In this document: piece after piece, positions 1 through 64,000 of the stretch | Position numbering within the stretch: position 1 is the stretch's first letter | Layout: every line of letters begins with the position of its first letter | Assembly (NCBI GenBank): GCA_010405405.1 | Contig: MU004243.1 | Coordinates: 677,340-741,339, forward strand | DNA length: 64,000 nucleotides | Reading direction: 5' to 3' | Origin: Microthyrium microscopicum | Taxonomy: Eukaryota | The notes under the pieces: model-generated | What the model saw: only the letters and a program-made list of their open reading frames with translations | Database searches by the model: none | Told to the model about the DNA's origin: nothing | Position numbers and translations under genes: made by a program

Positions 1-3000
1 GTAATAGTTTAGGTTAACTATAGATTTTCACCTTATTAAGCTTATATTACTTAGTTAGTCTAGGTATATTAATATAATATTAGGATATTACCTTTCTTTG
101 CTAAAGACTTTTTATATATTAGGATACTTTATTAGAATATACTAAATTTCTAATTTATTTATTAGCTACTTTAAGATAATAAGGGCTACTTCCCTAGTCT
201 TATAGATATATATATAAGTATAATATTATAACTTATATTTTTTAAGCATAGCTATAACTTAAGCCTCTAACTTATTATAAGTATATAGTATCTAGTCCTT
301 TATTATTAGCTTTATAGGCTTTTATAATCTAAGTAATAATTAAATCTAGAGTATTCTTCTATAGCTTATTAATAGTATAAGTTATATTAGGAAAGAATTT
401 CTATAGAAATTTACTATATTTTTAAATTTATCTTTAAATATTAGCAACGATACTATAGTATTTAGTTATATTTACTCTTTATAACTAGCTAGAGTCAATT
501 TTACTTATATATCTTATATATATAATCCTACTATATTAAGACTTTTAAGTAACTATTAAGAAAGCTATAGAATAACTATTATTAATATATTTAAATTTAT
601 ATTAAAATAAGCTAAAGTAGCAATTTAATAATTTTCTATAAGTTTATTAGTAAGTTCTTCTTTAAGCTTGTTATTAGCTAAAGTAGTATTAATATTACTA
701 ACGTTTCTTATAGTTTTAGGAGTTAAAATAAAGTATAGCTCCTAGAATCTATAATTATAGAAAAGTAATAATAGTTATAGGCAATAAAATTAATAAGTAA
801 CCTCTTTATATAAACCTAATTAGCTAGTTAGGCTAATTATACTTAATAAATATAATAACCTACTATATTATTAATAATACTTATCTATAATCTAAGTTAA
901 TATAGCTCTAAAAAAAGCTTAATAAGTAAAGTAAAAGTTATCCTAAGTCTCTAGTCTATAAGATACTCTTTTACTAGTAATACTACTATATTAGTCTTAA
1001 AATAACTAATATATTATACTACTCTATAACGCTACTAAAAAATTTATTTAATTATTATATTGTATAATATAAGAGATAGTAAACTATAATTAAATATAGA
1101 TATTATTTAGCTTACTACTTTAATTAAGACTAATAGTATTCTCTATAGGCTAAGTAAAAAAATTAAAGTTAAATATCTAGACCTACCTAACGCTAATATA
1201 CTTTAAATTACTTTATAACGTATAAAAAAGTTTTAATACTACTATTAGCTACTACTACTAGAAGTTAATAATATTAGAGAGTAGTAGTCTACTAAAGTTA
1301 TTAAAGATATAAAGGAAACTTTATAATTAAACTAACTTTAATACTGCTCTAATACTACTTTAAGTACTTATATTTAGATCTATTAATATAATTATTATAA
1401 AATTAATATAAATATTAAGTATATACCCTCTCTAAATATAGACTTATTACTATTAATTTAACGTTAAATCTAAGCTATAGTATAATTATCTATAGCTTAT
1501 AGCTTAACTAAGAATCTATATACTACCCTTAAAAATATACTTAGTCTTAATTTTAGTTTATAAGAATAATTATTAGTATTATTAGCTATATTAATATACC
1601 TAGCTACTTTAAAGCGCTTAAGATCTAGTAAGGTAAACCTAATTATAATTACTAGATAAACTATATCTTATAATATTACTAATATTTATTAGCTAATTAA
1701 TAAAGTAAGCTTTACTAATAATATATTACGTCTTTTCTAGGAATAAGAGATTTTAGATAGGATAAAAGTTAAAAATATAGTTATTCCTATTAAGTAATAG
1801 AGTAAGCTTTATAAAGAAATATAATTAAAGTCCTAATCTATACTTAAAAAGCCCTTTTCTAAGTTTATAGTTAGTAATTACTAATAAATATTCTATTTAT
1901 TAGCTAATATTATATTTAAACCTAGCTTATTATAGAAATATTCTAGATATATCTATCTAAAGAGTTATTCTAGGCATTATTTAGTAAAGAAACCTTAACT
2001 ATAAGAGAAATAAAGCAATTAAACTAGACTAAATACTTAAAGAAAGCTTAGCTTAAATAGTAATTAATAGATAAAAAGACTATAGAAAAGGCTAAAGAGA
2101 TATATAATTTAGAATTTAATAAGGTCTTTACTTATCGTTAAGGTAATGTCTAGATAGTTCTATAAGATTATACTAAGATTATAAAGAAATTCTAAGAGTT
2201 AAATCTATTAGTATTAAGTTATCTATAAAATATAAGCTAAATACTAAGTCTTTCTATTATATATTTAGTAATACTATAAAGATATATAGTTTATAGATAT
2301 ATATAAAAAAAAGTAGAAATATACTTTAATACTAATAAATATATATAATAACCTAATAATAACTAATCTTTTATACTAGCTTTTAATATTAAACTAATAT
2401 TTATAGCAAACTTTCTATAGAGCTAGTATTCTAAAAGCTAACTTAGTATTAAAGTAATATACTATAAAATATCTCTATTAAACTAACTTACTATAAACTT
2501 TTAACTTATAATAGTTTACTAACTAAACTAATATACTTTAATTATATAGAACTAATATCTACTTAAACTTTACTTAGGCTAAGGAATAAACTAATATTTT
2601 ATATTTACTTACTCCTAACTTATTATTCTTAATATTAATAATTACTAAGCAAACTAATACTAAGACTTATTAAAAAAAAATTAGTATCTATAATACTACT
2701 AGTAGTATTACGTAGTACTATATTATAATATAAGAGTAATAGTTACTAAAACGTTACTTTCCTTAATAGAAACTACTTTAATTACTAGTACTATACTAAA
2801 TTAGTTTAGAGAAAAATCTACTAATTTTTAGAAAATTATAATATTTTATCTTAGAGTGCTTTTACCTTAAGTAAGACCTAAAATAACTAGTAAGGCTAAT
2901 ATTTAAAGTATAATCTACCTATTCTATTTTAGCTCTACTTAAATATATATAGAAATAAATATATTTAGCTTTACCCTAGGCTTAAGTAAGCTAGTAGTCT

Positions 3001-3213
3001 AACTTAACTAATAAGTATAAGGAATATAATATAAATATATAATTTAACTAAGATCCTCTACCTTTATTCTTTAAAAATATAATATACTAATTAGTAATTT
3101 ATAAGTTAGACTAGAGCTATTAAACTATTCTTAATCTAGTATATAGTAATCCTTATAAGAAACCTAATACGCATTAGTAATAGTGTATACGTACTCTTAG
3201 TAAAAGGGGGAAG
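1..3213 (+). mobile_element. RIP-degraded LTR retrotransposon internal region (relic; runs off window start)
   Basis: Extremely AT-rich with heavy TpA excess, CpA/TpG depletion and no ORF >=60 aa, the signature of repeat-induced point mutation. Ends in polypurine tract AAAAGGGGGAAG (3202-3213) abutting an LTR-like segment. Superfamily not determinable by eye. Confidence 0.8.
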
Positions 3214-3419
3214 TATTACTTTGGACCTCAGAATTCATACTTCTCCCTTTCTCCTTAAACTCTCAAAAGAAACAACAACAACGCCTAACAACAACGCCGA
3301 CAACCCCAACATTCCCTGGTTTCCTAATTCTCCGTCTTGAAGCCGTTGGTCGCCTGTCTTCAATTCTTGTCCTCTTCAATACACTTTTTGTCAAATCTGG
3401 GACTCCTCACTGTGTGACA
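3214..3419 (+). repeat. Putative 3' LTR (~206 bp)
   Basis: Starts right after the PPT with TATTAC (the RIP product of TGTCAC) and ends GTGACA (3414-3419), its reverse complement, giving the TG...CA terminal inverted repeat typical of LTRs. Confidence 0.65.
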
Positions 3420-4031
3420 AAGTCGCGTTCGTGATACATCGCACATGGGCCCCGCTCAAAAAACAAACAAAACTCCTTAGACCGCTCAACCTTGCTGCTG
3501 ATTTATATGAGTCTTTCTGGGGTCACCATGTCCATTCTACAAAGCCTGCCTTCCCTCACCTAGTTCAAAGTGATGACCTACGGTCCTAAATAAACTGCGT
3601 GTTTACTTTTTGCTTGATCACTGCCTTGATACACGATGAGTCCTCTATCACAACATTGTAAATCAGGAGAGAATGCTGAAAAATTATGACCCAAAAGATC
3701 CAGATTCTACCGTTGGATTCCTCGAATAGAGGCTTCCTTCTGGTGCTCTTTTGTTTAGGTCCTCCGAATCTGTGCTCCAAATGATATACGCATTACTTCT
3801 CCGGGCTCTGGTTAAACTTTGATTTGTAGTCGGCACCTTGTCCTTAGCACTACCGTATTTTGAAGGCAACTACCACAACCCGGGCCTATAAAACACAAAG
3901 GCCTTATCCAACTCTTCCTGCGCATGTTTTCTTTGTTCGTTCTTACATGACATCAGCTCCTACTACTATCAACCTTTAGCTATCAACTACCAGGCTTTTA
4001 TCACAGCTTAAACTACTTATAGATTCCAGCC

Positions 4032-4352
4032 ATGTGGACTCCCAACTCATATGACGAAGTTCTTATGGCACTTTCAGACTTCCACACAGACATAAACGAC
4101 AATTTTCAGGAGATCAACGCCAGACTGAACGATATTGCTCAAACGTCAGAGAATCTCACCAAAATCACTGAAGGCAATGCTGTGAAATTAGAGAAGATAT
4201 ATGCCAAGTTGGAGAAGATGAATGTCCACTTCGAAGAGATAAATACCACACTCCAAGATAGGAGCGCGCGCGACACGGAGCGCGACACGCTTCGGGACAA
4301 AACTAAGGAATCTAAAGAGCCTGAGAACAAGAAGTTTAAATCAAAACTCTAA
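4032..4352 (+). CDS. Small intronless coiled-coil protein 1 (106 aa, unknown function)
   Basis: Heptad-like pattern (INARLNDIAQTSENLTKI..LEKIYAKLEKM); CTATAAAA at 3886; GCCATG start context. Confidence 0.65.
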   Translation: MWTPNSYDEVLMALSDFHTDINDNFQEINARLNDIAQTSENLTKITEGNAVKLEKIYAKLEKMNVHFEEINTTLQDRSARDTERDTLRDKTKESKEPENKKFKSKL

Positions 4353-4678
4353 GCAGTATAGGCTCTGTTAATGCTCCTGCTGGCATTCGAATATTGGCAC
4401 GGGAAAAATATTGTGCGGTCCAAGAGAAAGTATGGTTCACCAGTTATAAGTCAACCATGATCAATCCCAAGGCAACTGGTGTATCGCACTGTTCGCACAT
4501 CCAGCTCCCGTGATTATGGAAGCCTTGAGACATGTTACCCTATAAAATATCTTCAATATCCGAACCCGCTGATCTTCTTTATCTCACCTACCAAGCCTTT
4601 CTTCGAAAACAAACAACACTCATCAACTCAACTGCGCCGCTCCCATCAGAACTTCATCGCTACGACTTCGTCTCAGCC

Positions 4679-4894
4679 ATGTCCGCTCCAAATGACACCA
4701 AACATGTGCTCGCTAAAATAAAAGAAGCCATCGAATCAATCGAGGAAAAATTACAACGCAGGCGCGGATACCAGTACTTGCAAGCCGGCCCCCAGGAGAA
4801 AAGTATGAGTACCACTACGCAAACAACCAATACTATTAAAGATGATCAGGATCTCACAGAAGTTGTTGACGAATGTTCCAAGTTGAAGCTTTGA
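4679..4894 (+). CDS. Small coiled-coil protein 2 (71 aa, MSAPNDTKHVLAKIKEAIESIEEKLQ...)
   Basis: Internal ATG of track ORF 4532-4894 in GCCATG context, 139 bp after CTATAAAA at 4540; amphipathic helix. Confidence 0.5.
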   Translation: MSAPNDTKHVLAKIKEAIESIEEKLQRRRGYQYLQAGPQEKSMSTTTQTTNTIKDDQDLTEVVDECSKLKL

Positions 4895-5380
4895 GGCCTA
4901 CGCTGCCAAGTCGGTTCTTTTACTTTCAGACTAAATGGTCATTTTCAAGATAAATGCAGTAGCTGATGTTCGCCGGACAAGGACTTCACACATCGTTTCC
5001 AGTGTATGGAGGCCGCTAGTGTTGTCTTAATTGAAAAATAGTCTCATAATTGAGTCAAAATCATTTTGATCCTGTTACTACCTAATATTCGTGATACGGG
5101 ATGACCAGGTATTTACTTTCGTGAGACTTGCGATTGTCTCGTCTCATAAGAGTCTTTCTCCCTGAATCACCAGCCTGAGAGGAATGAGTACCACTTCACT
5201 CATTGTAGATACCACTACTTTCCGTGCCTATAAAACCCTCATAGCCGGCCATTTTCCGTATGTTCTCTTTTACCTTATTAGAGCCCATCGTTTCCAATTT
5301 CTCATCGTCTTCCCCATCAGATCTCCTCACCTTAATCTTATCATCCCACTTACTGCCCATTTCGCATACCATCCGAAATC

Positions 5381-5755
5381 ATGTCCGACTCCTCAAACAC
5401 GAAACCTACCAGTAAGAGTCAGACAAAGGCCTCCGATGAGCTCGTTGAGTCCGATCAACCTTTGCAACTGATGGCCCATGTCACGAATTTGTTAGACTCT
5501 GAGGCTCAGCAGCTCAAACATCTTGAGAAAAACATCACAGATATCAGGAAGACGATTTCAAATCCTTCTGAACTCAACGAGACTGAGCGTTCAGACTTTC
5601 TGAAATACTTTGAGGAGTTTTCGGACCGCTTCCGGGGCTTTGAAGGACAATTTGAAGCGCAACATATTGCTTTCAAGCGTATTCAAGTGGAGATGGCGCA
5701 ATTGACGATGAGTTTTGGGCTCTTGAGGATGTTTGTGGAAAGGTTGAGGAAGTAA
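5381..5755 (+). CDS. Small coiled-coil protein 3 (124 aa)
   Basis: Helical E/Q/K/L-rich ORF; CTATAAAA at 5228. Confidence 0.65.
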   Translation: MSDSSNTKPTSKSQTKASDELVESDQPLQLMAHVTNLLDSEAQQLKHLEKNITDIRKTISNPSELNETERSDFLKYFEEFSDRFRGFEGQFEAQHIAFKRIQVEMAQLTMSFGLLRMFVERLRK

Positions 5756-6190
5756 ATTCGTTTTTGGGGCCCGTCACGCAATATGCAAGGCCAGTTATAC
5801 TGATAGATTGAATATTGTATCACACAATAACCATGAGGACTATATCATTTTATTCTGAGGCCCGCGCTGATGGAATGGAATATCCCTTTGATCCTACTGA
5901 TTGGATAGATTCTCTCCAGAAGCAATCATCCCATTGTTTAGACGATAAATGTCCACCCCAAACTTATATGACAAAATTGTATCACTCTCATCGCCAAATG
6001 TTCTCACTGCCATCGGATCTGAACACAATTGCATCTCATAGACGCAGGTTCTTCTCTATAAAACTCACTAACCATCTCACCATTTTCTTGTTCTCTTCTA
6101 TCCAGCATTTACTTATCGCAGCTCATATATCCCAACTGTTTTCGGACTTGTTACTCATTTCCAAGCTCACATATATCTATCGCCTTCACA

Positions 6191-6565
6191 ATGTTTCCCA
6201 ACCTTCCCTTCCGTCCTGCTCTCCAGAGTAATACAGCATCTAATTCCCAACGAGACCAGCAAGGCAATCCATTGATGGACCAGATTGCACAAAACACCGA
6301 ACAACTCAACTCCATCCAAGAAGACATCAAGCACATGGGAAAGATTATGGAAACTAACTCCAAATTGATGGAGGTTAATTTTCTGAAGATTCACGCTAGG
6401 TTTGACGGCCAAGGAAGGTCCATTAAGCTCCTGCAACACTGCTTGAATAACCTTTGGGGAGTTATCAATGATCTCGACGTTTTCTGGAATGGACTTGACG
6501 AGACTATGAATGATATCAAAGAAAAGCTGTATGGGTCTGAATCCTCTTCGTTACCTGATGCTTAG
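6191..6565 (+). CDS. Small coiled-coil protein 4 (124 aa)
   Basis: Heptad pattern (IAQNTEQLNSIQEDIKHMGKIME); CTATAAAA at 6056. Confidence 0.65.
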   Translation: MFPNLPFRPALQSNTASNSQRDQQGNPLMDQIAQNTEQLNSIQEDIKHMGKIMETNSKLMEVNFLKIHARFDGQGRSIKLLQHCLNNLWGVINDLDVFWNGLDETMNDIKEKLYGSESSSLPDA

Positions 6566-7145
6566 CGGCTTATTATATGAAGGGCACATTTATATTCATA
6601 GGAGCTAGTTACAACAAGATAGTGGTTAATAGATTGCTCAATGAGACTAATAATCTTCTGTATTCTCGCGGCTGACATCGATATATCTAGAAGATAGGTA
6701 GGGCGCAAACGTGTTCTGATAAGATAGGTATCTTTGTTATCATGATCACTGTGAACCGAAGACGCTTTATGTGTGTTTTACATGAGAAGAAGTACCTAAC
6801 CGCCACCCTCTACCAAGTCCTTGGCCTAGAAACATGCAGCCTATGCATCTTCACCACTATCCATAATCTCTCGCTTAGTTCAATCGATCTGCAATGGCAA
6901 TGGGCCGTAGCCGCGTAAGTGGGTAATGTTGAGTTGAATTTATCACCCTCCTAAGGTGAGGTGAAGCTCTGAGGTATCGGTGAAGAATGCGACAGTAGTA
7001 AATGATGCTCGCATACAGCTAAGAAGCTAAGAGCCGAGTCATCTATAGCGGAAAACATACTGAATATTGTCTGCGCTACGAGCCACCATCAAGCTGTCGA
7101 AGCGAGCCGGTTGTCCTTGCCGGTCCAAAAATGAAGATTGGCATC

Positions 7146-8266
7146 CTACTCATCCGAGATTGGAAGGATTGGCAACAAGAGACCTTCTTCATCCGCTGGA
7201 TGAGCGCTCATATAGCCACGAATCTGCTTTCTAATCTCCGTATCAAAGCTCTGCTTTGCCATCTCAGCTAGTCCATTGATGTATGCTGTTGTCTTTATGG
7301 CATTGGTCCAATTTGCAACAGCATCAATGCATGCCCAATACCAGAATTTTTCAGTGAAGTGAAATTTTTCCAATCCTGCAAAGATATTCCGCTTTTTCAG
7401 GGCAACGTCTGAGAACCAGTCTGCAAACATTACCAGGATGTCCTCAGCGTAATCCTCTGCAGTGATAGTGACGGCACCACGATAGTCAGTATACAGTAAG
7501 CCAGCCAGTTGCATGTTTATATTGAGACGCTCCAACTCTGTGCAGCGACTAAGAAGCGCGAGAGCTTTACGTGCTTGGGTGGATGAACCAAAGTATTCGG
7601 ACTGAAGCTCGCCGAGCGTAATTGTGCGCAGTGGTTTCAGGTTCACCCGGCTAGTCGCGAGATTGAAATCAATCATAGCTTTCGCATCGGCAAACAAGAA
7701 GTGATTTGCGTAAAGCATTGAAGCCGTTTCCTGGTGAATTTGCTTGTTCAGCCGCAAGATTGCGGGGACAATGTTGGGCACTTTGTCCAATTCGGGAAAA
7801 TGCCGCATTTTGGGGACACGCACCACTCTTTGGTGCCCATATTTGCGTCCTGATAGTTGTTGAGACGTCAATTTTGAGACTCGCACTTTGGTGGTCTTGA
7901 TTACGATTATTTCATCAGTCTGCAAGCACCACTGATAGATTTTATTTCGAAGTTCTCCAGGCAATTTCAAGAATGGAAATGTTTGTTGCGATGAACGTTT
8001 TCTCTATCGAGCAGTCAGAAACATGATATCAAGAGGAGAATGTGATGACATACCTTGGTGTTCAGAGCGTTGTTATTATGGCGATCGCCAGTGGACTCAG
8101 CTTTTCGCTGAGATCCTTTGCTTAAGGTGGAGGCCAAGCCGTTTTTGTCATTTCCTTCATAAGGATCTTTCATAGTAGTATGAACAACAGCATTTCGCGT
8201 TTGATCTTGATGGCGCCCGACTTCATCGCCGTTGCCGTAGGAACCGATCGTTGATGCCTCGGCCAT
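7146..8266 (-). CDS. F-box-like/2EXR-like family paralog 1 (2 exons)
   Basis: Exon 1 MAEAST...NTK, short GTATGT intron, then RKRSSQQTFPFLKLPGELRNKIYQWCL...PAILRLNKQIHQETASMLYANHF...WFSDVALKKRNIFAGL...ADEEG. Confidence 0.8.
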
Positions 8267-8707
8267 ATTTGCCGCGGAAAGGAGTTGATTGAATGATGGG
8301 TTTTTTTTGTTTGATTGCGAGGAAAGGGATATGTGCGGAGTTTGAATGAAGAATGCGCTGGAAGCTGGCGAAATTTTTCGAAGCGGTGCTGAGCAAAGGT
8401 GTGGAAGCAGAGTGAGGTTGAAGGAAGTTTGCGATCGGACTCTGAGGATCAATTGATAAAGCAGGCACGTGCACAAGTACCAGTGACGAGGTGGACGTCT
8501 CTGGTGACTCCGTATGGCTATTTGGGACAACATAATTCCGTAATGCGTCCAGCGAAACATGCGCTGATGGGTCACTGTCAGCTAAGTTTTAAAAATGTAT
8601 AATTCATCACACCGCTCACCGGATACTTGTTTAGAATCATAATAGAAGAAATGTTGCGTTATATGAGATTCTCAGGCGAATGGTAGAGGTGGTGTTTAAA
8701 AGTTGCG

Positions 8708-8733
8708 ATAAGGCTGAGAGACGACCTGATTGG
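8708..8733 (-). promoter_or_regulatory. Family bipartite element upstream of paralog 1
   Basis: Minus strand reads CCAATCAG-GTCGTCT-CTCAGCCTTAT. Confidence 0.7.
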
Positions 8734-8907
8734 CTGATCCCAGTTACTGTTCTTGCTTAAGGCTGAAAAGAAAAGCTTTATTGCCATCGTGTGCTTAGAG
8801 TGAAAAAGTCCAGTGCAGTTTAGATGGTTCCAGATCATTGAACCCTGTCTTACGATTTTCTAATCAAGAGATGTGCATGTTGCCGGTTACCTGCTGCTAG
8901 GCTCCTA

Positions 8908-9144
8908 CACTGGTTTGCGAAATGTGGTGAACTCCGACCCTCCCCCCTAGTGTCTCCAAACATGTGAATTTTGCAGAATCTAACCAATCAGGCTTTTTAT
9001 AGAGGGACGGAATCTGAACATTGGGACCTAAGCCAGAGCCTTTACCACAGAGTAATAAGCTATTCTCGATATGATTGGTTGTATTCTGCAAAAATAATCA
9101 TATTGGGGAGGGGGTCAGAGTTCACCACATTTCGCAAACCAGTG
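8908..9144. mobile_element. MITE-like non-autonomous TIR element (237 bp), Tc1/mariner-type TA flanks
   Basis: Left end CACTGGTTTGCGAAATGTGGTGAACTCCGACCC and right end GGGTCAGAGTTCACCACATTTCGCAAACCAGTG are near-perfect inverted repeats; TA on both sides; no coding capacity. Confidence 0.85.
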
Positions 9145-9446
9145 TAGCACCATGAACTCGACCGCAGCGCAAACCACCAAGTGAAATCCTTCCATCAAGA
9201 AACTTCTTGAGTCAAATACCTTACCCAAAAATCAACAGTAATTGTCTGAAGATGTTTTCTTGAGGACATTGTGACCATTTATAGGTTTGCCAATGGCGGT
9301 GTAACGCTAAAATTGGTTCGGCGTGTACATGGCACGCGCTCGATGGACGATGATCACAGAGGCAATTACATCTCAGCGAAGACGTATGTTTGCAAGCCTT
9401 AGCGTTATAATATAGTATAGAGCGACAATAGCACCCTCTCCGATCC

Positions 9447-10687
9447 CTAGCCAACTCTGAACTCATGCCCCTTCCAAAACTTCCACAAACAATCTGCAAC
9501 CTGTCCCGGTATCGAAATAGGAACTTCATGCCCAGCATCGAGTATTATAGTATGCACATTCTCTGATCCTACCGTCTCCATCATATCAGGCTCCATCTCA
9601 TCCACCAGCACAATCGGATCCGTCCTCCCCAAGATCAGCACCAACTGCCCGCCAATCATCCCTTGCTCATAGCCATGCCCTCTTGCTCTCTGCTCATCAA
9701 GCCTCCTCCCGATCACCCTAAACGCAGCATGTTGATTCGTAATAGGCGCGTGCCGTATGCCAGACATGAACGCATCCACAAAACCCTCATGGTGATCAAG
9801 CTGCCACTGGACCGCCGCATCCATCACTCGCGTCTCTTTGCTATCTGGCCCCAACTCAGCTGCCACTGCATCTTCCAGGTCTATCCCACCCTCTTCGTCG
9901 GTGTGTATTCTCAGAGCAGACGGATTATGTAGACGCTTGGCGACGAAGTATTTAGTGATGAAGCTGGGAATGATACCTTCCGTACGGTACAGCCAGTAAC
10001 TACGCCAGCTTACATTCTTTTCACGCACAAGGCCAGATGTGCATAGTAGTACGAGAGATGAAACCATGGAGGGATAGTAGCGTGTGAAAGTTGCTGCGAT
10101 GCCGCCGCCGAGTGAGTAGCCGATTATGGAGAATGCGTTGGGTGTTGTCCAGGAAAGTTTGGATGATGATAGGACTGATAGAATCTGGGCGATGTATAAA
10201 TGTTCGGTATGTTGGTAGTATGTTGGATTATCTGAATAGCCGCGGCCGTAAAGATCTAGTAAATGATTAGTTTTATGTTTTTAAGTAGAGAATACCGTAG
10301 AGATATATTGGGGGACGTACCGAACAACATAACTCTACAACCCTTTTTGACGAATTCATTGGTAAGGCCTCGAAAACTTATACATGGTGTGCTGATTCCA
10401 GGTATGAAGAGTACTTTATGCCCATCTTCGGGACCATATTCGTATACTCGTATAGATCCCCATGGTGTTTCTACTTGTCGGGCGCTTGGAAGTGTATCTG
10501 GCCCATATGCTAGTTTTGAAATTTGGTCGACGGATAGCGTGGGAATTGTGGTCTTCAGGGGCGACGGAGTTATGTGAAATATTGCTTCACTACGTTTGCG
10601 ATTACGATAGTTTTGATAGCTTACATATCCTCCGATTGCGGTTGCGCCGAGGAGGATTGCGAGTATATTGTGGCGATTCCATGACAT
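9447..10687 (-). CDS. Alpha/beta-fold hydrolase with N-terminal membrane anchor (2 exons)
   Basis: Hydrophobic N-terminus ILAILLGATAIGGY; FIPGISTP; nucleophile elbow IGYSLGG; GRTDPIV and DAGHE catalytic Asp/His regions; one intron near 10258-10319. Confidence 0.85.
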
Positions 10688-11085
10688 TGAACTTTGAAGT
10701 TGGAACAGAAGCGGACTTGAGGAGACTAAGCGATTGTGGAGTCTGACTGATAACTGTTGGATGGCGATTTGTTGTATCGAACTCCATTTGCTTAAAGTAG
10801 GTAGTTGAACTGGTACTTGGAGTTTCTCGGGCTGTTTCAATATGCAGCGCTAGGATGAAGTTGGAAGGTTTATGAGAAAGGAGCTACCAACGGAGAATTT
10901 GGAGCCTCTCCATACCGGAGGATCTTATCTGACTGGTACCCATAAATACAGTCTCTTCCTCAACTATCAGAACTGTTATCAGAATGATTCAGCAAAATAT
11001 AGAACCATGGATAATTGACAAACTTGGTCGTCAAAGAGGTGGTGTCAAGCACGTACTACGATGGGCCATTCTGTTCTAATGTCTA

Positions 11086-11727
11086 CCGTAGCGCGCGAGG
11101 GGGAGTAAAGGAAATGTACTAGTGATCGTCCTATTAGGCTTCTAGACTAAAAAATGTATATTCTGCAGAGAGGTACAAACGATGCCGCTTTCCTAGAGAA
11201 GATACTTGTTTTAGAAAACCTATATTTTTTAATTAAAAAAGCATTTTATAAAAAAGCTATATTTAGCTATTTTTTAGCTATGTTATAACTAGAAAGAGGG
11301 GTAAAAAAAATTACTAAGTAAAGTAATAGATATAGTAGAGTATTTTACACAATATAGAAAATTATTATTATTTTATAAATTACTATAATTTAAACTATAA
11401 AAGAAGCTAGATTTTTACGCTAATGCTTAGTTAGGCGAGGTAGAATTATAATTACGATTTACTAGGAGTTTTATAAAAACTAAAAGATAATTACTAAGCT
11501 TTTATATATAGCCTATAGTTTATTTAGCCTCTTCTTTTTACTTCTTTATTCTTACTAATATCCTATCGTACCTTTATTATCTTTAGACGTAAGTGCTTTT
11601 ATTAAAAGAATATAAGATCTACTTAAGACATTATATTCTAGAGAAGAATAGCCTCTAAAAAAGATTTCAAAAGGTAATGTAGTTTCATCAAAAGATTAAG
11701 TCCTTTACTTCCCCCTCCACGCTACGG
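11086..11727. mobile_element. Non-autonomous/deleted TIR DNA transposon (642 bp) with RIP-mutated interior
   Basis: Ends CCGTAGCGCGCGAGGGGGAGTAAAGGA / TCCTTTACTTCCCCCTCCACGCTACGG are imperfect inverted repeats flanked by TA; the interior is AT- and TpA-rich. Confidence 0.8.
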
Positions 11728-12733
11728 TAGCTGAAAGGGTCTAGACCTCGAACGCCAGATCGCTTGCAGTTTTAGTGTCATGAGCTGTACGATGACATTC
11801 AGCCTGAGATATCGTAAGAAATAATATATGTTATTGGGAAAGGTAGTCAAGAGCTAGAAAACTGGAAGTTGGGGCTATCCAAAGTCTTGGGAAAGGACTG
11901 ACAAACAAGCGGTAATATCGTCGCATTTCCTCCAATCTGAGTAAGACGATTGGCTTGGAAATATCTATATCAGTCAGGATTGATATTAATCAAGGGACAA
12001 TTGACGAAACTCACCACAGCCTCAACTTCATAAACTCCATCCCTGGTGTTTCGTGGACTTTGCATGCACAGCCTACTACTCTACCTTCAAGTTAACACAG
12101 TCGCAAACTGCGAGTACGACTAGAAGATGATTGGCATGTCATTCGCGGGGCGCCACATCTTCGTACAGCAGTAGGTTATCCTTCTTGAACTTATCAAAGA
12201 TATGCGGCTGGACCATGTCAGGCTGTCAGCTCCAGGGTAGAAGTATCAATATCAATCAGCTTTGACTGTCAGCTTCGTTATAACCACTGTACTTAGTCCT
12301 CGGCTTGCCTCGCGCCTGCTTTTTTTACTTTGAGTTTTTTCTGCTTTTCCACGAATTCCAGATCTGTCGAAAAATCCAAGCATATATCGAAGCGCTGGCC
12401 TAAAGATCGACCCCTGGGTTTGCGTTTAATCATTGTGCTTTTGGCAGGGGCTCAAGTTGAACCCTTAACAAACGCGGCGCATCCTATCAGGCAATTCTGC
12501 ACGCGACCTAGAAGGCATCCACCGGCACTTTTCTTGAGCAAAGCAAGTAAAATTCATAGATCATCGAACTGAATCGTACTTGTTGAAGCCGAGCTGAAAA
12601 TTGTCAGCGGGGGCCAAGCTTGTGAGACTCGAGACTTGGCTTGCACTTTCATCACCCCCAGCGACTGCGCCTCAAGATTAGACTCCATTCAAACCTCCAA
12701 ACTCCATCCCTTGCCTTCGCTTTCAATCTCATC

Positions 12734-14472
12734 ATGGCTTTTCTGGAGAAGTTCAGCGGTACTATGCCCAACGGCGGAGCTTCTCGTACGCGCAAAATTC
12801 TTTCGTATGTCCCCTGGAGCTCACCTCGAAGCGCAGCAACTAATAAACCTCGTCTAGCTATGCTTTTGACTACATTATCATCTTGTAAGGCAATCAAGGA
12901 GACACTTACTTGACCGACACAGCTAACAAACAAAGTGTACTTTTAGCTGGATTTCTTGCTCTTGACGCAATCGAGCCTTATCATCAAGAATTCTCCCTCC
13001 GAAATTATACCCTCCAATACAAATACGCCGTACACGAACGAGTCCCCAATCTCCTTCTCGTAGTAATAGCGTGCCTTGCTCCAGCAGGCATTATAGTTCT
13101 CTGGACACTGGTGGTGGATGGCATCTTTTCGCACAAGGTCCATGGACAGAAGCGGAAGTACACTTTTAAGGAGAGACTTTGGGAGCTCAATTGCGGATTG
13201 CTTGGATTGGCACTGTCAATTGGTTTACAATATGTTATCGTCGGAAGTTTGAAGAACGCAATTGGAAAACCCAGACCAGATCTTATCGACAGATGTATAC
13301 CCAAAGAAGGGTCTCAAGATCCAATGCCCTTCGGTCTATCAAATCACAGCATATGCACCCAGACAAACAATGCAATTCTCAAAGACGGGTTCCGAAGCTT
13401 TCCATCCGGACATAGCAGCAGTAAGTCTTACTACAATCTTCTTGAAATGATTTCTGACAAATCGCCAGCTTCATTCGGCGGACTCTTCTACCTTTCCCTA
13501 TATCTTGCCGCCAAACTCCACGTTCTCGACTCCCGCGGCGAAGTATGGAAACTGTTCATCGTAATGACCCCATCCCTCGGTGCCGCCCTCGTCGCCGGTT
13601 CTCGCATCATGGACGCCCGACACCACCCCTTTGACGTCCTTTCCGGCAGCACCATTGGCATCCTTGTCGCCTGGGCTGCATATCGCCAATACTTCCCGTC
13701 ACCATCCGATTTCAACGCCAAAGGCCGGGCCTATCCTGCCGTAATTTCTTCACTCCCTCCTGTATTGCCATAGACTGACAGACATGTGTAGCGCACCTGG
13801 GGCATGAACCCTCTTGGCAAACGCGACAAAGAAGCATATGGCTACGACGTGCCCCTAGAAGCCCAAGACGAAGACACCATCGGCCTAACCTCCTCCTCCA
13901 ACTATCCCTTGAACAATCATCCCCAATCAAGTTATGCCAACGCTTCCCCACCGCCACAATCTTCCGGGTCAGGGAACTACTTCCGGGATGAAATACACGC
14001 GTCGACCAGCGCCCGCCATCGCACTTACGAACCGAATCGCAAACCTATACCCCTTCATACCGGCGACATCGGCGAAGCCGTACCTGGTCCGTTGCGACCA
14101 CGTGGAGCACGAGATGGCGCACGGGAAGATGGCTGGGAAGATGTCACAGGCCAAGCTAGTCCGGAGAGCTATGAGCTCCAGCCGCAGTACTCGCTGAACC
14201 AAGATGCCTCGTATGATCCATATCAGACGGACGATACGTCGTATCGGGGCGGCAGTGAACGTGTGGAAAGCGAGCGATCGCCCGACAATGTGACCAGATT
14301 GCCTTCGATGCGGTCTCCGGCGGGGCAAAAAATGTTTCCAGCGGCCTTGACGACTGGGCAAGGAACGGCGGGTAAAGGCAGTGCGAATCAGGCGATCCCA
14401 TCTTTGGTGGTGGAGAGTGAGGATGAGAGGGGCCGGTCGACGTCAAGAAAGAGAAAGGAGGTGGCGTCGTAG
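12734..14472 (+). CDS. PAP2-family lipid phosphate phosphatase (DPP1/LPP1-like) with long disordered C-tail; multi-exon
   Basis: All three PAP2 motifs present: KNAIGKPRP, SFPSGH, SRIMDARHHPFD; TM segments; GT-AG introns near 12805, 12886, 13421, 13741. Confidence 0.92.
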
Positions 14473-15343
14473 AAAGGACTGCCCCCGTGCTTTCCGTGTG
14501 GATGTTGTTTTAGCATTGCGTGGAGTTGGTGGTGCTTTAAATTGTGAGTGTGATGTGACTTGGCGAATGTGTATATTGACATCAGGCGAAGTAAGCCGTT
14601 TTCTGTGGTTGTTGTTGATATCCAAATGACATGTAATTCGGTTTCTGTTTGTTGGCTTTGTGTATTTCTCGACTAGTGCTCCAGTTCGATATTTGAAGCC
14701 TAACAGACTATATCTCGAAAGACACAGCGGCAGTGCCTGTCAACGAATCTCTCTATTCTATCAAACGGACGTTGCTGGATAATCCCAACTACAGCTTTGG
14801 ATACAACATCAATCAATGGCAACATAATCTCAAATCTCCAATCCTTTAATACGCGGAGAATCCCAAATCTGTTAGCTACCCCAGTAAGCTCCAGGACTTC
14901 GTAGTGTCAGCGATGTTAGTAAACACAACACGCAGAAGATCCTCGAGCCCTGGTGCAAATCCAGACCCAGTGGTTCATTCCAGTCTAATCTTAACGCAAA
15001 TTAAAACTCAATATAAATCTACCACTCACCTGGTTCACTTTACCTCGAGGGCCCGAGAGCCTCATCTTTGCTTTAAAGAACAAGAGTTCCTGTGAAGAAG
15101 TTGGATATTCCTTATCAGTTCATGCACCTATGTCGATCATCCCCCTCCCGTTGCCAATACTTGCTGACAGTAGCCTCCTTGTATGATGCGGATATAATTA
15201 TCTCAATGGCACATTAGGAAAAAGAAAAGTGGAGAAGTCTTCGTTCTTATATTCTTCCTTTCAAGGATTTATGGTTGCTGCACCCATCGTGTTTCGGAGT
15301 TGAGAAGTTTGGAGTATAAACTTTCCTCTTGCAGCCAGCAGCC

Positions 15344-17451
15344 ATGTGGATACTTCAAACCGTTCTAGTTCTTTTCGCGCTATGTGGTTTCACCTTGGGC
15401 GGGCTAGGCGGGTTGACGACGAAGCCACGGTTGTATGCTAGACATGGTATGTATTTCTGTATTCTGTACTTTTGGGACGTTTGCTGATCTTGTAGGCCGA
15501 GGTGGGATGTATGCTTTTCCGAGTTTGACGAATGTGACGTTGGAAGAACTTAATTTTGGCCTGGAGAAAGGTTTGTTGGATTGGAGATGCATGGGAACGG
15601 TGGCTGAGAGATATAGGTTATTTTAGTAGTGTTGATCTTGTTCATGTGAGTCTTCTAACCTTTGACGTTGGTGGCAGACGTGCTGACTTTGATACGCAGG
15701 CATATCAAGCTCGTATCGCAGAAGTCAACGATACTCTTCACGCTGTCACAGAACTCAATCCCGATGCGCTTACTATAGCAGCTGCGCTGGATCTTGAGCG
15801 CAAGAATGGCAAGATACGAGGCCCGTTACATGGGATTCCGATTATCATCAAGAACAACATTGCCACAGCTGATAAGATGAATAACACTGGTAAGGTTCCC
15901 CAGGTTTTCTGTGAATATGAGTCTAATTTGAACAGCGGGATCATACGCGTTGCTCGGCGCCAAAATCAAAGCAGACTCGACTATAGCTGCGAAGCTACGG
16001 GCAGCAGGTGTGGTGATCTTGGGGAAATCGAATTTGAGCCAGTGGGCGAACTATCGCTCAAATCCGTCCAGTAATGGCTGGTCAGCGCATGGAGGGCAGA
16101 CGAAGGCTGCCTTTTACCCGGATCAGGATCCTTGTGGGAGGTGAGTTTGGTCTTGGGACTAGATGACTCCAAAGTATGGGGATCATTGATCCTGAGATGG
16201 AGCAAGGAGGCGTAACCTTGGTCGTGGGCTAACTGATATAATAGTTCGAGTGGGAGTGGAGTTTCTTCCTCGATTGGATTGGCTTTTGCTGCTTTGGGGA
16301 CAGAAGTGAGTTGTTTAATTTCTTACGGACATTGCGTCGAAGTCCATTTGGGGTTGAAAGGATTGCTAACGGCATAATAAGACTGATGGTTCAATCGTGT
16401 GTCCATCGCACCGGAACAATCTCGTAGGCATAAAACCAACGGTAGGACTGACCTCTCGCCACGGCGTCATTCCAATATCAGAGCATCAAGACACCGTAGG
16501 GCCTATGGCAAGAACAGTGAAAGACGCAGCTACGATTCTCCAGGCCATTGCCGGACCAGATCCGCAGGACAACTATACTCTCGTCAACCCCAACGCGAAG
16601 AGCCCACCGGACTATGTAGCAGCATGCAAACTCGGAATACTAAAAGGAGCAAGAATAGGAGTTCCCCAGAACGCCATAACAGGATCTGGCGGCTCACCCA
16701 ACGACACCGAGGTCATCGCCTTCAACAAAGCTATACCCATCCTCCAGTCTCTTGGCGCTACTGTGATCAATCCAGCAAACTTCAGAAACATAACATACGC
16801 CTTGAACAGTCCCGACGAGACCCTCGTTCTCAACGCAGACTTTCTCGTCAATCTACCAGCCTACGTAAGGCTACTTGTCAAGAATCCGTCGGGTGTGAAA
16901 GATCTCGCTACGCTTAGAAACATTACGCAGCATGATCCTCGTGAGGAATATCCAGCAAGGAACACCAAGATATGGGACGAAGCGCTCGCGCAGTGGCCAA
17001 ATACAGACCCGAAGTTCAAAGCAGCTCATGATCGGGCGGTTAACTATGCGCTCAAGGATGGATTAATTGGAACACTGAAGCGGTATAAGCTCGACGCGGT
17101 CATTTTGCCGACAAATTTCGCTTCGTCCTGGGCGGCGACTATAGGGGCACCGATTGTGACTGTACCTTTGGGTTTCTATCCGGCAGACGCGCCAGTGATC
17201 AAAACTACAGCGGGAGATCTTGTTGGCACTGCACCTGGAGTCCCGTAAGTTTTGATGAGTTACTGTCGTAATGAGAGAGCCACTGACTAGTGGATAGATT
17301 TGGAATCAGCTTTCTAGGAGACTTGTGGTCAGAGGAAAAGTTAATTGGATTGGCATATGCTTTTGAGCAAAAGACGCAGGTTCAGAAACAAGGCAAGCCG
17401 TATCTTGTACCGACAGCAGAGTTGAAGGGAGGTAATCAATTTAAGTTATAG
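15344..17451 (+). CDS. Secreted amidase-signature family protein; multi-exon
   Basis: Signal-peptide-like start MWILQTVLVLFALCG; RGPLHGIPIIIKNNI, ILGKSNLSQWANYRS, GSSSGS, GTETDGSI, VGIKPTVGLTSR, QDTVGPMARTV; last exon FGISFLG...LAYAFEQ. Confidence 0.92.
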
Positions 17452-17971
17452 AGTATAATACTTAAGTCCATACATGGTGGTTGACACAATATCAAGAAGC
17501 AGGATTGACTGACAAGAGCATTTGACAACTCACTGTAAGCCAATTTGAGTGATTCGTCCGTTTATGAGTACAAGATGAATGTCTGTCCTTGACAGAAAGA
17601 TAGATCATTCTAGAGATCAAAAGTACAGCAAACAATCAATTCTGCCGCATATTAGAACATGTGAATGGAGAACTTGGGACATGAGTCCAAATAATCATAG
17701 GGATTGGTAGTCAGTTGTAACCAAATAATCCTCTTGGAAAAAGACGACCAGTCAGGTCGACTGTGATGGTTATGATGACCGCTATGGGCTTTTCGTATCG
17801 AAGTTGGCAACAAATGTTCAGTAAGCAATGAGATGGGAAATCACGAACTCGCAGCATATCCAGAGCCCAGAAACTTGAATGCAATTTTGTAAGACTGAAC
17901 TCATGGCATCATTCGCTGTGAAACAGATGATCAGTCAAACGATTGTAGCAGTCAATTTGCAGTTGAAGTGG

Positions 17972-19795
17972 TCAAATCGTAGACTTTGAGTCGCCTGTGA
18001 TGAATGTCTTGCTCTTTTTGCTGCGTTTGGGCTTGCGGCTCTCTTTCTTCAAGAGCTGCTCGACTCGTTCGACCAGAGGCTTGTCGTCGTCTTCAGCTTC
18101 AGCTGCCGTTTTCTCCTCTGGAGGAAGTTCGAGATCTGCCCCCTCAGTCTCAATACTCTCTATCACCTGCTCTGCTGGTACAGCAGCAGACAAGAGGAGC
18201 TGGCCAATAGGTGAATCATCATCGTCCTCGTCTTGGCCGCCAAAGAGATTGTAGGTTGTGATGGTCAAATCCTTAGCAAATAGAACACCTTCATTGAATG
18301 CCTTTTGATCATTGAATGGCATTGGTCGATACGGATTCTTTTGTTTTTCAATATCCCCGGTCTTAAGCATGCGATCTGCAACGAGCAAAGCATCAATTTG
18401 CCGATTGATACGGTTTATGATTGCGTTGCAGTTTTTCGCCTGCTCTCGACATTTGCGTAGGAGAACCTTTTTGATGTCCCCATCGATGTCGTTGGTCAAG
18501 TCGATATCCGCAAAGTTTGGGTCGTCAAAATCAACCGCGCAGTCATCTTTGCCAGAGTCGCTATCTTCAACTTCCTCATCTTCATCGTCTTCATCTTCGC
18601 TCTCTTCATCCTCGGATTCAACAAATATCTCGTCCTGCAGATCTTCAATTGCCTTTTCACGGGTGTTTGTCATGACTGGGGACGTGGAATTGTGCTTGAC
18701 TTTTCGCTTCAAATCTCTTGCTTGCATGAGTCTTTTCTGTGCCTTTTCTTTCATTTCTTCGAGTCCTTTGACATCTGCCGTAGACTTGGCTACCAATCCG
18801 GCGGATACTCCCATCTCAAATGCTCTTGAGGTATGCCATGGACGAGATCGACCTTCTTGCTTGATCAAGTTGTAGAAGTGTGTGAACTGCATTGCTGCAC
18901 TGACAGTCTTTGCAGCCACTCCGTAGAAACAATGTTCAATCTCCTTCTCAGTTTTCCACGAAAAATGTCTGACAGAACAAGTCTGCGCAATGGCTATTGT
19001 CAGGTTGGGTACAAAACCTTCATTGCGAACCTGTCTGCCACGATTGCCATCTCGACGTTTAACTCTAGACTTGCTGATACCCGCCAGTGCCTTTGAGTTT
19101 GCCCATGCTTTGATAGCTTCGATATCGACATTGATTTCTTTGGCGTTCTTTGTGGCGAGAAACCACCCAGCTTCCTTTTCACGGCTTCCAGTACCGGGAT
19201 GTGTTGCCTTTTGGATACATTTGGCAATTTTCTTGATGATTTCAAGCTTTCGTCCGAACCAGGTTGGATCAGGGTCATAGGTGTGCAGTTTGGCCCATTG
19301 AGATACCGTAGATACATACCCAGTCAGATTTTTGGGGGTCTTTTTGTGCTTCTTTTTCGCACGCTCTTCTTTGCCATCTTCTCCAGCAGAGGCTTTCTTC
19401 TTCTTTTTGTTCCGCTTAGCAGCTGGTTCCTGCTCTGCTTCTGGCTCTGCCCCCGTTTCTGGTGACCTGTCATCTCCATTCTCGGCCTCGGACAAATCCC
19501 GCTTTTTGGATTTCTCGGATTTGCGTTGGTGTTGCAAGAACGTCGCCTTTAGAGCCTTGCGCGCGTGTCCTACTGGTTTAGCATACATTTTGACGCAATA
19601 CTTGTGGTCGTGGCTAGTGTATTTCCACAGTGTACTTCGGCGACGGGGACTCTGGTCCAAGATATTGCTTTCGCGGCGAGTGGTTCTGGGGCTGCTCAAG
19701 GATCCCAGTTTGGCGGCTTCCAGTAGAGGTTTTCGCTTTCGGAAAGATTTTGAGAGGTGACAGTGGAACTGAGTTGTGACAGGATCTCTCGACAC
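17972..19795 (-). CDS. Basic/acidic low-complexity protein with DUF2786-like segment; true start uncertain
   Basis: 607-aa ORF; IIKKIAKCIQKATHPGTGSREKEAGWFLA resembles the fungal DUF2786 motif, followed by CFYGVAAKTVSAAMQF and AFEMGVSAGL; poly-K tracts and an acidic tract. Confidence 0.6.
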   Translation of the reverse strand: MSRDPVTTQFHCHLSKSFRKRKPLLEAAKLGSLSSPRTTRRESNILDQSPRRRSTLWKYTSHDHKYCVKMYAKPVGHARKALKATFLQHQRKSEKSKKRDLSEAENGDDRSPETGAEPEAEQEPAAKRNKKKKKASAGEDGKEERAKKKHKKTPKNLTGYVSTVSQWAKLHTYDPDPTWFGRKLEIIKKIAKCIQKATHPGTGSREKEAGWFLATKNAKEINVDIEAIKAWANSKALAGISKSRVKRRDGNRGRQVRNEGFVPNLTIAIAQTCSVRHFSWKTEKEIEHCFYGVAAKTVSAAMQFTHFYNLIKQEGRSRPWHTSRAFEMGVSAGLVAKSTADVKGLEEMKEKAQKRLMQARDLKRKVKHNSTSPVMTNTREKAIEDLQDEIFVESEDEESEDEDDEDEEVEDSDSGKDDCAVDFDDPNFADIDLTNDIDGDIKKVLLRKCREQAKNCNAIINRINRQIDALLVADRMLKTGDIEKQKNPYRPMPFNDQKAFNEGVLFAKDLTITTYNLFGGQDEDDDDSPIGQLLLSAAVPAEQVIESIETEGADLELPPEEKTAAEAEDDDKPLVERVEQLLKKESRKPKRSKKSKTFITGDSKSTI

Positions 19796-20367
19796 TTATA
19801 CTCTGTAGAGTTTGACGGTGTGAGAATTCGGCCGTTTTAGGCAGCTCGGAAATATTAGTCACCTTTGAAGATAGTAATATTAGGTCTCGAAGGGTGAATG
19901 ATTTTCAAGAAACCCTATTCTTGAAATAGGTAGAGTTTGGAATGAGGAAGAGGAGAAGGGTATCTGTAAGAAGTGAAAGTAAGAAGATTTAATACTCAAA
20001 GCCAGATAGATCACCTTGCTAGACTGTACCTGCTTCACCGAACTACGCAGATCTGCTGCTTCTTGAAGTAGAAATAAGCTTTCGTAGAAGTTCTTCAAGA
20101 TTCACTGCTTGCTCGGCAGTACTGATGGAATTTCCAGGTGTGTACAGTGGCCATCGAAGAAGGATGTAGCAGTTGTTCCCTTCTACAGTAGGCAAGATAC
20201 TCTCCCTGCTTGGTCCAGGGTAGGAAACACCAGAAACACGGGCCTCGTAACAAGGTCGATTAGTTACTTCACATTCTGAAGTAAGTCAGCGAAGCCTTGG
20301 CTCCTCTACCGCACAGGCAGATTGTATAATGCGCTTGTATTTTTGCAGTATATTACAGAGTTGGGTA

Positions 20368-20953
20368 TCATTTCTTCTTGCTCGCACTATTCTGGGTGCC
20401 TTTCTTCGTAGTATTCTGCGCATCTCTCGAAGCCGTACTCTTATTTTTAATCGTTATAAGGTCCATCAGTAAATCGATGCCGTCTCCGCTGTCGTCCGGT
20501 TTGCTTTCCGATGTACCTTTAGCCTTGGCTTCAGCTCCAGCTTCAGCCTGCTTTCATTAGCTTATTAGTACACATCAAATGATGTTGATGAGATACCTCT
20601 TCCTCCGCATTCGCATTTCCCAGGTCATAGCCACGACCGAACCGTGATCTGAAAAGTTTCAGTTTACCCGCATCATCGTCCTCGAGATTCATCAGCCGCT
20701 CGTCTGAAGGGTTCCACATGGGCGCGCTTCGTTGGTCTTTGGTCGGTCGGTATACGGGGAGAGGTGAGGTTGTTCGGTGGAGGTATGAGCTGCCGTCTGT
20801 CAGAGTGACGAGCTGGGTAAATGTGTATGGTCGCTTCGGACGTTTGATGAGTGTTGCATGACGCGTTTGTTGGAGGTTGTGAGATATTATGCTGGATGGA
20901 GGCAGTTGTATCCTCCGCGTTGAGGGCCGTAATGCGTTTGACATGGTCGACAT
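20368..20953 (-). CDS. MRPL36: Mitochondrial ribosomal protein bL31m (YmL36)
   Basis: Presequence-like N-terminus, then RHATLIKRPKRPYTFTQLVTLTDGSSYLHRTTSP...KDQRSAPMWNPS...AGKLKLFRSRFG; one 3' intron. Confidence 0.85.
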
Positions 20954-21191
20954 GATTGTGCTTGTAATTGTGTCGTTGGAAAGTTTAGAGATTGAAGTTA
21001 AATAATTTCTGGATTCACGATGCTTGGCTGACAAGGGTCTGGACAGGGGCTGCGAGCAGGGATGGTTGATTGGAGGTTGAGCTTGGATCTCATCTTTCAA
21101 AGCTTCAAAGCTTTTTTATATCTTTTCAAGAACTACCAATAGCCTCCTAGCAGCTCACCTTGATACTGAATTCGGAAATGTTTGTCTCAAA

Positions 21192-22145
21192 ATGATCCTG
21201 CCGCAGAGCTCACGGCCTCGTCCTCTGCCAAATCCGTTCTCTAGATGGCGACTCCCTTCAGGTCAACTTCGAACCTTTGCCGGCACTTATCCAGAACGGC
21301 CTGGTTGAGTATGACACCACGGCTTTTCAGCGTCAATGACTTGTCGTAGCTTCGCGTACTGACTCTCTCTAGTCAACCCATCAGGCGTTCCTAGAAGACT
21401 TTACTCGAGTGCCTCGCCTAAACAGGATGCCTCCCAAGACGACGATACAAAGACAGCTCAACAGCCGCAGGCACTCGAGGTGGATCCAGTTCGACAGTTC
21501 ATGCGTCACATTGCTCATCCTATCTTCTTGATCACGGCATCTACGTCTTTAAAGCCCAGACCACACGATTCCACAGACTATACCGAATTCTACGGGGCCA
21601 CTGTGTCGTCACTAACCACGGTCACATTCGATCCACATCCTACCATAATATTCAACCTTCGAAAGGGATCTTTAACGCTTGATGCCATACTCAGTCGGAA
21701 GAGGTTTCGAGCAGTAGCTCTGAGAGCGCTCGTGAAAGGTCAAAGAATTGCAGAGGCCTTCGCGTTGAAGCAGTCTCATGAGACGGCTTTCCAGGAGTTG
21801 GCAAACATGGGGATCGGACTGGAACTATCACCTGTGGCGGAGGATAAATCAGAAAAACCTCTGGATTACTATAGCACGTCTGACGACCAGACGGTGTACG
21901 CTCCAGAGCTTAGCACCGATTCAATTGTTGGTAGTTTGGAGTGTCAGTTGATGCCGGATCATTATCTGGAGATTGGCGACCACGCTGTTGTAGTTGCACA
22001 GGTGCTGGCAGCTAAAACAACTATATGGCACGTACTCGACGAAAATTCGGGATGTCCATCCTTGATTTATGGCGATCGGAATTATGGCCGTCTGAAGTCA
22101 TTTAAACAGCGTCGTCACATACTAATTCCACCCAAGGAGAGCTGA
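21192..22145 (+). CDS. Flavin reductase-like (FMN-binding split barrel) protein, probably mitochondrial
   Basis: VRQFMRHIAHPIFLIT, GATVSSLTTVT..P..FN, IGDHAVVV, LIYGDRNY; Arg-rich first exon and an intron near 21303-21372. Confidence 0.8.
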
Positions 22146-22884
22146 ACGCCCTGAAATGCAACTACTGTCAACTCTCATGGCTTGATAGCTCTGAAGCTTT
22201 CTTTTTGTTTATGAGGCCATGAGCATGCTGCATACCAGGCTTCCCGCATATCATAGCGCCGGGTTCCTATGCATCAAGTGAAGACCAAGTCGCCGACCGC
22301 CATCGATGGGAGAGACGGCACTGCTCTCTATATTCGCCACTCGATCAACAGGCAAAATCAAAACCTCAATCGGGTTTTATGTTAAATCCGAAGAGATGCA
22401 AATGGAGAAGCCGATGTCGCGCCAATGTACATATCGAAACATAAACCAGCAAATCAAATCGAAGCAACATGTTCCCTCAAATCGCTCCAATACACACAAG
22501 CGAACCTATATGTCAGCCTTTCGAATCATATAGACTTGTATCTCAAGCGGCAATGATCCCGGATTCGCGCCGAGCGGGGTAGGTTCCTGGTAAACAAATG
22601 CAAGTTTGGAGCTTCACATTGGTTGCGGAAATAGAGCTTCGTCGATTGTTCCATCTACAAGCTGCTTCGGCATGACGATCACCTAGTTTCCTGGGTCTAT
22701 TTGCGACACGGGCAATTTTTGTAGCACAAACAGCCCGCATTGTATTTAAAGCTACTGTGACCTGCTGAAGCACTTGTTTTTTCAACTAAAAGCTCCGGAA
22801 AATATTGAGTTTTTGCTGGATACCATTTTCCAAACTTCCTGATTCCATCGTATCTCTTAACCTGCACAACTACTCCAATTCACC

Positions 22885-24079
22885 ATGGCAGACAAGAAAG
22901 CAGATATGCCCGACTCCCTGCGTGCCTCCTTCGAGGCCACAAAGGTGGAGTATAGACAACTTGGAAAGTCTGGCCTACGCGTCAGTGTCCCAGTCCTAGG
23001 TATACCATTCCCCAATCCCTCCCTACTACACCATCACTAACGATTGCCTAGGTGCCATGTCCTTCGGTTCCAAACTCTGGCAACCCTGGGTCGAAGACGA
23101 CGAAGCCAAAGTAACCGCCCTCCTCAAAGCCGCCTACGACTGCGGTCTCAACACCTGGGACACCGCCAACGTCTACTCCGCCGGCGTCTCCGAAACCCTC
23201 ATCGGCAACGCCGTCAAATCGCTAAAAATCCCACGCCACAAACTCACCCTTCTGACAAAATGCTTCGGCACTGTCGGCGAGGAGCCTGGTGCCAACCATA
23301 TCAAGTACCCGGAAATGAAGGGCACGAAAGACTATGTGAACCAGGGAGGTTTGAGTAGGGCCGCGATATTCAATGCGGTGGATGCGTCTCTTAAGAGGCT
23401 GCAGATGGAGTATATTGATTTATTGCAGATTCATCGGTTTGATACTAGCGTGCCGGTGGAGGAGACGATGAAGGCGTTGCATGATCTGGTGCAGTGTGGG
23501 AAGGTTAGGTATATTGGCGCGAGTAGTATGTGGACGTTTCAGTTTGCGGGGATGCAGACTGTGGCGGAGAAGAATGGGTGGACGAAGTTTGTTAGTATGC
23601 AGAATCATTATTCGCTTTGCGTAAGTACTCCCTCCTTCCTGCCAGATGGCTAAGGCTAACGAGTGTATCAGTATCGCGAAGAAGAGCGCGAAATGAACAA
23701 ATATTGCGCTCAAACTGGCGTCGGTCTTATCCCCTGGTCCCCTCTTTATCGCGGCGCTCTTGCGCGTCCGGTCAACTCTGACGCTACGCCGCGCTCTGAA
23801 GCGGCTGCTACTGGTAATCGGGCCTTTGGAGGTGGACCTAGCGAGGCGGATAAGGCTATCATTGGTAGAGTGGAGGAACTTGCGAAGAAGAAGGGTTGGC
23901 CGATGGCTCAGGTGGCGTTGGCGTGGATTCTGCAGAAAGGCACGGTGCCGATTGTGGGATTTAGTAGTGTGGAGCGTATGATGCAGGCAGTGGAGGTCAA
24001 GGGGAAGACGTTGACGGATGAGGAAGTCAAGTATTTGGAGGAGCCGTATGTTCCTAAGGCTGTACAGGGCCATGCTTGA
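22885..24079 (+). CDS. Aldo-keto reductase (aryl-alcohol dehydrogenase-like)
   Basis: [63 protein letters not shown]; two introns. Confidence 0.93.
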
Positions 24080-24396
24080 TGGGGTAGATGTGTGTTCGAA
24101 GAATAGAACCATATGGACTGTGATGGTATAAGCCATAAGATGAATTGATGTGAGAGTTTGATTGATTGATTGATTGTTTTGGCATGTCAGAACAGCTGGT
24201 TGAAGTGTCGTGACATGACTATATGAGCGTTGAGCTCGAGTATCTGTTGTATAACTAAAGTTGAAAAGACACCGGAAACCCCGTTAAAACGTTGAAGTCA
24301 TCCGTTTGTTGAACAATGACGCCTGCGCCAACCGATACCTATTTATGCATACAGAAAAAACAATCGCCGCCCCAGCTTTTATCTACTCGATGGCGC

Positions 24397-25960
24397 CTAA
24401 ACTGGTAGTGGGAAGGAGCTGGCCCACTCAATCACTTCCTTCTTCATATCGTTGATGGTGGTGTTGTCACCAGCTGCGACCTTGGCCTTGAAGTCCTTGA
24501 GCTTGTTGGCCTCCTTGGGTAGGCTACCTTGGATCTCCTTGACAAGCTTGATGCAGGTGTCAAAGTAGCGGGCAATACGTTTGAAGTCTGCCTCGCTCAT
24601 ACCACGCGATGTCATGGCTGGGGCACCAATACGGATTCCCATGGGTGATAGCGCACTCTTGTCAGCGGGCGTTGTGTTCTTGTTGCAAGCGATGTTGGCT
24701 TGCTCGAGAGTGGCTTCGAGACGGGCACCATCGATGCCGTGTGGCTTAAGATCGAGAAGAACCATGTGGTTGTCTGTGCCGTCAGTGACGAGCTTATGGC
24801 CGAGCTTCTTGAATTCTTCTTCTAGAGCTTTGGCGTTCTTGATGACCTGTTGTTGGTATTGCTTGAAATCGTCGGTCTGGGCTTGCTTTAAAGCGACAGC
24901 GAGAGCGGTGATGGTGTGGTTGTGAGGACCACCTTGATGGCCAGGGAAGACGGAGAAGTTGATGGGCTCTTCAAGATCGTACTGTGTCTGTTTGCCGTTC
25001 TTGTCGGTGCTTCGGACACCCTTTCGGAAAAAGATCATGGCTCCACGAGGACCACGGAGGGACTTGTGAGTGGTTGTGGTAACAATATCAGCGTGCTCGA
25101 ATGGCGATGGGCTGACGCCAGCAGCAACGAGACCAGAGATATGTGCCATGTCGACCATGAAATAGCAGCCAACTTTGTCAGCAATTTGTCGGAAGCGAGC
25201 ATAGTCAAAGTTTCGGCAGTATGCGCTGGTGCCAGCAACGATGACCTTGGGTCGGTATAGGAGTGCATTCTCTTCGAGACGGTCGTAGTCAATCAGTCCG
25301 GTCTCGAGGTTACATCGGTAGGGAAGGGATTCGAAGTAAATTGAAGTGACGGAAATCCTGCTGTGGTTAGCTTTTATTTCTCAATCGTCCGAAGACGTGC
25401 TTACTTCTTGTTTGGTGCTTGATATCCGTGACTCAAATGACCACCATGAGGAAGATCCAAGCCCATGATACGCTCATGAGGCTTCATAATTGCCTGGTAG
25501 ACTTCCAAATTTGCTGGGCAACCGCTCAAAGTTTGAACATTGACACCCCACTTCTCTGGGTCGAGGTTGAAGGTCTTCAAGGCGCGGTTTTGGCAGAGTA
25601 TCTCAATCTCATCAATGTGCTGATTTCCTCCATAGTATCTCTTTCCAGGGTACCCTTCAGAGTACTTGTTAGACATTGGCGATCCAAGGGCGTCAAATAC
25701 GGCGCGGGAGGTGACATTTTCGGAAGCAATGAGTAGAATTGACTCTCGTTGACGCTTGATCTCCTTCTCCTGTAGATTCTTCAGCCATTGACTCGTTGTA
25801 AGAAGGGATTGGGATCATACCATGATCTGGGCGACCTCGGAGTCGGAGTCTACGAGAGACTTCTCCATCATCTGTGGCAATTAGCATTTGTGCGGGGCAA
25901 ACGTAGGCCATTGAAGAATTGTACCTCCTTGTGGGTCTGGGAGAGAGCGTAGGTAGACAT
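24397..25960 (-). CDS. SHM2: Cytosolic serine hydroxymethyltransferase
   Basis: [38 protein letters not shown]-lysine motif [20 protein letters not shown]; no mitochondrial presequence (starts MSTYALS). Confidence 0.96.
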
Positions 25961-26526
25961 GTTGGCTGATTGTGTAGGGTATGACTTTTGGATTGTATGG
26001 TAAAGATGAATTGAGTGAAGGTGAAGGCGAAGGAGAATGAGAGAAGGCAAAAAGTTTGGTGGGTTGTCAAAAAATGCAGACCAGAAAAAAGTTCGATTCG
26101 ATGACACGACCAGACCCCTCCCCCTCACCAACCCATGTTTCGTGCATTGGACGCCCATCCCTGCAATATTTCCCCTGTTCCTTTCGGGATGGACACGCTA
26201 TGCGGCGATATCACTTGTTCAATGTGATGTAGTATCTACAAGTGATAACTTGAAGGAGCAAATCCTCATGGGCTCACGGGAGGGGTAAAGGATGGTACAT
26301 GCTGTTTGCATTGGTTGATTGACTAACACGCTGACCTCGATACTTCAGCTATTGTTTCGCATTATGATGCTGATTAGGCACTTCCCCAGCGAGTGTGCTA
26401 TACTATACATAGAAACCGGTGTCAAGCATTACTCTCAATTTCGGCTGGACAATCGAGCAATTCTGCGGCACGTTTCCATCGTGGCCCAACTTGTCCTTGG
26501 AGAGAAGCTGGAAGAGATGGGCCCTT

Positions 26527-28309
26527 CTAGACTGCGGTCTTGTCCTTCTTCTTCTTTTTCTTCTCCTTTTTAGCTTTGGGCACGTCGACATCGGCCATGA
26601 TCGTGTCCTGAGGCTCTGGTTTTACCACAACTTTGGATGGAGTATCAAACACCTCTTCCTGTGGAATGGTGACATTCTCCGCTTGGGGTATGATGAGACC
26701 ATCCGCTTGAGGTATCTCGTTTTCTGGCTGAGCAACAACAATGTTACCAGCCTTTTGTGCTCGTGCAGCTTCCTTCTCTTTCCGACGCTTCTCTTTCTCT
26801 TCTCGTTTCTTCTGCTTTTCAGCCTTCTTATCTTTTGATACCAATGCGGTACCGTTCATTTGACCGGTATCTTCTCGAGGCTCTGGTTTGAGAGCTAATT
26901 GAGCAGCCTGGACCGATTGTACAGACTGTGATGCCAGAGCGGGTTCCTCCAACTGACCCTATTGTCTGGTGTTAGCTGGCTGCTTTGGATTTAAAGTACC
27001 CGAGGATGTTTCCAGGAGCAGTAGTACTTACATTGCTGGCATTTTCCACCGGACCGTCGGCAACTTGCGGTGGCACTGCATTCTTCTCTGAAGCGGCAGA
27101 TTTTGAAGACTGGACTGGCTGCACAGAGGCTGGTTGAGCATATTCTGCTGCTTGTAAAGAGGGGCCTGGTTCCGAAGTGATTTGTATATCGTCCATCGTT
27201 TGTGGTTGAGCTCCGTCTGCTACGTCCAAAGTGGCGCGGCTTTTCTTCTTCATTTCCTTCTTTGCCTGTTTTCTCTTTTCCTTCTCGGTCATCTGTGGGT
27301 TGTCTGGTGCTTTTGCTTGTCCTGACGCCTCCGGTACTGTAAGTGGAGGTGCATCCATCATGTCAATGTCTTCGAAAGCTACGTCGTCTTCTGCTTCACC
27401 TCCTCTTCTGATGTCTCCGGCGCCGAAACCCATGGGTTTGAATCGCATGCGCATGCCTTTGGGCTGTCTTCGTCTTGGTATCTTGTTTGGATGTTCGCGG
27501 TCAAGCGGATCTGGGTTCGGTCGCTTCAGATTCGGTATTTCCTGCATATGCAGAACATGCTGAACCTTTGCGTGAACTTCGCTTGTTAGCTATGATCATT
27601 CATCCTATCAAACAAGACGTACCAGATCTATAACCCCCTTTTGCCGGGAGTAGTACTCGTAGGCCTTTACGGGTTGCATCATCGAATGTGAGACCGTAAG
27701 ATGTATCTCTATAACTTAAAATCTCCTCTCCTTGCTCTGCGGCTTGCCACGACAGCGCGGTGAGTTCTTCCATCGGCACATTTGCTGGCGCAGAAATATA
27801 GAATAGCTCTTTTCCCTGCAAAGTCTCGGCATTGAAATGAAGGGCGGAAGATATCGTGGCGGTTTCCGCAGGAGCGAAACCAAGAGGAGGGACGAATGGT
27901 TTTGCGGGACGGATGGTGTCGCTTGTGGAGAATACGTTGGTTTCTTGTTGTTGAGAGCTGATAGAATTAGAACTTGGTAAAGGTGTGACGGTCTGACTTC
28001 TTACTGCGATTTGCTCGGCGCTGGCTGCTGAGCGGGCGCCGCTTCGTTTTCTGAGCTCTCATCCTCAGACTCTTCTGCCCCACTGGTAGCTGGAGATTCT
28101 GAGACCCGTGTGGCTTTTTGCGCCGAAGAAGTACCTTCAGCCTCGCTCTCTTCTTCCTCTTCCTCTTCGTCGTCTTCCATGTCACTATCCGCAACTACCT
28201 CCGCGCTGAGAGGCGGCTTGCTAGGTGTCCGGGGCGTCGAGGCTTTCGCTGAGTTGATTTTGGATGCGGATTTTCGTTTTGAGCCCGAAGGTTCACCGGA
28301 TTTCGCCAT
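26527..28309 (-). CDS. RPA34: RNA polymerase I subunit A34.5-like; multi-exon
   Basis: LFYISAPANVP, RRQPKGMRMRFKPMGFG, Lys-rich C-tail (KKEKKKKKK), acidic N-terminal tract. Confidence 0.75.
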
Positions 28310-28499
28310 GGTCGCGAGTATCTCGTACTCGTCGGGTCTGATGTGGGGTGAAATAAGTTTGAGAGTTGACGTCGGAAAAAAAAGCCGAAGCGAACCTTTT
28401 ACGTTGCCCCTCCAGATCTTGCGTAGCCCCATCGTCTTTCATACGAACTTGCTACTCTCCAGATTTATAGCCTGAACAATACAGCCCAAACGATTCAAC

Positions 28500-30653
28500 A
28501 TGAGTCGAAAACGAAAAGTGACGGAGGAATCAGAACCAGGTGAGACCCTCAGTGTTCTCCCTTCAATTTAATTAGCCAGGATCTAGGAATTCTTTGCTAC
28601 AGTGTATGGTGAAATAGGATGTCCTTTTTAGAAGAACTAACCATAACCCAATGGGAGCGCGCATTCTTTCTGCTCACTGGGAGGAGATATCATTGCTAAC
28701 TTTTTGAGATAGTTACTCTCAAAAAATCAGCACTTGAGCCGATTAGCGCTCTACAAGCACTATCAAAAGCGTCAAGGATCCATCCTCGGAATCTCGAAGA
28801 TGAATTATCAAGCTTAGAGGCCTTTCATGATACTTCCAAAACATCCAACGGAAGTCCTCATGGAGAACGTATCACAGACCTGGACTATGATAGCGAGGCA
28901 GGAATGTCCGACAACGAGTCAGACAGTGAACCATCATCTCCTAATACTCCATTTGTCGACCAAGTCCTAAGTTCCTGGAATGGTCAAAAGGCAAACACTG
29001 AACCAGCTATCGATGGCTCGGAACGCATCAAGCTTTCGTACGATCAGACTCTCACCAGTGTTGGTCACTACGAACTCAAGGTCATCTCCGGTGTAGTCTC
29101 GATGTACGGAGCATATCTGACTACAAAATCAATAACTCGTAGGGTCCTGGCGTCGTCCACCGAGTCATTACCGGTGATTCGATGTGTCTCTGGTGATTGG
29201 GCTGAGATTCAACTATCGAGTGTCAACGATACAAGTGTTTCTCCAGACCTCAGTGCTGTATCACCCCTTTTTCAAGGAGTGTGGAAATGCAAATGTGAGC
29301 ACTGTGTGGTCAATATTTCGGCAAGCTATATCAAGGTAAGCAATACTGAAGTCTCCAAATCTTGATCTTGACAATTCCGTACTGACTGGCCATCAGCTTC
29401 GTCACTCGAGCGAGCATCATTTGGCCAAAGTCTCATCACTTGGAACATCCGTGGATTGGCAACAATATCTTCATACCAATGCGCAAAGAAGCTCGTCTAC
29501 AAACGGGGCTTTTTCAATAGTTGTCACAGGTCAAAATCCCTTGGAGATATCAACATTTTCCAGACTCTTGACAAACTCCCTCCTCACGCTTGGCAAATCC
29601 AAAAGCCAAAGTCAGGTACTTTTTCTTGACCTAGATCCTGAACGATCTGAGAATGGCTGGCCTGGACATATATCTCTGTCAAAAATTCAGCAGCCAGTAC
29701 TACAGCCAAATTGGACCCATGATGCGCAAGCCAATGATACTATCCTAAGAGCGCACCCGATCGGCGTCAAATCCAACGGGCGTAGTAAAGCTAGATACTT
29801 GGCCGGTGTCCAAGATCTTGTCAGACTTGCCAACAAAATACGTATAGCGAATCGAAGAGACCCTATTCAGCTCCTCATACACTGCCCAGCTTCCGCTCAA
29901 ATCTTTGGTAACGGTCTCATCAAAAACATCCTCGAGATAGTTACCGATGCCGAAGTGGTGAATATCTCAAAAACCCAGCTTTCAACGATTCCACCCACCC
30001 ACAAAGTGACGCAGCTCCCACCTCTACCAGAAAATATAGCACTCTTTTCCTCTAGATCAGTATCTCAACAGCGAGACATGCAGCTTCAGTCTTACTTCCA
30101 TACAACCTGCCGCCCCAAATCATCACCGTGTCCTAGCCCCATCACTAGCTGGCGGCCGTATGTTGTCTCCTATAGCGAAGGCAGATGTGATTTTGCCGGC
30201 TTTCATTTCACCCCTGAAATTCCTCATATGTACCCAGGCATGCTTTCAAATCTATTGAATGGCACGTTAGTGTCCATCGTGGTTGCAGACGATAACATGT
30301 CGTTCGCGGAGCATGAAATATTGAGGGGCGAGAAGGATGATTTGCCATACTTTGCCCCGTCGAACGATCCCATCATCGACGCTACCATGTGCAGCTCGAT
30401 AGGTATTGCACTCATTCGCAGCATAGATGTAGAGAGGAAGCTACTCCTGATATTAGCACCGCCGGACATGTCAAAGATAGCTTCAGAACGGATCGTGCTA
30501 GTGGCAGGTTTATTTGATGTGCCGAGCTGGGCGTATCGAGAGGACTACCACTTCCGGAAGCATGTCGCGCAAACTGGGGATGCTGAGGCCCGAAAGCATT
30601 TTGCGGATACGTCGAGTGGTGTCCCATGGCTTGAGTGTTCAGACATCGTCTGA
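28500..30653 (+). CDS. GRC3: Grc3/Nol9-like polynucleotide 5'-kinase homologue with degenerate P-loop; multi-exon
   Basis: VGHYELKVISGVVSMYGA...LPVIRC, STFSRLLTNSLL, FLDLDP, LQSYFH, LNGTLVSIV, IALIRSID...LILAP, FDVPSWAY; Walker A position reads GQNPLEIST. Confidence 0.8.
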
Positions 30654-30768
30654 ATCGTTGCTCCTCAACAGCATTATTCTGTGTCGAAAGTATTACTTCA
30701 CCGTTCCATCAAGGATCATATCGTCATAATCACTCGACTCATCAGTTATTTTGTCTATTCGCTGTGAG

Positions 30769-30794
30769 CCCATTAGGCTATGTCTCAGCCTTGC
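30769..30794 (+). promoter_or_regulatory. Family bipartite element (variant) upstream of paralog 2
   Basis: CCCATTAG-GCTATGT-CTCAGCCTTGC; same 7-bp spacer, degenerate CCAAT half. Confidence 0.5.
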
Positions 30795-31091
30795 GTTCAT
30801 CATTTCGCAATACCACGCCAAGCCGTCATCTTTCTGCTGTATATCTATCGACAAATCCTTGGTAAATCTAGACACACTATGTTGCTAGTGCCCAGTAAGC
30901 TACCTAAAATGTTGGTAAGACAACGTGTTCCAACCTGGGCCAACTAGCTTCGAAATTTACCAAATTTTCTCACACTCAAACCTAGATTTCCTACATCCTC
31001 TCTTGTCAACACCACAACGCGCTGCTCTTCCTTTTGCTCCACCGATACAGTCTGGAACAGTTAAACTTTTGTGAAAATCATATACTTCGAT

Positions 31092-32407
31092 ATGGCTACT
31101 CGTGACCCAGCCGTACGCTACCCTAAGCGCATGCGATCCGCCATTTCGTACACAGAAACCGATGATCTGAGCGAATCTGAGGTCGCCTATGAGTCTAAGG
31201 ATGACGTGGACTTCGAAGCACCTGTCAAGAAGCAGAAGAAGGCCTCAAATGTCAGAAAAGCACACGCGTTGGCTGACGACAAGCTGACCGATGAGCAAAA
31301 ACGCCAACGCGCAATCTTCCCATTTCTCAGACTGCCAGGAGAGATTCGGAACGAGATCTATCAATGGTGTTTGTGCGTTGATGGTGGCCAACCCATCAAG
31401 ATCCATTCTCCTCCAATTAAATATCCAGGTAAGATGTTCCCAATGAATCTTCCAGAACTTCGCACGTCGCATTGCGTTTGATGGCTACCATGAGATGCGG
31501 TCCTTATCGAGCGCTATAGACACCACTGGATACGTTGTGAGTTTCACAACTTCCAACTCGCAAAGACTATTCGGTTTCTTCGAAGCTCAAAGCCTGTTGG
31601 CTCTGTTCCTAGATCTATACTGACTCAAACTCAGGTAGAGTTAGTTATATTACGGCAAAGCAAAAAGCTCTAGTCAGCGAGCAATCCGGCCACAGCAACA
31701 AGACAGAGTCTAGACCCAAATACCTCCTGGTGCCTCATCTAATGCCAAGAATCCTACTACTCAACCTGCAGATAAATCAGGAAGCAACTCCATTCTTGTA
31801 CCAAAACCGCTTCATCTTCTCCACCACACGAGCACTACATGCTTTCCTTGTCAAAGTTGGCAAAAACAATTGCAACCACCTTCGTAATATCGCCATCTGT
31901 CGACTCTCAAGAAAAGACCGGGTTAGTCGTTATGACATATTCATGACATTACAACAGCTTACTACATGTACCAATGTACAAAGCATTGATATGGATCCCT
32001 TCTTGGAAAGTCTGGAGTGGAATCGATTCAACGTGACTCTAAACGGCAACCTATCTGATGGCTCGGTTGAGGTTGAACTCAAAGCATTTGCGGAACACTT
32101 CTGGGCGGCCACGAGCCACTGGTTTCGAGCTGTTGCTTTGGCCAAACGAAACATATTTGCTGGCCTGCAGATACTTGTCTTTGCCGACGATTCGCTAGAG
32201 CGAACACTTCAGCGGGCCCGTGGCGTCAAATATTCTTGGTGGTACCCTGGCTCTGGTTACCAGGGTCAGTTATTGAAGAGACTTGTTGCCTGTACGAAAC
32301 AGGCCTTTGATACTGAGATGAGATCGCTCATAAAGAGCGACTTCAGCGGCTATGAAGTTGATCCTCAGGGCAATATGCTCATTAATTTGCCTAATCGATT
32401 CCGTTAG
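31092..32407 (+). CDS. F-box-like/2EXR-like family paralog 2
   Basis: RYPKRMRSAISYTE, FPFLRLPGEIRNEIYQWCL, intron 31429-31634 restores frame, PRILLLNLQINQEATPFLYQNRF, WFRAVALAKRNIFAGL, VDPQGN. Confidence 0.85.
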
Positions 32408-33159
32408 GAAGATCTAAATGACGGTCGGATACAACGAACGCAACACCTCTCTGCTCTCAAGAATCACATAAATTCATCCCTTATCAAATGATATGTCAAG
32501 CATAGCACCCTCTTCCCTATGAACATCGGTGATGGGAGCCATCGGGCCTGATGGGAGTACGACCTTTATCCTGCCATGCCGTTGGGTGTTTTCGAAGTAT
32601 TAGTGCCGTGGCCTGCTTGGAATGAGATATGTAGATTATTAATATCACTTGTTTTCTCATTATACTGACAAAAAAGACGACACACTCCCATGGAGTGGTA
32701 TATCTACCACCTCCTACGCTTTATTATTGAATGCTTTAATTTCCACCAGATACGTGATGCTGGAAATGCTTCAAGTAATGTGATAGGAGATAGTGCATCT
32801 TTTGTTTAGCGGCCTTGATGGGATATCGAGTTCGTCTTCATTGGGGTTGTGCCATTCATTTCGTTTTCCCTTGCGATCTACTCAACACTGCATGGCAAAA
32901 TAACTGGCGTACTACCATCAACTCCAATAACTCCCAGACGCTACGCTCTGTTATCGAGTGCTTTATTTGCCATAAAGGGTTTTCGGAGTGGGAGCATTTA
33001 TCAGATACGAAGGGAATTGAAGCACCTTTTGGTTAGCAGCACTGGTGGTAGCCATTCAGAGCTGATGAGAGTACGCCATTGATTTTGCCATGGCGTTGCT
33101 ACTGATCAAGGTTTAACAAAGGGAAATTTTCAGTCTTGTAAAATTGCTGATTAGCACAG

Positions 33160-33189
33160 CCAATCAAGCTGCTTATTGTTCAGCCTTAT
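33160..33189 (+). promoter_or_regulatory. Family bipartite element upstream of paralog 3 (11-bp spacer)
   Basis: CCAATCAA-GCTGCTTATTG-TTCAGCCTTAT. Confidence 0.6.
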
Positions 33190-33615
33190 GGCTCTGTAAC
33201 TTCAACCTCGAGTGTTTACAATTTACCTTGCGGGTTCTTTTTATTCGAGAAGGTGAATTACGGCTAGCGTCCAGTCGCTGCGTTGGTTCCTGCCTATGCC
33301 TAAAATACGATTGCCTACATAGGCAGTTGCACCTTCGTTCCTACCTCACTCCAGGTGTTACTCCAAGCACTCCTGCCATTTCACTTATCCATATCCAAGG
33401 TGTTCCAGGCAGACAGACATCGACTATTTAGACTCGTCGCTCGGCTTGAAAAGTCTTCATCCTTTCTTAATCACTCTCCAATCTACCATCCTCTTCGAAA
33501 TTCATCATCGCCTTCAAACTCTACCACTGACTCCGACTATACCACCCCCTACACCATCAAATCCTCTACATTTACTTCTCCTCGACACACTCTGCCCAAA
33601 GGTCTGATCATAAAT

Positions 33616-34922
33616 ATGGCTCGCTGGTCAAAGATCACTTCCAAAGCTTCCGACATGGCTGCCTCTGTGCGCTATCCCAAGCGCAAACGAACTACTATAT
33701 CGTATGCTGAAGCTACGGATCCGGCCGAAATCGATGTAGTAGCTCACGATGACGAAGACGTCAAGTTCCATGACATCGAATTCCCTGCGAAGAAGAAGAA
33801 GAAGGGTTCCAAAGCCAAGGTAGTCAAGGAAGACACCCTTACTGCTGAGGAGAAACAACGACGTGCAACATTCCCATTCATGAAGCTTCCCGGAGAAATA
33901 CGCAACGAAATTTATAAGCTGTGCCTGCTGATCAACCGAAATAAGTCCATCAAGTTCAAGGACCCGACATCTGATAGTCCAGGCAAAGTGGAAGTCCAAG
34001 TCAAGAAGAAGAGACAGCAGCGACGCTTCCGATGGGCGGCTACTTCCACCGCCGACCAAGACAAATGGCGTCCTTTTGTGCCTCATATGATCACCAACGT
34101 CTTGCTTATCAGCAAACAGGTCCACGCGGAAGCAGCTCCATTCCTCTACACTAACACGTTCAATTTCCCCTCCCAACGAGCTTCAAATGCCTTCCTTGTT
34201 ACGATCGGACCCACAAATTGCAAGCTTTTGCGTCGTATTACCTTTGGCGACCCTGAGGAGGGCGATCTAGAGGCATTCGGCTGGCGTCGAGATATGTTCA
34301 TGACCTTTCAAGCCCTTAGCGCTTGCACGAGCCTGGAACAGATTCATGTAAGAATCCCCCGATTTGTTATAATCCTATGTTTCCCCATCGCATGTTGTGG
34401 CTCCCATCAACTTCTATGGCTGCCACAAGATGCGATGGTGTTTCGTGCTAGAAAGACCAAGCGGTCTTTTCAACGATCATTGCCTTTGGTTGCACTGCCT
34501 TTTCATCAGAATCTAACGAGAATTAGGTACATGCACCATTGGAACGGTTCTACTCAAACCGCTTCACGGTAGACACGGTAGAGCCTGCCTTCGTTAGTTC
34601 GAGCCGCTTCGCGATGGACATCTGGGAATTGTGCGGTCATTGGTTTCGGGCAATAGCTTTGGCTCAACGAAACATATTCGCAGGACTGGACATATTTACT
34701 TTCAGCGACGATGTTTGGGAGAAGGCGCTAGGTATGGCTGGCAACGCTGCAGCTAGCTTCACTGGCGAAGAAACCGCCACCGACATGAAAAGCCTTGTGA
34801 AGGACGCGAAAGATAGCTACGACGTTACAATGAGAGGCATAATTCGAAAGAAGATGAGCGGTCTGGAGGCTGATAAAGACGGATTGCTGCCCCAAATACC
34901 ACCAGTTCAGCCTGTTCAGTAG
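33616..34922 (+). CDS. F-box-like/2EXR-like family paralog 3
   Basis: RYPKRKRTTISYAE, FPFMKLPGEIRNEIYKLCL, intron 34348-34526, WFRAIALAQRNIFAGL, ADKDG. Confidence 0.85.
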
Positions 34923-35439
34923 ACCAGCCGGATTACGGCCACTGCCTGCATGGATTCTGTCGAAACCACCAAGGGCGATCAAGCCCATCATATGCGATCA
35001 AGCCCAGCATCATTTACGATCAAGACAGGGAATTGTGTGCACGATATGTGCTGTTCTCTTTCTTCGATACTCTGATGTTCCATCTGTTTGGTGAGACAAA
35101 ACTGCGACTGTTTTTGCGGGACTAGATATTTTCAGTCTAAATTGAACTTGAATGAGCAAGGTCGTAGTTGTGTTCATCTTTTCATTAGCGTTGCTTGTTG
35201 CTAAAACGATATGTACCTGCATAATCAATATAATTGGGTTTGCCCATCTCTACCTATTTTTTCGATCATTTGCTCAATGCTATTTTGTCTAAACATCCTT
35301 TCAAGTGAGATATATCAGCGCAGGATGTGCGCCTCTTTTCCATTACATAGACCTTTTGATTGACAATGATACATTGGCCACATTGCCGTGGTGGTCTAAA
35401 TGGTTGCTTTAGCCTTATCCCAAGATTATATAACTTCAA

Positions 35440-35465
35440 CCAATCAGAGTGCTTCTCAACCTTAT
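35440..35465 (+). promoter_or_regulatory. Family bipartite element upstream of paralog 4
   Basis: CCAATCAG-AGTGCTT-CTCAACCTTAT. Confidence 0.65.
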
Positions 35466-36121
35466 GCAATTCAGTAATTGCCTGCTCGATAATAGGACTT
35501 GGAGTAGGCACACACCCATCACGATGTCTGCCATCGCACTATAACAGAAGAAGATGCTTTACTTCCTAGCGTACTCGAAGTCGAACCAGATATTAAGTGG
35601 GTATTATCGCATTCGAGTTCACAGCGCTGCGTATAATAGACATTGTAATGGCTGGGAGCTTGGGATTCAAGGTCGGCCTTGACTCGCGGCAGTGTTCCAG
35701 ACTTCCATTCGAGCAGCCACCCAGTATTCTCGTCGGTTGGGCGATGTGTGCCACAAAGTCATGAATTAACATCATCTGTTTTCACCTGAGGCGCACAATA
35801 ATGTGTTCAGGCTTCGTTAATGAGGTGAACTACGACTTTGGCGTGCAAATTTCGATGATTCTTTCTTCTTTGAGTTAATCCCGCCTCAAATAAATGACTG
35901 TGAAGTCACTTGAATGCCTCGCGTGAACCTGTCCCGGGACCTCTTGCTCCACCTCTTTTCGCTTTTTCTCGCTCTGTTACCTTGTCCACCGCAAATTCTT
36001 CAATCGACACGGGTTGACTTTCCACCCTGCTATTTGCCCAATTTATAACAACCCGCTCCCGTATTCCAGCACTTTTTACCGCGCCTCAACAAGGTATACT
36101 CGCCGTCAAGTGCTCTACATC

Positions 36122-37407
36122 ATGTCTAACGAGGCACTTATCAATTCCGCGGCGCCCAGCGCCAGCGCCGGCACCGCGCGCTATCCGAAGGGTGAGCATG
36201 TATCTCTCTCTCATACTGAACTTGTCAACTTGCGCATCAAAGACGACAATGCCGACGGGGACTCGTTTGACCGGCCAGAGTCGGTTGGTGACTTTGAACT
36301 TAGGTGCCAGATCATGGTAAGCAAAAGCCATCTAACTTTACATTCTAGATGAGCTATTGACCAAAGGATAGAACGCTCAAGATGCCCATGCAACTATCAA
36401 CATCGCGAAGTCATCGAATACGTCCGCAAACTTGCGTCGAGACACCTTCCCTTTCTTGAGTCTGCCTCCAGAGATGCGTAACGAGATATACGGTTGGTGC
36501 TTGGTAAGTCTTCTTTCATCTCAAGAAAATCCCAGGTTCTACTTCAACCTGTGTTGGCTAGAACGATATGGGCCTGGCTTGGGTTTTATTCTTATGCTAA
36601 TAGAATACAGGCTATGCACGACAACGAGCCTCTCATTATGAAGGATACTGTTACACTCGTCCCAGAAAAAGTCATTTCGAATACTGGACTTCTGCAAATC
36701 AGAATCTACCCAACAAAAGGCCCCTGTCGCCTAAATCGTGCAGAAGGCCGAAGCCGCGCTGTTCCCTTGATTACAAGCATCTTGAGAATCAATAAGCAAA
36801 TACATGCCGAAGCAGCCTCCCTGCTATACTCACGATTGCTTAGCTTACAGTCCTACAAGGCCATGGCCATCTTTCTGGGGGAATTGGCACACAGCATCGC
36901 GTCTTCCTTCGGAAAATTCATTTTCGAACTCCTCGATATGACTTCGACATGATAATCCAACGCCACGAAATCTCCGTCATGCTTCAGACATTGGCCTCTT
37001 TCCCAGATATCGAACAAATACAGCTTGCGACTTGGCCCGAACAGCTGACCGACTACACTCGGCCGAGCGATATGCGGCAAGCTCTCGATGAATCTATGAC
37101 GAAGTTTGTTCGCCTCTTCTTGATGGTCTGCGGACACTGGTTCAGAGCCATCGCTATAGCTAAGCGTAACATCTTCGCGGGCCTAGACGTCTTCTCGTTT
37201 GAACAATCCTTCTGGGAAGATTGTTGCCAGCAATTCATTCAGAACAAATGGCTGGAAAAAGATATCGAGCGTGAGTGGATTCAAGATATCTCTACGCCTG
37301 CGATTCGGTTTCGGAACACCTTTATCGCAAAATTGAAGATCATGTTGAGGGATCAATTGAGCGTCTACCGAGCTGCTGAGGACGGCAGCTTCCCGACAAT
37401 CACATAG
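36122..37407 (+). pseudogene. F-box-like/2EXR-like family paralog 4 with a 1-nt frameshift (pseudogene or sequencing error)
   Basis: FPFLSLPPEMRNEIYGWCL; introns 36317-36371 and 36504-36610; frame breaks at G5 run 36877-36881; WFRAIAIAKRNIFAGL; AAEDGSF. Confidence 0.65.
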
Positions 37408-38374
37408 ATAGCATGGATTGGAGATGTAGCTTAGCCAAGTGGTTAGGCAGTGGTCCACTAAATTCACTGTCGTACTATGTGGAATGTTTGACGATCATGT
37501 CTTCTCTGCCTGTCGACAGTCGGACCAAACAAGAAATTACCCCTTCAAGATTGCCGGCTATCACGTGTCACGCTTTCGTGCAAAGTATTATATCTCCTGT
37601 CGAGTTCTCAAAGTCCTCGACTCACCATCGAATGTATCGGTTTTTGGACCTTCCGTTGAGTTTATCTTTGCCAACAAGTGCTTGCCAGTGTACTAGCTTC
37701 AGGGACCAGGTAGCCCCTTTTTGCCTATTCAGACTCAGATACTGCACTGGAGATCCCAGTTTTCTTCGTACTAATAATACATTGTTTCTCTGCAACTAAA
37801 CTCTAGTAGTGCTTGAAGTGAAGCTCCTGTTGGTATTTCTGATAAAGCCCTCGTGTTCAACTCAGCTTCGCAAAATCCCGAGACGTCCCCACAAGTCAAA
37901 CACTGAGCATTGACAAGCGAGGTAGTTGATCTGGATGTTATAACGCTGTATTTTCTAGGTTTTCCTTCTCGGCGCTGCACTACTCCATGCAGTGGATCTT
38001 CCCCTATCGCTCATTCTCCCTATCCATCAACATGCTACAAATACGTGACCATGCTATGGATCGTCACCGCGCTTACTATGCTAACAACGCTTCCGCGTCT
38101 CTGTTCTATTGATGTTGTGGTATGCAGTGAGTGTTTACGTAAGTTGCTCCTGCTGGATCTCTAGAAAAGTTAACGGTTTACCATCTCGACATTTGTTCAC
38201 ATATATGGAGATCTCCATCGGTACCAACTTACAGTTGTTCCACGCCATGGACCTTAGAAGCGCCCTTTCTCGTCTCTCCACACCTCTTGATCATTGTTGA
38301 GGTCTCCCTTCGCGAAAAGAGAAGCTTCAAGGTCCACCAGCGGTCCACCCTCGAGGGCTTTCAACGGGGCTCAG

Positions 38375-38400
38375 CCAATCGAAAGTCTTCTCAGCCTCAT
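38375..38400 (+). promoter_or_regulatory. Family bipartite element upstream of paralog 5
   Basis: CCAATCGA-AAGTCTT-CTCAGCCTCAT. Confidence 0.65.
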
Positions 38401-38805
38401 GACTGCTTGCTCTTGCGTACTTCCTCAACACCACCTGCATCGTGGACCTGTATCTTTCTCTTTGAGCTCTGTTCTCGCTAGTTCAGCTCCTCTAACTACC
38501 CAATAGCCCATCCACCTGCCAGATATCCATACCTTTAACACAAAGCTAACCTGATAGGCCTGTCCGCCCGCATAAGCTCTTTCCCTTCGCTCAGTCAAAA
38601 CGATGACATATACGCCTTAAGGTCAGCCATTGACGTCTTTCTTGCTACCTTAAAAATCAAATGGTTCTGGTATAAAAACTTTTTTTTACGCCTCGCTCCA
38701 TCTCTCTCTGCTAACTTTCCTTCCACCACACCAAATTTGCTAGCCATTGACACTGCTAAATCCAAGACTCCACCACAATCAACCGCTTTCAAGCTCAACA
38801 GCACC

Positions 38806-40375
38806 ATGTCTAAGTCGAAAAAGATGAGCTCATTGGCTACCGACGATGTCACTCTGCGCTCCTCGAAGCGCAAGCGAGTGGCGGACTCCTATGTCGAAGT
38901 GGATAACTTGAACGACCAAAACAACATCGAAGGCGCACACTCTGACCGGAAAGATGATCTCACAATGGAGGAGATGAAGAAGCAGATGAAAGAGATGAAA
39001 AAGATGATGAAGAAGATGAAGGAGATGGAGATGTTGAAGAAGATGATGAAGGAGATATTTGCCGATACCTCAGACTCAGAGGGTTTGATTAGCGACCATG
39101 AGCAGAAGTCAAAAGCCAAAGTGAGTTCATTGACCCTAATCTTTAAAAACTCAAGCATTCACTGACTTGCAAAAAGATATCTGCTGTCGCTAGAGTTCGC
39201 CTTGCCAAAACTATCAAAGCCAAAGGCAAGGCCAGACGCCCGAGACGAGACATCTTTCCATTCATGCTGCTACCAGGCGAAATCCGCAACCAGATCTACG
39301 ATTGGTGTCTCACTAATGACCGAGAAGCTGCGATTGAGGTACAAGATCCTCCAAACGATCACCCGGAGCGCGTCCGGATTGAACGTGAGTATGGGAATGA
39401 GAACACCATGCCTTACAAGCGATTCACGTTGAATGCTCTTGAGCCTAAGATTTTGCGGCTCACCAAGGTTATCCATGTAAGTCTTCCTGAGTTTACCTTC
39501 ATTCGTTTGAAATGTTCAGTTCTTTGGCTTCCAGTGGCTGGTTCCCAGCAAATCTTACGACTCTCATCGAGACATCTATGATCCAGTGTCATGGATCTCA
39601 TTAGACTCGATAGCTTCTGGAGACTTTTTATGGTTTTTACTGGAAAGTCACGAGAAGGCCTCTACAACCGTGTTTTCACACTCATCTCGCCGGGTTTGAC
39701 GTTGTTATTTTATATTTACTGACATTTTGTAGAAAGAAGCGGCTTCAATACTCTATTCTCGATGCTTCATCTTCGGCTCCGCTAAAGCAGTGGTCGCCTT
39801 TCTCGCTGCCATAGGCCCACAACACTGCTTATTGCTTCGACAAATTGTCTTCGGCCGCGGCCGAAACTTTGACTTCAAACGCTCCGAAATATTCGCAATG
39901 TTTCAATTGCTTACGGCCTACACCAACATTGCGTCAATCAAATTCAATGCACGGTTCCCGTTAGTTTACTACGAACGTATCACGTAAGATTTTGAATCTC
40001 TTGAATTTCAATATCATTAAATGCATAACGCTAACGAATTCCAGCTTCCAGAACAGTAGAGACTCATTCTTTGTCAAGGGCTTTATCCAGATGATCTGGG
40101 ATCTCAGTGAGTCCTGGTTCAGAGCCATGGCCGTTGAACAGGGCAATATCTTCGCTGGAGTAACAGTTTTCTCGATTGAACAGGTTTTTTGGGAGTTTGT
40201 TGGTCCAATGGCCAAGATGAAGGGCCGCTCTCTCACGAACGCGGAGATAAGTTACGCTTGGAGCCAGCGACAGACTACCGGGGCTCAGCTACAGCAGTGT
40301 TTCAACGCTGGAATCAAGAAATTCTTACGCGCCAAGTTCAGCATTTATCAGGCTGATGACAACGGTCATTTCTGA
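38806..40375 (+). CDS. F-box-like/2EXR-like family paralog 5 (4 exons)
   Basis: RSSKRKRVADSYVE, FPFMLLPGEIRNQIYDWCL; introns 39121-39176, 39477-39732, 39984-40044 all restore frame; WFRAMAVEQGNIFAGV; ADDNGHF. Confidence 0.85.
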
Positions 40376-40529
40376 TAGGTTATCTGGACACCGGACTGGA
40401 CTGTGCACATTCTCGCCAATATCCGATCTCTTCGACGCCATCGCAGAGCAGAGGATCAGCACTTCATGTTTCAACTCCATGACTGATTTAGCACACCACG
40501 CCACAAAAAATCGCAGTACCAGTGACTGC

Positions 40530-40795
40530 TCAACACACCATCGCCTGATTACAACACCACCGTTTGCTTACAACACTATCGCCAGTTTGCATCAACCATG
40601 CATTGTTACAACATCACCACCTGTTTACAACACCACTGCCTGCTTACAACACCGCCGCTTGCTTACAATGCTACTGCATGCTTACCACACCACCGCCTGA
40701 TTACAACACCACCGCCTGGTCAAAGAATCACCGTCTGTTTACGACACCACCGATTGCTTACAACATTACTGCCTGTCAACAGCACCACCACTAAT
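40530..40795 (+). repeat. 19-bp tandem minisatellite, ~14 degenerate copies, consensus TTACAACACCACCGCCTGC
   Basis: Successive units such as TTACAACACCACTGCCTGC, TTACAACACCGCCGCTTGC, TTACCACACCACCGCCTGA, TTACAACACCACCGCCTGG with no spacers. Confidence 0.9.
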
Positions 40796-41614
40796 AGCAC
40801 TATCCCATGCTTCACTGACACCGCACCAACATAACTTACTGCTCGTTTCCTTATCAAGATCGTCGTCATCTGACTCTATCGGAAAGTCTGAAAGTGGAAG
40901 ACGGGCCACGACCAAAAGTTAGAACAAATGATTGTAGTGAATGATAAAATTATTGTATAAATTGACGCTTTCCCTGTGACAATGATTGTTGATCTGAGTT
41001 ACCGGAAGGAGCTCGATGAGTAGGCGGGTAGACAGTAAAAAGGCTTTAGTCACAGCTGGAGACTCTTGATAAATAGCACGCGGCACGAAGAGCTTATCAT
41101 GTAGACATGTTTATCGAAACTGCTCGAGGAAGCTAAGTAATCTTTTCTACTTGAGAAGATTATATGTCACTGTGCAAGCCCAAATTGTGTTACGAAATCC
41201 GAGCGAAACCGAAGAATATCGTGTTCCCCATTGCTTTGGATGGCCATCGTAGAAAGAGTTTCGTATCTAGTCCTTTGGATGCCGTTGAATGTGAGGGTAT
41301 CTAACAGCCAAACACAAGTGACGATATTTGTTTAACTCAAAGACTTTTACTCTCCCATTTTATTGAATGGCCCCTATCCAAAACCTCCTCAATTGAGTGC
41401 GGCGGTTGCAACCAAATGCCGTGGATGTCTTACCGTTCTACGCCGATGTTACCAAATAGTCTTTTCAAAATATGTTAGCTCTTAACATAATACTGTAGTA
41501 ACGAGTTCTAACTGCCCGGGTTCTCATAATATGAACGAAATTTCAGCGACACAAAAAAAGAGTTGGCTGCGTTCTCTTAACAATGAAGTTGAGGAGCATT
41601 GAAGTTGGAATTGG

Positions 41615-41640
41615 CCAATCATGATGAGTGTCAGCCTTAT
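41615..41640 (+). promoter_or_regulatory. Family bipartite element upstream of paralog 6
   Basis: CCAATCAT-GATGAGT-GTCAGCCTTAT. Confidence 0.7.
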
Positions 41641-42133
41641 AGCCGCATTTGATCTGTCACCAGCCACTAGCACTACCTCAACCACTTCAACATATTTATA
41701 GCCAGTGAAATCTCTTATGCACCTATAGCATTCCTACTGCTTGATTTATCCCCAGCTCTTGCCAGTCATATCATTGATAATAACTCCTGGCCTCAGTCAT
41801 GTGGATGAGCTGCCTGTTATAGCTCTTCTGGCCCATTTAGAAAGGCTCCTGCCAGCACCACGACGTCACTGGCAGAAACTGACCTCCAGCAGTAATATCG
41901 CTGGGGCTTGGGGCACCCGAGAGTCGTGTAAAATTCCGTGCCTAACCTTTCTCAAGAGCTTAAAACTTTCCCTTTTTCACCCATCCTCCACTCTACAACT
42001 CAACCTCGACTTGCACACTACCACCACATCGTACAAAATCCCCTCAAGATCACAACTTTGCCTTGCCTAACAGGTTGTCAGCGCGTTGACCGACTTCAAA
42101 CTCTTCAGTTCTATTACCAGTTCGTTATCAGCA

Positions 42134-43287
42134 ATGGCTCAAACTCAGTCCGAAGCAGCCCTTATAGCCTCTGCCGGTTATGGTGATCCCCGATATCCAC
42201 CACGCAAACGCGCAAAAGTCTCTTATATCGAGGTGGAAGAGTTCGCAGACTATGATACTGATGTTGATGTTGATGATAACGACGGTGATGAGAACGACTC
42301 TCCAAAAAAGGTTTGTCAACAAGGCTCGCATTTTCAGCGGCATCCTGCGCACAGATTTCTAATATATTGTAGCACGTTAGCAGACGAAAAGCAGCCACTC
42401 GGGGTCTAACCAAGCGCCGTGGGAACCAGAAAGAGCATGGAATCTTCCCCTTCATGAAGTTACCAGGAGAAATTCGCAACCTCATCTACGAGTTTTGTCT
42501 CAAAATTGACCCTGCGACACCTATCGACATCCTTCATCCAGGCTCCACCCAACCAGGCAAAATTCGAGTTTTAAAGCGTAAGCAGAATAGCTTGGCGTTT
42601 CTTACCAATGGGCCCTGCGATAACTCTAATTCTGCATTCAATTATCCGGACCACGTTCGAGTGCCGCACATCATTTCCAAAGTGCTTGTGCTCAACAAAG
42701 CAATCGCTTTAGAGGCTTCACGATTCCTTTACGAAAACACCTTCAACTTCTGTACCCCACGAGCAGCTCAAACCTTTCTCGCAGTCATTGGCCCTGATAA
42801 CCTTAGACGTATCACTCATGTCACATTCGACCGCAAGTCTAAGTCGATGATTAGTCGCCAACACGAGATGTTCATGGCATTCGTTATGCTCCAGCCCTGT
42901 GTGGGAATTAAAAGCATTGTATTCGCTGGTTACTTCCCTCAGCCATATTCAAGCAAGGTCATTCTCCACGCTGCCGAGAATAAGTGGAACATGTCATTTT
43001 TCGCCAGCATGATATTTGAAGACTGCGGATCTTGGTATCGATCCATTGCTCTGGCGAGACGTAACATCTACGCCGGTCTCACTGTCTTGACAATTCGTCC
43101 GCGAACATATGGTTTCATGATTCACTCCTACCTCCGAAATCAGGCCTATAGCCCCGCATGGATTGCAGATTTCCATGCAAAGACCGACCAGAATGTAGCC
43201 ATGGCGGACTGCTTCGAGGCTGATATGAAGTTGCTCCTCAAGAAGAAGCTTACCTTCCCTCACGTTGATGATCAGGGCAATTTCTAA
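42134..43287 (+). CDS. F-box-like/2EXR-like family paralog 6
   Basis: RYPPRKRAKVSYIE, intron 42311-42372, FPFMKLPGEIRNLIYEFCL, WYRSIALARRNIYAGL, VDDQGNF. Confidence 0.88.
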
Positions 43288-43790
43288 TGAGACCAGGCAA
43301 AAGGTTGTGCTGAATGGCCCTGTGATTGGCATGCCTACTCATCACTGAGATTCCGGTGAGGCTATGTTGTTGTTGATTGTAGCCAGGTCATGCTTGTGCT
43401 ATCAACAAGGACAGTCCATTTGTTCTGCCAGTTCGTTGACAGTCAATTGATTCGATGGCTTGGCAGATCTGAAGTGGTGGAAGTCGACGAAGGAATACCA
43501 CGCAATGGAAAAAGTATCAAAGAGAAATTGTTTGCGGGACACATACACTGTCGTAGATAATGCCACAAGTACCAATTACCATTTCTTTATGCCTGATCTA
43601 TGAGTGAACTGCTATCCAGTTGTTCCTCGAGCAACTTGGCTGCTGCTGACTACCTGATGATGGACAAGAATCTCGTTGAAAATCATAGACTTCTATGTTC
43701 TTGCTAAGCTACCTTATAAGGTCACTGCTTTTTATTATTATAATCGCGGAATCAAGCATACTTCGTCATGCTGGAGTGGTATCTATCGTT

Positions 43791-44716
43791 TCAAGCAGCA
43801 AAAGGCCAGCCTCCAAGTCCAGTCGTCAAGTAAAACGGATCTTCCTTGACACGATCAACCTTCTCCTTCAACTGAGTTACATCCCAGTTGGAAAACAGGA
43901 ATCTTCCACTAAACGGCTTAGCCTCCGGCGACGACAGCCACACTGCAAAGTGAGCAGGCAATTGAACTAGAAACAAAATATCAGTACGAACTTTTCGAAC
44001 ACGCGTAGAGCAAACGTACCAGTATCCAAAATCTCCTCAAAGTCCATCCCAGACTTCTTGTACATCGCCGTATCAACAATACCCGGCTGGATATTAAACA
44101 CGCTCAAATCCGGATTCTCCGCCGCAATAAACTCATACACCCTACTCAACGCAATCTTCGACGCCGCATAAGCAGACGTATTCGTCATATTCGGCATCGG
44201 CGCTGGCAAAAAGCCCGCTCCACTACTCGTCCCGATAATCGTACCACCCGCCTTCTTACTCGGAAGAAACGCCTGTGCCAAAATCGCACTGCCCTTGACA
44301 TGTATTTCAAACGCACTCCACCAATTTGCTAGATTGCTTTTTTCGATTGTTCCTGGGGTTGGTAGGAAGCCTGCGTTGGCGACGATTACGTCCCAGGAGC
44401 CGATTTCTTTGGCTGCTGCGGTCATGGCGGCTTCGTCGGCGACATCGGCTACGTGGATGGTTACGGAGAGGCCGGGATATTTCTTTTCGTGGATGACTTT
44501 TGATTCTTGGAGGGTTTTGGATGTGCGGCCGGTGATGTGGATGTTGGTTGCGCCTGCTTGGGCAAAGGCGTCGATTGTTTCACGGCCGATTCCTTGGCCG
44601 CCGCCGGTTATTACGATGGTTTTGCCTTTTTGGGAGAGTTCGGGGCGGGTGGGGTTTATGGCGTCGTAGGTATCTCTGTGCCACTCGGTGACTGGAGCTG
44701 GGAATGGTGGTTGCAT
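43791..44716 (-). CDS. Short-chain dehydrogenase/reductase
   Basis: ITGGGQGIG Rossmann motif, VANAG, catalytic YAASK, NIQPGIVDT; last exon LPAHFAVWLSSPEAK..SGRFLFSNWDV. Confidence 0.92.
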
Positions 44717-45908
44717 GTTGGATGGAACTGGGTTAGACGATCTAGATTAAGTGGTGGAACTATAAAATGGCGTTTGTGGTTTAAGAAGATGGTGTCGCTG
44801 ATTGGGGATGTGAATTGTACTTTCTCGACTTATGGGTGCTCTTTATTAAATACTACAATGGTTGCTAGGATATTTCAGAATTTCCAATCCTCATGATTGC
44901 GAGCTTACGCCATCTTTGATATCGGAGTTAGGTACATAGACTGCAGTAAGCTTGCATGCTCACCAATCAGGGAGGCTTGCAAAATGTGAGTAATCATCAA
45001 GCATCGACATTAGATATACCGTATGTGGAATATCAGGTACGTTGAACCCTGATTATTCGCCAAGCGGACCAGTAGACTACCTTTGGAAGGATCTAGGGCT
45101 GAAGACAATTCGCATTCGATAAGCAACATAACTTACTTGGTTCCCCGCTGGATTATGAGTGGTGTTTGACAAAGCACAACCTTACTTAGATTTTACTGAG
45201 CAAGACACAGGAGAATAAACAACCGACTACAAACCCATCAACATTCAGTATCATATCATGATCCAGAACTGGAAAAGCTGGGGATGTTTGAGTTCTTCGA
45301 GCCTGAAAAGCAAGTCTATGAGAAGAGCTTCTCGCACCATTTACCCGACTGTCCGACAAGTATAAGCAAGGGGCTGAAGAATATAGTAGTGCCATATATA
45401 GCGAATAGAGCTGCAGACACGGTCGCTTACTCACGCTAGGCTTTTGATAAGCCACAGAGCCAGACGCTGGTCGAAACTGCTCAGCATGGGTACGCAGGGC
45501 GCATGTATAACCTTCCAAGGTTGATGCTTATAGCTACGCCTGCATGTAGAAGCTCACAAGCTCGCTATCCTCTATCGCGCGAGCCATGAGAAGCCTATTT
45601 CCTCAAAGTTCACTCTAGACTTTTCAAGTTCCTAAACTCCTCCCTCATCGCATGTGATCGCAATGTGCAAGTTTTGATTCTGTAAATTATAGATTATGAA
45701 TGTTGACACTTATGGAAGTGGGATTGCTTCCGTTCCGGTGATAAATTACAAATCAAGACCACTCTGACATCGTCGCTCGTAACACCACACAATCAATCTA
45801 CAAGAGCACAATAGGATTGAATGTGAATAGAGATTACTATTCAGTATGAGCTGTACCTCATTACGCAGCTCGCGCCACGTTTCTGTGTCATGTCCACTAC
45901 CGCAGTCT

Positions 45909-47463
45909 TTAACTAAACCCCAGATTCGCAAGAGCACCTGCGTACGACGAATTCCCACTCAATTCAGCTCTTGCTAGCGCTGCAGTTAGCACAGATGCGT
46001 ACGACCATGTTAAGTCTGCGGCGCCAGTTTCGTAGCCAGTATTGCGATCATACTCTTCACTCAAGTGGCCGCTCTGGCCTCCATGAAATTTGATTAGACG
46101 CATGAAAGCATCGCCCCAGCCTTCTAAGCTCGCAACGGCTGTGACGAAATTCGCGGTGCTTGATGCGTATTGCGTGACAGTGAGGTTTGCATTGGGGGCA
46201 AAGTAGTTGTAGAAAGCGAGAGAAGTGTTGGTTACAGTGAGTGTTTTGGCGTCGTTGATTTCTGAGGCGGCGCGATAGAAAAGCTCTGCCATGGCGGCTG
46301 TTGCGAGGAACCATGGGTTTCCGCCATTGGGTGAGGTGCCATCGCCATTGTAGACATCTTCGGGGTAGCGGCTGATTGTAGCTATTAGTTTAATTGTAGA
46401 TCTCCGAGAATATGCTGACTTACCCGATTGGTATGCCTAGTGCGCCTCCGTTATTATCTACCGTCTGCGAGGTTGCTATGGGATATGTCTGTTGGAAACT
46501 CAGGCACAGATGATAAGCCGTCGATAGAACCTGGTCATTGGAGTACGAGTATATTCCGTCGTTGTTGTATCCATGAATAATGCCAAGAATAACCGCTATG
46601 TCTTGATATGAGGTTTTATCTTTCTGAACTGGACCGATTTGAAAATCAATGATTGCTCGGCTTTCATCCCAGAATGAAGGCAAGGTCTGAGCTACGGCAC
46701 TTGCTGCTGCTGATAGTGTGGTGCTCGTTTCACTGTCTCCCATGGTAGCGGCGAAAGAGGCGCCCATAGACAGAGCTTTATGAGACACAAGGTGATTATA
46801 GAAATGGGTCGATGACTCTTCTTCCCAGATATCAAAGCTTGGGGAAGACCAGTTTGCTGCGACAAACAGGAGATCCGTTTTCACCGGACCAAGATAGATC
46901 GACTTATTGATATCATCCTCGGACCCACCGTATTTAATGTAGGTAGTTGCAAACTCCATCAGTGTGATGGCGGCAGTCGCAGGCCCGTCATTTTGTGGTC
47001 GTCCCCAAGGTCCCGTGAACACCGAATTGTCGAGATTGAATTTTGGCTCTCCAAGACCAGTTTGAAGATTTGGATCATTCTGTTCAGTGACTCGCGCATT
47101 TGCATACGCAAACAGCATGCTTGAGTAGTTGTTCTTTGCGGTTTGTAAAGTTGCAGCAGCATATAGCTGTTGAACTACATCCATAGTCAAAGATGCATCA
47201 CGAACCCAGTTGTATGCATAATTGGGTGCAGTGTAGGATTGAGCTGCTATGACGGTTCCATTGGCGGCTCCTGGAACATTGATGTTTGCAAACATGAACT
47301 GCTTGCTCAAAGTTGTTTGAGAGCCAGCACTGGTGGCGAGATAGGTGGTGATATCACTTGCCAGGCCCTGGGGTACAGTCCGTGGTGGCGTGGATTGAGC
47401 AACGGAAGGTAAGACTCCATAGCCTAGCAGAAGCAATAGCTTCATGACTGAGAATAGGATCAT
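45909..47463 (-). CDS. Secreted GH15 glucoamylase without starch-binding domain (2 exons)
   Basis: Signal peptide; YNWVRDA, LGEPKF, WGRPQNDGPA, FDIWEE, RYPEDVY, LSEEYDRNTG, DLTWSYAS; stop shortly after the catalytic domain. Confidence 0.93.
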
Positions 47464-48142
47464 GGTGCTAAGTCAGAAGATAGAGAATGGCCTGTGTATA
47501 AATATTGGGGGAGGGGAGGAGTAGGTCGTAGGCAGACTGATGACGGAGAAGACTCCTGGTATTCAAGGAAGTAGCCATCTCGTGTAGAAGGAGATTTTTA
47601 AACACCATTCATGTCTTCAGCTTCCGAGTAACAGTGTATCCACTTAGATTTCTGTTCATTTTGACGTTCATTGGAAAAGAGCGCCAAGCGGAGATGAAAG
47701 TCATGGTAGCATTGTCCAATTGCGAGTCCCCAATGGCTTTCCGCAGAGCGTGGACCAGTGAATGCGATAGGAAGGTATCACTACCCAAATCTTTGGCCCG
47801 TGGTCTTGACTAGTGCATATTCTCGAGGATTAAGCTCGTTCGATCGCATTGAGAAGAGATGACTTGGTTAGTCTATGAAGGAGGAAATTCGAGATAGCAA
47901 GATGTTGAAATACCCCTGAACGTCCCTTTTGCCGCTAGCATTATCACATGCAAATCATCAGCCATATTGATATAAAGATTTCAGTTCACTCCAAACCATG
48001 CGAGCCATCCTATTCATTGGATGATGAACTGTGCGTATATAATCATTGTCTATGCAGCAGTAAAAGTCACCATATCCATGGTGTCCTACTTCTGTTTCTG
48101 GCTATAGCACAGCTAGAACCACTCCGAGACGAAAACGAATGC

Positions 48143-49014
48143 TCAAGTTTTCCTCCTGGACGAAGACCTCGTTGATCTCGTCGTCTCAACAGCTTGACTC
48201 TTCCCACTCTCCACCTTTGTCTTCTTCTTGTTCTTCGGCACTTCGCTTTGCGATGCCTTTTCCTCGCCAACCTTCCTCTTGACTCCCTTCTTCACCGTCT
48301 CCTTCTCCCCTTCCTCAGTCTCCCTCTCAACATCACCACCATCGCCAGCTAAATCCCTCTTCTCCTTCCCAAGCACATATCCCACCCTCTCCACATCCCC
48401 AGCACCCACCCCCAATCTCTCCACCACATCCTTCACCATCTCCGCAAACCGCTTATACTCCTTCGCCGTATACCCAATCTTCCTTGCCCATCCACTCTGT
48501 GAGCTTGGCCCAGTATGCGGTTCATCCCACATCACCCACCGAAACACCTCGTCCCCAAAGAACGGCACGCCCTCCGGATCCAACACGCTCAGCACTAACG
48601 AACCCGTCGCGATGCCTACGCCTCGTAAGCTCGTCACGGCATTTGAATGCTTGTATGCGTCAGGGGATGCAGTGTGCGCGGCGTAGGCGGATGCTGTAGC
48701 GGATTCAATGGCGGAGTCGTCGTTGGAGGATACGAGGGATAGGAGGGTTGGGCGGAAGGTGCCGTGTTTACTGCCTATAGTCAGTGGCTAGCTAGATGGG
48801 AAAATGGGAGGACTTGCAGTTTCCATTCTACGAGGCGGGTAAGTTCGGGTTTGCGGAGGTAGAGATCTTTGCCGGTGCGGGAATTGAGAGTGGTGGGCAG
48901 TTCCGTGTTGCGGAAAGCTTCGAGGTCGTGGAGTTTGGAGGGGACGTGGTTGGGGTAGGAGGATAGGAGGTCGTTGAAGGTTTTGGAGGATATTTCGGTG
49001 GCTTTTAGGGACAT
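48143..49014 (-). CDS. Conserved fungal protein with HhH-like motif (DNA-glycosylase-like fold inferred)
   Basis: LTRLVEWKL|KHGTFRPTLLSLVSSN, LRGVGIATGSLVLSV..P..VPFFGDE, YTAKEY; basic C-tail; one intron. Confidence 0.7.
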
Positions 49015-49622
49015 TTGGGCGGAGATCGACTGCAAATGATGACTGTGACTGAATTTGGAAGATGATGGGGTTGTACGGTGGTTTGAAGTACTACAGATGC
49101 AATGGTTGGCGATGCAGTTCGCGTAATGACGCGACGAGGCTTGTTGAGACGAACACCTAAGAATCTCAATACTAGGAACTCGAAATTTTGGGTAGCATAC
49201 TTTGTCAAAGATTCGCAAATTTGCTTATTTAACGCGGTAGAAGAAGTATTAGAGAACACTCAAAAGGCAGAGCTAGAATACTCTACTAGTAGACAGTAGA
49301 TGGTCAAAATTGAGTCCAACAAACTTGACTTCATGGGCGAGCTTTTGTGCCCGCGGCTCTTTCCATCAGCTAACAGGCAAGACGGGTAGTATGTTGAAAT
49401 GGATTATCGGACACAACACGTTTATAGGAGAGATAACATGATACATAAAGAATTCTGAATCTAAAATATGGAAGCCATTTTGTTTGAAACCTATCTCGGG
49501 AAAACAAGGCTTGCTGTACTCAAAGTTTTCGACGCTGATATGCTGCTAAATATGCAAACATTTGTATCTTACAACATGCTAAATCTCCATGAGGGGGGTA
49601 TCTTCCGCATCCTACTCTTATA

Positions 49623-51490
49623 TTACACTTCTCTCGAGAACGCATTCAACTTCTTCTCAGTCTCAATCGTATCCGTCGGATCAGCCGTCCCATTCGCTCC
49701 AACATCTTGACCTTCTTCCGCATCCAGACCACCATCAACAATGGTCATCGCACTCGGGTCTTCCCTCGTAACTCTTATCATCTTAACATTCCACTTGCCC
49801 ACCCTCACAATCAGCAGGCCCATCTTGCTATCCGGTCCATTCCACACAACCGGTTTTACTGGACTTCCTGCCTTCGTCGTTCTGATTGCACGCCACTGCA
49901 GATTATCGTCCAGCTCGCTCTTATACCAAGCGACATAAGCGCCCTGATTGTTGACCAATCTTTGTCCTTCACTCCTCGATGCAACGAGACCGACGTGGTG
50001 GAGGAGCGCGGGATATGTCATGGTAGAGAGAAGATCGAGCGTGATTTCTTGCGTCTCAGCGTGTGTGTTCTTTGCCATGGCGCGCGGCGCGTTCTTGTTG
50101 AGGCTCCAACTTATGGGCTTTTCATGCTGAGCAGTTGGGGTGACTTGGGCCATGGCGGCGCTGAGACTGATTTCGCGGCGTGATGCGGCGCGGTTGGTAT
50201 GTTCGTCAGCGGTCTCTTGGGCGATGATGGGACCGTGGGCGAGTTCCAAGAATTCGTGGGCGAGGCGATGTTGAGCGAGGCGTTTTTCGGGGGTGGGCGT
50301 GTGGAGGGCCATGAGGTCGGTGATGGATTCCATGGGCATGAATGTGAATAGTTTTAGGTATTTTTCTACGTCAACGTCTGAGGTGGCGAGGAAATACTAG
50401 AGGAGGTTAGACGTGTTTTCGAAGGGTCATTAACGACTTACAGCATAGAGATCGAATGGTGTGGTCATCTCGCGGTTCAGCCAGACTGCATTTCCAGCAC
50501 TCTTGCCAAACTTCTCGCCGGAGGATGTTGTTAGAAGTGGTACGGTAAAGCCCATTGGTTGCCAGTTTTCTGTTTCTGGCGGTATCCGAACGTCCTGATG
50601 GGGGTGATTTTTTGCAACGTGTTTGACGCCCTCGATTCCAGTTATGATGTTTCCGAATTGGTCTGCACCGCCTATTTGTATCTGTACTCCAATTGACTGA
50701 TACATATGCCACCAGTCCCAGGCTTGAAACATTGGATAACAGAACTCAGCCAAAGACATGCCGTCCTTACTCTCCATTCGGTTCTTGACCGAATCTCTAG
50801 ACGACAATGATCCCATTCTCAATCCAGTACCCATCAGCTTCATCATTTCATGCGCCGGCACTTTATTCAACCACACATTATTGTTCAATAGTGCCCGTTT
50901 CCAGTATCGATGCTTCTGATAGCCATATTTGACCGCCAATCGCTCGACACTTTGCCAGATGGCACCGAGTTGTTGATGCATGAATGATATATTATTCTTT
51001 CGTTCCACGTTATCCAGTTGTTCTCGTTCACTAGTTCGTCCTGTTGGATCTCCGACCTGCGCTGTTGCGCCGCCTAGTAATGTAACCGCGCCGTATCCAT
51101 GAAGATACATGTGGAAGATTGCCATGAAGGGTATGAGGTGGCCGACATGTAGACTGGGGGCTGTAGGATCAACGCCGACGTATGCAGCTACTCGTTTGTT
51201 GTTTAATAGCTGATCGAGTTCGTCTCGTCCCCTATGGCAAGTGTCAGCTGCATGGCAATTAGCATCAGCAATTGAACCAACCCAGCAATTTGATGCACAT
51301 AGCCCCTCTCCTCAAAGATTTCTAGCATGCTTTTCCTCCTCCCCTGGGCAATTTCGGCAGCTCGGTTTGTCCATTCTATATCTGCAAAGGTCTTGTGTTG
51401 GATCCATTGTTCGTGGTATAATCGTTTCGGTATTAGGCGAGGGTCGAGTTTTCGTATACATCGTCGACATATCAGCGGCTTGGAAGCCAT
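49623..51490 (-). CDS. MSY1: Mitochondrial tyrosyl-tRNA synthetase
   Basis: Presequence; YVGVDPTAPSLHVGH (HIGH motif), GDPTGR, QIGGADQFGNI, KFGKSAGNAVWL (KMSKS motif), S4-like C-terminus. Confidence 0.95.
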
Positions 51491-51639
51491 TGAAATTAAG
51501 ATGTCAAAGCGGTAATTAGAAAAAGTTGAAGATTGCGGAGTTTTCATCACCTCCGAAGAGTCGAGATCTAGAGCCTACAAAAAAAGTCAAAGCTTGGACC
51601 TCAAGTCTTGGCAGTAACCCCTGTCAATCTGGGAGCGTC

Positions 51640-51680
51640 GACGCGAGAAACGCGACAATTCGCGAACTTTGATCTCGCGT
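51640..51680. promoter_or_regulatory. Cluster of CGCG-core (MCB/SCB-like) sites in the MSY1-MSH6 divergent promoter
   Basis: GACGCGAGAAACGCGACAATTCGCGAA...TCTCGCGT: four CGCG cores within ~40 bp, ~210-250 bp upstream of MSH6. Confidence 0.55.
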
Positions 51681-51886
51681 TCCCCAACTCCCAGTCCCAC
51701 CCTTTTATTCTCCGAGCAAATGCTGGAGCTCGAACTGTTGTAACCACTTGGTTATTCCACCTTTTAACATCTTGATTTTGTGCTTCAAAGCTGGTCTATT
51801 TGACTTGTACACCATCATCTTTCCCATTGCATCATTGCCTCCCCGCCGGACCTTATCTCGACTTCATACATCAGAGCTCGATCACA

Positions 51887-54800
51887 ATGGCTCGTGGTGT
51901 AGAAGGGAACGAAATGTCAACTCCAAAGACCTCCCAAAAGAAGACGCCAAAGACCAACTCCACCCAAGGCGGCAAGCAGTCCAGTATCCTAGGCTTCTTT
52001 GGCAAAAAGTCGGATTCCAAACCAATTCCTACTCGTCCATCTTTGGCTGCTGCTTCAGCTATTCGAGCTAGCCATATAACCCCAGTGCCAAGCAGCGATC
52101 CTGTCGAACCACCAAGCTCCGCCATCAAGCCAGGCATACTCAACTCTACGAACAGTTCTAGCGAGAAAGAAAACGGTCTGGCAACACCGGTCACACCCGC
52201 CGAAAGACAATCCAGTGCTGATAGTGGTGCAGAACGTCTCAAAGACGATGACGACTCGCCAGTTAGAAAGGTTGATACCTCCTTTTGGGAATTTTAGAGA
52301 GATGATGCTGACATTAAACAAGGTGCGATCTCGCAAAGTCAAATACGCCGAGTCAGACGATAGCGATGACGAAGTCCTCCGACAAGTAGATGGAAATGGC
52401 AATCGTAGAGCTTCAAAGCGACGAAAAGTCAGCGCAGACTCTAGTGACGAGTTCGGTGTTGATGACGATGTCGAGGCAGCCATGATGGAGGTTGATGAGG
52501 ACGATTTCATCGTGGCAGACGACTCTGATGAGGAAGTCGTTGCCCTCAAACGAAAGAGATCAAAACCTCCAACAAAATCATCGCCGCCTCGCGCTGAGGC
52601 CGTGCGACCGAAGGTTGAGGAAGATGCGATGGAGCTGGATGAAGCTACAGAATCTACAGCTTTGCAGTGGATCTTTGACCCAAATGATCCAAATCCACTC
52701 CCATACATGCGACCAACTGATGGAAAAACCAAAAACCCCAGCACTAGAAAGGCTAGAGCGTGTGAAACAACTCCAGAAAACCGGCATCCATGGCTTGCAA
52801 AGATTCAAGATGCCGAAAGACGTTTCTCTGATCATCCCGATTACGATCCACGAACACTGTTCATTCCACCGAAATTATTCGATAAGTTATCAGCTTTCGA
52901 ACAACAGTACTGGAACATCAAACGACAACACTTTGACACTGTAGTGTTCTTCAAAAAGGGCAAATTTTACGAATTGTACGAAATGGATGCAACCATCGGT
53001 CATCAAGAATGTGATCTTAAAATGACTGACAGGGTTAACATGCGCATGGTTGGTGTGCCAGAGTCTAGTCTTGATCATTGGGCAAATCAGATTGTTGCCA
53101 AAGGCTACAAGGTAGCACGCGTCGATCAAATGGAGAGCGCCCTTGCCAAAGAAATGCGTGATCGTGACGACAAATCAATTCCGAAAGGCCAGAAAAAAGC
53201 ACCTGTGCGTCGAGAACTTGCAAGTATTTTGACGGGTGGAACCTTGGTTGATGCTGGTATGCTTCAAGACGATATGGCCACTTACTGCGTTGCGGTCAAG
53301 GAAGAGGTGGTGGATGGTCTGCCTGCCTTTGGTATTGCTTTCGTGGATACTGCAACTGCTCAATTCCAAGTTGTTGAGTTTACTGATGATGTAGACATGA
53401 CCAAATTTGAGACTCTTGTTGCTCAAATCCGACCAAAGGAACTACTACTCGAGAAAGGTCATATATCAGCCAAAGCTCTACGCATGCTCAAAAACAATAC
53501 TGGTCCATCCACTATCTGGAACTACATGAAGCCAGATAAAGAGTTTTGGCCTGCGGATGTCACCTGTCGCGAGATTGACGCTTGTGGTTATTTTATTTCG
53601 AAAGACAACTCCGAGGAAAAGACCTGGCCAGCAGTACTTGCAGAGAATAAGGACAAGCGACTGGTGATGTGTGCAGTTGGAGCTTTGATTCAGTATTTGC
53701 AAATCCTCAAGATCGATCAGGAGCTTGTCTCTCTTGGTAACTTCCAATGGTACGATCCAATCCGGAAGGCGTCTAGTCTGGTCTTGGATGGTCAGAGCTT
53801 AATCAATCTTGAGATATTTGCCAATGGATATGATGGAGGTTCAGCCGGCACGCTCTTTGCAATGATCAATAGGTGCATCACGCCTTTCGGAAAACGCATG
53901 CTTCGCCAATGGGTCTGTCATCCTTTAGCAGACTCTGCCAGAATCAACGCTCGTCTTGATGCTGTCGATGGTCTATTGGCAGATCCAAGTATCGTTGGAC
54001 AATTCACAACATCTTTGACCAAATTGCCAGATCTCGAACGGCTCATCTCTCGCGTGCATGCCAAGCGATGCAAAGTTCAAGATTTCGTGCGAGTCTTGGA
54101 AGGTTTTGAGCAGATGGAATATACTATGAGCCTGCTCGGCTCAACTCCAAGTGGAGATGGAGTCATAGGCCAGTTAATTTCTGCCATGCCGGACTTGGCT
54201 CCCAAGTTGAAGAGCTGGGAAACCTACTTCGATCGAGTCAAAGCTCGTGAAAATGGAGTTTTTATCCCAGAAGCAGGGTTTGACGATGCGTATGATGAGT
54301 CTCAAGCTGAGATTGATTCATTTCACCAAAAGCTGGATGTTGTGCTCAAGGACGCTCAAAAGAAGCTTGGCACCAAAGCAGTCAGCTACAAAGATGTCGG
54401 CAAAGAGATTTATCAACTCGAAGTATCAGCCAAAATCACCAAAGTCCCATCTGGCTGGACTCAAATGTCAGCCAGCAAGCTGGTCAAGCGCTGGTATACC
54501 CCTGAGCTCAAGCTTTTGGTCCGTGGTCTGCAGGAGGCACTGGAGATTCAAGGTCAAGTCACCAAGGAGCTCACCAATCGTTTCTATGCAAAGTTTGATG
54601 AAGATTACGATACATGGCTAAAGGCTGTGCAGATTGTTGCCCAACTTGACTGCCTAATCAGTCTTGCAAAGACGTCTTCAAGTCTTGGATCTCCATCTTG
54701 TCGACCAGAACTTGTCGACAGTGAGCGTACTGTACTTGAGTTTGAAGAGCTACGACATCCATGTATGGTGAGCACAGTTAGCGACTTTATTCCCAACGAT

Positions 54801-55607
54801 GTCAAGCTAGGCGGTGATACCGCCAATATCAGCCTTCTTACTGGTGCAAACGCAGCCGGCAAATCTACAGTTCTTCGCATGGTAAGTACAATCTCGAAGA
54901 TGCTAGCAGCACCTAGCTAACGATCTCAGTCATGCATCGCCGTCATCTTAGCCCAAATCGGCTGCCACGTACCAGCCAAATCTGCTCGTCTCACCCCCAT
55001 CGACCGCATCATGTCCCGCCTTGGCGCCCAAGACAACATCTTCGCCGCTCAATCCACCTTCTTCATCGAACTCTCTGAGACCAAGAAAATCCTCTCCGAA
55101 GCAACTCCACGCTCCCTCGTAATTCTGGATGAGTTGGGCCGTGGTACATCATCCTACGATGGTGTCGCCGTCGCCCAAGCAGTGCTGCACGATGTGGCTA
55201 CACGCTTGGGTTGTATTGGCTTCTTTGCTACACACTACCATTCCCTCGCCGTTGAGTTTCAAGACCACCCGGAGATTGAGTGTAAGCGTATGGGTATTCA
55301 GGTGGACGAGGAGGCTAGGCGTGTGACGTTCCTGTATCGCCTGGAGACTGGCATTGCCGAGGGTTCATTTGGTATGCATTGTGCGAGCATGTGTGGTATT
55401 CCAGCCAAAGTCGTCAGTCGAGCTGAGGAGGCAGCCAAGCAGTGGGAACATACAAGTCGCCTAAAAGATAGTCTGGAGAGTGCGAAAGGTGGGAGCTATG
55501 TGCCGCTGGGCATGATGAGTGATTTGGCGTGGATGATGAAGGGAGAGAAGGGCGGTGTGTCGAAGCGTGAGCTGGACGTTTTACGCAAGGCTATTGCTGC
55601 ATTGTAG
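51887..55607 (+). CDS. MSH6: DNA mismatch repair protein MSH6 (3 exons)
   Basis: PIP box QSSILGFF, YDPRTLFIP, FFKKGKFYELYE, TGANAAGKST, STFFIEL, LDELGRGT, FATHY, SFGMHCA. Confidence 0.97.
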
Positions 55608-56622
55608 GAGTACTGGATGTGTGTCGTTCTAATTTGTGTAGGTACGATGTTCGGGCTCTGTTTACTGGAGGCGTCAAGTTGGGATGGCAGTTTCCATGCT
55701 GCATGGCGGTATTTTCGCAATCTTTGTTTCGCTGCAGCAGTGTAGTATACCCATTATGTTCTTGATATCGCTTAGGCCTGCTAGATCGGAAGTAGAAATG
55801 GTTATTGTCACTTGAACCTAACTTCGCACGCTTTGTAAAACATTGATCGCATCACGGATAGCAGCGTCATCGACCCGATAGAATTGAGAAGTATCGCTGT
55901 ACAACCGTTCGCAACAGATGCCAATGCAGCTGTCCGCTGCGGCAGACCTGCTTTTCGCTGCTGACTTCCAATAGTTGCTCCACAGCAATACCAAGCCTAG
56001 GATGTTCTCCATTCCTCCCTCACCGGTTGTTGTTCCCGATACCACTTTGTCGCCGCCAAGCTTGATAAGCTCTTGTTCATTCGCCTTGCCGTTGATTCTC
56101 GAGATGCGGTTGACTCGCACTGGGCGGCGATCTCGATCGATTGTTGTTTGTTAGTGATGGTATCCTGGACAATGACAGACAGTTTGGGGACATTCTTTGC
56201 TCACTGATGGTACCTGAATCTGTTTTCATTGTTGGTTCCACAAACTGGGGATCGAATCTGCTGTGTTACCCGCCGTTCCTGCGTCCGTCCGACGACACGT
56301 TGTGTAGCATTACGTCCGAATATTATTTCTGGTCATTGGACATTGACTGTCTTGTTCATGGGCGAACGACTTCTTTAGTATATGCAGATTGTAGGGTGTT
56401 AAGATATAGATATCTGCTCGTCAAAGACTTAGTGTCAACGCTCACCACCATCTCTGTCATTTACATCTGTCAGATTAGGAGAGAACATCCTATAAATACT
56501 GCTTATCACTCCCAAAGTATCCCACCTCGGACGAAGAGCACCACATACGAAGCTTGATTTCAATAGCACGTCCCGCCCACAAGAGATCCAGGAACTCTTA
56601 GACAAGAGTCCAACTCAACGCC

Positions 56623-57452
56623 ATGCACATCACCACCAGCCTGCTCACCACCCTCCTCCCCATCTTCTTCTCCACTATCTATGCCCGCCCAGCCCTCACA
56701 ACCACGGACTTTAGCGAAGTTTCCACCAAAGGCGCTCACATCCCAATCGCGCGCTTCTTCACCGGCTCCAAACTCGCCGCCCACGCCGTCTCCTCCAAAG
56801 ACACTTCTTCCACTTCCTCCGATACCAGCACACATGACGGCTTCTTCTCCCTCGCGCCTTCCCCCGCCGAAGATCTCCCCTGGCATCTGACGAACATCAC
56901 GCTCTTCCAGCCAGATGCTTCAGCGGCCAGCGATCCCAATGCTACAGCCGCTAGCATCTTCTTCACCATAGAAGATGTTAACCCTGGCTTGGGGCTGAAA
57001 ACGGACTGTGGATGGACTGCGCCGCCGGGGGGAGGCGTGACGGTGCCGATTACGCCGGGGGCTGGGTATGGGAGTTGTAGGGATGGGCATTTTAGGTTCA
57101 AGTATGATGGGACGCAGATTTGGGTTATTAGGTTGTATGAGCAGGATGATCCAGGGTAAGTCTTTCTAAGATTCAGGGCATCGGCGGCAGTGAGTCAGAT
57201 GGTGGTGATATTCGACGATGCTGTGGTGCAGAACGTATCACGTCGTCTATCTCCTCCTCGATGTTCTGTGATATTGGACGATACAAGAGCTGATTTGATG
57301 TGTTTAGTAACCAAGACGGCAGCGGGAAGGATCAAGTTACTTGTTTCGGCAATTTTCCTACTACTCTTCACGACTTCAACTCTGACACTAGCACGCCTGG
57401 CACGAAGCGGGTTCAGGGATGTATGGAGATTTATTGTACCATGATGAGTTAG
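56623..57452 (+). CDS. Small secreted Cys-containing protein (AA1/Alt a 1-like pattern, tentative)
   Basis: Signal peptide MHITTSLLTTLLPIFFSTIYA; WHLTNI..SIFFTIED..TDC..SC..FRFKYDG; intron 57156-57307 joins an in-frame second exon ending EIYCTMMS*. Confidence 0.7.
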
Positions 57453-57993
57453 TGGGAGCAACTCCCTATCTAGTTTGGTGACTGATCTAGTCGTAGTTGC
57501 ATGAACGGTCGTTTGATACTGCGGAGGTCACAACGCAAGCAGAAGCAATAAATGTAATAGTATCGTAGCGAAGCATATTTGGAAAACGCACTATTAATGG
57601 AGAAATGTTCAATTTCTTTCGAAGGTTCTACATCAAACTTCCTGCCCTCGTTGTATCAATTGTCTCAGGATAGAAAAATGCTGTAAAACGTGCTTGAACA
57701 AATCATATTCTTGATCTGCCTTTAGCCTGACAAGTGACGCGCAACATTTGCATATTACTCCAAGCCTTTATAATCAAAAAGTTCGACGTCAAGTTCTCTC
57801 TTCCAACATGAAGTCAAAGATTGACATGGCCTGGACAAGGAGCCAGTTGTCAACCGATTGATGATAAATGGCGGGCCGCCACGAACCACTCATGTTAATG
57901 AATGCTTTGTCTCCTATGGAGTATCTGAAGATGGAAACCCCTGAAACATAAGAGAAGGTGTTCGAAGCAGACCGACATCAGTTTCAATCAAGT

Positions 57994-59219
57994 TTACCGC
58001 ACGGTCGCTGAGCAGAAGTTTCCTTCTTCGTCTGCGAGATAATGCTGCATCTCTTTTCGAAGGAGCACCTCCATTGCAGACTTGAAGGTTTCCTTCATCG
58101 CGGCGCAATGCTCTTCAAAGTTGTCATAGAAAGCAGGTCTATGCGGACTGTCGAAATGGTGTAGTCTAGCGCAATGGGTATTGCATAGATCTTTATAGCT
58201 CTCCGGCTGAATAGTCAAAACCTTGATTCCTGCAAAGATGTTGCGCTTGGCGCAGGCAATGGCTCGAAACCAATAGCCGCAATCTTGCCAGATTATCTCA
58301 GCAAGCTTGGACAAATCGACAGCTACACCGTCGAAGGCGAGCTGATTTGCGTATTCGACAGGCAACGTGCCGCTCCAGACAAGTTGTTGAAGTTGCACGC
58401 ACGATCTCAGCAAATAGAATGTCATGTAGACTCCTTGCCGAGTACCATGGCGGAGTAGATCTTCTTCTAAATCGAAAGAGATCTTACGTATCAATCCGCA
58501 ATTCGTTGCGGCAATATCTGCGAGAAACATTTGTGCCCCGAGTAGGGTCTTGAATTTGAAAGATTTCTGGTATAGGAAGAGCGCAGCTTCTGAGGTGATC
58601 TGTTTATTTCAACCGCAAGATATTCAATGGGAAATGAGGCGCTTGCACCTTGTACTTCGGAGCAGCGGTATGGTCGGTGTATGGGCCACTGACCGAATTG
58701 ACAACAACTGGACCTCGTAGGGTAGGTGCAGGAGGAAGCACAGATATAGCCGCGCCGTTTTCAGCCTCGAGGCAGTATTTGTAGACCATAATCCGCAACT
58801 CGGGCGGTAATGTCATGAAACCGAAGTTTCCATCCTGTTGGTTCTGCGCGGAGTCAATTGAAACGGCATCTGCCGCTTGGTCTTGGTGAGGATTCTATAG
58901 TCTGTTAGAAATTTGATGTCTCGTACTAGCTTACTTGGGTACCTATTTAACGCACCTTATTCAAAGATATATTTCCTTCGCCGCCGTGTTGATATGATAG
59001 CAAGAGGTTGGTATCGCTTTGCGCGTCATATGCCATTGACACGCCCACGCCTTCAAGGTCGTGCGCGTTACCAACTCCAGGAGCAGTGCGACGAGCATCC
59101 TCAGTCTGGTCTTCAACACGAGCCGGAATCGCGCTCATAGATAATTGCATTGCGTATGATGCTTCCGTAGGTAAATCACTATCGAGAGGTGATCCGAAGA
59201 TAGAAAGTTGAGGGTTCAT
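57994..59219 (-). pseudogene. F-box-like/2EXR-like family paralog 7 with a 1-nt frameshift (pseudogene or sequencing error)
   Basis: Intron 58895-58955; FGFMTLPPELRIMVYKYCL; extra A at 58607-58609 gives TTG AAA TAA instead of ..LNKQITSEAALFLYQ; WFRAIACAKRNIFAGI; ADEEGNF. Confidence 0.65.
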
Positions 59220-59590
59220 AGTGCAGTCTGATTAAAGGGAGGATGTTGAGGATGGGGTGTGGAAAGAGAACATAAAAGTAGGCGAGTCTTATATGGAAGC
59301 TCAAGAGGTTTGCGCTAGACAGGAAGAATCCATGGTGAGGTGAACTATATATTCGCAGTGAATACAAATAGTAAGGTCGTGCGCGTGTGGGAGTTTGCTG
59401 AATGAGGTGAGTAGGTACATTTGCATTAGGTAGCCGAAAGGTGTAACTGCAGCGAATAGCTGTATATACCGGCAAGAGCTGGAGTAAACTGTATCATTAT
59501 ACCTAGCAAAGGAAATTTCGCTAGCAGTCTAGAACCGCAAGAGGCTTAAGTTGAGGTGCTGCTAGAAGACCACGAAAAGCCGAAATGGGC

Positions 59591-59616
59591 ATTAGGCTGA
59601 CGAGCATTCTGATTGG
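59591..59616 (-). promoter_or_regulatory. Family bipartite element upstream of paralog 7
   Basis: Minus strand CCAATCAG-AATGCTC-GTCAGCCTAAT. Confidence 0.7.
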
Positions 59617-60490
59617 TTGAACTCGTGTAATTGCTTGTGCCAACCCGCAATTAGGCTGCTAATGGAGATCTTAACTCATGAGCCTATCTTAGCATACAGA
59701 TGTGTGAGACAAGGCGTATTAACGCGGGCCTGAAGATATAGCTTGCTTGGACCCTTTACTTCCTTGCTTTTAGCAACTTCTCCACGCAATCAAATTTCCT
59801 CAAATGTAGGAGTTGTCAAACAGAGTTGGCTCAAATCACCACTGGACATCTTCCTGCCAATGTCAATCAAAAACGAGATGTAACAGATGACCAACGTAAG
59901 TATGAACTCCAGCGCTTTCATATAAGGAAAGCGCTTCATACCCTTTGATTGTTTATAAAGAACCCCTCCATGCGTGTGCTATGTGTCAGGAGATCTACTA
60001 TACCGAATGAAGATGTATCGCATTTCATTACTCTTCCTGAACAGTCTTTGTAAGTTTACCTTGACAGAAGCGGTCACAAGTGTAAGTGAAGCGCAGCTTT
60101 CATAGACATCAATCAGGCATGAAGATATTTGAGAGTCATTCTTGACATTACGTTATCAGCCTCAAGCATTCTCTCTTTTTGGTAAAAATATCTCCTAGCG
60201 AAGTTTTCGTCCACTTTCAACGTTGTAGCGGCCGAACACTCGAAGTTAGCTGTTCATTTGATTGCCGACGAACTGGCAGAGTGACTCATGTCACAAGTGA
60301 CCACATCAGTTTCCATGATTCCCATCATGGCTTCCGGACTCAGCGTACCATACTTGCTAAAATAAAAGATAAAAGTGCTAGGGAACAATAACTTCGATGG
60401 GAAGTCAAGCTCTTCATGATGAAGTGTGCCGGATAGGAGCCGCATGATTTGATCAGCCGCAAGTCAATGTTTTGTGTAGAGCTTCAACAA

Positions 60491-61900
60491 CTAAAAGCTA
60501 CCTTCGTCGTCTGCCCCGAAAACAGCCATTTCACGTCGTAAGATAGATTTCAGTTGCTCCGTAACGCAATCCTCCAGCTGGACAGCTTTTTCGGGAATTT
60601 GGTGAAGGAAGTGACCTTGAATGTGGCGAAAATAGCTTAAAGACCAGTAAGTCGACAGCCGACGGCTTGCATCCGTACAGAGCCAGCGACACACATCCTC
60701 CCAGAAATTCCTACAGATTTTGAACACCTGGAATTGGTCAGTGATAAGTCCACGACAGGGTTTTACCGCAACCAGCACGTGCTGAAAAGAGCTTTCGGCT
60801 TTTTCAGCGTGACATCTACTATGCTTTACGGTAACCAAGAGGTTTGAGAAGAGAGTAACTTACTTCCAGTCCGGCAAAGATATTGCGTTTTGCTTGAGCG
60901 ATTGCTCTAAACCATGGGCCAGAGAATTCCCACAACATGCTAACCAAGTAATTTACCTGGAAGCTATCATCAACACAAATGATTCGGTCAATGTATGTTT
61001 CCGGTAGATATGCGTCCATTTTGATCTCGATAATGTTAACGCAGGCTGAAAGCAGATGGAATGTGATGAGCATCTCATGACGCCGGCCAAAGCGAATCAC
61101 CTGGTTCTTGGAAAACCAAACACGTTGTAACAGTGGATAGTTGTTTTGGCCCACCGCTAGTAGAAACGACTGGACGGCTCTAGCAGACTCGAACTCAAAG
61201 ACGTTTGAATAGAGCATTGGGCATGCTTCGGTACGAATGTCCTTGCAGATCCTGAGAATTTTGGGGATAAGCTGAGGCACTGCAATTTCATTGCAATAGC
61301 GGCGACGACCTTTCTGATGGGGACCGTTTTGTAGAAACTTCAAGCTCTTCTGCTTTGTGCGTTTAATCTTGATCTGCCGAGGATGCTGAGGAGGGGGATG
61401 CAGGATTGTCAAAGGTTTATCGTCAACAACAAGGCAGGTTCGATATATTTCGTTGCGTAGCTCTGGAGGAAGCTTCATGAAAGGGAATATGTGACGAGTG
61501 GGAGAATCGTTCTCCGAAAGGGTCTTGGACATTTTCGCTTTGCGCAAGGTCTAACGCTTAGTTGTTAGTAATGGACTCAGGCTTAGCATCACACGCCACG
61601 TACCTTGATCTTATTTTTGCTGACGGGACTGCTCGGTTCATTTGCAATGTTGTGCTCATAGTTGTCGCCATCGCTGACCTCTGCGGTCTCGACATATGAT
61701 ATAGCTGTTCGATTGCGTTTAGGGTACCGATTTGCCTGCTAGTTATTAGTATTCGATCGCTCTATGACAGCCACTGGAGTTGAACGAAGCCATGGTATGC
61801 CTGGTGGTCGTTTCATATCCGTCGAGAGACACAAATTTGTACGTGGAGTACTCACCTCAGCACCCGAAGTCGCCAACAGATGCATAGCTGGGCCAGACAT
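60491..61900 (-). CDS. F-box-like/2EXR-like family paralog 8 (4 exons)
   Basis: MSGPAMHLLATSGAE|QANRYPKRNRTAISYVE...|TLRKAK..FPFMKLPPELRNEIYRTCL...WFRAIAQAKRNIFAGLE|VFKIC...ADDEGSF; last intron 60728-60863. Confidence 0.85.
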
Positions 61901-62538
61901 AGCTAGTTCAAGCTACACGCTGACGAAATGTGTTTGTCTTAAGATAGTTGCGGAAAGGTGTTAGCATAACAATGGTGCTGAATAGCAGAGGCAACGCAAG
62001 AACTTGAGCGATGGCGCAGAAGGCTCACTGCAGGATTCGAGACGAGGTTAGTTGAAGATGATGATGGGGGATCGTGGAGGGGTACGCGAGTACAGAAAGC
62101 TAAGGAGGTTGCAGGAACTGGAATGTGTAAGAGAACTAAATATATAGCTTGTGCAGCGTAAGTTTCTATAGACCTGTCGCTCGAGTGAAGTGACGGCTTG
62201 CTTCGGTGACTATTTTAGAACGAGGTTGTAGAGCGAAGCAGAAGCCGATAAGCAAGTCAGTGACCGAGCTATACGTTAGTGCAAGAGCATTCCAAACCTT
62301 GGCTGATAGCGATGAGGCTGGGTCTCACCTGGACGAGTTCTATCCGATTGAGGGGAGGAGCTTGAACGAGCCAATTTGGGGAATGAGAGGTTACATCGGG
62401 CATCGCTGACAAAATAGCTAACACAAGTCGGTACGATCAGCTAGGCTGCCAGCTGGTAAGAGTTTAGATAGGAAAATTAGGTCACTGAAGTGATCAGGAT
62501 AGAGTGATAAAATTGTCTACCTCTATATATTGTCAGCT

Positions 62539-62564
62539 ATAAGGCTGGGGAGCATTCTGATTGG
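62539..62564 (-). promoter_or_regulatory. Family bipartite element upstream of paralog 8
   Basis: Minus strand CCAATCAG-AATGCTC-CCCAGCCTTAT. Confidence 0.7.
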
Positions 62565-63119
62565 CCAATATTACCTTCCAATGCTACAATTGTACTGTAC
62601 AGTACAATGTTGAAGGCCAACTCGTTAAATCCTAACTTGGCAGGCACTACTTATTACTTCAACTAGAGATAATAGCGGCGACTTGGTAACATCGTTTCAG
62701 TGAGCTACTCTTCCCGTCCTATATGAATCTTTGGAGTGCAATTGCCATTTTCAACCCCGGATTTTGCAAAACTCTAGAATTATATCGCAAATAAAGCTGG
62801 TTACTTGCAAGCAAGTCAACTGATTTACTGAACCCAAGGTAGATTATCAGACTCTGTAGAATCAATTGTCTCTCTTAAACGACAAGCACCCGTAGTTATC
62901 CTACTCCAGAGTATCGTTGACGTTGAAAACTGTGGCGACAGGTTTTGCACAGCCACAATTCTAAATATAGATTCTATCTCGACCCCTTTTCCAGCATGTT
63001 AAGCTTCATTTTATTCTCCAACTGCAACCGAACATTTCCCAGCTCAGCGAAAGTGAACCGGCCTCATCATTGCAGAGTTTGCCTTTCACCCAGCATGGGT
63101 TTCCTAATCATCAATTATC

Positions 63120-64000
63120 ATGGCGACACACATCACCGCGCATCAAAACTTGCTGATACACTTCGCGTCCTCGCGCCTACGACTGGATCCCTGGATCCCG
63201 TCTGTTTATGCATGGACGCTTGAGGTGCTCGGCTTTTATCTACGGATGTGCAGCTTCCAGTCTCCTGTTGCAATGGCAAATGGTCCACTATCTCGTCCTA
63301 TGCTCCCAATGCTTCTCGTCGCTACCAAGCCAATCCGAACTCACATAATGTCAAACAAAGGCCGATTGAGCAATAACCAGGCATATAACGAGTCTATCAA
63401 CAGATTCTATTGTCTAATATTATGGCACATGCTCATACTAGCGCTTCATCATCAGTCATCGCCAATTGTTTCGATCCGACTCAACAGCTTTATAGACTGG
63501 CCTTACAAATCCACGATCGTATACTTCGTCATCAAAGTTTCTATTGTATCAGAGCTTGGTATCGCTTGGAAATATGAGCCAGTGGAGTCTGCTTTAAGAT
63601 TGTTTCACCGAACATATCGCTTGGTTCCATTTATGCTCAGACTTGTGTTTGGGGACATTGTTTGGTCCACTCCAGGTCATCTAGGCCCGCTCCTCGCGAA
63701 GGCAGCCACGATGACCGCTTTCTTCTATCTCAGCAGTTTTCTCTTCGAGGCGATTGGCAATTGCTTATCCATGTTATATCGAGGAGCGATTTACTTCGAC
63801 AGAAGAGAGTGGTACTGGCCAGTTTGGGAATTCGCAGTTTGCTTGAGCTGGTACGTTGGGCAGCAACTGAAGCCGTCGGAACTGTCGGAACATCTCGATA
63901 ATAGGACTCGGGCTTGTTCGAAACAATTCGAATACACGACTTTGCCAGCTGATAAAGACACCATTCGGTTACTGCTAATTCACCCAAGACCTCCCACGAG
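63120..64000 (+). CDS. 5' part of a probable HET-domain (heterokaryon incompatibility-type) protein; runs off window end
   Basis: Stop-free frame from ATG 63120 to the window end (absent from the ORF track), ending FEYTTLPADKDTIRLLLIHP, the Y..L....IRLL.(L/I).P motif that typically precedes fungal HET domains. Confidence 0.6.
   Translation, partial: MATHITAHQNLLIHFASSRLRLDPWIPSVYAWTLEVLGFYLRMCSFQSPVAMANGPLSRPMLPMLLVATKPIRTHIMSNKGRLSNNQAYNESINRFYCLILWHMLILALHHQSSPIVSIRLNSFIDWPYKSTIVYFVIKVSIVSELGIAWKYEPVESALRLFHRTYRLVPFMLRLVFGDIVWSTPGHLGPLLAKAATMTAFFYLSSFLFEAIGNCLSMLYRGAIYFDRREWYWPVWEFAVCLSWYVGQQLKPSELSEHLDNRTRACSKQFEYTTLPADKDTIRLLLIHPRPPT

Follow-up and report, generated by a model that had tools for sequence, protein, structure and literature searches.

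The closest described relatives of the gene cluster analyzed here are proteins with the Pfam domains DUF7730 and 2EXR. They appear to be widespread in Ascomycota, and the nearest Atlas clusters (51-587 members) are all most common in this phylum, with the exception of one that is most common in Basidiomycota. A full-text literature search found no function of DUF7730/2EXR in print, and one passage of the paper introducing 2EXR says of its two ExR motifs that they “might be functionally important” (PMC9621593). An arrangement similar to the one predicted here, i.e. an N-terminal helical element followed by a beta-alpha solenoid, is found in F-box/LRR receptors (FBXL3, SKP2, FBXL2, KDM2A, yeast Dia2, and Ctf13). 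Large lineage-specific expansions of F-box genes are known from plants and nematodes.

In the window, i.e. the whole stretch of 64,000 nt that was analyzed, all eight loci proposed in an earlier note on this DNA were found at the positions given there, on the expected strands and with one shared architecture (Table 1). They lie within 55 kb in the genome of Microthyrium microscopicum, a Dothideomycete, the species under which the database matches with 100% identity are listed. A family profile was built from the single-exon cores of the eight loci (alignment A1) and run against all six-frame open segments of at least 25 aa. It matched 16 segments with E values from 1e-115 to 4e-6, all 16 of them inside the eight loci, and no further match was found among such segments in the rest of the window. 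The copies can be aligned over their full length with pairwise identities of 23-40%. The family is real, local, and multi-copy.

Table 1. Loci of the Microthyrium microscopicum family, their gene models, and the positions of the two signature motifs in the window
Locus	Positions	Strand	State and gene model	Product	F-box-like motif	W-helix/RNIFAGL motif	Remarks
G1	7146..8266	-	intact; exons 8054-8266, 7146-8003	356 aa; P0003, BT63DRAFT_483694	7923-7979	7371-7418	without N-terminal basic motif; long branch
G2	31092..32407	+	intact; two exons, one 206-nt GT..AG intron	369 aa; P0011	31317-31373	32120-32167	
G3	33616..34922	+	intact; exons 33655-34347, 34527-34922	362 aa; P0005	33871-33927	34641-34688	
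G4	36122..37407	+	frameshifted; RNA-supported introns 36316-36370, 36503-36609		36447-36503	37138-37185	RNIFAGL part in another frame
G5	38806..40375	+	apparently intact; exons 38806-39120, 39177-39476, 39733-39983, 40045-40375	398 aa; P0012	39255-39311	40115-40162	divergent WFRAMAVEQGNIFAGV
G6	42134..43287	+	intact; exons 42134-42310, 42373-43287	363 aa; P0001, BT63DRAFT_465127	42445-42501	43033-43080	WYRSIALARRNIYAGL
G7	57994..59219	-	frameshifted; database model	371 aa; P0010	58769-58825	58225-58272	F-box-like variant FGFMTLPPELRIMVYKYCL; RNIFAGI
G8	60491..61900	-	intact; exons 61856-61900, 61604-61735, 60864-61550, 60491-60727	366 aa; P0004, BT63DRAFT_465133	61431-61487	60867-60914	

The gene models of G1, G2, G3, G5, G6, G7, and G8 were fixed by database proteins. 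G2 and G4 are transcribed and spliced, as seen from GT..AG joints in the overlying RNA contigs. The G2 intron is placed at 31429-31634 by the protein map and at 31426-31631 by the RNA contig, a shift of the cut by 3 bases that fits equally well. G3 is present and intact, but its annotated start is 33655 instead of the 33616 given earlier. The count of eight genes also has to be qualified, because six loci look intact, but G4 and G7 carry frameshifts of 1 nt. The G4 frameshift, 1 nt at the G run 36877-36881, is shared by a colinear spliced RNA contig, and the spliced frame therefore stops just past 36949, upstream of the RNIFAGL part. In G7 an extra A is present in the run 58607-58609, within the conserved ILRL-NKQI motif; this may be an assembly error at a homopolymer. 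In database model P0010 it is spanned by a 49-nt “intron” (58600-58648), and the conserved motif is lost with it.

Both signature motifs were recovered at all eight loci, i.e. F[PG]F[ML]xLPxE[ILM]Rxx[IV]YxxCL, with an FGF...VY variant in G7, and the W-helix/RNIFAGL motif, the latter by a loose pattern search. Five of the eight (G1, G2, G3, G4, and G8) have RNIFAGL in its exact form, and the others have the variants GNIFAGV (G5), RNIYAGL (G6), and RNIFAGI (G7). Within WFRA...NIFAG, the W, A, N, I, A, and G do not vary among the copies. In all eight loci, the alignment also shows NKQIHxEAxxxLY and, at the C-terminus, (A/V)DxxGx(F/L). An N-terminus resembling RYPKRKRxxISYxE had been assigned to six copies, which is generous: it is clear in G2, G3, G6, and G8 and recognizable in G5 (RSSKRKRVADSYVE), but has decayed to a degenerate form in the sixth, G4 (RYPKGEHVSLSHTE), and is absent from G1 and G7. 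The N-terminal tail of G5 contains a K/M/E-rich repeat.

The assignment of the LPxEIRxxIY region to the F-box-like 2EXR/DUF7730 signature was borne out by Pfam matches in the N-terminal half. Seven full-length proteins were scanned, with curated cut-offs of 27 bits for DUF7730 (PF24864) and 24.8 bits for 2EXR (PF20150). 2EXR matched all seven at E ≤ 0.1 and reached its cut-off in three (35.1 bits in G8, 30.1 in G1, and 25.2 in G3; 16.9-22.3 bits in the other four). DUF7730 matched six at E ≤ 0.1 and reached its cut-off in two (34.8 bits in G1 and 28.6 in G8); four others had values of 15.9-26.7 bits (E 4e-6 to 8e-3), and G5 had no match at E ≤ 0.1. Most of the Microthyrium copies fall under the curated Pfam cut-offs (five of the seven for DUF7730, four for 2EXR). 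It is the N-terminal 125-130 residues that match both models. The DUF7730 matches are confined to profile positions 2-137 of 235, and other DUF7730 proteins likewise match mainly the first 110-135 positions, with one reaching 179. In contrast to DUF7730/2EXR proteins, five Microthyrium copies carry the additional N-terminal RYPKRKRxxISYxE motif.

For the C-terminal half, the Pfam scan gave no credible match. A profile of this half alone was run against 1,835,955,588 proteins with a threshold of E ≤ 1e-3, and the signature turned out to be nearly confined to Microthyrium microscopicum. The 11 matching proteins are those of the eight loci, P0013, P0014, and P0015. P0013 is a ninth copy, a fragment on another contig of the species, so that at least one further family fragment is present elsewhere in the genome. 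P0014 and P0015 are weak matches from outside (E 3-5e-4), and P0015 has the same architecture, with HWFDAMERSKGSPFAGLDVLKV. At E ≤ 1e-10 the signature, i.e. the strongly conserved WFRAIALAKRNIFAGL plus the terminal ADxxGxF, is found in Microthyrium microscopicum only and distinguishes its proteins from other DUF7730 proteins; this restriction may be a sampling effect, because the Microthyriales are thinly sampled.

AlphaFold2 models were obtained for the G6 core (pLDDT 80.7, pTM 0.77) and for G2 (pLDDT 67). According to the two models, the product of an intact gene has about 360 aa and starts with a disordered tail, which in five copies bears a basic patch of KRKR type. It continues with the F-box-like helix LPxEIRxxIYxxCL, a low-confidence insert of 50-60 aa, and a second helix, NKQIHxEAxxxLY. 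A leucine-rich-repeat-like solenoid of three to four beta-strand/helix turns is predicted to follow, then a long helix that ends in WFRAIALAKRNIFAGL and turns into the last strand, and finally two capping helices and the acidic (A/V)DxxGxF tail. The earlier note had regarded the RNIFAGL half as a private domain. In both models this half continues the same beta-alpha solenoid; it is probably not a separate domain and seems to be a widespread fold with a lineage-specific sequence. In length and overall predicted fold, the Microthyrium proteins agree with the DUF7730 clusters. Whole G6 shares 206 features with the DUF7730/2EXR clusters of the Atlas (feature score 0.97), and its comparison with a 339-aa DUF7730 representative gave TM scores of 0.51/0.54 for 233 aligned residues (span 29-356), a value that “meets the bar for a name” in a comparison of predicted with predicted models, whose matches are leads. 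For the C-terminal part alone, the nearest named match, again a lead, is a DUF7730 cluster (0.90). A comparison of the C-terminal profile with three single DUF7730 proteins by hhalign yielded nothing (probability ≤1.6%). What connects this half with DUF7730 is mainly the Atlas comparison of predicted models.

The protein branch lengths among the copies are 0.8-2.2 substitutions per site, implying that synonymous sites are saturated. On the tree, G2 is sister to G3, its neighbor in the array (support 85/83). Both lack an N-terminal intron that G4, G5, G6, and G8 have in common at about the same alignment position. At the DNA level, the similarity among copies is limited to two short stretches of 46-60 nt, so that neither duplication nor gene conversion has occurred recently. 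The label “rapidly diversifying” therefore goes too far: the identities and branch lengths demonstrate large divergence alone, and an old duplication accounts for it equally well. The broken copies G4 and G7 have long branches (2.16 and 1.97), compared with 0.8-1.2 in five of the six intact copies; as G1 is intact and has a branch of 2.24, branch length alone is no marker of a pseudogene. We consider it likely that the eight loci belong together as a subfamily of the DUF7730/2EXR proteins of Ascomycota that is restricted to one lineage; old local duplication (in tandem) within the Microthyrium microscopicum lineage would have produced it, and it would be evolving by birth and death.

The molecular role of this subfamily depends on the reading of the split F-box-like element. 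It is quite possible that the proteins act outside SCF, independently of Skp1, with the LPxEIR and NKQIH helices capping a small solenoid within the molecule; they might then, in common with other DUF7730 proteins, be, e.g., binding modules or regulators. More tentatively, the element may bind Skp1 and make the proteins substrate receptors of SCF ubiquitin ligases, in which solenoid and cap would be the putative substrate-binding part and the basic N-terminal patch a candidate nuclear import signal. The sequence searches favor action outside SCF: the canonical F-box models PF00646 and PF12937 had no match at E ≤ 0.1 in the seven full-length proteins, and F-box-like_2 (PF13013) matched six of the seven with 13.3-15.6 bits, all under its cut-off of 21.6 bits. 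The family profile had no sequence match among solved structures, those of F-box proteins included, even at E ≤ 10. The interruption of the putative F-box by the low-confidence insert points in the same direction, as does the restraint with which the 2EXR paper, in the passage quoted above, words the function of the ExR motifs (PMC9621593).

The structural comparisons bear on both readings. Foldseek gave no match at E ≤ 0.001 for either model. With VIA-align, where Z <8 may mean a common arrangement only, all matches had Z ≤5.0, and F-box/LRR chains were level with TIM barrels and helical bundles. FBXL3 (4i6j_B) ranked first or second in the match lists of both independent models and was among their best-covering matches (Z 4.9 over 153 aligned residues in one and 4.8 over 151 in the other), which speaks, if weakly, against independence from Skp1. 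So does the Skp1-bound F-box 5ibk_E, which was superposed on model residues 4-105 after trimming of the insert (47 of the 48 F-box residues aligned, rmsd 2.5 Å), with a Z of 4.8 that is below the specific level. The leucine-rich repeats of NLR, Dia2, Ctf13, KDM2A, SKP2, and FBXL2 recur among the structural matches, those of NLR, SKP2, FBXL2, and KDM2A with Z values of 3.2-4.5, level with TIM barrels. One source calls G6 “F-box domain-containing”, and LPxEIxxxIxxxL, with a K-containing helix after it, appears to resemble the F-box consensus; both speak against independence from Skp1. The Microthyrium proteins differ from F-box/LRR receptors by the split of the putative F-box, by the shortness of the solenoid, which is limited to three to four turns before its helical cap, and by the lack of F-box matches at the curated level and of any match to the LRR models of Pfam. 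With all Z values ≤5, the likeness may be generic.

The wider proposal that the array consists of rapidly diversifying nuclear recognition receptors under positive selection, serving non-self recognition, genome defence, or a developmental programme, is unlikely. It would fit a local multi-copy array of strongly diverged copies with a lineage-restricted signature, five of them with a basic N-terminal patch, and the pseudogenised members suggest birth-and-death turnover. In contrast to actively expanding recognition families, the array has no recent duplicates, and its copies resemble each other at the DNA level in the two short stretches only. Sequence conservation is lowest in stretches that include the predicted disordered tail and insert, a pattern suggestive of relaxed constraint no less than of diversifying selection. 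The cluster is indeed interleaved among housekeeping genes: 13 of 22 other ORFs scanned match Pfam families, i.e. amidase, DUF7168, flavin reductase, aldo-keto reductase, SHMT, RPA34.5, SDR, GH15, PAP2, the two halves of TyrRS, MutS domains I-IV, and MutS domain V. Among these 22 ORFs, ordinary metabolic and housekeeping genes were found and no recognized incompatibility or defence domain. Equally improbable is the combined version, in which birth-and-death SCF receptors would hold Skp1 by the split F-box and a private cap (WFRAIALAKRNIFAGL plus ADxxGxF) would offer a new surface for binding substrates or partners, diversified from copy to copy for variable targets, e.g. non-self or invading genetic elements. 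If true, it would parallel the plant and nematode F-box expansions in a filamentous ascomycete. The array resembles these expansions in its local arrangement, its pseudogenised members, and the combination of a conserved N-terminal motif with divergent putative substrate-binding parts, and differs from them in its small size (eight loci and one fragment) and the lack of recent duplicates.

It is very unlikely that the cluster is a decaying remnant of mostly non-functional relics, with open frames that are largely products of gene-model fitting. In favor of this reading are the frameshifts at two loci of the eight, the masking of one of them by the “intron” of P0010, and the long introns (179-256 nt) that the models of G2, G3, and G5 need. 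Against it, the 206-nt G2 intron is borne out by the spliced RNA contig, and the introns of G5 show donor, branch-point, and acceptor signals of canonical type, with AAG as one of the acceptors. In addition, one open exon of 304 codons makes up the whole core of G6, and six copies have kept open frames and all conserved motifs at 60-77% sequence divergence, which requires purifying selection.

The cluster adds a lineage-specific subfamily to a known domain of unknown function and is neither a new domain nor a new system. It represents a compact natural series of six intact and two broken paralogs with very high divergence and few invariant positions, in which the invariant positions of WFRA...NIFAG mark residues that are indispensable to fold or function.

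The eight family loci described in the earlier note were borne out by motif scans, frame translations and lists of open segments. With a profile of the single-exon cores of these loci (A1), we searched every open segment of 25 aa or more in the six frames of the window. The profile matched 16 segments (E 1e-115 to 4e-6), each within G1–G8, so that the window contains no ninth copy by this search. Loose patterns recovered both the N-terminal F-box-like motif and the W-helix/RNIFAGL motif of the C-terminal half at 8 of 8 loci, and the exact RNIFAGL string is present at five of the eight. The proteins share 23–40% full-length pairwise identity, and at the DNA level only two common stretches of 46–60 nt are found.

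Family loci G1–G8, with the database proteins (P handles) that represent their spliced models, and other genes of the window
Feature	Position	Strand	Spliced model	Length (aa)	Remark
G1	7146-8266	-	P0003	356	
G2	31092-32407	+	P0011	369	
G3	33616-34922	+	P0005	362	
G4	36122-37407	+			
G5	38806-40375	+	P0012	398	
G6	42134-43287	+	P0001	363	
G7	57994-59219	-	P0010	371	
G8	60491-61900	-	P0004	366	
ORF	17972-19588	-		538	sole Pfam match DUF7168 (E 9e-7, 29 bits); uncharacterised
Serine hydroxymethyltransferase	24397-25158	-			
GH15 glucoamylase	46420-47463	-			
Tyrosyl-tRNA synthetase	49623-51125	-			
MutS-family mismatch-repair protein	52248-55607	+			domains I–V

A database protein assigned by name to Microthyrium microscopicum matches the G6 core at 100% identity, and the proteins of G1, G3, G7, G8 and a ninth fragment are likewise named for this species. 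Exon coordinates were obtained by mapping the database proteins onto the window. The public sequencing run X1 is labelled merely as guessed RNA; nonetheless, its contigs show GT..AG joints, which support a 206-nt intron in G2 and, in G4, two introns (55 and 107 nt). For G3, G5 and G6, no X1 contig with a joint was found between 30900 and 43400, a result that is uninformative on expression. One X1 contig (40941–42528, depth ~5) runs colinearly across the annotated G6 intron (42311–42372) without a joint, and may derive from RNA that was not spliced, from the transcript of a neighbour or from carried-over DNA. In G5, three introns have canonical donors and branch points, and one acceptor is AAG. 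The first exon of G5 contains an imperfect 12/21/30-nt repeat (38972–39056), encoding a K/M/E-rich run (MKKQMKEMKKMMKKMKEM...) absent from the other paralogs. Just downstream of G5, a 19-nt unit (ACACCACCGCCTGCTTACA) is arranged in tandem at 40535–40765 (12.2 copies, 67% matches), with self-similar six-frame translations. Upstream of G1 lies an inverted repeat of ~87 nt (8905–8990 / 9072–9147, 77% identity).

Eight loci do not amount to eight genes, as had been claimed: six copies are intact, one is clearly broken (G4) and one is probably broken (G7). When G4 is read with the X1-supported introns, a stop is reached just past 36949, and the RNIFAGL half is encoded in a different frame. The shift lies between FLG and GIGTQ, where five consecutive G occupy 36877–36881. 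An X1 contig is colinear with the genome over 36610–37731, and since the RNA contig carries the shifted sequence too, G4 is a transcribed frameshifted copy. In G7, an extra A in the run 58607–58609 interrupts the conserved ILRL-NKQI motif midway, and the P0010 model removes 49 nt (58600–58648) as an intron, whereby the motif is lost. Judged from the assembled sequence rather than from reads, G7 thus probably contains a frameshift that was bridged by the gene caller.

The assignment of the N-terminal LPxEIR region to the F-box-like/2EXR type was upheld by Pfam, mostly with sub-cut-off scores. 2EXR (PF20150) was reported in all seven full-length proteins (above cut-off in three) and DUF7730 (PF24864) in six (above cut-off in two); both models match the N-terminal 125–130 residues of the core. 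PF13013 (F-box-like_2) was found in six of the seven, each time under its cut-off, and PF00646 and PF12937 matched none of the seven. The C-terminal pieces alone gave no credible Pfam match; we regard MGT5A_N (E 0.044) and Gasdermin_C (18.9 bits vs. a cut-off of 36.3) as noise. Other DUF7730 proteins that were fetched match mainly model positions 1 to 110–135 of 235, with one reaching 179, so that a weak match in the second half is normal for this family. Aligning the C-terminal profile with three single DUF7730 proteins by hhalign yielded probabilities of just 0.1–1.6%.

Structure predictions were made for full-length G2 (369 residues, mean pLDDT 67.0, pTM 0.63) and for the G6 core (287 residues, mean pLDDT 80.7, pTM 0.77), each from an 11-row alignment. 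The order of elements is identical in both models. Two short helices cover LPxEIRxxIYxxCL; next come a beta hairpin, an insert of low confidence (pLDDT <50) and a helix that spans NKxIxxEAxxxLY. Three to four turns of strand and helix lead to a helix of 22 residues that finishes in WFRA...RN, after which IFAGL turns into the next strand, and two or three helices cap the end. The RNIFAGL region is thus predicted to be part of one continuous domain, and the separate private domain that had been proposed is not seen in either model.

Matches to solved structures were weak. The family profile had no match at E <= 10 among solved-structure sequences, and Foldseek returned none at E <= 0.001 for either model, its top rows being TIM-barrel enzymes with a TM of about 0.2. 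With VIA-align against 48,161 representative chains, the best Z values were 4.9 and 5.0 for the two models. FBXL3 (4i6j_B) ranked first or second depending on the model (Z 4.9 over 153 residues, Z 4.8 over 151 residues), and the 48-residue Skp1-bound F-box 5ibk_E aligned over 47 residues (rmsd 2.5 Å, weak Z of 4.8). Repeats of NLR, Dia2, Ctf13, KDM2A, SKP2 and FBXL2 also came up repeatedly, at scores level with those of TIM barrels and helical bundles; according to the guidance given with VIA-align, scores of this size are no proof of a related fold. More telling is the comparison with the Atlas: whole G6 scored 0.97 against 2EXR/DUF7730 clusters (206 shared features), its Atlas model superimposed on a DUF7730 cluster representative over residues 29–356 (TM 0.51/0.54), and among named clusters DUF7730 was again the closest to the isolated C-terminal part (0.90).

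The distribution of the C-terminal half is narrow. A profile of its 130–170 residues alone (A3) was searched with HMMER against 1,835,955,588 representative proteins and retrieved only 11 at E <= 1e-3, eight of which (E <= 1e-30) are the window loci. P0013 (E 4e-13; BT63DRAFT_450507), a protein of 132 aa from another, 4.5-Mb contig of M. microscopicum, starts inside the motif (MAVARRNIFTGLQIL...) and terminates in YQADEDGNF, and is a ninth family copy or a fragment of one. The remaining two are of other origin: P0014 and P0015 (E 3-5e-4). The alignment of P0015 extends across the entire core, with HWFDAMERSKGSPFAGLDVLKV replacing the RNIFAGL motif, showing that remote relatives of like architecture exist. 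Word-based protein searches added seven weak relatives from outside the species (P0007, P0008, P0009 and P0016–P0019), none of which has the RNIFAGL signature. Of two metagenome scans, the one that used the C-terminal alignment gave 264 pattern matches and the one that used P0015 gave 349; tblastn confirmed none of them.

A tree of the eight copies was calculated with P0015 and P0016 as outgroup, the short fragments P0013 and P0014 being excluded. It is nearly star-like, with terminal branches of 0.8–2.2 substitutions per site and strong support for none of the seven inner branches. The adjacent G2 and G3 pair (85/83), and G1 joins them (90/88). Long branches lead to the broken G4 and G7, but also to the intact G1. 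Such protein distances imply that synonymous sites are saturated. G2–G6 are five head-to-tail copies spaced by 2.5–3.3 kb, G7 and G8 are neighbours on the opposite strand, and G1 is solitary; ordinary metabolic and housekeeping genes separate these groups, and the earlier note had likewise placed the copies among housekeeping genes. Intrachromosomal inversion is frequent in Dothideomycetes, and an initial tandem array could have been dispersed by it. An all-against-all comparison of the six-frame segments of the window revealed no second repeated gene family accompanying the copies. G1–G8 have no RIP signature, their TpA/ApT (0.48–0.74) and (CpA+TpG)/(ApC+GpT) (1.23–1.64) values being as in the flanking DNA. 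The AT-rich block at 1–3800 (20–28% GC) shows a strong RIP-like dinucleotide bias, with values of 1.55–1.62 and 0.07–0.48, respectively, vs. 0.5–0.7 and 1.2–1.6 in the remaining window. A repeat that was degraded by RIP and borders the gene-rich region is the probable explanation of this block.

The best-supported reading is that G1–G8 form an old, locally duplicated, lineage-restricted DUF7730/2EXR subfamily under birth and death. The observations of the earlier note stand, and its interpretation does so in part. From the predicted layout, in which an insert divides the F-box-like element and a short solenoid follows it, we infer that a putative role as SCF substrate receptor is the likeliest mechanism, if a tentative one; a role independent of SCF is roughly as probable. 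A full-text literature search found no published function of 2EXR or DUF7730, and one passage in print states no more than that the two ExR motifs “might be functionally important” (PMC9621593). A KRKR patch in five copies is the basis for a putative nuclear localisation. The analysis gave no support to rapid diversification, non-self recognition or genome defence as readings of the array. G1–G8 are of modest significance and belong, as new members, to a known but uncharacterised kind of protein.

Follow-up and report, generated by a model that had tools for sequence, protein, structure and literature searches.

Each of the eight paralogs encoding F-box-like proteins in the 64-kb stretch of DNA under study, hereafter called the window, is preceded by a 26-nt two-part element, which forms a sharp island of conservation and is specific to the paralogs within the window. 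It would most likely act as a shared on/off switch of the eight genes. As judged from its sequence, and with cautious preference, the element is regarded as a transcriptional control site that would be read by CBC, the heterotrimer HapB/HapC/HapE and fungal NF-Y, together with a second, putative factor, and that would provide a common input to the family.

By tblastn of the window, exactly eight paralogs of the 2EXR/DUF7730 (F-box-like) family were found, with one upstream element each (Table 1). The copies are located in three separate places of the window and on both strands; identity between their proteins is 23-40% and the terminal branches measure 0.8-1.85 changes per site; the genes are accordingly diverged enough to be taken as very old duplicates in this leaf-dwelling fungus. 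In paralog D, the spliced frame ends after 222 amino acids, with the C-terminal domain in a different frame. The element has the coding orientation in 8/8 paralogs, and the span from it to the start codon is 323-682 nt. Distances for A-C and E-H were taken from the public protein annotation, whose models match the window at 97.5-100% identity, while for D the ORF of the present analysis was used, because the annotated model spans the C-terminal end only. The coordinates and letters given for the eight copies in the initial annotation were all correct.

Table 1. Elements, additional half-2-like words and genes in the window (distance, first C of CCAAT to start codon).
Feature	Position	Strand	Distance (nt)	Remarks
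Element A	8708..8733	-	467	CCAATCAG-N7-CTCAGCCTTAT, 0 mismatches to consensus; leave-one-out 31.2 bits
Element B, decayed	30769..30794	+	323	CCCATTAG-N7-CTCAGCCTTGC; pentamer no longer CSAAT; leave-one-out 16.6 bits
Element C	33160..33189	+	495 (456 to earlier in-frame ATG)	sole 11-nt spacer (+4 nt); 29.4 bits with spacers of 7-11 nt allowed
Element D	35440..35465	+	682	CAACC in both halves; 28.5 bits
Element E	38375..38400	+	431	CCAATCGA ... CTCAGCCTCAT; half 2 on minus strand GAGGCTG; 25.7 bits
Element F	41615..41640	+	519	24.3 bits; crossed by RNA contig 40941-42528
Element G	59591..59616	-	397	27.4 bits
Element H	62539..62564	-	664	25.6 bits
Half-2-like word CAGCCTTAA	8757..8765	-		32 nt upstream of CCAAT of A, same orientation
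Half-2-like word TAGCCTTAT	35410..35418	+		30 nt upstream of CCAAT of D, same orientation
Half-2-like word CAGCCTAAT	59650..59658	-		42 nt upstream of CCAAT of G, same orientation
Gene A	7146..8266	-		annotated protein P0003, 356 aa
Gene B	31092..32407	+		P0002, 369 aa
Gene C	33655..34922	+		P0005, 362 aa; Pfam 2EXR + DUF7730
Gene D	36122..37407	+		annotated only as 142-aa P0008
Gene E	38806..40375	+		P0007, 398 aa
Gene F	42134..43287	+		363-aa P0001, named at source as hypothetical protein / F-box domain-containing (Microthyrium microscopicum)
Gene G	57994..59219	-		P0006, 371 aa
Gene H	60491..61900	-		P0004, 366 aa; Pfam 2EXR + DUF7730

Mean pairwise identity amounts to 0.74 in half 1 with its CAG flank (CAG+CCAATCAG), 0.78 in half 2 (CTCAGCCTTATG) and 0.41 in the spacer; flanking sequence more than 10 nt away has 0.22-0.31, and the bin adjoining half 1 (-10 to -1) has 0.40. 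The DNA encoding the most conserved peptide block reaches an identity of 0.68, with 0.42 at third codon positions. This profile bears out that the length of the spacer is kept (7 nt in 7/8 copies) while its letters and the flanks diverge. Further blocks shared by the flanks did not stand out clearly from shuffled sequences (100 each), the scores of the four best blocks being matched or beaten in 23, 15, 29 and 4 of 100 shuffles. Alignment of the upstream regions throughout, named in the initial annotation as a sign of simple residual homology, was not found, the flanks being at random identity, and residual homology was rejected on this ground. Considering protein divergence and branch lengths, unselected DNA of the age of the paralogs would be expected to be randomised, as the flanks are, and with proteins of such low identity the element would not be leftover homology. 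It is thus extremely improbable that the element is functionless, a residue of homology or a short gene-conversion tract among duplicated promoters. All copies do share one ancestor, and the neighbouring elements G and H have an identical 15-nt run (half 1 and spacer); but both halves are as conserved as the best coding block between random flanks, the copies are dispersed over separate places and both strands, and conversion requires flanking homology, which is absent here.

Specificity was assessed within the window, to which all figures apply. When up to 3 mismatches to the consensus were allowed, 7 matches were obtained versus 0.03 expected (100 shuffles), a number attained in 0/100 shuffles, and all 7 matches sit at paralogs, the C site being matched in a shifted register; B was overlooked because it requires more than 3 mismatches. 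With leave-one-out matrices, 7/8 sites scored 24.3-31.2 bits versus a maximum of 18.2 bits at 126,684 other positions, and copy B tied with the best background match. The neighbouring genes are housekeeping genes (SHMT, RPA34, TyrRS, a MutS homologue, GH15, SDR, aldo-keto reductase and others). Both the consensus-pattern scan and matrix scoring revealed no comparable site before the non-family genes of the window, in agreement with the initial annotation.

Half 1 contains CSAAT in 7/8 copies, is preceded by purines at -2/-1 in 8/8 and followed by C at +1 in 7/8; it is a canonical CCAAT box (RR-CCAAT-CA-G) and, by its letters, a putative CBC site. The conserved core of half 2, TCAGCCTTAT, spans positions 12-21 after the pentamer, and half 2 itself begins at a single fixed distance of 10 nt from the pentamer. 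According to PMC7144946, the CBC footprint extends over 13 nt 3' to the pentamer, with the directly adjoining stretch as the target of HapX; the half-2 core straddles the 3' border of this reported footprint, which is the docking place of HapX. In the proposed mechanism, each paralog would have inherited the 26-bp element from the ancestral gene, and purifying selection would have retained it. Half 1 would be read by CBC, and the 7-nt spacer would fall within the approximately 13 nt covered by the complex, so that its length would be constrained and its letters loosely kept. Half 2 would be read by a second sequence-specific factor abutting the 3' edge of CBC, at the HapX docking place known from Aspergillus; since it would abut this edge, both would bind jointly and provide the common transcriptional input of the family.

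The composite site of CBC and a partner had already been proposed in the initial annotation. The sequence fits such a composite kept by selection, given the CSAAT pentamer, the position of the half-2 core at the CBC border and the constant spacer, but a strict composite is blurred by copy B, in which the pentamer is lost (CCCAT) and half 2 is kept, and by lone half-2 words. The latter are present in 3/8 promoters, 30-42 nt upstream of CCAAT and equally oriented, versus 0.055 expected (Poisson P ~3e-5), and owing to these recurrences the half-2 word would be a recognition word in its own right. Two independent sites, that is, a CCAAT box and the word of a separate factor without protein contact, the 7-nt gap being kept by joint inheritance and little room for indels, would account for these words without adjacent CCAAT, for the retention of half 2 in B and for the additional 4 nt tolerated in C. 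This arrangement is nevertheless considered unlikely, because 7/8 copies have identical spacing although the duplications date back far enough for all sequence more than about 10 nt away on either side to have been randomised. Further points count against the joint reading by CBC and a partner: the insertion in C would rotate a rigidly docked partner by more than one third of a helical turn, and the lone upstream words show that a neighbouring CCAAT is not in every case required by the partner word.

A single factor might, without CBC, read a direct repeat of YCARCC 20 bp apart (TCAGCC-AAT ... TCAGCC-TTAT), CCAAT being partly coincidental. In 5/8 copies (A, C, D, E, G), CARCC occurs before or overlapping both halves; the two halves of D each contain CAACC, and the start-to-start distance of 20 bp corresponds to two helical turns. 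Conservation of half 1, however, extends through AATCA(G), with 7-8/8 at each of positions 1-7 and 5/8 at the final G, and thus tracks the CCAAT-box consensus instead of the half-2 word; half 1 of F and H reads TGGCC, and the covariation in D is one case, which makes the repeat a very improbable explanation.

Transcript evidence bears on the position of the element relative to the start of transcription. The RNA contig of gene B has joints for a leader intron (30914-30984) and a coding intron (31426-31631). Because the spliced contig joins 30913 to 30985, with the first exon ending 119 nt past the element, transcription of B must begin before 30913, either near the element or ahead of it; the ORF of the upstream gene (30078-30653) stops 116 nt before the element. 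As B lacks the pentamer and is still found in a spliced transcript, CBC may be dispensable at this gene. Contigs of run X1 cross the element in F and also in B, where the contig takes in the upstream gene as well, so that at least some transcripts include the element, which may therefore lie in the mRNA leader rather than upstream of the start. In A, C and F, ATG density is ordinary for the first 136-200 nt from the start of the element, followed by zero ATGs over the next 264-326 nt to the start codon; among the ATG-to-ATG gaps of the window, 1.7% are at least 250 nt long. This is consistent with leaders starting downstream of the element.

An action at or after initiation, either in the core promoter and start-site region or as a signal in the untranslated leader, would agree with the crossing contigs, with the fixed orientation to the gene and with a distance to the ATG that is long for a fungal promoter. 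On the other side, half 1, flanks included, matches the textbook CCAAT box of double-stranded DNA; the alignment of the eight elements yielded no consensus RNA structure (0 predicted pairs); and the final ATG of the element is present in 4/8 copies only, for which reason a conserved upstream ORF is absent. Given also the ATG-free stretches, and the neighbouring transcripts that confound both contigs, such an action is quite unlikely, and the element would rather lie upstream of the start sites and be bound by CBC and its putative partner.

The CBC:HapX site of Aspergillus is described in PMC7144946 as 5'-CSAAT-N12-RWT-3' with T(T/G)AN half-sites 11-23 nt downstream, in agreement with the wording CSAAT-N12-RWT used in the initial annotation. 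Common to both systems are the CCAAT anchor, a fixed-length, non-conserved stretch corresponding to the 13 nt of CBC-covered DNA, and a second conserved part that begins at the 3' border of this stretch in one orientation to the pentamer. It is improbable, however, that the partner is HapX, with the element as an unusual CBC:HapX site and the family under iron control. In favour of HapX are the equal geometry, its recognition, which is highly variable and promoter-specific according to PMC7144946, the T(T/G)AN half-sites, of which 8/8 copies have one or more on one strand or the other at 11-23 nt downstream, and the cccA site of that study, which contains GTCAGC, where copies F and G have GTCAGCC. 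Yet RWT exactly 12 bp downstream, listed in PMC7144946 among three criteria that define high-affinity sites, is missing in 8/8 copies; positions 13-15 read CAG or CAA in seven, as had been noted initially, and TGT in C. A chance match to T(T/G)AN (13 positions, two strands) is estimated to occur in more than half of random sequences. The 10-11-nt word, constant in the family, is the opposite of the 3-4-nt half-sites differing by promoter in that study, and the genes there belong to iron metabolism, those here encode F-box-like proteins.

In Candida glabrata, CBC-Yap5 sites combine CCAAT with a Yap response element (TTACTAA) at 10-14 bp, a fixed spacing taken as a sign of direct co-binding (PMC5471220). 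There, too, a sequence-specific partner depends on CCAAT at a narrow, unusual distance, and co-occurrence marks a small regulon; TTACTAA/TTAGTAA is found in 0/8 elements here, and the distance from pentamer to half 2 is single. Animal NF-Y modules combine CCAAT with a USF/MAX E-box at 10-12 bp, the precise distance being likewise interpreted as a sign of protein-protein contact and direct co-binding (PMC4889920); they differ in kingdom and partners, and the CACGTG E-box is absent from the eight elements.

For the calcineurin-dependent response element of Crz1, GAGGCTG and GNGGC(G/T)CA are given for yeast and GTGGCTC and GAGGCTC for Aspergillus (PMC2873923, PMC11868491). Unlike in these, the leading G is replaced by A or T in 7/8 copies here and the conserved word is longer, TTAT/ATAA included; the cited passages describe no CBC dependence of Crz1. 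On its minus strand, though, half 2 reads A-W-A-AGGCTGA-G, AGGCTG is present in 7/8 copies and copy E has the exact GAGGCTG, a resemblance that, as a lead rather than an identification, would point to the C2H2 zinc finger class for the putative partner.

The eight paralogs A to H were recovered by tblastn with the window's own open reading frames (ORFs) as queries. They lie in fungal DNA whose genes are spliced; a public protein identical to one window gene comes from Microthyrium microscopicum (class Dothideomycetes, order Microthyriales) and bears the source name hypothetical or F-box domain-containing protein. In a Pfam scan of 10 ORF pieces, judged by the gathering scores of PF20150 and/or PF24864, C and H exceeded the score for both 2EXR (PF20150) and DUF7730 (PF24864), F scored 21.5 against DUF7730, which is under the cutoff of 27, and the remaining paralog pieces were fragments without the N-terminal domain. 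The pieces that include this domain contain 2EXR and DUF7730 together with a weak F-box-like match. The genes belong to the 2EXR/DUF7730 family, the homology of all eight being established by tblastn and profile search. When a profile of the eight was run against 1.84 billion representative proteins, exactly 8 were found at E≤1e-30, the next match having an E value of 1.2e-19, with the bits falling from 175 to 87; these 8 proteins map onto the window genes with 97.5-100% identity. As far as this library shows, this points to the whole subfamily being located within the 64-kb window and, by the same token, to a lineage-restricted, locally amplified subfamily. The full proteins share only 23-40% identity, and their terminal branches measure 0.8-1.85 changes per site. 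A word-indexed protein search with F returned F itself as the sole match among 453 candidates. Scanning of metagenome contigs with the paralog alignment gave 264 stretches fitting the peptide pattern, none of which was a relative by tblastn. Both Pfam models are labelled domains of unknown function or F-box-like, and a literature search under "2EXR" yielded neither a paper on the family nor a function. The other genes of the window encode a serine hydroxymethyltransferase (SHMT), an RNA polymerase I subunit, a tyrosyl-tRNA synthetase, a MutS homologue, a GH15 glucoamylase, dehydrogenases, an amidase, and others.

Coordinates of the paralogs, their upstream elements, and further features of the window (distance: initial C of the pentamer to start codon)
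Feature	Position	Strand	Distance (nt)	Remark
Paralog A	~7.1-8.3 kb	minus		tblastn
Paralogs B to F	31.1-43.3 kb	plus		tandem; tblastn
Paralogs H and G	58.0-61.9 kb	minus		tandem; tblastn
Element A	8708-8733	minus	467	annotated start codon
Element B	30769-30794	plus	323	annotated start codon
Element C	33160-33189	plus	495	annotated start codon
Element D	35440-35465	plus	682	start codon from own ORF reading
Element E	38375-38400	plus	431	annotated start codon
Element F	41615-41640	plus	519	annotated start codon
Element G	59591-59616	minus	397	annotated start codon
Element H	62539-62564	minus	664	annotated start codon
Identical 15-nt run, G	59602-59616	minus		CCAATCAG plus spacer AATGCTC
Identical 15-nt run, H	62550-62564	minus		CCAATCAG plus spacer AATGCTC
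Block A-Y-C-T-Y-T-T-G-R-T-Y-R, A	8861-8872	minus		89-139 nt upstream of element across A, C, D, E; borderline
Same block, C	33024-33035	plus		borderline
Same block, D	35351-35362	plus		borderline
Same block, E	38282-38293	plus		borderline
CCAATCA word	8984-8990	plus		250-340 nt upstream of element A
CCAATCA word	9072-9078	minus		250-340 nt upstream of element A
Basic motif, examples	31113-31160; 33670-33720; 42185-42235			near N-termini
Paralog D	36122-37407	plus		introns 36316-36370 and 36503-36609 per RNA contig
19-nt repeat array	40504-40788			between E and F; under RNA contig 40423-40880
RNA contig cover	32670-33103			after end of B contig (32662)
AT-rich start of window	1-4000			GC 0.20-0.29 versus 0.43-0.50 across most of window

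Near the N-termini of B, C, D, E, F, and H, a common basic motif, R-Y-P-K/P-R-K-R-x-x-x-S-Y-x-E, is found, followed by an acidic stretch, a lysine-rich stretch, and the F-box-like domain; it was not seen in A and G. Its residues look like those of a nuclear-localization signal. The spliced frame of paralog D, opened by the ATG at 36122, reaches a stop after 222 amino acids near 36949, its conserved C-terminal domain is found in another frame (ORF 36949-37407), and the public annotation comprises only the 142-amino acid C-terminal end (protein P0008). D looks either frame-broken or mis-modelled; nonetheless, it has spliced contig cover and a well-kept element. The array between E and F repeats a 19-nt unit (CGCCTG-TTACAACACCAC-like) head to tail at least 12 times and, since this period is not a multiple of three, is non-coding. 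The very AT-rich start of the window resembles the AT-rich isochores left by repeat-induced point mutation in Dothideomycetes.

Upstream of each paralog, in its coding orientation, a single element is located, and all eight were found with the letters and at the places described in the initial annotation, the distance of 320-680 nt to the ATG being measured as 323-682 nt. The 26-nt element is composed of a CCAAT box (half 1), a spacer, and a second word (half 2); positions are counted after the pentamer. The pentamer is CCAAT in seven of the eight copies (consensus CSAAT) and CCCAT in B. Purines occupy -2/-1 in all copies, C stands at +1 in seven, and a purine at +2 in all eight. In general, CCAAT boxes have the extended flank consensus RR-CCAAT-S-R, and half 1 would qualify as such a box. 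To read the element without the CCAAT-binding complex (CBC; HapB/HapC/HapE, the fungal NF-Y), as a 20-bp direct repeat of CARCC words, seems highly improbable. Over half 2 (CTCAGCCTTATG), the most frequent letters are present in 5, 7, 8, 8, 7, 8, 8, 8, 6, 7, 7, and 5 of the eight copies, which leaves TCAGCCTTAT at positions 12-21 as the firm core; despite the lost pentamer, B keeps 9 of 11 half-2 letters. The spacer measures 7 nt in seven copies and 11 nt in C, just as had been noted. Its sequence is not wholly free, because G and H share AATGCTC and D reads AGTGCTT. The 15-nt run common to G and H, whose proteins are 27% identical and whose sisterhood is unsupported in the tree, could be due to weak constraint on the spacer or to very short conversion between neighbouring promoters.

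When the sequences are anchored on the element, their mean pairwise identity is sharply bounded. It amounts to 0.22-0.27 per 10-nt bin from -100 to -21, rises to 0.31 at -20 to -11 and 0.40 at -10 to -1, reaches 0.74 in half 1 (CAG+CCAATCAG), is 0.41 in the spacer of the 7 copies other than C and 0.78 in half 2, and returns to 0.24-0.30 per bin from +27 to +126. In a MAFFT alignment of the upstream regions of all eight paralogs, hardly anything except the element is aligned; the flanks have diverged, as had been claimed, and simple residual homology, which would have aligned the regions throughout, was not encountered. For comparison, the best-conserved peptide block, W-F-R-A-I-A-x-A-K-R-N-I-F-A-G-L, has a DNA identity of 0.68, with 0.42 at third codon positions. 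The element is not leftover homology, because unconstrained DNA of such age would be randomized, as the flanks are. It is very probably a cis-element of transcription, of whatever kind, that is kept by selection, and the notion that it is devoid of function hardly deserves credit.

When up to 3 mismatches are allowed, the consensus pattern occurs 7 times in the window against 0.03 expected, always at paralogs, and 0 of 100 shuffles reached this number. In a leave-one-out scan, in which a matrix built from seven sites scored the eighth on both strands with spacers of 7-11 nt, A and C-H obtained 24.3-31.2 bits, while the best of 126,684 other positions obtained 18.2 bits, the top three background positions being all without CCAAT. 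No comparable site was detected at the non-paralog genes of the window, which bears out the earlier impression. With 16.6 bits, B ties with the best background match, and its element is therefore recognizable only through its homologous place. The element is a real observation, statistically strong within the 64-kb window. In metagenome contigs, the DNA pattern CCAATCAG-N8-YCAGCCTTAT occurs at 63 loci. When these were searched by tblastn with 8 ORF translations of the paralog region, of which 7 were paralog pieces, no match was obtained at E≤0.1, the lowest E value being 0.25; the loci are taken as chance matches. A literature search on conserved promoter motifs of fungal paralogs gave nothing relevant.

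Further shared 9- or 12-mers clearly above shuffles were not found in the 120-146 nt on each side of the element, the scores of the best four flank words being reached by 23, 15, 29, and 4 of 100 shuffles. The best downstream 12-mer (CACTACCTCAAC-like) was rejected as not significant (15/100). The best upstream 12-mer (ATCTCTTGATTA-like) is borderline (4/100) and can be clearly made out only in A, C, D, and E; part of this block (TTGATTAG, TTGGTTAG, or TTGATTGA) resembles an inverted CCAAT box that has decayed. Two more exact CCAATCA words are located upstream of the A element.

Transcript cover was taken from sequencing run X1, which consists of contigs whose RNA nature is guessed and which show neither starts nor strands. 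Four GT..AG joints are contained in these contigs, two of which match annotated exon borders of the B protein. The B contig is joined from 30913 to 30985, leaving a leader intron of 71 nt, and then from 31425 to 31632; the first exon would end 119 nt past the element, with the start site upstream of 30913. Since this contig runs upstream through the element and merges with the neighbouring gene (ORF end 30653), it cannot show where the B transcript begins. The F element is crossed by contig 40941-42528. The C and E elements are without X1 cover, and for D the cover sets in only at 35838, 373 nt past the element; these copies are uninformative because contig ends do not mark starts. Contig depth differs among the paralogs, and such depth cannot rank expression. 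The cover at 32670-33103 has the top depth figure of the stretch, includes a contig with 255 upstream letters fitting nothing in the window (loose end 32933), and ends about 57 nt short of the C element; it could be a long B 3' end or a separate transcript.

An indirect hint to the position of the leaders is provided by the ATG triplets of A, B, C, E, and F. Their density is ordinary for the first 136-286 nt from the element start, and no ATG occurs in the last 142-326 nt before the start codon; gaps of at least 250 nt make up 1.7% of the ATG-to-ATG gaps in the window. This would suggest that the leaders of these five genes begin downstream of the element, 136-290 nt from its start. In mammals, the CCAAT box is described as being located 60-100 bp upstream of the transcription start (available text of PMC4889920). 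TATA-like words are found at no consistent distance, and between element and ATG there is none in four of the eight copies. An ATG ends the element in 4 of 8 copies only and 0 consensus RNA pairs are predicted at the element; neither a conserved upstream ORF nor an RNA fold is therefore likely. A leader or core-promoter element, as the crossing of the B and F elements by contigs might bring to mind, is quite improbable.

According to the available text of PMC7144946, the CBC sitting on its pentamer covers 13 nt of the 3' side. In the present element, these nucleotides would be CAG, N7, and YTC, with the half-2 core at positions 12-21. The spacer, fixed in length and variable in sequence, would simply be gripped by the histone-fold subunits with no reading of its bases, and half 2 would be the seat of a putative CBC-tethered partner. 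Fixed spacing between a CCAAT box and a partner site is described for Yap5 with the CBC in Candida glabrata (10-14 bp; Yap response element, TTACTAA; PMC5471220, in part) and for NF-Y with USF/MAX (10-12 bp; PMC4889920, in part). From this published geometry and spacing logic, the element is read as a composite site for the CBC plus a partner, which is somewhat probable. By sequence inference, its class is that of the CCAAT-anchored composite promoter elements, which is a known class, with a second word that is new.

The composite reading had been put forward in the initial annotation, together with a putative regulon whose core would be co-expression of the paralogs; the reading is a reasonable one that fits the CBC geometry well, while its strict form is strained by B, C, and lone half-2 words. 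These are the points in favour of two independent sites: B, without a pentamer, keeps half 2 and is still found in a spliced transcript; the spacer of C is 4 nt longer; and in three promoters a lone half-2 word is found further upstream. The window contains 5 exact copies of CAGCCTTAT, each within an element, and 27 copies with up to one mismatch; of these 27, 7 are within elements and 3 others lie 30, 32, and 42 nt upstream of CCAAT in D, A, and G, all in the same orientation (expectation 0.055, P ~3e-5). On these three points, two independent sites are given a modest chance and are considered unlikely.

If the composite reading holds, the element would be an unusually clean bait for another CBC partner, as it is long, sharply bounded, present in eight copies, alike in geometry to the known sites, and changed in its second word. 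A natural spacing series is provided by seven copies with 7 nt, one with 11 nt, and one with the CCAAT destroyed. It would also be the first functional handle on 2EXR/DUF7730 proteins, and with an undescribed-partner switch and a basic, nuclear-localization-like N-terminus, feedback of the family onto its own promoters would be conceivable. If it is an ordinary pair of promoter sites, interest would be confined to M. microscopicum.

Among known systems, the CBC:HapX high-affinity site was compared. In the available text of PMC7144946, it consists of the fungal consensus pentamer CSAAT, of RWT read by HapX exactly 12 bp downstream, and of T(T/G)AN half-sites 11-23 nt downstream, with a preference for the 7 bp directly beside the CBC-covered DNA. 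CSAAT is present in seven of the eight copies, and at least one T(T/G)AN on either strand is present in all eight, a word too short to discriminate (A, D, F, and H have TTAT at +18, and A, B, D, E, F, and G have TGAN on the minus strand, the T being at 14). RWT, however, is found at 12 bp in none of them. The position after N12, reported earlier as CAG or CAA, reads CAG in six copies and CAA in one, and is TGT in the remaining copy. HapX is therefore a rather improbable partner. TTACTAA at 10-14 bp from CCAAT, as for CBC-Yap5, is absent from all eight elements. The minus strand of half 2 (AAGGCTGAG) resembles the GAGGCTG form of the Crz1 element CDRE, which is also described as GNGGC(G/T)CA and, in Aspergillus, as GTGGCTC or GAGGCTC (PMC2873923; PMC11868491, both in part). 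Exact GAGGCTG is found in E only; the other seven copies differ at the leading G, and D differs also inside the core. This likeness hints at a C2H2 zinc-finger reader of half 2, as a lead and nothing more. Of TCAGCCTTAT and ATAAGGCTGA as fungal factor sites, no description was found in literature lying mostly outside subscription journals; among the matches listed, the exact words gave primer-type matches only. The direct-contact factors of the fungal CBC named in the partly available sources are Hap4, HapX/Hap43, and Yap5, with roles in respiration and iron control. It is possible, if rather doubtful, that besides Hap4, HapX, and Yap5 a further sequence-specific partner would dock at the same 3' edge of the CBC, read the 10-nt word TCAGCCTTAT, and form with the CBC a dedicated switch for a lineage-restricted, tandemly amplified F-box-like family.
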